Shown in pieces: positions 1 to 64,000 of a stretch of 64,000 nucleotides of DNA. The translations under genes were made by a program, and so were the position numbers. Position 1 is the first letter of the stretch. Every line of letters begins with the position of its first letter. The DNA is from Euprymna scolopes (taxonomy: Eukaryota): assembly GCA_053919585.1 (NCBI GenBank), contig CM132802.1, one strand, 5' to 3'. Below the pieces are notes generated by a model that saw only the letters and a program-made list of their open reading frames with translations, did not search any database and was not told where the DNA came from.

Positions 1-12905: not shown

Positions 12906-13635
12906 TTGAAATGGATGGCTCTCGACTAGGGGAAGCTTTGACCTTTACTTCTAACCTGAAATGGAACACATACATCAAGTCTATTGCCAAGGTCGCTGGA
13001 AAAATGGTAGGATCCTTCTACCGCTCCAGAAGATACCTCACTGCTGATGCAATTCTCTACTTATATAAAAGCCAGGTACGTCTAAGGATGGAATACTGTT
13101 GCCATATCTGGGCAGGAGCTGCTAAAAACACTCTATCCTGCCTTGACAGAGTACAAAATAGGCTTTGTGGCTTAGTGGGGATGCCCTTTGCCTTTCCCTG
13201 CAACTTCTCTCCCACAGGAGAGACATTGCGAGCCTGTCTTCGTTTTCTCGTTACTTCCATGGCAGGTACTCGTCTGAACTCCAATCCCTGGTCCCTCCTC
13301 CCCGATCTTTCACGAAAAACACCCGTCTAGCTGAATCCACTGTCAAAAATTTTCCCCATTCTTTATCTGTGTCAAAACCAAAACGTAGATTCCATGAACA
13401 AAGCTTCTTTCTAAGAAGTGCACGCCTGTGGAACTCTGTTCCGTCTGCCTGTTTCCCACCTGACTACAACTTGGATGTCTTCAAGTCCAACATAAACAAA
13501 TTCCTGATGAACCGCCCCCTTAAGTAGACACTTTATCAAATCTCAACATTAACGTACTGTACACGCAATAACCCTCGTCCTCGAGTGGCTTCCGGGCCTT
13601 GATAAGTGGTGACCACCTTGTAAAAAAAAAAAAAA
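12906..13635 (+). mobile_element. CR1/L2-type LINE subfamily A, 5'-truncated (RT C-terminus, 3'UTR, poly(A))
   Basis: LKWNTYIKSIAK...LYLYKSQVRLRMEYCCHIWAGA...LDRVQ, then a frameshift to SFFLRSARLWNSVP...FKSNIN. The tail ends in poly(A). Confidence 0.92.
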
Positions 13636-14294
13636 ATAAGGATAATAGTCCGCAATAAATAAATAAATGAATAAATAATACAAATTACTCATCTCAATAA
13701 TGAATTCCAATTAATTAAATAATATATAAATTTGTTGGCCTCCTTCTCTCCCAAAGGACTGCTGATAAATCATCGTCACCTCAGAACCAAATGTCGTACC
13801 ATTTTCCTATGAATAGAATCAAGGCAACATTCTGTTTTCTATTCTGTGGAACTGACTAGCAGTGAGGTCAGAGATGCCTATCATATTGAGTTTCAAAGTC
13901 ACCAAAATTTTAAACTTGAATATAAACGTGCATTTCTTGTGTTTTTACATGACTTGATGCACTTTTCTGTTTTTTTTTTGTTTTGTTTTTTTCTGATGAA
14001 TTTGATTTGATTTAAAAAGAAATGATGATTTTCAAATACTTGTAAGAATATTCTATAAAAGTTACGAAAAATATTAACGGAATAAATTAACATGATTTGG
14101 TTGAAATAGCTTCCGATATTGAAACGAAATAATGCTTATGTATTCACAAATCGCTGACAATTCCAAAGGAAATTTCAATATAGATTGAAAAGCACTTTAA
14201 ACTTTGAATAAAATTTAATTTTTGCAACCTTAACAAGAGGGAGGATTTAACAAAACATACAAGAAAATTTAACTGACTTTCTTTATCGGAAGAG

Positions 14295-14525
14295 GAAATT
14301 GGTTGTTTGGTTATTTTGTTTCACGGCATATCAACCCTTTTTGGGTTATTTAATACCGAATCAATAATTCTTTATATCTTCAAATATTTATTCATGATAT
14401 TTGGTTTGGTTGTTTTGTTTTATGGCATATCAACCCTTTTTGAGTTCAATCTTTTCAGCGAAAGTTTTATGCTTCAAGTTCTTTATATTTTCAAATATTT
14501 ATTCATGGTGTTTTGTTTGATTTTG
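14295..14525 (+). repeat. Two tandem diverged copies of a ~105-bp dispersed repeat (ttggtt..ttttatggcatatcaaccc..ttatttaat..ttcaaatatttattcatg)
   Basis: Direct duplication is visible. A third, interrupted copy lies at 20590-21215. Confidence 0.75.
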
Positions 14526-15119
14526 TTTTGTAGAGAAAAATTGTTTTTGCTCTGAGTTTTGAAGAATATGATTGAGTTTTTCAAAAAAAGAAAGGCAAAA
14601 ACGGATAACATCAATGTTTGGTGCATTTCAGATCCAAAAACTGATATCTAAAAAAGAAGAAGCAAAGTTTTAAAAATCTCACAAATAAAAATGCCCGTTT
14701 TATTTGTTAACATAATTACCATGTAATATTTTCGACTTTTATGAACATGTATAGAGATGGTATACATTTTTATTTTGTATAAACGTGTTTGTTACATATA
14801 TGAGCAGATATGTTTCGGCTATACCCTTATCAAGGTCAAACCTCATCCAGACTAACCGTGATGAAGATGACTTCTAATCTGTGGATGGTATCATTGTAGC
14901 ATTGTCACCCTGTTCTTTGCTTGATCCCTCAAATTGAAAGCTGTTGTTCCAATCAACTCTTCAACACCTGATGGAGCAAAATGGAGAGACGTCCACTCTT
15001 CGATTGCCAAGTTTGTTCTCCGATGTTTTTCCCCATTTTCTCTCGATTGATGGCGTATGTCTGCGATAGTTTTTGGATGCATACTTTAAAACTAAAACAA
15101 AATAAATTATGTTCCTTGA

Positions 15120-15630
15120 ATTTTTTAGATGAGGATTGATAATTCGGATTATTTGGACTACTGTTCGCATTTTGAGTGTTATTCTCACAACATTTCAGCT
15201 GAGGTAACCTCTGACCTTCTTCAAGTGTTGTCGAACTCGGGAATCTTTGGCCAAGTAGAAATCTTAAGTAATTCACAAGTATATATCTTCCTACAAAGAC
15301 CTATGGCATAACAAATAAAGTACTATGTAAGTTCTAAGTGACACTCTTCTGGAGGTTCAAGGTTCAATCCTCACTGCGGGCAATACTAAGAATACAATTG
15401 CAAATTAATTAGGACTTCTAATATCTCATGACTGATGGAACAAGAGCATGCTACCCTGTGGATTAAATAAAGGGTTCTGTACGAAATTCCGTGTAGATTC
15501 CCCAGTTTAATAAAAAGATTCCCGAGTTCAACATGATACACCTGAAAAAGGTAGGAGGTTACATCGATCCAAACGTTATGCGAATAGCATTTTGAATGAA
15601 AGCAATAATCTGAATAATCCAAATAATCTA
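15120..15630. mobile_element. Decayed inverted-repeat element with hammerhead-like remnants in both arms (PLE-derived)
   Basis: 15140-15250 is the approximate reverse complement of 15515-15625. The right arm reads cacCTGAAAAaggtaggaggttacatcgatccAAACGTTatg. The left arm (minus strand) reads cacTTGAAGAaggtcagaggttacctcagctGAAAtgttgtg. Confidence 0.65.
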
Positions 15631-15814
15631 AAACAAATGTTTACAATTTAAATTTTATCCTCAACCTTGCAATACTCAAAACAATCACAGTTGCATTGCA
15701 AATCTGACTCCTACTCACGAGCCTTACATCATGTAACCATATATCATTTCTGTTCACTATCTTGATCCACGATAATCTCGTTGCCTCATGATGAATGAAT
15801 CAAGAATATATATC

Positions 15815-15865
<51 letters not shown>

Positions 15866-16587
15866 TCCCTTTCCCTTCATAAAATGAAGACGTAATGCTT
15901 GGGAAAATAGTATCATTGCAGCAGAACAGATACTACACCACATACCCCCACCTGAATTCAGCATTGAGAGATACTGCATTTGATATCTCCCACTAAAAGG
16001 ATATATTCGTTTGAAGTAGCTGAGTGATCTTTGCTACTCTTTCAAGTAATAATCTAGTTAAGTTGTCCTACTGAACGGGTATTCATGGTCACAGCTGATA
16101 TATACTATGCATGATGCTTTTAGGCACACCTTTCAACGTCTCCCCACAATTGGTCTAGAAGTCGGTATTTATGGTTTAACCAGCCAATCATATTCTTGTA
16201 AGGAGGAATAAACTCTGGTGTACTAATATGCATTAGATCAGTATTTGTCTAAAATAGTATAGTGATCACTAAAAGATAATACAATAGTACATTAATAGAA
16301 GTAATAGTATAGTTTCAGCTTTGGACAGACAGATACCAAATCTCCATTAGTAACAGATAATACCTTTGACTACTTTTCTTGAACAAAATTATAATCTCTG
16401 AGGGTTAGCTATTCTTTTCTTCTCGTAGAAACTTTTAATTAGTTGACAATTGCTGTAGAAGCACTGGTTTGTAGACCAGCACTTTAAGTAGCTGAGACTT
16501 CAGTTTACTCTACTATTTAACTCATAGCAGGATGGAGGATATATTGGAGTAGAAGTGATACAGTTGCAATGTAATCGCTACAACAAC

Positions 16588-16830
16588 GCCAGGGAGGTGA
16601 CAGTGGTTAACACCATGAGCCGACAACCTGGGTATGCCTAGTTCTAGTTCAGTTCTTTTCACAGAAACATTTTAATTTGGGGATGTTGGCAACCGTCACT
16701 TGGTCCCTCCCAAAAAATACCCGATGTCTCTTTAGAAAGAATTCTAATTAGAAAGATATCAGAGAATTGAATGCCAACAAAAAATATCTAACCCATACAA
16801 AATGGATTAATAATCACAACACCATCACCA
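16588..16830 (+). mobile_element. Possible degenerate tRNA-derived SINE
   Basis: A-box-like ggtgacagtggttaa and B-box-like gttctagttc at tRNA-like spacing. Only one copy is seen. Confidence 0.3.
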
Positions 16831-16851
16831 GTTTTACTAAAATTATGCACA

Positions 16852-18072
16852 TTTTATTTTACAAAAGAGTCACCATTAGTTAAGGCCCGGAGGCCACTCG
16901 AGGATAAGGGTTAATGAGTGTACAGTAGTCAATGCGCCAATCTTTTAGAAAACGTTAGTAGTGGAAATAAATTGGATTACTTAAAGGGACGGCTCATCAA
17001 GAACTTGTTTACATTGGACTTTAAAATAACCACATTGTAGTCAGCTGGAAAGCAAGCAAACAGAAGTGAGTTCCACAGGTGTGCAATTCTAAGAAAAAAG
17101 CTTTGTTCATGGGATCCATGTTTAGGTTTAGACACAGATAAAGATTGGAAGAAATTATTGATAGTGGTTTCAGCTAGACAAGTGTTTTTTGTGAAAGTTT
17201 AGCAAAGGGGGACCATAGATTGGAGCTCACACGAGCACTTGCCATGAAAATCACGAATAAGCAGAAACAGGCTTGCAGCGTCTCTTCTCTGAGAAAGAGG
17301 TTGAAGGGAAAAGAAAAAGCTATCCCACAATAGATTACAAAGTCTATTTTGAACTCTGTCAAGGCAGGATAAGGTGCTTCTAGCAGCTCCTGTCCTGATG
17401 TGGCAACAGTACTCCATCCTAGACCGTACTTGGTTGTTATACAGGTAGATTTGCATCGGCAGTAAGATATCTACTGGAGCAGTAGAATGATCCAATTATT
17501 TTTCCAGCGACCTTGGCCGTGGATTTGATGTACGTGTTCCATTTCAGATCAGGAGTAAAAGTCAGACCAAGAAGCTTGTCAAGACATAGAGCCTCCTCAA
17601 GATGAGAGCCATTCATTTCTATTGATGCCAGACAGAGGTCAGGGCGTTGATGATGGAAAGCTAGAAGCTTGGTTTTCGATGTATTAAAAGTAACCAGCCA
17701 CCTTTCCCTCATTGCCCCACACACTTGGTTATTTTCAGCTTTTGAAGTGTTGCCATAGATGGCGATGTCGTCAGCAGAAATATCTATGAATGATCTTGTT
17801 TTTAAAATATAATTATCCACTGACACGTGTTTCGTGTCAGTGGATAATTATATTTTAAAAATAATATATATGCCGCTCCCCATTTTGGGGTTCAAAATTG
17901 GTGAAAGGGAAAATTATTCCCAACTCGCATTTAGGTAAAAATGCACTTTTGTATAAATAATTGAATTCATTCAAAACATATCGCAAAAGCAAAACAAATA
18001 AAATAACATCTATGAATGATCTTAGGGTGTAATTTGGGAGATCGTTGATGTAGATTAGAGAGTTGGTACCAG
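16852..18072 (-). mobile_element. LINE subfamily A copy reaching the RT catalytic motifs, interrupted at 17798-18005
   Basis: LIYINDLP (18030-18060), SFIDISADDIAIY (decayed YADD), WLVTFNTSKTK, LGLTFTPDLKWNTYI and RMEYCCH. The 3'UTR matches 13540-13622. Confidence 0.9.
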
Positions 18073-18082
18073 AAAGAAAACG

Positions 18083-18937
18083 GCACAAGTGCACTTTAAC
18101 TTGCTGGAAGTATTTTTCTTTGTTTTCATTTTTGAAAAAGTTATACTAGCGAAAAGGAAAGACAATCCAAAACTAATGCTTTTAATTAATCCAAAAATGA
18201 ACGTAAGATATGTTTTGCTTTTGTTTAGAACAAAGAAAAATGATTAATTTTTTCTTTCTTTTTACAGGCACATCGATTACTGTCTGCAGCGAAGTTATGT
18301 ATAAAACATGCCATTTTTCTAAGCAACATAAGTTAACAAATTTACCGAATTTCCATTATTAACGATTACTATATTGTCCAATTGACTACTGTAGACTCTT
18401 TAACCCTTATCTTCGAGTGGCCTCTGTGCCTTGATAAGTGATGATGTCTATGTAAAAAAAGTAAAAGAAGAAATAAAATAAAAATATTCTAAAATGACTG
18501 TTACAATTCTTAAGATTTTTATTTTATTTAATTAAAGAACTTTAGCTTGAAAAAAATACATAAAAATATATTCAATCCATTTCATAATATTCTTAACTAA
18601 ATGTTATATTTTTGCGTTATAAAAATATTTATTTTTGAAATTATTGTTTTGAAATATAGAATGTTATGTTGTATTTGTCAATTTTAAATGTAATTTATTT
18701 TTAAGTATTGTTGGTAGATTTTTAACGATTTCAATTAAATTTTAAAAAATGGTTCATTATGTAATGTTTTCTGTTGTGTTGCTTAATTTAACTTGTTTTG
18801 AATTAGCAGAAAAATTTGGTTAGAAATAAGCATTAATTTTGGATTGTCTTCTCTTTTTGCTAGTATGACTCTTCTGAAAAGGAAAACAAAAATAAATAAA
18901 TAAAATACTTCCGGCGAGTTAAAGCGCACTTGTGTCA
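18083..18937. mobile_element. MITE/foldback-like element with ~100-bp imperfect terminal inverted repeats; contains a LINE-A tail at ~18335-18462
   Basis: gcacaagtgcactttaacttgctggaagtattt...gacaatccaaaactaatgctt (18083-18181) pairs with aagcattaattttggattgtc...aaatacttccggcgagttaaagcgcacttgtgtc (18828-18936). Confidence 0.7.
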
Positions 18938-19222
18938 ATACATGTCTATGATAATAAAAACAAACAAACAAAAAAGACAGGCATAAAATTATAACCGTTT
19001 ACTCATTCAGAAATGACCTGGCTAACTCTTGCTTATCTTTTTGTAATTCCAAAGGAAAATCCAGAAACTGCCTGTGAGCAATGGATGCCCCGAAGAAAGA
19101 TTCCTTGAATAGTTTCACTTCTAAGAAATAATCCCTAAAAATGTCGCATTAAACAAGTAAACCTAATGATGTGAAACGCCAAAAGGTGAATCATGGCCCC
19201 CAGCAGAGATGAGTTTCACTGG

Positions 19223-19293
<71 letters not shown>

Positions 19294-19597
19294 CTTTTTT
19301 ATTATAAAGGCTTTGTGTGATCCCACCTGTGGACAGCTGCAGAAAATTTAAAGGTTTCACAGTAGAGACCGAGAGCTTCTTTGAGAAAAACCGATATTTC
19401 GGCAAAGATCAAAGTTGAACTTCTTTTCTGTTGAAATATAAGAGCAATATTTCTGAAGATGACACATCATTCGTAATTAGTTCAGCACGATTCAATGCTA
19501 AGTAATTATAAACACATCCCACTTTCTCCTCATACACACACGCATCACTAATTGTTGTTTATGTAATATTAACTATTTGTCACAAATTATGGTCAAA

Positions 19598-19635
<38 letters not shown>

Positions 19636-19821
19636 AGATTATGTATGGTGAGATTGCTTATATTCCTGTATGTTTGAATTTTGTATGTTTTCTGCATGTT
19701 CATCTGAATGTCGGCTTGTTTAGATGTAGGTAAGGTATGAGAAGAGTTCATCTGTTGAGTGAAATAAAATAAATAGAATAATTTAAAAACAAAAGTTGAC
19801 TAAAGTTTACGAAAACATAAA

Positions 19822-20510
19822 TACGGGGAGTTGAGCACCAAGATATCTGTTAACATTGCATTTAAATTTTGCAAATTAGTACAGTCGGGGAAGCAAGAAA
19901 CAAAGAGAGAATTCCAAAGTATACCAGTTCGAGGGACTAAAATATTAGAGTCGAAGGCTTTTCAACATGTGAAGGAGTGGGATTTTGCTGCTTATTGGGT
20001 TAATTACGAGTATGTACTTCGGTGGGGCACAAGTGCTATGAGTTCATCAGAGCACATTTAATTAAAGCACTTGTAAAACATGGACAGGAATGCGATATTG
20101 CAATGATGGGACAGAAGTTGGGGCTTGGCCAACAGTGTGGGACCTATTAGATTTAAGACTCGTTTTTGGACCCTGTCTAAAAAGGGAAAGAATATTGTTA
20201 GATGCCCCAGCCCAGATGTGGTAAGAATACTCCATGCATGGGGAATAGTGGCTTCTTAAAGATGTAGGATGCTCTCTGATGTAAATAGTTTTCTTGCACG
20301 GTAGAGGGAGCCCACCATATTTGCAGCAGCCTTGGCAATGTCCTCAATGCATTTGTTCCAATTCATGTTGGGTGTGAATGTTAAGTTGAGAAGTCTGGGC
20401 TCTCATGTAGGGTGTTATTTGTCATGACAATCAGTGTTTGAGAAGGTGTTTTGTAATTGTTAAAAGTGTCTAGTAGCATTAAATATTACCATCCATTTAC
20501 GGCCCCCTTT
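19822..20510 (-). mobile_element. LINE subfamily B, decayed 3' fragment
   Basis: Collinear with 22585-23080 (agttcatcagagcacatt, tactccatgcatggg = PCMEY, gcacggtagagggagcccacc). Confidence 0.85.
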
Positions 20511-20654
20511 CACTGAAGACGTTTTTAAGGTTTTTTGCCATTGCCTTGGATACGTGTACATAAGGTTATGAAAACATAACTTATAACCTTTTGTTCTACG
20601 GCATATCAACTAAATCCATAGAATTCCAAAATATCTGACTCCGACTCCCTAATT

Positions 20655-21035
20655 TTATCTCTCCAATTAATTTAGTCTCTTCAATTAATTTGATCTCTTC
20701 AATTAATTTGCTCCCTTAAATTAATTTGATCTCTCCAATTAATTTAATCTCTCGTATTAATTTGATCTCTTCAATTAATTTAATCTCTCCAATTAATTTG
20801 ATCTTTCCAATTAATTTGATCTCTTCAATTAATTTGATCTCTTCAATTAATTTGATCTCTTCAATTAATTTGATCTCTTCAATTTATTTGATCTCTTCAA
20901 TTAATTTGATCTTTCCAATTAATTTGACCTCTCCAATTAATTTGATCTCTTCAATTAATTTGATCTCTTCAATTAATTTGCTCCCTTCAATTAATTTGCT
21001 CCCTTCAATTAATTTGATCTCTCTAATTAATTTGG
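20655..21035. repeat. 18-bp minisatellite (aattaatttgatctcttc), ~21 copies
   Basis: Seen directly. It produces the INLISS repeat ORF. Confidence 0.95.
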
Positions 21036-22494
21036 TCTATGCTGATCGGACTCCTTCATTATCCGGATATTACCCTTTCCAAAAACTTCAACTCTGAACT
21101 TTTTTTACATCTTACAAACTCATTTTGAGTTATTTAATGCCGAATTCAGTTATTTTGGTAAACGTCTTTAAGCTTCATGTTCTATATATTTTCAAATATT
21201 TATTTATAGTGTTTGCTTTAATTAATAATTTTTGATACAATCATATCCGGAACAAATTTAGGATCAGATTATCTAAAAATGCTGGCTTTCTGAAAACGGC
21301 AATTTTTCCTCCTTTGCATTCACTGAATGTGGGGACTAAATGACAAAATAAAAAACGAGGGTTACGAGGCTGTCAAAAGTAAACATGTGGACCACTTTCT
21401 ACTCTCTTAATGCATTTATGTTCGTGAGTGATTAAAGAAGTCCTTGCTAAAATTTCTTTAATTTGTTTTTGAGTACCAGCCAATCAGAACTCAGAGAATG
21501 GACTTGACCATCTGATCATAATGGAACCTTCCTGCTTTTTTATATAAACCGTTTTTCTAGTGTTCTTATTAGTTTTTTTGTAGCTCAACTACTAAATTCA
21601 GTAGTATTCCCTGGTTATGGTAAGCTATACGTTGACTATATTTGTTGGTAAGACTTCAGTTTAGGAGTCTTACAAAATGTGAAGTTGTATCTTTGTTAGC
21701 TTAACTCCATCAAACACTCTGACCATGAGTATCTGGTAGTATTTGTCTATATCCTGTTAGCACGATGAAACTAACGATCAAAGGGAGTTAACTTCATTTT
21801 CTGTTTCAGGCAGAATTACCTCCTCTTTTTTAAAACTCATGTGAGTTCTCATGTGGTGACGTGAGAATGGCATGAGAAACACTGGCAGGCACCATAAAGG
21901 CAATGATTTTGAATCCGGGTAAATGAAGATGGATCTATATTACTTCTGTTTGCGATGATTGTGACACACAAACTCAAGTAATATCGGACTAAGACTGATA
22001 GATGTAGTTTGAATCATTCTACGTGTTTCTTCCTTTTAAATGAACTGTCGACATCAAGTCAGTTATGAGCATCCTTATTTGTTCCACTATTTTCTGGCAT
22101 CCGTGTGCTGCATACATATGCACACATAGACATCTTCTGTCATAATCCTCTGCAGGACATTATTAGTTGTGATATGTCGACATTTTCATTTGTAACAGAT
22201 CCTATCTATTACATAAAATCTTATAAAATATATTTCGTTTTACATGCTGTCATGTGTTTAATGAATTAAGAAACCAACTTCCAAATTAACCTCTTTCCGA
22301 CCAAATCTTTATTTAGCCACCAAGCCTATTTTTATCGATTCTTGAAAAGTTGTTCTTTTGATGGTCCATGTGAATTGAAACTGCTATCTCCGTGTTCTAC
22401 ATCTAATAACCCAAGAACTCTCAGCCAGGTGCCAAAACTAACTTTGGCTCTCATGACATCGTATGCACATCGTATTGTTAAAACATATATTGTT

Positions 22495-23082
22495 TTAAAA
22501 TTCAATTTTCACCCCAAACAAGGCACAGTGCCACTTTGAAGTAGGGGGCTACTATCGTGGACATAAGTTGCAGAGACATTATGAAGGGAGATGAGTAGAA
22601 AGATGTCTGTTCACATTACACTTGAACTTCTGCATGTCAGTACAGTTGGGAAAGCAGAATCCCGGAAGGGAGTTTCAAAGTCTAGCAGTTCTATTGGAGT
22701 AGAAGGCTTTCTTACACATAGGAATCTCTACTTTGAAGGGGTGGGATTTAGCTGCTTGTTTGGTTTGTCGGAGGTATTCACGTTGTGGGGTACAAGTGCT
22801 TGTAGTTCGTCAGAGCATTCATCATTAAAATACTTGTAGAACAGGCAGAGGGATGCAACATCTTGTCGATGAGACAGAGGCTGAAGCCTAGATGACAGTT
22901 CAGAACCTATCAGCTTGGCAACTCTCTTTTGAACCCTGTCAAGGAGTGAGAGACAAGTAGCAGATGCACTAGCCCAAATGTGACAACAGTACTCCATACA
23001 TGGGTGAATGGTGGCCTTATAGAAGTCCAGGATACTTTCGGGCATTAGTAGTTTTCTAGCACGGTAGAGAGAGCCCACCTTC
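22495..23082 (-). mobile_element. LINE subfamily B, 3' fragment
   Basis: ORF 22728-23078: FYKATIHPCMEYCCHIWASA...LLDRVQKR...LQPLSHRQDVASLCLFYKYF. Confidence 0.92.
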
Positions 23083-23618
23083 GCAGAACAAAAGGGAACA
23101 TTCTGAATTGGAACAAAAATAAATATTTCTTCTTCAATGACTGAAAAAAGAACAGCTGAAGTATAATATCAGAACAGATACTACACTTTGAATGCTTTTT
23201 ATTTGTAAAAGATGCAAAATGCAATTTTCATTTTGAGCAAATTAGGCACCAAATAGTCCCTGAACAACTTTTGAAAAGAAGATTGCTTGTGAGTTGTGAG
23301 GAGGGGGAGGGGGGGCGAAAATTTCCATCCAATATTCATCCTTTTTTCACTAAAATCCTGCAAGCCCAGCTCCCAACCATCGCCAATTCTTTAACCATTT
23401 TGTTGAATCATATCTCTTTACAAACAAGATGTGTTAATTTATGCAGCATTAATTGAATTATTACATTTTATTTCATCAAAAAATGGTTTCAGATTAAGAA
23501 TGGACGTTCATATTATCACCTCTAACCTCCATGAAAACGTTTTAATCAAGTGATGGGGAGAGGGAAGCGAGTTGGAGGAAAGTGAGGAGAGAGGAGAAAG
23601 TGTGGATCCAAGTGATGG

Positions 23619-23623
<5 letters not shown>

Positions 23624-23701
<78 letters not shown>
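23624..23701. repeat. (GA)n microsatellite
   Basis: Seen directly. Confidence 0.97.
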
Positions 23702-23706
<5 letters not shown>

Positions 23707-25104
23707 CCATAAAAATGAGAAATAAGAATTTTACAGCTGATTTTTAATTCGGATTCAGTTTGTGATATATTTATAAGAATACAGAATTACATGTTGCAGA
23801 AAGTTTGCTTCAGATACTGTGGTTATGACTGCTATGACAATTCGTCATAACCCTATTCATAGTCTCTTGAAGAGTCCATCCACTCTTGAAATAAGCTAGA
23901 TCAACATCATATGATAACACTGCAGCAAAAGGAACCTGACAACATCCAAAACATCTATATATTCTGCTTCGTCCTTAGTTAGTCCGTGCCTGCGATTTGG
24001 AAAAGGCCAATTACAATTTTTGTAGGCCAAATTGCTTTAAAAAAAGGCCAAATTCACGAAATTTACCTTTAAAAAAGCCAATCTTGCAACCCTTGATAAG
24101 ATTATGAGAGTAACGTCACTAAGATCATTCTAATAATATATGATCATTGCTGTAATTGTGTGAGAAAGGACCTCATAGTTATTTCGAAGATAGCAGTTCT
24201 TCACTCAAGAAATAACTCAGCGAAACGTTATGTAAAAAAAAAGAGAACATTCGAAAGAAACAGAGCAAAAAAAGAACATTGTTTGTCAAAAGGTGCTGGA
24301 TTGACAAAGTAAATTAAAGATTGTCTTTTACAGTGTAATTTTATTATTTGTATTGAACTATGTAGCCCAATATTACTTTCTGAGTATTTATTACTACTTC
24401 ATAATTTATCTCATTTGAGCCAGTTTTATATTTAAAGTATAATGGACATTATTTTCATAGAAATGGTATTAAACTCATATTTGCTGTGTATCATTGATTT
24501 TTCTGTCCAAAAACTAATTTTTTTGCACTCTCTAGAAGAATATCAGCTTTATCAAAACATATTTGTTGATAAATTTATTTTTTTATTCAATGGAATTTCC
24601 ACAGATCCTGCTCGTTGGTAATATTACTGTAGAATCGAATTGATACTTATCAGCATAAAGAGCTCCAACAATGGTTGATTGGAAAATTCTTGCTTGAATG
24701 AAACAATATTTATATATTAGATTATACATCGATTGACTAGCAACGAATTAGAACATAGACAATGGACTTGCCTATATAAGAAAACTGGAGTGTCCAAGCC
24801 TGCTTATGAATCAACTTTCTGGCTTTTCTTAGAAATATCATCGCATTCTGTTGGCATATCTGTGTCAGGTCAGACATAAAAGAGTCAGTTTATAATGTGG
24901 CAAAATTCCAACTCACGGAAAAGGACCCCTCTGGATTGGAGGGTAAAAATAAAACGTGTCTCAGTCTAGAAGGATTTCTCCTCCACTGGCTGAAGACAGA
25001 AAAAATGAAATGTAGTATGCGAACAAGTACTACAGTTTGCTCTAAACCAAAAGTTGTCAGATTAGATAAAAAGCAGCAAAAGAACATTTTAATATATATT
25101 TTTA

Positions 25105-25684
25105 CTGCAAGGATGGAGTACTGTTGCCACATCTGAGCAGGAGCTGCTAGAAGCACCTTATCCTGCCTTGAGAAAGTTCAAAATAGACTTCATAGCCTAG
25201 TAGGAGATGCCCTTTTCTCTTCCCTGCAACCTCTTTCCCCACAGAAGAGACGTTGCGAGCCTGTCTCTGCTTTATCATTATTTTTATAGCAAGTGCTCAT
25301 TTGAGTTCCAGTCTAGAGTCTCTCCTCGTCAAACTTTCATGAAAAACATTGGTCTAGCTGAAACCACTATCAATAATTTGCCCCACTCTTTATCTATGTC
25401 TAAACCTAAACGTGGATTCTATGAATGAAGTTTCTTTCTTAGAACTGCACGCCTGTAGAACTCTCTTCCGTTTGCCTGCTTTCCAACTGAATACAATTTG
25501 GTCGTCTTCAAGTCCAACATAAACAAATTCTTGATGAGCCGTTCCCTTTAAATAATCCAATTTACCAAATTTCCACTACTAACGATTACTATGATATTGT
25601 CTCATTGACTACTGTATACTTATTAACCTTTATCCCCGAGTGGCCTCTGGGCCTTGATAAATGGTGATTCCTTTGTAAAAAAAA
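25105..25684 (+). mobile_element. LINE subfamily A, 3' fragment with poly(A)
   Basis: RMEYCCHI and HRRDVASLSLLYHYF. The 3'UTR gagtggcctctgggccttgataaatggtga is followed by an A-tract. Confidence 0.9.
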
Positions 25685-25865
25685 AGAGAGAGTAATGGTA
25701 AAGGAAGGAAATAAGGAAACATCTTTTGAAAAGAACCAAATGACATATTTAACAGAATTTTATCGCTAGATTTGTGTTTGGTGTTAATAGTGTAAATAAT
25801 AATTGTTAAACAACAAAAAGCAAAAAAAAGTAATAAAATGATGAATAAATTATTAAAAACAAAAA

Positions 25866-27205
25866 CAATATAAAATCAATAAATAATAAATAAAATCAAT
25901 AAATAATAAATAAAATAAATAAATAATAAATAAATCAATAAATAATAAATAAAATCAATAAATAATAAATAAAATCAATAAATAATAAATAAATGAATAA
26001 ATAATAAATAAAATCAATAAATAATAAATAAAATCAATAAATAATAAATAAAATCAATAAATAATAAATAAAATCAATAAATAATAAATAAATGAATAAA
26101 TAATAAATAAAATCAATAAATAATAAATAAATGAATAAATAATAAATAAAATCAATAAATAATAAATAAAATCAATAAATAATAAATAAAATCAATAAAT
26201 AATAAATAAAATCAATAAATAATAAATAAAATCAATAAATAATAAATAAAATCAATAAATAATAAATAAAATCAATAAATAATAAATAAAATCAATAAAT
26301 AATAAATAAATCAATAAATAATAAATAAAATCAATAAATAATAAATAAATGAATAAATAATAAATAAAATCAATAAATAATAAATAAAATCAATAAATAA
26401 TAAATAAAATCAATAAATAATAAATAAAATCAATAAATAATAAATAAAATCAATAAATAATAAATAAAATCAATAAATAATAAATAAAATCAATAAATAA
26501 TAAATAAAATAAATAAATAATAAATAAATCAATAAATAATAAATAAATGAATAAATAATAAATAAAATCAATAAATAATAAATAAAATCAATAAATAATA
26601 AATAAAATCAATAAATAATAAATAAAATCAATAAATAATAAATAAAATCAATAAATAATAAATAAAATCAATAAATAATAAATAAAATCAATAAATAATA
26701 AATAAATCAATAAATAATAAATAAATGAATAAATAATAAATAAAATCAATAAATAATAAATAAAATCAATAAATAATAAATAAAATCAATAAATAATAAA
26801 TAAAATCAATAAATAATAAATAAAATCAATAAATAATAAATAAAATCAATAAATAATAAATAAAATCAATAAATAATAAATAAATCAATAAATAATAAAT
26901 AAATCAATAAATAATAAATAAAATCAATAAATAATAAATAAAATCAATAAATAATAAATAAAATCAATAAATAATAAATAAAATCAATAAATAATAAATA
27001 AAATCAATAAATAATAAATAAAATCAATAAATAATAAATAAAATAAATAAATAATAAATAAATCAATAAATAATAAATAAATCAATAAATAATAAATAAA
27101 ATAAATAAATAATAAATAAAATCAATAAATAATAAATAAAATCAATAAATAATAAATAAAATAAATAAATAATAAATAAAATCAATAAATAATAAATAAA
27201 TAAAT
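25866..27205. repeat. 20-bp AT-rich minisatellite (aataaataataaataaaatc), ~66 copies
   Basis: Period of 20, with 19-bp and 'atg' variants. Confidence 0.97.
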
Positions 27206-27599
27206 AATCAAAATAAATAAATCTTAAAAACATTTTTGCAGGGGACGCTGTTTGTATATTATGCATTTTAAATTATAAACAACTATTTTGCAACTATCAA
27301 GAGGGGGGGGGGTCGTATCATTAGTAGTTGAGTTCTGTTTATTATCCAGTCAACCACAACTGGAGTCATTTTTGAAACCCAACCACAACTCGTGCTGTGC
27401 TATGATTGAATTCCAAGACAATAGACCTATGAAAAGGGAAGTGAAACATGCCGTGAAATGCAATTTTTAAAAAATTTATTTTCTTTCTTCTTTTTTTTTT
27501 TTTGCTTTTTCAAGATTTGAACCTGCTAAGCATTAATTGAGAACGGATTTGGCAAAATACAAAAACCAGGTTATTTTGCATCTTTTTTTAAAAAAATCT

Positions 27600-27966
27600 T
27601 TTATTTAATTATTGGAATTCTTTTGAGATGAGTAATTTGTATATATTTTTTTATTTCTTATTTATTTTTTATTTATTTTTTATTCATTTGCAGACTATTA
27701 TCCTCATCTTTATAGTTGTTATCACAACGTTTCAACCAACTATTCTTCTGGCCTTTGTTAGGGGGTAAACTGCAACGGGATAGGAATGCAGAGTCTCTTA
27801 ACTCACTCTCAGTAATTACTGCCTTCCATAGTTGTTGTCTTACTACGTTTTAGCCAACTAATCCTCTGGCTGGCTTTGGGTAGGATTGAAACCGCTATCT
27901 TCAGACAATGCTCACCTGGAACTGTAGAAAATGCCCATGAGGATAATAGTCCGCAAATAAATAAAT
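27600..27966 (-). mobile_element. Copy of the 12.5-kb hammerhead element family (long left arm plus short inverted end)
   Basis: Shares gactattatcctcatc, cacaacgtttc, aattactgccttccatagttgttgtc and ggattgaaaccgctatcttcag. Ends with the inverted atgaggataatagtccgcaaataaataaat. Confidence 0.8.
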
Positions 27967-28014
27967 CAAATCATCTTTTGATATTTGCAAATGAATCTTT
28001 CGATAAAAAGTAAG

Positions 28015-28150
28015 NNNNNNNNNNNNNNNNNNNNNNNNNNNNNNNNNNNNNNNNNNNNNNNNNNNNNNNNNNNNNNNNNNNNNNNNNNNNNNNNNNNNNN
28101 NNNNNNNNNNNNNNNNNNNNNNNNNNNNNNNNNNNNNNNNNNNNNNNNNN
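28015..28150. other. Assembly gap
   Basis: Run of N. Confidence 1.
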
Positions 28151-28410
28151 GAATAAAAGTCATGCATTTTATTATATCATCAGAACAATAAGTAAAAGTA
28201 CAAGGGGGAAAATTAAGGAAAACAAAAGAAAAGATTAAAAAAAGCTTGCTTGCTCCTCTTAATAATGTTGAGCTTTTATCTTGATAAGTTTTGCTTTGTT
28301 AAAGATATATTTTTGGATAAGATATATATATATATATATATATATAATATTTGTTTATTTCCCTAATATTATGTTGTGATTTGGCTTTCAAGCGCACTTG
28401 ATGCGTATTT

Positions 28411-28459
<49 letters not shown>

Positions 28460-28464
<5 letters not shown>

Positions 28465-28775
28465 AAATACGCATCAAGTGCGCTTGAAAGCCAAATCACA
28501 ACATAATATTAGGGAAATAAACAAATATTTTACTTGCTTGAAATTTATAACATAAATATATTTCGGAGCTACACTCCATCTTCAGTATGTAATTTTCTTC
28601 TTTCTTTTCTTCTTTTTTGCCATGTTGTAAAGATGGAGAAAGAAAAGTCTTTTGTAAAAAGCCGCGCATTGGATCGCAGCGGTTGTATTTCAAACAAGTA
28701 AAATATTCGTTTATTTTCCTAATATTAGGTTGTGATTTGGCTTTCAAGCGCACTTGATGCTTATTTGATTTTATT
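28460..28775. mobile_element. MITE-like element with ~85-bp TIRs next to (TA)n
   Basis: gcatcaagtgcgcttgaaagccaaatcacaac...tttacttgcttgaaat is mirrored by atttcaaacaagtaaaatatt...gttgtgatttggctttcaagcgcacttgatgc. Confidence 0.75.
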
Positions 28776-28908
28776 CAAATTAAATCAACGTTTCTATATG
28801 GAATTCACACCCTTGACGTTATTCTTGCGTTGCCTACGCACTGTTCCAACATGTCAAAATTAAGCTGCTGAGATCCAACGCGCGGCTCTTTACAAACAGA
28901 CTTGACAT

Positions 28909-28912
<4 letters not shown>

Positions 28913-28992
<80 letters not shown>
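28913..28992. repeat. (CA)n microsatellite
   Basis: Seen directly. Confidence 0.98.
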
Positions 28993-28999
<7 letters not shown>

Positions 29000-29029
29000 G
29001 GATAAAAACAGAGGTGGAAAAACTTAAAT

Positions 29030-29073
29030 ACTCGATGACGTTTCGCCCGTTTAATACAGGCCTTTTCAAGAGT
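29030..29073 (-). ncRNA. Minimal type I hammerhead ribozyme motif, U3-A8 core variant
   Basis: Minus strand: actc TTGAAAA g gcctgt attaa acgggc GAAA cgtc atc gagt. The same variant core occurs at ~54812-54855. Confidence 0.6.
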
Positions 29074-29150
29074 AAAAATGTAAAATTCTCACTGATGAGA
29101 AGATTAATTAAAAGTATATATAGAGTTGGAGGGGGGCAGTATATTATACA

Positions 29151-31221
29151 TATTTACATGTGTATATATAATATGTGCTAAAAAATTAATCATTGTCCAA
29201 ATTATTTACATGTGTATATATAATATGTGCTAAAAATATTAACCATTGTCCAAATTATTTACATGTGTATATACAATATGTGCTAAAAAATTAATCATTG
29301 TCCAAATTATTTACATGTGTATATATAATATGTGCTAAAAAAATTAACCATTGTCCAAATTATTTACATGTGCATATACAATATGTGCTAAAAAAATGAA
29401 CCATTATCCAAATTATTTACATGTGTATATATAATATGTGCTAAAAAAATTAACCATTGTCCAAATTATTTACATGTGTATATACAATATGTGCTAAAAA
29501 AATTAACCATTGTCCAAATTATTTACATGTGTATATATAATATGTGCTAAAAAAATTAACCATTGTCCAAATTATTTACATGTGCATATACAATATGTGC
29601 TAAAAAAATGAACCATTGTCCAAATTATTTACATGTGTATATATAATATGTGCTAAAAAAATTGACCATTGTCCAAATTATTTACATGTGTATATACAAT
29701 ATGTGCTAAAAAAATTGACCATTGTCCAAATTATTTACACATGTATATACAATATGTGTTAAAAAAATTGACCATTGTCCAAATTATTTACATGTGTATA
29801 TACAATATGTGCTAAAAAAATTGACCATTGTCCAAATTATTTACATGTGTATATACAATATGTGCTAAAAAAATTGACCATTGTCCAAATTATTTACATG
29901 TGTATATACAATATGTGCTAAAAAAATTGACCATTGTCCAAATTATTTACATGTGTATATACAATATGTGCTAAAAAAATGACCATTGTCCAAATTATTT
30001 ACATGTGTATATATATGTGCTAAAAAAATTGACCATTGTCCAAATTATTTACATGTGTATATACAATATGTGCTAAAAAAATTGACCATTGTCCAAATTA
30101 TTTACATGTGTATATATAATATGTGCTAAAAAAATTGACCATTGTCCAAATTATTTACATGTGTATATACAATATGTGCTAAAAAAATTGACCATTGTCC
30201 AAATTATTTACATGTGTATATACAATATGTGCTAAAAAAATTGACCATTGTCCAAATTATTTACATGTGTATATACAATATGTGCTAAAAAAATTGACCA
30301 TTGTCCAAATTATTTACATGTGTATATACAATATGTGCTAAAAAAATTGACCATTGTCCAAATTATTTACATGTGTATATATAATATGTGCTAAAAAAAT
30401 TGACCATTGTCCAAATTATTTACATGTGTATATACAATATGTGCTAAAAAAATTGACCATTGTCCAAATTATTTACATGTGTATATATAATATGTGCTAA
30501 AAAAATTGACCATTGTCCAAATTATTTACATGTGTATATACAATATGTGCTAAAAAAATTGACCATTGTCCAAATTATTTACATGTGTATATATAATATG
30601 TGCTAAAAAAATTGACCATTGTCCAAATTATTTACATGTGTATATACAATATGTGCTAAAAAAATTGACCATTGTCCAAATTATTTACATGTGTATATAT
30701 AATATGTGCTAAAAAAATTGACCATTGTCCAAATTATTTACATGTGTATATACAATATGTGCTAAAAAAATTGACCATTGTCCAAATTATTTACATGTGT
30801 ATATATAATATGTGCTAAAAAAATTGACCATTGTCCAAATTATTTACATGTGTATATACAATATGTGCTAAAAAAATTGACCATTGTCCAAATTATTTAC
30901 ATGTGTATATATAATATGTGCTAAAAAAATTGACCATTGTCCAAATTATTTACATGTGTATATACAATATGTGCTAAAAAAATTGACCATTGTCCAAATT
31001 ATTTACATGTGTATATACAATATGTGCTAAAAAAATTGACCATTGTCCAAATTATTTACATGTGTATATACAATATGTGCTAAAAAAATTGACCATTGTC
31101 CAAATTATTTACATGTGTATATACAATATGTGCTAAAAAAATTGACCATTGTCCAAATTATTTACATGTGTATATATAATATGTGCTAAAAAAATTGACC
31201 ATTGTCCAAATTATTTACATG
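29151..31221. repeat. 53-bp minisatellite (~39 copies) amplified from the PLE ORF-end/3'UTR
   Basis: Unit is tgtatatayaatatgtgctaaaaaaattgaccattgtccaaattatttacatg, with period 53 measured. A single unamplified homologue lies inverted at ~55185-55250. Confidence 0.97.
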
Positions 31222-31489
31222 GATGATTATTTTACCTAAGTTCAGAGAAATATTAAAAAATCCTTTCCTTTGTTTGATTACATTAGAGGCAGATGAGAGC
31301 GGATTCCACCAAACGACGTGTAGATTTATTGTGTAGTGGTTTTAGGATTGGTGCATTTTTAAAATCAAAATGGTGGTCGTGCTCCATAATATGGAAAAAA
31401 ATGGCGTTAAGGGTGTTGTTTTTTTATGTCCCTTTTATTCTCTTGTCGTTTCGCAATGTATATCAGTCACGGCAGGATATGGAGTATAT

Positions 31490-31541
31490 CCCTGAGTGGC
31501 TTCCGGACCTTGATAAGTGGTGATCACTGTATAAAAAAAAA
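31490..31541 (+). mobile_element. Extremely truncated LINE-A tail inserted into the PLE GIY motif
   Basis: ccctgagtggcttccggaccttgataagtggtgatcactgtat plus poly(A) matches 13579-13635. Flanked by tatat on both sides. Confidence 0.85.
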
Positions 31542-31670
31542 TATATATATATACCAACTTTTTATCTTGAAATTAGATTTGGGTTTATGGATAATATCTC
31601 TGATTGTTGAAAAGGTTATTTCAGATATTTCAATAATATTTGGTTTAGTTTTTTTGTATATGTCGTTGCT

Positions 31671-34600
31671 TTTACTATTGGTAGGTAGGATTATTATTTA
31701 CAATTGGTAGGTAGGATTATTATTTACAATTGGTAGGTAGGATTATTATTTACAATTGGTAGGTAGGATTATTATTTACAATTGGTAGGTAGGATTATTA
31801 TTTACAATTGGTAGGTAGGATTATTATTTACTATTGGTAGGTAGGATTATTATTTACTATTGGTAGGTAGGATTATTATTTACTATTGGTAGGTAGGATT
31901 ATTATTTACAATTGGTAGGTAGGATTATTATTTACAATTGGTAGGTAGGATTATTATTTACAATTGGTAGGTAGGATAATTATTTACAATTGGTAGGTAG
32001 GATTATTATTTACAATTGGTAGGTAGGATTATTATTTACAATTGGTAGGTAGGATTATTATTTACAATTGGTAGGTAGGATTATTATTTACAATTGGTAG
32101 GTAGGATTATTATTTACTATTGGTAGGTAGGATTATTATTTACTATTGGTAGGTAGGATTATTATTTACTATTGGTAGGTAGGATTATTATTTACTATTG
32201 GTAGGTAGGATTATTATTTACTATTGGTAGGTAGGATTATTATTTACAATTGGTAGGTAGGATTATTATTTACTATTGGTAGGTAGGATTATTATTTACT
32301 ATTGGTAGGTAGGATTATTATTTACTATTGGTAGGTAGGATTATTATTTACAATTGGTAGGTAGGATTATTATTTACTATTGGTAGGTAGGATTATTATT
32401 TACTATTGGTAGGTAGGATTATTATTTACTATTGGTAGGTAGGATTATTATTTACTATTGGTAGGTAGGATTATTATTTACAATTGGTAGGTAGGATTAT
32501 TATTTACTATTGGTAGGTAGGATTATTATTTACAATTGGTAGGTAGGATTATTATTTACTATTGGTAGGTAGGATTATTATTTACTATTGGTAGGTAGGA
32601 TTATTATTTACTATTGGTAGGTAGGATTATTATTTACAATTGGTAGGTAGGATTATTATTTACTATTGGTAGGTAGGATTATTATTTACAATTGGTAGGT
32701 AGGATTATTATTTACTATTGGTGGGTAGGATTATTATTTACTATTGGTAGGTAGGATTATTATTTACTATTGGTAGGTAGGATTATTATTTACAATTGGT
32801 AGGTATGATTATTATTTACAATTGGTAGGTAGGATTATTATTTACTATTGGTAGGTAGGATTATTATTTACTATTGGTAGGTAGGATTATTATTTACTAT
32901 TGGTAGGTAGGATTATTATTTACTATTGGTAGGTAGGATTATTATTTACAATTGGTAGGTAGGATTATTATTTACAATTGGTAGGTAGGATTATTATTTA
33001 CAATTGGTAGGTAGGATTATTATTTACAATTGGTAGGTAGGATTATTATTTACTATTGGTAGGTAGGATTATTATTTACAATTGGTAGGTAGGATTATTA
33101 TTTACAATTGGTAGGTAGGATTATTATTTACTATTGGTAGGTAGGATTATTATTTACAATTGGTAGGTAGGATTATTATTTACAATTGGTAGGTAGGATT
33201 ATTATTTACAATTGGTAGGTAGGATTATTATTTACTATTGGTAGGTAGGATTATTATTTACAATTGGTAGGTAGGATTATTATTTACTATTGGTAGGTAG
33301 GATTATTATTTACAATTGGTAGGTAGGATTATTATTTACTATTGGTAGGTAGGATTATTATTTACAATTGGTAGGTAGGATAATTATTTACTATTGGTAG
33401 GTAGGATTATTATTTACAATTGGTAGGTAGGATTATTATTTACAATTGGTAGGTAGGATTATTATTTACTATTGGTAGGTAGGATTATTATTTACTATTG
33501 GTAGGTAGGATTATTATTTACAATTGGTAGGTAGGATTATTATTTACTATTGGTAGGTAGGATTATTATTTACAATTGGTAGGTAGGATTATTATTTACT
33601 ATTGGTAGGTAGGATTATTATTTACTATTGGTAGGTAGGATTATTATTTACTATTGGTAGGTAGGATTATTATTTACTATTGGTAGGTAGGATTATTATT
33701 TACTATTGGTAGGTAGGATTATTATTTACAATTGGTAGGTAGGATTATTATTTACTATTGGTAGGTAGGATTATTATTTACTATTGGTAGGTAGGATTAT
33801 TATTTACTATTGGTAGGTAGGATTATTATTTACAATTGGTAGGTAGGATTATTATTTACTATTGGTAGGTAGGATTATTATTTACAATTGGTAGGTAGGA
33901 TTATTATTTACTATTGGTAGGGTAGGATTATTATTTACTATTGGTAGGTAGGATTATTATTTACTATTGGTAGGTAGGATTATTATTTACAATTGGTAGG
34001 TAGGATTATTATTTACAATTGGTAGGTAGGATTATTATTTACTATTGGTAGGTAGGATTATTATTTACTATTGGTAGGTAGGATTATTATTTACAATTGG
34101 TAGGTAGGATTATTATTTACTATTGGTAGGTAGGATTATTATTTACAATTGGTAGGTAGGATTATTATTTACAATTGGTAGGTAGGATTATTATTTACAA
34201 TTGGTAGGTAGGATTATTATTTACAATTGGTAGGTAGGATTATTATTTACTATTGGTAGGTAGGATTATTATTTACAATTGGTAGGTAGGATTATTATTT
34301 ACAATTGGTAGGTAGGATTATTATTTACTATTGGTAGGTAGGATTATTATTTACAATTGGTAGGTAGGATTATTATTTACTATTGGTAGGTAGGATTATT
34401 ATTTACAATTGGTAGGTAGGATTATTATTTACTATTGGTAGGTAGGATTATTATTTACAATTGGTAGGTAGGATTATTATTTACTATTGGTAGGTAGGAT
34501 TATTATTTACAATTGGTAGGTAGGATTATTATTTACTATTGGTAGGTAGGATTATTATTTACAATTGGTAGGTAGGATTATTATTTACTATTGGTAGGTA

Positions 34601-37600
34601 GGATTATTATTTACAATTGGTAGGTAGGATTATTATTTACAATTGGTAGGTAGGATTATTATTTACAATTGGTAGGTAGGATTATTATTTACTATTGGTA
34701 GGTAGGATTATTATTTACAATTGGTAGGTAGGATTATTATTTACAATTGGTAGGTAGGATTATTATTTACTATTGGTAGGTAGGATTATTATTTACAATT
34801 GGTAGGTAGGATTATTATTTACAATTGGTAGGTAGGATTATTATTTACAATTGGTAGGTAGGATTATTATTTACAATTGGTAGGTAGGATTATTATTTAC
34901 AATTGGTAGGTAGGATTATTATTTACAATTGGTAGGTAGGATTATTATTTACAATTGGTAGGTAGGATTATTATTTACTATTGGTAGGTAGGATTATTAT
35001 TTACAATTGGTAGGTAGGATTATTATTTACAATTGGTAGGTAGGATTATTATTTACAATTGGTAGGTAGGATTATTATTTACTATTGGTAGGTAGGATTA
35101 TTATTTACAATTGGTAGGTAGGATTATTATTTACTATTGGTAGGTAGGATTATTATTTACAATTGGTAGGTAGGATTATTATTTACAATTGGTAGGTAGG
35201 ATTATTATTTACAATTGGTAGGTAGGATTATTATTTACTATTGGTAGGTAGGATTATTATTTACTATTGGTAGGTAGGATTATTATTTACAATTGGTAGG
35301 TAGGATTATTATTTACAATTGGTAGGTAGGATTATTATTTACTATTGGTAGGTAGGATTATTATTTACTATTGGTAGGTAGGATTATTATTTACTATTGG
35401 TAGGTAGGATTATTATTTACAATTGGTAGGTAGGATTATTATTTACAATTGGTAGGTAGGATTATTATTTACAATTGGTAGGTAGGATTATTATTTACTA
35501 TTGGTAGGTAGGATTATTATTTACAATTGGTAGGTAGGATTATTATTTACTATTGGTAGGTAGGATTATTATTTACAATTGGTAGGTAGGATTATTATTT
35601 ACTATTGGTAGGTAGGATTATTATTTACAATTGGTAGGTAGGATTATTATTTACTATTGGTAGGTAGGATTATTATTTACTATTGGTAGGTAGGATTATT
35701 ATTTACTATTGGTAGGTAGGATTATTATTTACAATTGGTAGGTAGGATTATTATTTACAATTGGTAGGTAGGATTATTATTTACTATTGGTAGGTAGGAT
35801 TATTATTTACTATTGGTAGGTAGGATTATTATTTACAATTGGTAGGTAGGATTATTATTTACAATTGGTAGGTAGGATTATTATTTACAATTGGTAGGTA
35901 GGATTATTATTTACAATTGGTAGGTAGGATTATTATTTACAATTGGTAGGTAGGATTATTATTTACAATTGGTAGGTAGGATTATTATTTACTATTGGTA
36001 GGTAGGATTATTATTTACAATTGGTAGGTAGGATTATTATTTACTATTGGTAGGTAGGATTATTATTTACAATTGGTAGGTAGGATTATTATTTACAATT
36101 GGTAGGTAGGATTATTATTTACAATTGGTAGGTAGGATTATTATTTACTATTGGTAGGTAGGATTATTATTTACAATTGGTAGGTAGGATTATTATTTAC
36201 AATTGGTAGGTAGGATTATTATTTACAATTGGTAGGTAGGATTATTATTTACAATTGGTAGGTAGGATTATTATTTACAATTGGTAGGTAGGATTATTAT
36301 TTACAATTGGTAGGTAGGATTATTATTTACAATTGGTAGGTAGGATTATTATTTACAATTGGTAGGTAGGATTATTATTTACTATTGGTAGGTAGGATTA
36401 TTATTTACAATTGGTAGGTAGGATTATTATTTACTATTGGTAGGTAGGATTATTATTTACTATTGGTAGGTAGTATTATTATTTACTATTGGTAGGTAGG
36501 ATTATTATTTACAATTGGTAGGTAGGATTATTATTTACTATTGGTAGGTAGGATTATTATTTACAATTGGTAGGTAGGATTATTATTTACTATTGGTAGG
36601 TAGGATTATTATTTACAATTGGTAGGTAGGATTATTATTTACTATTGGTAGGTAGGATTATTATTTACAATTGGTAGGTAGGATTATTATTTACTATTGG
36701 TAGGTAGGATTATTATTTACTATTGGTAGGTAGGATTATTATTTACTATTGGTAGGTAGGATTATTATTTACAATTGGTAGGTAGGATTATTATTTACTA
36801 TTGGTAGGTAGGATTATTATTTACTATTGGTAGGTAGGATTATTATTTACTATTGGTAGGTAGGATTATTATTTACAATTGGTAGGTAGGATTATTATTT
36901 ACAATTGGTAGGTAGGATTATTATTTACAATTGGTAGGTAGGATTATTATTTACTATTGGTAGGTAGGATTATTATTTACAATTGGTAGGTAGGATTATT
37001 ATTTACTATTGGTAGGTAGGATTATTATTTACAATTGGTAGGTAGGATTATTATTTACTATTGGTAGGTAGGATTATTATTTACAATTGGTAGGTAGGAT
37101 TATTATTTACTATTGGTAGGTAGGATTATTATTTACAATTGGTAGGTAGGATTATTATTTACTATTGGTAGGTAGGATTATTATTTACTATTGGTAGGTA
37201 GGATTATTATTTACTATTGGTAGGTAGGATTATTATTTACTATTGGTAGGTAGGATTATTATTTACTATTGGTAGGTAGGATTATTATTTACTATTGGTA
37301 GGTAGGATTATTATTTACTATTGGTAGGTAGGATTATTATTTACTATTGGTAGGTAGGATTATTATTTACTATTGGTAGGTAGGATTATTATTTACTATT
37401 GGTAGGTAGGATTATTATTTACTATTGGTAGGTAGGATTATTATTTACTATTGGTAGGTAGGATTATTATTTACAATTGGTAGGTAGGATTATTATTTAC
37501 TATTGGTAGGTAGGATTATTATTTACTATTGGTAGGTAGGATTATTATTTACTATTGGTAGGTAGGATTATTATTTACTATTGGTAGGTAGGATTATTAT

Positions 37601-40600
37601 TTACTATTGGTAGGTAGGATTATTATTTACAATTGGTAGGTAGGATTATTATTTACTATTGGTAGGTAGGATTATTATTTACTATTGGTAGGTAGGATTA
37701 TTATTTACAATTGGTAGGTAGGATTATTATTTACTATTGGTAGGTAGGATTATTATTTACTATTGGTAGGTAGGATTATTATTTACTATTGGTAGGTAGG
37801 ATTATTATTTACTATTGGTAGGTAGGATTATTATTTACAATTGGTAGGTAGGATTATTATTTACTATTGGTAGGTAGGATTATTATTTACAATTGGTAGG
37901 TAGGATTATTATTTACTATTGGTAGGTAGGATTATTATTTACAATTGGTAGGTAGGATTATTATTTACTATTGGTAGGTAGGATTATTATTTACAATTGG
38001 TAGGTAGGATTATTATTTACTATTGGTAGGTAGGATTATTATTTACAATTGGTAGGTAGGATTATTATTTACTATTGGTAGGTAGGATTATTATTTACAA
38101 TTGGTAGGTAGGATTATTATTTACTATTGGTAGGTAGGATTATTATTTACAATTGGTAGGTAGGATTATTATTTACTATTGGTAGGTAGGATTATTATTT
38201 ACTATTGGTAGGTAGGATTATTATTTACTATTGGTAGGTAGGATTATTATTTACTATTGGTAGGTAGGATTATTATTTACTATTGGTAGGTAGGATTATT
38301 ATTTACTATTGGTAGGTAGGATTATTATTTACAATTGGTAGGTAGGATTATTATTTACTATTGGTAGGTAGGATTATTATTTACTATTGGTAGGTAGGAT
38401 TATTATTTACAATTGGTAGGTAGGATTATTATTTACTATTGGTAGGTAGGATTATTATTTACTATTGGTAGGTAGGATTATTATTTACTATTGGTAGGTA
38501 GGATTATTATTTACTATTGGTAGGTAGGATTATTATTTACTATTGGTAGGTAGGATTATTATTTACTATTGGTAGGTAGGATTATTATTTACTATTGGTA
38601 GGTAGGATTATTATTTACTATTGGTAGGTAGGATTATTATTTACTATTGGTAGGTAGGATTATTATTTACTATTGGTAGGTAGGATTATTATTTACTATT
38701 GGTAGGTAGGATTATTATTTACTATTGGTAGGTAGGATTATTATTTACTATTGGTAGGTAGGATTATTATTTACTATTGGTAGGTAGGATTATTATTTAC
38801 TATTGGTAGGTAGGATTATTATTTACTATTGGTAGGTAGGATTATTATTTACTATTGGTAGGTAGGATTATTATTTACAATTGGTAGGTAGGATTATTAT
38901 TTACAATTGGTAGGTAGGATTATTATTTACAATTGGTAGGTAGGATTATTATTTACTATTGGTAGGTAGGATTATTATTTACAATTGGTAGGTAGGATTA
39001 TTATTTACTATTGGTAGGTAGGATTATTATTTACAATTGGTAGGTAGGATTATTATTTACTATTGGTAGGTAGGATTATTATTTACAATTGGTAGGTAGG
39101 ATTATTATTTACTATTGGTAGGTAGGATTATTATTTACAATTGGTAGGTAGGATTATTATTTACTATTGGTAGGTAGGATTATTATTTACTATTGGTAGG
39201 TAGGATTATTATTTACTATTGGTAGGTAGGATTATTATTTACTATTGGTAGGTAGGATTATTATTTACAATTGGTAGGTAGGATTATTATTTACTATTGG
39301 TAGGTAGGATTATTATTTACAATTGGTAGGTAGGATTATTATTTACTATTGGTAGGTAGGATTATTATTTACAATTGGTAGGTAGGATTATTATTTACAA
39401 TTGGTAGGTAGGATTATTATTTACTATTGGTAGGTAGGATTATTATTTACATATTGGTAGGTAGGGATTATTATTTACAATTGGTAGGTAGGATTATTAT
39501 TTACTATTGGTAGGTAGGATTATTATTTACTATTGGTAGGTAGGATTATTATTTACAATTGGTAGGTAGGATTATTATTTACTATTGGTAGGTAGGATTA
39601 TTATTTACTATTGGTAGGTAGGATTATTATTTACAATTGGTAGGTAGGATTATTATTTACAATTGGTAGGTAGGATTATTATTTACTATTGGTAGGTAGG
39701 ATTATTATTTACAATTGGTAGGTAGGATTATTATTTACTATTGGTAGGTAGGATTATTATTTACTATTGGTAGGTAGGATTATTATTTACAATTGGTAGG
39801 TAGGATTATTATTTACTATTGGTAGGTAGGATTATTATTTACTATTGGTAGGTAGGATTATTATTTACAATTGGTAGGTAGGATTATTATTTACTATTGG
39901 TAGGTAGGATTATTATTTACTATTGGTAGGTAGGATTATTATTTACTATTGGTAGGTAGGATTATTATTTACTATTGGTAGGTAGGATTATTATTTACTA
40001 TTGGTAGGTAGGATTATTATTTACTATTGGTAGGTAGGATTATTATTTACAATTGGTAGGTAGGATTATTATTTACTATTGGTAGGTAGGATTATTATTT
40101 AATATGGTAGTAGGATTATTATTTACAATTGGTGTAGGTTAGGATAACAGCAAATAAGGAATATTATTTACAATGGTTTATTATTATAGGATATATATAC
40201 TCATTTAATGTAGGATAAATCTTTACAAAATTAATAAGGTAGGATTATTATTACTATTGGTAGGTAGGATTATTATTTACTATTGGTAGTAGGATTATTA
40301 TTACAATTGGTAGGTAGGATTATTNNNNNNNNNNNNNNNNNNNNNNNNNNNNNNNNNNNNNNNNNNNNNNNNNNNNNNNNNNNNNNNNNNNNNNNNNNNN
40401 NNNNNNNNNNNNNNNNNNNNNNNNGATTATTATTTACATTGGTAGGTAGGATTATTATTTACAATTGGTAGGTTGGATTATTATTTACTATTGGTAGGTA
40501 GGATTATTATTACAATGGTAGGTAGGATATTATTTACAATTGGTAGGTAGGATTATTATTTACAATTGGTAGGTAGGATTATTATTTACTATTGGTAGGT

Positions 40601-43600
40601 AGGATTATTATTTACTATTGGTAGGTAGGATTATTATTTACTATTGGTAGGTAGGATTATTATTTACTATTGGTAGGTAGGATTATTATTTACTATTGGT
40701 AGGTAGGATTATTATTTACTATTGGTAGGTAGGATTATTATTTACTATTGGTAGGTAGGATTATTATTTACTATTGGTAGGTAGGATTATTATTTACTAT
40801 TGGTAGGTAGGATTATTATTTACTATTGGTAGGTAGGATTATTATTTACTATTGGTAGGTAGGATTATTATTTACTATTGGTAGGTAGGATTATTATTTA
40901 CTATTGGTAGGTAGGATTATTATTTACTATTGGTAGGTAGGATTATTATTTACTATTGGTAGGTAGGATTATTATTTACTATTGGTAGGTAGGATTATTA
41001 TTTACTATTGGTAGGTAGGATTATTATTTACTATTGGTAGGTAGGATTATTATTTACTATTGGTAGGTAGGATTATTATTTACTATTGTAGGTAGGATTA
41101 TTATTTACTATTGGTAGGTAGGATTATTATTTACTATTGGTAGGTAGGATTATTATTTACTATTGGTAGGTAGGATTATTATTTACTATTGGTAGGTAGG
41201 ATTATTATTTACTATTGGTAGGTAGGATTATTATTTACAATTGGTAGGTAGGATTATTATTTACTATTGGTAGGTAGGATTATTATTTACTATTGGTAGG
41301 TAGGATTATTATTTACTATTGGTAGGTAGGATTATTATTTACTATTGGTAGGTAGGATTATTATTTACTATTGGTAGGTAGGATTATTATTTACAATTGG
41401 TAGGTAGGATTATTATTTACTATTGGTAGGTAGGATTATTATTTACTATTGGTAGGTAGGATTATTATTTACTATTGGTAGGTAGGATTATTATTTACTA
41501 TTGGTAGGTAGGATTATTATTTACTATTGGTAGGTAGGATTATTATTTACTATTGGTAGGTAGGATTATTATTTACTATTGGTAGGTAGGATTATTATTT
41601 ACTATTGGTAGGTAGGATTATTATTTACAATTGGTAGGTAGGATTATTATTTACTATTGGTAGGTAGGATTATTATTTACTATTGGTAGGTAGGATTATT
41701 ATTTACTATTGGTAGGTAGGATTATTATTTACAATTGGTAGGTAGGATTATTATTTACTATTGGTAGGTAGGATTATTATTTACTATTGGTAGGTAGGAT
41801 ATTATTTACTATTGGTAGGTAGGATTATTATTTACTATTGGTAGGTAGGATTATTATTTACTATTGGTAGGTAGGATTATTATTTACTATTGGTAGGTAG
41901 GATTATTATTTACTATTGGTAGGTAGGATTATTATTTACTATTGGTAGGTAGGATTATTATTTACTATTGGTAGGTAGGATTATTATTTACAATTGGTAG
42001 GTAGGATTATTATTTACTATTGGTAGGTAGGATTATTATTTACTATTGGTAGGTAGGATTATTATTTACTATTGGTAGGTAGGATTATTATTTACTATTG
42101 GTAGGTAGGATTATTATTTACTATTGGTAGGTAGGATTATTATTTACTATTGGTAGGTAGGATTATTATTTACTATTGGTAGGTAGGATTATTATTTACT
42201 ATTGGTAGGTAGGATTATTATTTACTATTGGTAGGTAGGATTATTATTTACAATTGGTAGGTAGGATTATTATTTACAATTGGTAGGTAGGATTATTATT
42301 TACTATTGGTAGGTAGGATTATTATTTACAATTGGTAGGTAGGATTATTATTTACTATTGGTAGGTAGGATTATTATTTACTATTGGTAGGTAGGATTAT
42401 TATTTACAATTGGTAGGTAGGATTATTATTTACTATTGGTAGGTAGGATTATTATTTACTATTGGTAGGTAGGATTATTATTTACTATTGGTAGGTAGGA
42501 TTATTATTTACAATTGGTAGGTAGGATTATTATTTACAATTGGTAGGTAGGATTATTATTTACTATTGGTAGGTAGGATTATTATTTACTATTGGTAGGT
42601 AGGATTATTATTTACTATTGGTAGGTAGGATTATTATTTACTATTGGTAGGTAGGATTATTATTTACAATTGGTAGGTAGGATTATTATTTACAATTGGT
42701 AGGTAGGATTATTATTTACAATTGGTAGGTAGGATTATTATTTACTATTGGTAGGTAGGATTATTATTTACAATTGGTAGGTAGGATTATTATTTACAAT
42801 TGGTAGGTAGGATTATTATTTACAATTGGTAGGTAGGATTATTATTTACAATTGGTAGGTAGGATTATTATTTACTATTGGTAGGTAGGATTATTATTTA
42901 CTATTGGTAGGTAGGATTATTATTTACAATTGGTAGGTAGGATTATTATTTACAATTGGTAGGTAGGATTATTATTTACTATTGGTAGGTAGGATTATTA
43001 TTTACAATTGGTAGGTAGGATTATTATTTACTATTGGTAGGTAGGATTATTATTTACTATTGGTAGGTAGGATTATTATTTACTATTGGTAGGTAGGATT
43101 ATTATTTACTATTGGTAGGTAGGATTATTATTTACTATTGGTAGGTAGGATTATTATTTACAATTGGTAGGTAGGATTATTATTTACTATTGGTAGGTAG
43201 GATTATTATTTACTATTGGTAGGTAGGATTATTATTTACTATTGGTAGGTAGGATTATTATTTACTATTGGTAGGTAGGATTATTATTTACTATTGGTAG
43301 GTAGGATTATTATTTACAATTGGTAGGTAGGATTATTATTTACAATTGGTAGGTAGGATTATTATTTACAATTGGTAGGTAGGATTATTATTTACAATTG
43401 GTAGGTAGGATTATTATTTACTATTGGTAGGTAGGATTATTATTTACTATTGGTAGGTAGGATTATTATTTACTATTGGTAGGTAGGATTATTATTTACT
43501 ATTGGTAGGTAGGATTATTATTTACTATTGGTAGGTAGGATTATTATTTACTATTGGTAGGTAGGATTATTATTTACAATTGGTAGGTAGGATTATTATT

Positions 43601-46600
43601 TACTATTGGTAGGTAGGATTATTATTTACAATTGGTAGGTAGGATTATTATTTACAATTGGTAGGTAGGATTATTATTTACTATTGGTAGGTAGGATTAT
43701 TATTTACTATTGGTAGGTAGGATTATTATTTACTATTGGTAGGTAGGATTATTATTTACTATTGGTAGGTAGGATTATTATTTACAATTGGTAGGTAGGA
43801 TTATTATTTACAATTGGTAGGTAGGATTATTATTTACTATTGGTAGGTAGGATTATTATTTACTATTGGTAGGTAGGATTATTATTTACTATTGGTAGGT
43901 AGGATTATTATTTACTATTGGTAGGTAGGATTATTATTTACTATTGGTAGGTAGGATTATTATTTACAATTGGTAGGTAGGATTATTATTTACTATTGGT
44001 AGGTAGGATTATTATTTACAATTGGTAGGTAGGATTATTATTTACAATTGGTAGGTAGGATTATTATTTACTATTGGTAGGTAGGATTATTATTTACTAT
44101 TGGTAGGTAGGATTATTATTTACTATTGGTAGGTAGGATTATTATTTACAATTGGTAGGTAGGATTATTATTTACAATTGGTAGGTAGGATTATTATTTA
44201 CAATTGGTAGGTAGGATTATTATTTACAATTGGTAGGTAGGATTATTATTTACTATTGGTAGGTAGGATTATTATTTACTATTGGTAGGTAGGATTATTA
44301 TTTACAATTGGTAGGTAGGATTATTATTTACTATTGGTAGGTAGGATTATTATTTACAATTGGTAGGTAGGATTATTATTTACAATTGGTAGGTAGGATT
44401 ATTATTTACAATTGGTAGGTAGGATTATTATTTACTATTGGTAGGTAGGATTATTATTTACTATTGGTAGGTAGGATTATTATTTACAATTGGTAGGTAG
44501 GATTATTATTTACTATTGGTAGGTAGGATTATTATTTACAATTGGTAGGTAGGATTATTATTTACTATTGGTAGGTAGGATTATTATTTACAATTGGTAG
44601 GTAGGATTATTATTTACTATTGGTAGGTAGGATTATTATTTACAATTGGTAGGTAGGATTATTATTTACAATTGGTAGGTAGGATTATTATTTACTATTG
44701 GTAGGTAGGATTATTATTTACTATTGGTAGGTAGGATTATTATTTACAATTGGTAGGTAGGATTATTATTTACTATTGGTAGGTAGGATTATTATTTACT
44801 ATTGGTAGGTAGGATTATTATTTACTATTGGTAGGTAGGATTATTATTTACTATTGGTAGGTAGGATTATTATTTACTATTGGTAGGTAGGATTATTATT
44901 TACTATTGGTAGGTAGGATTATTATTTACTATTGGTAGGTAGGATTATTATTTACTATTGGTAGGTAGGATTATTATTTACTATTGGTAGGTAGGATTAT
45001 TATTTACTATTGGTAGGTAGGATTATTATTTACTATTGGTAGGTAGGATTATTATTTACAATTGGTAGGTAGGATTATTATTTACTATTGGTAGGTAGGA
45101 TTATTATTTACAATTGGTAGGTAGGATTATTATTTACAATTGGTAGGTAGGATTATTATTTACTATTGGTAGGTAGGATTATTATTTACTATTGGTAGGT
45201 AGGATTATTATTTACAATTGGTAGGTAGGATTATTATTTACTATTGGTAGGTAGGATTATTATTTACAATTGGTAGGTAGGATTATTATTTACAATTGGT
45301 AGGTAGGATTATTATTTACTATTGGTAGGTAGGATTATTATTTACTATTGGTAGGTAGGATTATTATTTACTATTGGTAGGTAGGATTATTATTTACTAT
45401 TGGTAGGTAGGATTATTATTTACTATTGGTAGGTAGGATTATTATTTACAATTGGTAGGTAGGATTATTATTTACTATTGGTAGGTAGGATTATTATTTA
45501 CTATTGGTAGGTAGGATTATTATTTACTATTGGTAGGTAGGATTATTATTTACTATTGGTAGGTAGGATTATTATTTACTATTGGTAGGTAGGATTATTA
45601 TTTACTATTGGTAGGTAGGATTATTATTTACTATTGGTAGGTAGGATTATTATTTACTATTGGTAGGTAGGATTATTATTTACAATTGGTAGGTAGGATT
45701 ATTATTTACAATTGGTAGGTAGGATTATTATTTACTATTGGTAGGTAGGATTATTATTTACTATTGGTAGGTAGGATTATTATTTACTATTGGTAGGTAG
45801 GATTATTATTTACTATTGGTAGGTAGGATTATTATTTACAATTGGTAGGTAGGATTATTATTTACAATTGGTAGGTAGGATTATTATTTACAATTGGTAG
45901 GTAGGATTATTATTTACTATTGGTAGGTAGGATTATTATTTACTATTGGTAGGTAGGATTATTATTTACTATTGGTAGGTAGGATTATTATTTACAATTG
46001 GTAGGTAGGATTATTATTTACAATTGGTAGGTAGGATTATTATTTACTATTGGTAGGTAGGATTATTATTTACTATTGGTAGGTAGGATTATTATTTACT
46101 ATTGGTAGGTAGGATTATTATTTACTATTGGTAGGTAGGATTATTATTTACTATTGGTAGGTAGGATTATTATTTACAATTGGTAGGTAGGATTATTATT
46201 TACTATTGGTAGGTAGGATTATTATTTACTATTGGTAGGTAGGATTATTATTTACTATTGGTAGGTAGGATTATTATTTACTATTGGTAGGTAGGATTAT
46301 TATTTACTATTGGTAGGTAGGATTATTATTTACTATTGGTAGGTAGGATTATTATTTACTATTGGTAGGTAGGATTATTATTTACTATTGGTAGGTAGGA
46401 TTATTATTTACTATTGGTAGGTAGGATTATTATTTACTATTGGTAGGTAGGATTATTATTTACTATTGGTAGGTAGGATTATTATTTACAATTGGTAGGT
46501 AGGATTATTATTTACTATTGGTAGGTAGGATTATTATTTACAATTGGTAGGTAGGATTATTATTTACTATTGGTAGGTAGGATTATTATTTACTATTGGT

Positions 46601-49600
46601 AGGTAGGATTATTATTTACAATTGGTAGGTAGGATTATTATTTACTATTGGTAGGTAGGATTATTATTTACAATTGGTAGGTAGGATTATTATTTACAAT
46701 TGGTAGGTAGGATTATTATTTACAATTGGTAGGTAGGATTATTATTTACAATTGGTAGGTAGGATTATTATTTACAATTGGTAGGTAGGATTATTATTTA
46801 CTATTGGTAGGTAGGATTATTATTTACAATTGGTAGGTAGGATTATTATTTACTATTGGTAGGTAGGATTATTATTTACAATTGGTAGGTAGGATTATTA
46901 TTTACAATTGGTAGGTAGGATTATTATTTACAATTGGTAGGTAGGATTATTATTTACAATTGGTAGGTAGGATTATTATTTACAATTGGTAGGTAGGATT
47001 ATTATTTACAATTGGTAGGTAGGATTATTATTTACAATTGGTAGGTAGGATTATTATTTACAATTGGTAGGTAGGATTATTATTTACAATTGGTAGGTAG
47101 GATTATTATTTACAATTGGTAGGTAGGATTATTATTTACAATTGGTAGGTAGGATTATTATTTACAATTGGTAGGTAGGATTATTATTTACTATTGGTAG
47201 GTAGGATTATTATTTACAATTGGTAGGTAGGATTATTATTTACTATTGGTAGGTAGGATTATTATTTACAATTGGTAGGTAGGATTATTATTTACAATTG
47301 GTAGGTAGGATTATTATTTACAATTGGTAGGTAGGATTATTATTTACTATTGGTAGGTAGGATTATTATTTACAATTGGTAGGTAGGATTATTATTTACT
47401 ATTGGTAGGAAGGATTATTATTTACAATTGGTAGGTAGGATTATTATTTACTATTGGTAGGTAGGATTATTATTTACAATTGGTAGGTAGGATTATTATT
47501 TACAATTGGTAGGTAGGATTATTATTAATATTGGTAGGTAGGATTATTATTTACAATTGGTAGGTTGGATTATTATTTACAATTGGTAGGTAGGATTATT
47601 ATTTACAATTGGTAGGTAGGATTATTATTTACTATTGGTAGGTAGGATTATTATTTACAATTGGTAGGTAGGATTATTATTTACTATTGGTAGGTAGGAT
47701 TATTATTTACTATTGGTAGGTAGGATTATTATTTACAATTGGTAGGTAGGATTTTTATTTACTATTGGTAGGTAGGATTATTATTTACTATTGGTAGGTA
47801 GGATTATTATTTACAATTGGTAGGTAGGATTATTATTTACTATTGGTAGGTAGGATTATTATTTAGTATTGGTAGGTAGGATTATTATTTACAATTGGTA
47901 GGTAGGATTATTATTTACAATTGGTAGGTAGGATTATTATTTACTATTGGTAGGTAGGATTATTATTTACTATTGGTAGGTAGGATTATTATTTACAATT
48001 GGTAGGTAGGATTATTATTTACTATTGGTAGGTAGGATTATTATTTACTATTGGTAGGTAGGATTATTATTTACAATTGGTAGGTAGGATTATTATTTAC
48101 TATTGGTAGGTAGGATTATTATTTACTATTGGTAGGTAGGATTATTATTTACAATTGGTAGGTAGGATTATTATTTACAATTGGTAGGTAGGATTATTAT
48201 TTACTATTGGTAGGTAGGATTATTATTTACTATTGGTAGGTAGGATTATTATTTACAATTGGTAGGTAGGATTATTATTTACTATTGGTAGGTAGGATTA
48301 TTATTTACTATTGGTAGGTAGGATTATTATTTACTATTGGTAGGTAGGATTATTATTTACTATTGGTAGGTAGGATTATTATTTACTATTGGTAGGTAGG
48401 ATTATTATTTACAATTGGTAGGTAGGATTATTATTTACAATTGGTAGGTAGGATTATTTCACTATTGGTAGGTAGGATTATTATTTACTATTGGTAGGTA
48501 GGATTATTATTTACAATTGGTAGGTAGGATTATTATTTACTATTTGTAGGTAGGATTATTATTTACTATTGGTAGGTAGGATTATTATTTACTATTGGTA
48601 GGTAGGATTATTATTTACTATTGGTAGGTAGGATTATTATTTACTATTGGTAGGTAGGATTATTATTTACTATTGGTAGGTAGGATTATTATTTACTATT
48701 GGTAGGTAGGATTATTATTTACTATTGGTAGGTAGGATTATTATTTACTATTGGTAGGTAGGATTATTATTTACTATTGGTAGGTAGGATTATTATTTAC
48801 TATTGGTAGGTAGGATTATTATTTACTATTGGTAGGTAGGATTATTATTTACTATTGGTAGGTAGGATTATTATTTACTATTGGTAGGTAGGATTATTAT
48901 TTACAATTGGTAGGTAGGATTATTATTTACTATTGGTAGGTAGGATTATTATTTACTATTGGTAGGTAGGATTATTATTTACTATTGGTAGGTAGGATTA
49001 TTATTTACTATTGGTAGGTAGGATTATTATTTACTATTGGTAGGTAGGATTATTATTTACTATTGGTAGGTAGGATTATTATTTACAATTGGTAGGTAGG
49101 ATTATTATTTACTATTGGTAGGTAGGATTATTATTTACAATTGGTAGGTAGGATTATTATTTACTATTGGTAGGTAGGATTATTATTTACTATTGGTAGG
49201 TAGGATTATTATTTACAATTGGTAGGTAGGATTATTATTTACTATTGGTAGGTAGGATTATTATTTACAATTGGTAGGTAGGATTATTATTTACAATTGG
49301 TAGGTAGGATTATTATTTACAATTGGTAGGTAGGATTATTATTTACAATTGGTAGGTAGGATTATTATTTACTATTGGTAGGTAGGATTATTATTTACAA
49401 TTGGTAGGTAGGATTATTATTTACTATTGGTAGGTAGGATTATTATTTACAATTGGTAGGTAGGATTATTATTTACAATTGGTAGGTAGGATTATTATTT
49501 ACAATTGGTAGGTAGGATTATTATTTACAATTGGTAGGTAGGATTATTATTTACAATTGGTAGGTAGGATTATTATTTACAATTGGTAGGTAGGATTATT

Positions 49601-52600
49601 ATTTACAATTGGTAGGTAGGATTATTATTTACAATTGGTAGGTAGGATTATTATTTACAATTGGTAGGTAGGATTATTATTTACAATTGGTAGGTAGGAT
49701 TATTATTTACAATTGGTAGGTAGGATTATTATTTACTATTGGTAGGTAGGATTATTATTTACAATTGGTAGGTAGGATTATTATTTACTATTGGTAGGTA
49801 GGATTATTATTTACAATTGGTAGGTAGGATTATTATTTACAATTGGTAGGTAGGATTATTATTTACAATTGGTAGGTAGGATTATTATTTACTATTGGTA
49901 GGTAGGATTATTATTTACAATTGGTAGGTAGGATAATTATTTACTATTGGTAGGTAGGATTATTATTTACAATTGGTAGGTAGGATTATTATTTACAATT
50001 GGTAGGTAGGATTATTATTTACTATTGGTAGGTAGGATTATTATTTACAATTGGTAGGTAGGATTATTATTTACAATTGGTAGGTAGGATTATTATTTAC
50101 TATTGGTAGGTAGGATTATTATTTACAATTGGTAGGTAGGATTATTATTTACAATTGGTAGGTAGGATTATTATTTACTATTGGTAGGTAGGATTTACAA
50201 TTGGTAGTAGGATTATTATTTACAATTGGTAGGTAGGATTATTATTTACTATTGGTAGGTAGGATTATTATTTACTATTGGTAGGTAGGATTATTATTTA
50301 CAATTGGTAGGTAGGATTATTATTAACTATTGGTAGGTAGGATTATTATTTACTATTGGTAGGTAGGATTATTATTTACAATTGGTAGGTAGGATTATTA
50401 TTTACTATTGGTAGGTAGGATTATTATTTACTATTGGTAGGTAGGATTATTATTTACAATTGGTAGGTAGGATTATTATTTACAATTGGTAGGTAGGATT
50501 ATTATTTACTATTGGTAGGTAGGATTATTATTTACTATTGGTAGGTAGGATTATTATTTACAATTGGTAGGTAGGATTATTATTTACTATTGGTAGGTAG
50601 GATTATTATTTACTATTGGTAGGTAGGATTATTATTTACTATTGGTAGGTAGGATTATTATTTACTATTGGTAGGTAGGATTATTATTTACTATTGGTAG
50701 GTAGGATTATTATTTACAATTGGTAGGTAGGATTATTATTTACTATTGGTAGGTAGGATTATTATTTACTATTGGTAGGTAGGATTATTATTTACAATTG
50801 GTAGGTAGGATTATTATTTACTATTGGTAGGTAGGATTATTATTTACTATTGGTAGGTAGGATTATTATTTACAATTGGTAGGTAGGATTATTATTTACT
50901 ATTGGTAGGTAGGATTATTATTTACTATTGGTAGGTAGGATTATTATTTACAATTGGTAGGTAGGATTATTATTTACTATTGGTAGGTAGGATTATTATT
51001 TACAATTGGTAGGTAGGATTATTATTTACTATTGGTAGGTAGGATTATTATTTACTATTGGTAGGTAGGATTATTATTTACAATTGGTAGGTAGGATTAT
51101 TATTTACTATTGGTAGGTAGGATTATTATTTACAATTGGTAGGTAGGATTATTATTTACTATTGGTAGGTAGGATTATTATTTACAATTGGTAGGTAGGA
51201 TTATTATTTACTATTGGTAGGTAGGATTATTATTTACAATTGGTAGGTAGGATTATTATTTACTATTGGTAGGTAGGATTATTATTTACAATTGGTAGGT
51301 AGGATTATTATTTACTATTGGTAGGTAGGATTATTATTTACTATTGGTAGGTAGGATTATTATTTACTATTGGTAGGTAGGATGATTATTTACTATTGGT
51401 AGGTAGGATTATTATTTACTATTGGTAGGTAGGATTATTATTTACTATTGGTAGGTAGGATTATTATTTACTATTGGTAGGTAGGATTATTATTTACTAT
51501 TGGTAGGTAGGATTATTATTTACTATTGGTAGGTAGGATTATTATTTACTATTGGTAGGTAGGATTATTATTTACTATTGGTAGGTAGGATTATTATTTA
51601 CAATTGGTAGGTAGGATTATTATTTACTATTGGTAGGTAGGATTATTATTTACTATTGGTAGGTAGGATTATTATTTACAATTGGTAGGTAGGATTATTA
51701 TTTACAATTGGTAGGTAGGATTATTATTTACTATTGGTAGGTAGGATTATTATTTACTATTGGTAGGTAGGATTATTATTTACAATTGGTAGGTAGGATT
51801 ATTATTTACAATTGGTAGGTAGGATTATTATTTACAATTGGTAGGTAGGATTATTATTTACTATTGGTAGGTAGGATTATTATTTACTATTGGTAGGTAG
51901 GATTATTATTTACAATTCTAGGTAGGATTATTATTTACTATTGGTAGGTAGGATTATTATTTACAATTGGTAGGTAGGATTATTATTTACTATTGGTAGG
52001 TAGGATTATTATTTACAATTGGTAGGTAGGATTATTATTTACAATTGGTAGGTAGGATTATTATTTACTATTGGTAGGTAGGATTATTATTTACTATTGG
52101 TAGGTAGGATTATTATTTACAATTGGTAGGTAGGATTATTATTTACAATTGGTAGGTAGGATTATTATTTACAATTGGTAGGTAGGATTATTATTTACTA
52201 TTGGTAGGTAGGATTATTATTTACTATTGGTAGGTAGGATTATTATTTACAATTGGTAGGTAGGATTATTATTTACAATTGGTAGGTAGGATTATTATTT
52301 ACAATTGGTAGGTAGGATTATTATTTACTATTGGTAGGTAGGATTATTATTTACTATTGGTAGGTAGGATTATTATTTACTATTGGTAGGTAGGATTATT
52401 ATTTACTATTGGTAGGTAGGATTATTATTTACTATTGGTAGGTAGGATTATTATTTACAATTGGTAGGTAGGATTATTATTTACTATTGGTAGGTAGGAT
52501 TATTATTTACTATTGGTAGGTAGGATTATTATTTACTATTGGTAGGTAGGATTATTATTTACTATTGGTAGGTAGGATTATTATTTACTATTGGTAGGTA

Positions 52601-54735
52601 GGATTATTATTTACTATTGGTAGGTAGGATTATTATTTACAATTGGTAGGTAGGATTATTATTTACTATTGGTAGGTAGGATTATTATTTACTATTGGTA
52701 GGTAGGATTATTATTTACTATTGGTAGGTAGGATTATTATTTACTATTGGTAGGTAGGATTATTATTTACTATTGGTAGGTAGGATTATTATTTACAATT
52801 GGTAGGTAGGATTATTATTTACTATTGGTAGGTAGGATTATTATTTACAATTGGTAGGTAGGATTATTATTTACTATTGGTAGGTAGGATTATTATTTAC
52901 TATTGGTAGGTAGGATTATTATTTACAATTGGTAGGTAGGATTATTATTTACTATTGGTAGGTAGGATTATTATTTACAATTGGTAGGTAGGATTATTAT
53001 TTACTATTGGTAGGTAGGATTATTATTTACAATTGGTAGGTAGGATTATTATTTACAATTGGTAGGTAGGATTATTATTTACTATTGGTAGGTAGGATTA
53101 TTATTTACAATTGGTAGGTAGGATTATTATTTACTATTGGTAGGTAGGATTATTATTTACAATTGGTAGGTAGGATTATTATTTACAATTGGTAGGTAGG
53201 ATTATTATTTACAATTGGTAGGTAGGATTATTATTTACAATTGGTAGGTAGGATTATTATTTACAATTGGTAGGTAGGATTATTATTTACAATTGGTAGG
53301 TAGGATTATTATTTACAATTGGTAGGTAGGATTATTATTTACAATTGGTAGGTAGGATTATTATTTACAATTGGTAGGTAGGATTATTATTTACAATTGG
53401 TAGGTAGGATTATTATTTACAATTGGTAGGTAGGATTATTATTTACTATTGGTAGGTAGGATTATTATTTACAATTGGTAGGTAGGATTATTATTTACTA
53501 TTGGTAGGTAGGATTATTATTTACTATTGGTAGGTAGGATTATTATTTACAATTGGTAGGTAGGATTATTATTTACAATTGGTAGGTAGGATTATTATTT
53601 ACTATTGGTAGGTAGGATTATTATTTACAATTGGTAGGTAGGATTATATTTACTATTGGTAGGAAGGATTATTATTTACAATTGGTAGGTAGGATTATTA
53701 TTTACAATTGGTAGGTAGGATTATTATTTACTATTGGTAGGTAGGATTATTATTTACAATTGGTAGGTAGGATTATTATTTACTATTGGTAGGTAGGATT
53801 ATTATTTACTATTGGTAGGTAGGATTATTATTTACAATTGGTAGGTAGGATTATTATTTACTATTGGTAGGTAGGATTATTATTTACTATTTGTAGGTAG
53901 GATTATTATTTACAATTGGTAGGTAGGATTATTATTTACTATTGGTAGGTAGGATTATTATTTACTATTGGTAGGTAGGATTATTATTTACAATTGGTAG
54001 GTAGGATTATTATTTACAATTGGTAGGTAGGATTATTATTTACTATTGGTAGGTAGGATTATTATTTACTATTGGTAGGTAGGATTATTATTTACAATTG
54101 GTAGGTAGGATTATTATTTACTATTGGTAGGTAGGATTATTATTTACTATTGGTAGGTAGGATTATTATTTACAATTGGTAGGTAGGATTATTATTTACT
54201 ATTGGTAGGTAGGATTATTATTTACTATTGGTAGGTAGGATTATTATTTACAATTGGTAGGTAGGATTATTATTTACTATTGGTAGGTAGGATTATTATT
54301 TACTATTGGTAGGTAGGATTATTATTTACTATTGGTAGGTAGGATTATTATTTACAATTGGTAGGTAGGATTATTATTTACTATTGGTAGGTAGGATTAT
54401 TATTTACTATTGGTAGGTAGGATTATTATTTACTATTGGTAGGTAGGATTATTATTTACTATTGGTAGGTAGGATTATTATTTACTATTGGTAGGTAGGA
54501 TTATTATTTACAATTGGTAGGTAGGATTATTATTTACTATTGGTAGGTAGGATTATTATTTACTATTGGTAGGTAGGATTATTATTTACTATTGGTAGGT
54601 AGGATTATTATTTACTATTGGTAGGTAGGATTATTATTTACTATTGGTAGGTAGGATTATTATTTACTATTGGTAGGTAGGATTATTATTTACTATTGGT
54701 AGGTAGGATTATTATTTACAATTGGTAGGTAGGAT
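31671..54735. repeat. 23-kb tandem array of a 26-bp unit (tttacWattggtaggtaggattatta), ~880 assembled copies, 100-N gap at 40325-40424
   Basis: Period of 26 (line phase recurs every 780 bp). Near-invariant apart from W = A/T. Confidence 0.99.
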
Positions 54736-54780
54736 CTTTCATATCGACAGTATAGTTAAAATATGAAAAAAATCCGACGA

Positions 54781-55310
54781 TATGATAAAACGGAGGTGGA
54801 AAGACCCAAATATTCAATGATGTTTCGCCCGTTAAATGCAGGCTTTTTCAAGAGTAAAAATGTAAAATGCTCACTGACAAGAAGATCAAGAGTATGTATA
54901 GAATGAAGCGGCGAGGATGGACAGTATATTATACATATTTACATGTGTATATACAATATGTGCTAAAAACAAAACAAAAACAACACCCTAAACACCATTT
55001 TTCCGCATATTATGGAGCATGGCCACCATTTTGATTTTGAAAATGCAACAATCCTAAAAACAATACATAGTAAATCTACACATTGTTGGATGGAATCCGC
55101 GTTTATCATCCACTCCCCCAATGTAATCAAACAAAGGAAAGGATTTTAAAAAACATTTCTCTGCACTTATATAAAATAATTATCCATGAAAATAATTTGG
55201 ACAATAGTTAATTTTTTTTGCAAATAGTGTATATACACATGTATATATGTATAATATACTGCCCCCCTTCACCACCTTACTCTATATATACTCTTAATTA
55301 ATTTTTTTTT
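54781..55310. mobile_element. Second PLE end: pLTR copy (54781-54968, same orientation as 28996-29185) followed by an inverted endonuclease C-terminus and 3'UTR (54975-55310, + strand)
   Basis: Plus-strand translation: NNTLNTIFPHIMEHGHHFDFENATILKTIHSKSTHCWMESAFIIHSPNVIKQRKGF*. 54781-54968 aligns with 28996-29185. Confidence 0.88.
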
Positions 55311-55663
55311 TAACATGAATAGGCCAAATCAATCAAGAGTAGGAAACGAGATCTAATATCTGTAACATTTCTTTTTCTTTTTGTTCACCTCTGTTAATGG
55401 AGGTAGTGTTTGATCAATACTGCTGGGGAGCCATGATTTAATATACTGTTTTGTTTTTAAATCCCAAAAACAGCGTTTCATGGTAAACAACTGATGATCC
55501 CTTAAATTACCATTAGGGTTATAATGAATTCGAGAAAGCAAGTTGATGCATTGATTGCAGGTGATTAAATGACTTACTGACTAGTTTTCTAACGAATGAT
55601 AAAAAAATATAAAAATTAACTAAGTTTGTTTTTATATAGTTTTAAAGGCTAAAAAACTTTGAA

Positions 55664-55665
<2 letters not shown>

Positions 55666-55733
<68 letters not shown>
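55666..55733. repeat. (TA)n microsatellite
   Basis: Seen directly. Similar tracts occur at 15815-15865, 19225-19291 and 28413-28462. Confidence 0.97.
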
Positions 55734-55736
<3 letters not shown>

Positions 55737-56887
55737 TAATGGGACGATTTCAACATTTTTCCTGATTCCAGTACAATTACTGATTCCATACTAAATTCCT
55801 GATTCTGATACAATTACTGATTCCTATTACAGTTTCTTATTCAATTATAAAGTTGCTATTTTCCCCCGATTACCGTAAAAACACATGTAAAATTTGCAAA
55901 CATTTTCTCAAGCATAAAATACAGTTGTGTGGGGGGAATGACATATAGATTTTTCTATTACCTGTAGTTTCAAATCAATAAATATTGGTATTTATTATTA
56001 CTACCAGCAATGGAAGATTTTACTTTTAAACAAAATAAAATTAAAAAGACAATTAAAAGAATTGTTTTTGGCATCGAAAAATAAGCACATAAATATGATG
56101 CCTACAAATATGCAGCGATATATATATTTTAAATATAATTAGTATATACATCGACATTTTTCTGTGAATTTTAACGTATCCTCAAGTTTCTTTCGACTCA
56201 CGTGCCGTTTCAGCTTATTCACTGAAGGATGTACTCTTTTTTACGTTCTCTGTTCATAATTCCATGACGAACTCCATGTAATTCTCTTACACACTTAGCT
56301 AAAGATGTTGATTTCTTATTAGTTTCTGTGTTTTTATTTTAAAAGATGTTATATGGTTATGTAATCTGCCCTTATATTGACAGGCTGTAGATCCTATATA
56401 CGTGCCAGTTCTACTAATTTCAATGACTTAACATTTATATACAAAAAATAAGGCATTTACCATTCAAGGGACATTCAGTTCTGTTTCTACAGTTACAATT
56501 GGTTCACTCTCAGTGTTCTGGTTCGTTATAAGATAGCCAAGATATTCTGGGAGTAATAGATTTCTTCACTTAGAGTCGATATAATATAACGTTTGATTAG
56601 GTTTATGGTATGAATCATATGTATTGTTAATAAAGTTGAGGCTTTACTACTTTATGGTTAAAATCAATAGTTACTTTTAGTTCAGTGTCTTTAACGAAGC
56701 TCCAAAAGAGTTGTTTAGTTATTTCTAAATTTCTATCCCCAGTGTTTATAAAGAATAGCATGTCATCCCTATAAAGACGCTCTCTTATACTCGGTATATT
56801 ACTTTTGATTTCCTTAATAATTTAATGACCCACAAGGTGTGTTACCAAGCTGAGTTGGGGGCTCCCATTGTAATATCAAAGTTTTTT

Positions 56888-57070
56888 TCTTTCGCATCTT
56901 CAGTTCCTTGCAAATAATTATGTGTGCAATTCCAACACTGGCATCAAACTGTGAACTTATTGTCTCTATAGACACAAGGCGGTCCTTATTTATGAAATTC
57001 TTTATTTGGCTAATCACCTCTGGTGTTCTGACTTCCTTATTCCTCCTAAACCTCTCATCATCCCTCACAT
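56888..57070 (-). mobile_element. Mariner transposase fragment (same family as 62708-64000)
   Basis: RDDERFRRNKEVRTPEVISQIKNFINKDRLVSIETISSQFDASVGIAHIIICKELKMRK aligns with 63095-63275. Confidence 0.9.
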
Positions 57071-57211
57071 TTGATATGATATCATTAAAAAATAATCAGG
57101 TAAAATCGAAACCGTGTACTCAATGTTTTCAGTTTGATAGTGTTCTAACTAAACCAAATTTTTGTCAAGTCGAATCTAAAAATCACATTGGCAAATAAAA
57201 TTATATATATA

Positions 57212-57968
57212 CTAGCAAAAGTACCCGTCGTTGACTGGGTTCAAAAACAGCCTACAGAAAATGAACTCTGATTTATGAAAGTATGATAGGTCATGAAAAG
57301 GAAGGCTTGTAAAGAGGTAGCTTCGAATTTGGGGGTATCAAAACCAAAGCAAAATATGATGAAAATAAAAATAAAATAGATAAACCCCATAATTTATTAT
57401 ACCATACCTGTTTACACTGAAACACTTATCACAATATTCTGTGGATCTATATTAAAAAACCTTGTTAAGCTTTGTGACATATTTCCATTCTATGGAGGTC
57501 AGACGCGAACGAACACCCCATAATTTTATTATATCATATTTCTTCAAACTGAAACATAATTATCAAAGTATACTTACGCAGATAGATATGAAAAGTCTTT
57601 ATTAAAGTTTGTGCCTATTTCCATTCTATGGAAGCCAGGCGTTAACGCAGACTCCACAATTTTATCATACCATCCCTATTTAAGTGAAAACATACTTATA
57701 AAAGTATTATTATGTACATCTGTATCAAAAACACTTGTAAACGCTTTTTTTTAATTTTTAAATTTTTTTATTTCCATACTTTGTGGACCAGGCACGTATG
57801 CAGACCCCACAATTTTAATGAATCATCATTATGCCAGATCAAACATACCCATTCCTGTGTCTCGATACATCTTCTATCATTATATGTGATCGGTTTTCTA
57901 TAATAGTCAACCATATATGAGCCTATTCGTGACCAGACACACACAGACGTTCAGCTTAATATTATAGA
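57212..57968 (-). mobile_element. Non-autonomous Helitron with internal degenerate ~130-150 bp tandem repeats
   Basis: Minus strand: A|TCTATAATATTAAG...acccagtc aac gacgggt (hairpin) acttttgCTAG|T. The internal motif accccayaatttta recurs four times. Confidence 0.8.
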
Positions 57969-58139
57969 TATATTAGGTTGGTTAAAAAATAATGTTGTTT
58001 TTTTTTGACGTTCAACTTCATGCGAAAAAACATTATTTTTTCACCAACATAATGAGTTTATGTTCCAATGAATCACTAGAAGGAGGATTTATATGGATAT
58101 TTGAAGCAACTAACATTGTTTTCCCTAGAGAATATTATA

Positions 58140-58752
58140 CATGTAGTATGAATTTTATTTCATCAAAATGGAATATGCATGTGGTATAAATTTCATAGAA
58201 ATGAAATATACATGTGAAATAAATTTCACAAAATAAAATAAAAGTGGTATAAATTTTATAAAAATGAAATAAATATATAGTGTAAATTATAAAAAAAATA
58301 AAATAAATATGCGGTGTAAATTACATAAAATAAAATAAACATGAGGTGTAAATTACATGAAAATGAGATAAATATGTGGTATGAATTTCATAAAAATGAA
58401 ATATACATGTGGCATAAATTTCATAAAAATGAAATATACATGCGGTATAAATTTCATAAAAATGAAATATACATGCGGTATAAATTTCATAAAAATGAAA
58501 TATACATGCGGTATAAATTTCATAAAAATGAAATATACATGCGGTATATATTTCATGAAAATGAAATATACATGCGGTATAAATTTCATAAAAATGAAAT
58601 ATACATTGGTATAAATTTCATGAAAATAAAATATACATGCGGTATAAATTTCATAAAAATGAAATATACATGTGGTATAAATTTCATAAAAATGAAATGT
58701 ATATATGGCATAAATTTAATAAAAATGGAATATACATGTGGCATAAATTTAC
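58140..58752. repeat. 33-bp minisatellite (ggtataaatttcataaaaatgaaatatacatgc), ~18 copies, with a self-complementary unit
   Basis: Produces the MRYKFHKNEIY repeat ORF. Internal hairpin atttcat-aaaa-atgaaat. Confidence 0.95.
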
Positions 58753-58849
58753 CTACCCTCGTATATTATACTGTATTTTATTTATTGAATTAATTGTTTC
58801 TGAATCTATATTAGATGAACATCCATTTCATGTTATTTATATAGATTCA

Positions 58850-59352
58850 CTAGCAGGCCTCCCGGTGTTGCTCGGTCATAAAACATGCATAAATATTATA
58901 TTTTAATTAACACAGAAACTGAGACATGTGCATACAAGTATTATGTTTTTCTAAACAGTTCACTTCTTGTAAGTAAAAAAAAAAAATACTCGAGCTGAGA
59001 ACGAAACCTAAAGACAGTGAGTCAAGTACGATAACCATTAGACCAGCTTCTTATGTTCTTTTAAAAGTATTTTTAAAACCTAGTTATTCTTAACATAAGA
59101 AAACTGTCATGTTTTACGACCGTGCATGAGGAGTTGTGAAACAGTTGACAAATAGATAAAAATCCGACGACCCTCATGTTTAATTTTTCAATTTTGACTC
59201 CTTAGCAGCATCTTTTTCGCAATGGAAACGGATTTAAAAGTTTTCCACTTATCTGAATACCCTATATACCAAATTTCAAGTCTGTAGATAAAAAATTCGT
59301 TGAGTATATAGGTTGAGAATTGTCCTCATAAACACATTGTCAATTTTATAGA
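58850..59352 (-). mobile_element. Non-autonomous Helitron
   Basis: Minus strand starts A|TCTATAAAATTG next to (GATA)n and ends ccgagcaacaccgggaggcctgCTAG|T. Confidence 0.7.
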
Positions 59353-60059
59353 TAGATAGATAGATAGATACGCAATGTGTTTGTGTATGTTCAATAAATA
59401 TCTTTTGTTAAAATAGTATTTTCTGAAAATATTATTTCATTTTTGTTTCATCTTCAAAAAAGAGTTGGCAAATGCGAAGCCTGATAAGATCGTTCATTCA
59501 TTAAACATTTATTCTTTATCTTGTTTTCAACTTCCTTAAGTGTCCTTCAGACGAATATGATGTAATTAATGCGAATTGATGTAATTTCTTCTGAGAAAAT
59601 GTCACCCCCCCCTAATCTAATACTTCCTCACCGTGGTAGAAGGAGTGACGACATTGTTATGTCAGAGATACCCAGCTTACAGGGTTCTGATGAAAATCCG
59701 AGAAAAGGTGGCATCAGGATCCTGTCGTCCTCTGGTCGTCTCTGCTTTTGCATGTGGCAAGCAAAAATGTGTTGGACACAAAACCGCAAATTAATAGAGT
59801 GAGCAACAACGTTGCCTTTGCAGCATTCTTTTATGTTTTCCGCTATTCTCGATGTTGAGAGTATATAACAGATTGGGGCCATGCGGTGGCAAAGAATTGA
59901 GTACGTTAGTTAGTTTAAGTGTGTAGTTTGCATAGATGGATGAAAGAAAGTAAGAAAACCAGTTTAGGAAACAAATAATAAATATTCCGAAGACAAATAT
60001 CAAACAATAAACAATAAATACAAGTGACAACAATGGAATTGAAAAACAAATGGCAAGCG

Positions 60060-60295
60060 TATATTTTATTTATTTATTTGCGGACTATTATCCTCATCTT
60101 TTTTATAGGTGTTGTTTCACATCGTTTCGGTCAATTATTCCCCTGGCCTTCGTCAGATTGTTAACCGTGATGGGGGTAGGAATACTGAATCTTCAACTAT
60201 ATTTTTAGTAATTACTGCCTTCCATAGTTGTTGTCATCTCACCACATTTTGGCCAATTAATCCTCTGGTCGGCTTTGGGTGAAACAACAACTATA
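60060..60295 (-). mobile_element. Copy of the 12.5-kb hammerhead element family
   Basis: Minus strand ~60117-60157 reads tCTGACGAaggccaggggaataattgaccGAAAcgatgtg. Flanks match the 12500 and 27600 copies. Confidence 0.8.
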
Positions 60296-60540
60296 ATACC
60301 ATGAAGCGTCGATGTGGCAAACAACGGAACCAGTATACAACGCAAGTATGCCCCTTTGTCTAAGCAATCCTCATGTTATTGAACTGTTTGTTGTATATGT
60401 ACAGGTCACATCCACATACGCATTGCTAATGAGTATAGACAATTATATAAACCTCATGACAATGACTAATTGTCTGTATTTTTGAGATGAGGTGTTTTCA
60501 TTTATTGAGATTGTCGGACTGACTTCCTCATCTTGGTTTT

Positions 60541-60599
60541 TATAGTCACAACGTTTCGGCCGTTTTGCCCTCCGGCCTTCATCAGGTGTTTTGTATTGA
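60541..60599 (-). ncRNA. Minimal hammerhead ribozyme motif, left arm of palindrome
   Basis: Minus strand: cac CTGATGA a ggccg gagggcaaaa cggcc GAAA cgtt gtg. Intact core, 5-bp stem II, palindromic AACGTT and CAC/GTG stem I. Confidence 0.8.
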
Positions 60600-60624
60600 G
60601 ACTCCTAACAAACAGTTCCCCAAT

Positions 60625-60683
60625 TCGATACAAAACACCTGATGAAGGCTGGAGGGCAAAACGGCCGAAACGTTGTGACTATA
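60625..60683 (+). ncRNA. Minimal hammerhead ribozyme motif, right arm of palindrome
   Basis: cac CTGATGA a ggctg gagggcaaaa cggcc GAAA cgtt gtg, with CTGATGA at 60639-60645. The C>T change keeps a G-U pair in stem II. Confidence 0.8.
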
Positions 60684-61475
60684 CTCATGGCAATGAATTG
60701 GTATAATATACATATGTGTAAAGACACTCATATATGATTATATATTATATAACATGGTGTCGTTGTAATGCTACAAAACGTCAATGTGGCTATGTACTAA
60801 GTGGAGAAACCTACAATCTTGCATGTTAACGAACGAGGACAATTCTGGAGCACAATTTTCATTAGCTTTATGTACAAGTATGACTCACTAAACAACCGCA
60901 ACAACAAAAATAAGAAACTAAACGAATGACCATGGGTATTTATGGGTATTTATTGCTTTTCCAGTGTTTGAAAAGATTTTTTATTGGTTGGAAATATTTG
61001 AGTTAACACGTTGCTGTGAAAAACTTACTTACTTTTGGAAGTGAAAGAGGAAATGAATTCCAATGAAGCAGAGAAAGAAAGAAGGTAGCAATTAGAAACA
61101 CTTGCTTGTTAGCGTTCATCAGAATTGTAGATATGACAAAAGGTCGAGAAAGTGGATTTGAGAAGCCAGCATCCTAGAAAAAGAGCATTCGGGCCTGTGA
61201 AAGTGCGTGGACAGCCGCATCAGCATTCTTTGCTAAAGACACTTCAGGCGACTGGCAATAAACAAGCCCGTTTTCAAAGGTGAAAAGGCAAAGTCTGGGA
61301 AGGTGAACCTTCTAGAACTGCACAGAACAGAACCATAACCTCACAACTGTCTTAACAATGACCAAGATCCTGATAGCTTTGGGACTGGGAGAAACCCCTG
61401 GCTGGTGGTATGGGAGTTTTGTTTGACCATTAATTGATTGGAACCGTGTTACTATCGATGATATAAACGTAATTC

Positions 61476-61477
<2 letters not shown>

Positions 61478-61518
<41 letters not shown>

Positions 61519-61793
61519 AGGCAATAGTCAGAAACTACACAATATACACTTACAAACCTTACATCGGTAGATTCAGTTTGTCTGCCACTTGGTTATAGTA
61601 AAAAAAAAAAAAAAATATTGAAATATTTTGTTGAAATCATTAATGCTTTCGTGGGCAAAAAAAAAAAATATTATTTCGTTCTTACTGGTAACTGTTAAAA
61701 AACCCCCCAAAAAACACTGAAACTAGGTCAAACAATCAGGCTTTTCCTTTCTTTTTTCTTTTTCTTTCAGTTATATCGTTCCAGTTTTGGAAA

Positions 61794-61859
<66 letters not shown>

Positions 61860-61860
61860 G
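61478..61860. repeat. (GT)n at 61478-61516 and (GA)n/(GACA)n at 61795-61860
   Basis: Seen directly. Confidence 0.95.
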
Positions 61861-62707
61861 GAGTGGGACGGAGAGAGGGAGAAGTCACAAAATGGAGATT
61901 TTATACACCTATTTAAACTCTCCTATTTCGTTATATTTTTGGGGCCGCGCTGGGTAGCCTTGACAGTCCAGAAATAAACGCTGCATCTACATCTATCGAA
62001 TGTAGCTGTGATGTGAAAAAATATATTCTCACACAAACTGTACAGACTGTCGTTCATTAAAAAAAAAAAAAACTCATGTTTAGCGTGAAATACTTTTTTT
62101 ATTAAATAAAACCTAATCAAGATTGTTTTCTACATTTTTAGGACAATTAATTCAACAAAAAACCTCGCAGAAAAAACTACTTTAATTTATACCAAGTTTT
62201 TAGTAGACGCTATTAACTTGGATGGCAGAGGACGTCAACAGTGATGTATTTTACTTGAGTCATCAGGGTGTTTTGGGTCTTGCAACATCATATTTCACTC
62301 GCCAAACTGACTTATTAAAAATGATGGCTCCCTGATATGGCCTCTATTTTATTTATTGCTAATAAGGCTACTTGGCGTTGCCCGGAGCATAAGTGTAACA
62401 TAGTTCCATTAAAACTTCTATCACTCTACTTCTCTCTATCTATCTCTCTATCTTTCACTCTTTCTCTCTTTCCTCCCTCGCCATTTTGCCACTCTCTTCC
62501 CAATCCTCTCTCACTGTCTCTTTTCCACCCACCCCATTCCTTTCTGGCTGGACATACACACACAAACACACAGACAAATTGGGCTTTATATAATAGATTC
62601 CTCATGGAATGAAGCATCATTCCCTTTTTATAAATTCGTAAATAATAACACTAAAAAACACCCAATTGCTCCTTAGAGAATGAATAATGTTTCTCCATTT
62701 CAATATA

Positions 62708-64000
62708 CGAGGTACCTTCAATAAGTTTTCAGAGCTTTTGTACAGTTATTCAAAATTGTCATAGACTTGTGAAAAGTTACTATGCCATTGCTTATATTAT
62801 AAGATAACTGACCAGTTTTTATGATTTCAAGTTCAAATGAACAGTTGAACAGCCACAGCAGCAATTTGAATACACCCTACTAAAGTCTGATTGTCACAGC
62901 TGGTGAATTTCAAAAATGCAATCTGGACGTGATGACACTTTAGACAAACGATATGCAATAAAAATCTGTTTTAAACTTGGAAAAAATGTCACAAAAACGT
63001 ATGGAATACTTCAGACTGCTTTTGGACCATCTTGCATGAATTGAGCATCAGTTTTTGAGTGGCATAAGAGATTCAAGGAAGGCAGGGAGTCTGTGACAGA
63101 TGATAAGAGGTGTTGAAAGAATAAGGAAGTCAGGACACCAGAGTTGATTGATCAAATAAAAAATTTCATGGATAAGGACCGTCGTGTGTCTGTAGAGATA
63201 ATAAGTGCACAGTTTGATGTCAGTGTGGGAACTGTACACACAATTATTTGTGAGGAACTGAAGATGGGGAAGATTTGCACAATGTTTGGACAATGTACCA
63301 GTCCACAACTCCATCCTTGTCACAGACTATTTGACCAAGATGGGCATTAAGACAGTTCCTCAACCTCCCTATGGTCCAGACCTTGCTCCTTCTGACTTTT
63401 GGTTATTACCTAAGCTCAAGGAAAACCTTAGAGGCTGTCATTATGAGACAAATGAGGAGATGAAAGAGGCTGTGACAAAGATCATTAGCATGCTCACACA
63501 AGAGGACTTCCATGGGGCCTTCCAGAAGTTATTGAAACAGTATCTGATGAACTGCAAGCACTTGTGCCCCCACGACGTGAACACCCTCGACAGACCCGAC
63601 AAGCTTCAAAATCCCACCCCCACACTGTAGAGATCCCTAGATGTAAAAGACCTTTCTACTCCGGTAGTTTCTTCCCCAGAACCGCTAGACTTTGGAATTC
63701 CATTCCAGGTCACTGCTTCCTCAACTGTACTGACATGCATAAGTTCAAGTGCAACGTAAACCAACATCTTGCTGCCCAAATCCCTACATAGTACCCAAGT
63801 AGTTGCTTCCCCTGATAGTAGCCCCCTACACCAAAGTGGCAATGTGCCTTGTTTGGGGTGAAAATGTAATAAAAAAAAAAAAAGTTCCACAAGTGCATTG
63901 TAACCGGAAGAGATTGCTTTGAAAGAAACTAAGGTTTCACGTGTGTACTCTAAAAAATAGTGGTCATACGAAAACAAGTTTGGAAACTTATTGAAGATAC
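62708..64000 (+). mobile_element. Internally deleted mariner (DD34D) element, interrupted by a LINE; right TIR cut by the window edge
   Basis: TA plus left TIR cgaggtaccttcaataagttt and right TIR aaacttattgaagatac. Protein remnants: RYAIKICFKLGK...VFEWHKRFKEGRE, DNVPVH and PPYGPDLAPSDFWLLPKLK. The WVPH-to-HDN segment is missing. Confidence 0.93.
63541..63883 (+). mobile_element. LINE subfamily B, 3' fragment with poly(A), nested in mariner
   Basis: HPHTVEIPRCKRPFYSGSFFPRTARLWNSIP..FKCNVNQHL. Mariner sequence resumes after the A-tract. Confidence 0.92.

Follow-up and report, generated by a model that had tools for sequence, protein, structure and literature searches.

A Penelope-like element fossil probably stretched to about 26 kb by two tandem arrays of its own sequence

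Results

The window analyzed here, a DNA stretch of 64,000 nucleotides, carries at positions 28997-55305 what is probably a single dead insertion of a Penelope-like element (PLE) with an original length of about 1.2 kb. As the original prediction had proposed, this fossil has been stretched to about 26 kb by two tandem arrays; we count about 39 and about 888 copies. The value of about 26 kb is an assembled and not a measured length, since the larger array includes a 100-N gap (40325-40424), which the original prediction had not mentioned, and noisy bases adjoin this gap. We consider it likely that an old PLE was inserted and that two of its stretches were later amplified in place.

Identity and layout of the element

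When the window was searched by tblastn with P0006, a protein for which Pfam reports reverse transcriptase (RVT_1) and GIY-YIG domains above cut-off, matches were obtained on the minus strand at 31694-31578, 31534-31292 and 31299-31204 (with a combined E of 1e-18 in the window) and on the plus strand at 54979-55146. A profile of eight relatives matched only at these PLE places among the 1278 six-frame chunks of the window. A homology check of the kind suggested with the original prediction was carried out in this way, and both methods located GIY-YIG homology at the C-terminal end of the ORF. In contrast to intact endonuclease-bearing (EN+) PLEs, no RT is left here and the endonuclease is broken: it has lost the YIG motif, and a stop stands in place of one Cys in the CCHH set. 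The relatives P0006, P0008, P0009 and P0011-P0013 carry RVT_1, and the profile detected no PLE-type reverse transcriptase in the 64-kb window, as expected because this copy is 5'-truncated. A Pfam search with two window peptides returned no families, and the related loci are three distant PLEs of 36-47% identity, which are too diverged for DNA comparison. Assignment to the Neptune clade is not supported since the CX2-5CxxC zinc-finger linker is absent between ILPTN and GIY in the eight relatives and in the window peptide.

The element lies mainly on the minus strand and its 3' end adjoins a (CA)40 + (TA)3 microsatellite (28913..28996), which is the likely insertion site; a bias of PLEs toward microsatellite insertion is described in PMC8557442. 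On reading the flanks, no target-site duplication was seen around the whole element. The 3' end of the body is a 3'UTR/pLTR part (28997..29150, minus strand), which differs from its direct copy at 54780-54935 by 22 mismatches in 149 aligned bases. Beyond the smaller array follows the broken GIY-YIG endonuclease end (31222..31492, minus strand), which was recognized by tblastn and profile (47.6 and 11.2 bits) and contains stops, one frameshift and a deletion of about 11 codons including the YIG motif. The RT-to-endonuclease linker of the ORF (31548..31670, minus strand) matched P0006 residues 382-420 in tblastn and scored 19.8 bits with the profile; it was found in other copies in all four runs analyzed.

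Between endonuclease and linker, a 5'-truncated LINE tail with poly(A) is inserted at the GIY codons (31493..31547, plus strand). It matches the 3' ends of other LINEs in the window and is flanked by 8-bp repeats (31485-31492 and 31548-31555, one mismatch), and its predicted presence inside the element was thus confirmed. Loose ends accumulate at 31487 in 4/4 runs.

On the far side of the larger array, an upstream pLTR (54780..54969, minus strand) represents a direct copy of the 3' end. It is 82% identical to 28997-29184 and holds 35 bp of one 53-bp monomer. The predicted second PLE end behind the large array is therefore present, but the spacing is 44 bp and not 45 bp. It is followed by an inverted, 5'-truncated copy (54970..55305, plus strand), absent from the original prediction and comprising an endonuclease end, the stop codon, one 53-bp monomer and a partial 3'UTR, with 84% identity to 31169-31423 and a tblastn E of 7e-11. 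Direct copy and inverted copy together are what a pLTR formed by partial tandem arrangement would contain. The 44-bp segment that separates the array from the upstream pLTR (54736..54779, minus strand) is probably the optional PLE tail of this pLTR, as judged from its composition (T 0.43 and A 0.27, which is UTR-like, vs A 0.50 in the ORF linker) and from a stem-loop that it closes (z -3.0 in a window picked after inspection). The profile did not match this segment. A reading of it as the stretch of ORF that naturally precedes ILPTN is less likely; two codons fit, but the segment lies inside an inverted-repeat arm and its composition is that of a UTR.

The 5'-truncated body, the upstream pLTR with its probable tail and the inverted copy correspond to the layout described for EN+ PLEs of the Penelope/Poseidon type (PMC8557442; PMC11167929), which involves a partial tandem, an inverted copy and a tail of 30-40 bp. 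Shared features are the C-terminal GIY-YIG domain, the 5' truncation, the partial tandem giving rise to a pLTR, the adjoining inverted copy, the microsatellite flank and a probable tail at one end only. In contrast to these elements, two internal stretches have been amplified here to 2 kb and 23 kb.

The two arrays

The larger array (31671..54735, minus strand) consists of 887.8 copies of a 26-bp unit with 97% matches, its units being complete apart from the last 21 bp. It measures about 23 kb as assembled and involves two variants that differ at one site (493:346). In-frame translation of the first monomer gives ILPTN, L-P being invariant in 8/8 relatives and LPTN being conserved in 5/8, which confirms the predicted continuation of the 26-mer into the PLE frame (IIILPTNSK). 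Other reading frames through the 26-mer were rejected (profile -2.7 bits vs 19.8 bits), as was a 26-mer hairpin driving amplification (DNA fold z only -1.1). The 21-bp core of the monomer had no exact match in metagenome contigs and none in viral contigs.

The smaller array (29151..31221, minus strand) consists of 39.2 copies of a 53-bp unit, also with 97% matches, so that the description of both arrays as near-homogeneous holds. It originates from the ORF stop/3'UTR region: the PLE ORF extends into the last 53-mer, and the monomer contains the stop codon of the family, as had been predicted. The array is polar. Its first nine copies carry the family base and the last 30 a derived base that abolishes the stop; other family copies hold the family base at 31197. 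In the inverted copy, the 53-mer is present once and is surrounded by imperfect 10-bp repeats, and these repeats are perfect in the array copy. DNA folding of the 53-mer dimer gave a z of -2.3.

Copies in public sequencing runs

Four public runs (X1, X2, X3, X8) from two related organisms, A and B, were used. Of 18,858 pieces, 32 were listed. Over 31560-31699, we found that 12/12 contigs listed depart from the reference after 19-29 bp of array, seven of them at 31691, and continue with 11-167 unmatched letters. The right end of the array shares the phase of 31691. Other copies thus hold at most one 26-bp monomer in 12/12 contigs listed and 7/12 share only 21 bp. Since these seven end at base 21, only 21-24 of the 26 bp are probably family sequence, as judged from the alignments. 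The predicted origin from PLE coding DNA therefore stands for the ILPTN codons but probably does not extend to the entire monomer. The array had also been placed in the middle of the ORF, and this position had to be revised: most likely it lies at the junction of the truncated body with the tail of the upstream pLTR. The body/26-mer left junction in the form of the locus itself was bridged by no contig listed.

The ratio of array bin to body bin was 42.5, 43.5 and 95.1 in the runs of organism A and 1.5 in that of organism B, summed contig depth not being equivalent to copy number. The expansion of the 26-mer is thus seen in one of two related organisms. Contig cover is absent at 31530-31549 in all runs and at 31430-31469 in some, and such bins are uninformative.

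For the 53-mer, the inverted copy and one long X1 contig each hold a single monomer, and the predicted single monomers in other PLE copies were thus observed for both units. The imperfect base at 31217 is found in other copies at a depth of 163/253, 49/103 and 151/167 (X1-X3), but it is rare in X8 (13/139). No clear depth excess of the 53-mer was detected in X1-X3, and it was present only in X8; neither X2 nor X3 shows the majority base of the array, and its depth is low in X1 (42/249) and X8 (46/224). For these reasons, the 39 copies are unconfirmed by the runs.

Discussion

According to the scenario we favor, one old PLE of the Penelope/Poseidon type would have inserted beside the (CA)n/(TA)n tract and then decayed. 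The LINE tail would have entered the decayed element later, and long afterwards two short stretches may have been amplified in tandem in place by host DNA processes. Seeding could have involved replication slippage or microhomology-mediated repair, and growth unequal exchange or conversion. The 53-mer may have been seeded between the two 10-bp direct repeats flanking the stop codon, and the seed of the 26-mer may have combined the 21-24 bp at which the truncated body begins with 2-5 bases of the junction. No function is indicated and the arrays are most likely neutral repetitive DNA.

The relative ages of element and array are consistent with this order. The element is old and frameshifted, as predicted, and its pieces differ by 14.8-17.6% in three of four comparisons (5.9%, 3/51 bases, in the fourth). 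For the 26-mer array, we counted 35 differences in 22,490 bases (0.16%, the dimorphic site and the gap region being left out), and variation within it is thus about 50-fold lower than the divergence of the element, although an old array may look young through homogenization.

Alternatively, several loci might carry copies of a segmental duplication or of a small non-autonomous PLE subfamily to which the arrays belong, and the scaffold would join two of these loci at the 100-N gap, so that the 26 kb would be a composite. The gap with its noisy bases lies within the array, one X1 contig exits the array into a flank that is absent from the window, and the two halves differ in periodicity: dimer periodicity was observed on the left (0/2000 permutations reach it) and none on the right (739/2000). 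On the other hand, the same two variants occur in both halves at similar frequencies (0.55 and 0.61), the two flanks are equally oriented members of one family and jointly form the canonical layout, and none of the 12 other copies listed carries the array. We therefore regard a composite as unlikely, and contiguity across the gap appears plausible.

It is quite unlikely, in our judgement, that tandem copying of the 26-mer began at insertion, either with the PLE RT re-copying the last 21-26 nt before it jumped to the pLTR or with end-joining at the junction, host amplification following later. The array appears to begin exactly at the 5' end of the body, 2-5 of its bases are missing from most copies listed, and a common ancestry of PLE RTs and telomerase RT is described (PMC8557442). 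However, a seed as old as the insertion contrasts with the uniformity of the array, the 53-mer arose without such a junction, the identification of the 44-bp segment as a tail is tentative, and among the papers listed for reiterative PLE synthesis none concerned PLEs by its title. If this explanation were true, minisatellites and satellites would systematically be born at PLE 5' junctions, and the locus would be a species-specific satellite with its birth site intact. Among titles and abstract openings, which covered few subscription papers, we found no description of an array that had its seed at the 5' junction of a PLE.

An unrelated satellite inserted or assembled at this site, with a chance reading of ILPTN, is very improbable and largely refuted. 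A short, AT-rich monomer would fit such an origin, and a search with the linker peptide by itself gave 0/21 homologous candidates and no Pfam family, but the profile places the 26-mer at the invariant L-P column, and in the contigs listed the alignment of other PLE copies from two organisms includes the first 19-29 bp of the array. Least credible of all is a large array created mostly by an assembler looping over a short repeat, since, despite the gap and the degraded sequence in mid-array, the two-variant pattern is aperiodic (no repeated mixed word of 22 units) and the 26-mer is enriched 42-95-fold over the adjoining body in three runs of two studies.

The original prediction had proposed a local amplification hotspot, and two arrays are indeed found in one element. 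However, this case is weak because the probability of two arrays given one, computed from the window's own minisatellite density, is about 0.06 and because a third young array (20-bp unit, 25870-27221) without PLE match lies close by, 1.8 kb to the left of the element. A PLE origin of this third array was considered and rejected, there being no self-match or profile match at its flanks.

That a transposon piece can become a satellite has been published before, also for Penelope elements. The Ogre arrays of Lathyrus, which derive from LTRs (PMC7004042), the Tetris TIR-220 satellite of Drosophila virilis (PMC4079207), ORF-derived satellites of CR1/L1 (PMC9659126) and the Penelope-related satellite HviSat02-2707 (PMC11955569) all represent transposon pieces that gave rise to tandem arrays on the kilobase scale, as seen here, and a 2025 review names Penelope elements as satellite source (PMC12692304). 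Our locus, with a homologous part held once by other copies and a long homogeneous head-to-tail array, is a well-preserved further example. As described in these sources, Ogre and Tetris families already carry short internal arrays, whereas here other copies hold the monomer once; with 26 and 53 bp, the units are also very short, and both original flanks appear to survive. Satellite origins are usually erased, but here seeds, flanks and unexpanded copies survive, and the first array steps can be read base by base from the 10-bp repeats, the truncation junction and the variant polarity. Although no new function is revealed, the locus is a usable test case for the start and growth of tandem arrays.

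Hammerhead motifs

Both direct ends of the element carry a minimal hammerhead motif (cores 29069 and 54851), neither of which had been noted in the original prediction, and the latter is decayed. The motif at 29032..29073 (minus strand) matched the descriptor for a minimal type-I hammerhead with a U3-A8 core variant; it consists of a 4-bp helix I, a bulge, a 6-bp helix II and a palindromic helix III, the cleavage triplet is intact, and its fold z is -2.3. The descriptor matched seven times in the window (mean 0.24 over 50 shuffles), two of the seven matches being within the element, and Rfam gave no match at gathering score. The presence of a hammerhead in the pLTR is thus based on sequence and fold. 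Non-LTR retrozymes (10.64898/2026.07.22.740005) are likewise PLE-derived, tandem and hammerhead-associated, but their units are described as each holding a hammerhead and neither monomer here does; membership was rejected since the descriptor did not match inside either array. Compared with the metazoan PLE hammerheads described in PMC4209133, the second copy is decayed and a distance of 25.8 kb separates the two copies in the assembly. The short helix I, the bulged base, the long helix II, the palindromic helix III, the position in the pLTR and the U3-A8 core, a variant already described there, are shared with them.

Structure and identity of the element

Using the 60-residue peptide encoded at 54967-55146 as query, we recovered 3 relatives, and a profile built from this peptide and two of them led to P0006, a protein of 542 residues carrying RVT_1 and GIY-YIG domains. 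P0006 retrieved 8 further relatives, 7 of which were aligned with it. Protein-to-DNA comparison of P0006 with the window yielded minus-strand matches at 31694-31578, 31534-31292 and 31299-31204 and a plus-strand match at 54979-55146, and a search of 1278 six-frame chunks of the window with the Penelope-like element (PLE) profile revealed no place beyond these. The predicted PLE relic with a GIY-YIG domain was thus located at this insertion (28997-55305, body on the minus strand) only. It is as old and frameshifted as had been proposed: the endonuclease is disrupted by stops, one frameshift, a loss of about 11 codons including the YIG motif, and an inserted LINE tail (31493-31547), which interrupts the GIY codons and is flanked by 8-bp repeats that differ at one position. 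Two contigs nearly identical to the locus (31381-31504 in sequencing run X1, 0 differences; 31381-31496 in run X2, 1 difference) do not reach far enough to span the LINE junction by 31 letters in both directions. Since a Neptune-type linker is absent from the element and its relatives, the sequence suggests membership in the Penelope/Poseidon group.

When the extra repeat copies are removed, about 1.19 kb remain, LINE tail counted. Self-comparison of the window indicated that the 3' end has a direct copy at 54780-54969, the second PLE end already noted beyond the big array, and an inverted copy at 54970-55305. The typical PLE layout in the available text of PMC8557442 combines a partial tandem with an adjoining inverted copy, a one-ended tail and flanking microsatellite sequence, and the partial tandem, the inverted copy, the microsatellite flank and probably the one-end tail are matched here. 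A hammerhead descriptor gave 7 matches in the window, compared with 0.24 on average across 50 shuffles. Two candidates lie on the minus strand of the element (29069, 54851), and their motif shares the U3-A8 core, the bulge and the palindromic helix III with the minimal PLE hammerheads described in PMC4209133.

The other five descriptor matches, at 3578(+), 12596(-), 28585(-) and 60585(-)/60639(+), have a C3-G8 core; four of them lie within or next to inverted repeats (12538-12902, 28343-28774, 60541-60683), and they are probably remnants of the terminal repeats of other PLE families. At a distant PLE locus (L003), a stretch that resembles a hammerhead and has a short helix II was seen by eye at ~1075-1110, ~40 nt past the stop codon; the descriptor missed it. 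Position 31425, close to the start of the inverted copy, is the end point of three listed contigs, and one joint switches strand there; copies of this family may preferentially truncate at this point. The same deletion form at 31389-31601 (21 or 20 letters between its sides) was found in one contig each of X3 (organism B) and X8 (organism A); it is a shared older PLE copy elsewhere.

Origin of the 26-bp array

The original prediction of two near-homogeneous arrays was confirmed by Tandem Repeats Finder, and the larger one (31671-54735) comprises 887.8 copies of a 26-mer, 97% matched. Two main variants differing at one site account for 493 and 346 of 869 anchored intervals. The array is interrupted at 40325-40424 by a gap of 100 Ns, next to which the bases are degraded. 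As proposed, the 26-mer continues into the PLE reading frame: its first copy encodes ILPTN at the invariant L-P column of the profile (19.8 bits; L-P in 8/8 and LPTN in 5/8 aligned proteins).

Contigs of four public runs were compared with 31150-31735 only, and 32 of 18,858 pieces were listed. Among these, 12 covered the RT-to-endonuclease linker (31548-31670) and the array start, and in all 12 the match to the reference stopped 19-29 bp into the array (at 31691 in 7 cases), followed by 11-167 unmatched letters. Thus, these other PLE copies carry the 26-mer at most once, as had been anticipated, and the part they hold is probably just 21-24 bp long. The right end of the array departs from the unit at the same phase as 31691. 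None of the listed contigs extends 31 letters to both sides of the body/26-mer junction in the form seen at this locus; one X1 contig exits the array into a flank absent from the window. The array-bin/linker-bin depth was 42.5, 43.5 and 95.1 in three organism A runs, which come from two studies; in organism B it was 1.5. These ratios serve as a contrast and give no copy number; the source sample may be X1.

The 44-bp segment that follows this array on the right resembles the 3'UTR and not the ORF in composition, and it closes a stem-loop (z -3.0 for a stretch picked after inspection). By our own count, ~108 nt separate its far end from helix II, a distance close to the 111-118 nt at which the RT starts in the anole element, according to the available text of PMC11167929. 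We infer that this segment is an optional PLE tail, and therefore the array probably sits at the 5'-truncation junction of the body.

Origin of the 53-bp array

The smaller array (29151-31221) comprises 39.2 copies, 97% matched. Its monomer spans the ORF end and the 3'UTR, as predicted: the PLE ORF extends into the last copy, and the inverted copy contains a single 53-mer within which the frame terminates. The stop-codon base has the family form in the 9 leftmost copies and a derived base in the other 30; at 31197, the other genomic copies show the family base, with depths of 207/249, 184/184, 52/52 and 178/224 (X1, X2, X3, X8). Direct repeats of 10 bp flank the 53-mer; they match perfectly in the array copy, whereas the pair in the inverted copy is imperfect. 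Slippage or microhomology-mediated repair between such repeats would likely have produced the seed. Because the 53-mer depth was raised only in X8 among the four runs and the derived base was seldom or never seen in the runs, individuals may differ in copy number.

Timing and growth of the arrays

Compared with their consensus, the 26-mer copies differed at 35 of 22,490 bases (0.16%, sequencing error included, dimorphic site and gap region omitted), whereas PLE pieces differed by 14.8%, 14.9% and 17.6% (5.9% in one 51-base comparison). Thus, most of the amplification is far younger than the insertion, unless its age is masked by homogenisation. Slippage, microhomology-mediated repair and unequal exchange are known array-forming mechanisms. 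Dimer periodicity in the left half of the array was reached by 0/2000 permutations, and the right half lacks it (739/2000), which would fit unequal exchange in local rounds; a joining of two loci at the gap would fit as well. Seeding of the 26-mer at insertion, by a telomerase-related RT or by junction repair, appears improbable.

Taken together, the two tandem arrays born from one dead PLE are a real, neatly preserved case, and the one with ILPTN codons arose, as predicted, from retroelement coding DNA, probably at the 5' junction of the element. That satellites derive from transposable elements, the premise of the prediction, is well described: available texts include Ogre-derived arrays (PMC7004042), Tetris TIR-220 (PMC4079207), ORF-derived satellites (PMC9659126), Penelope elements as a satellite source (PMC12692304; PMC11955569) and tandem repeats within PLE families (PMC8557442; PMC3124438). 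The route is therefore already known, Penelope included, and this locus adds another example. Retrozymes, PLE-derived tandems, are described as carrying a hammerhead in each unit (10.64898/2026.07.22.740005), but neither monomer here contains one.

Other repeats in the window

The suggested local amplification hotspot fared poorly. With four other minisatellites in 36.4 kb of the window, the chance of at least two arrays within 1.19 kb was P = 0.008, but it rose to 0.064 given one array already. Moreover, a third young array (25870-27221; 68 copies of a 20-bp AT-only-like unit, 96% matched) lies 1.8 kb left of the element, and its flanks gave no PLE match. Older minisatellites were observed at 7604-7915 (37-bp unit), 20650-21038 (18 bp) and 58157-58750 (33 bp), and in those with 18- and 33-bp units the repeats themselves create open frames 120-154 residues long.

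Overall, the window has a high AT content and contains microsatellites as well as fragments of LINE and mariner elements, features suggestive of an animal genome. Decayed LINE fragments of at least two families, which we take to be CR1/L2-like, occupy 12905-13638, 16852-17847, 22505-23168, 25109-25685 and 63543-63881; the tail inserted at 31493 is the 3' tail of these fragments, and its depth was very high in each of the four runs. A mariner-like transposase fragment was detected at 63262-63630 (Pfam DDE_3, E 0.001, below its cut-off). The palindrome at 28343-28532 (98.9%, centre (TA)24), which lies near an N gap and has a third, diverged arm (28687-28774), is a recent fold-back or an assembly artefact.
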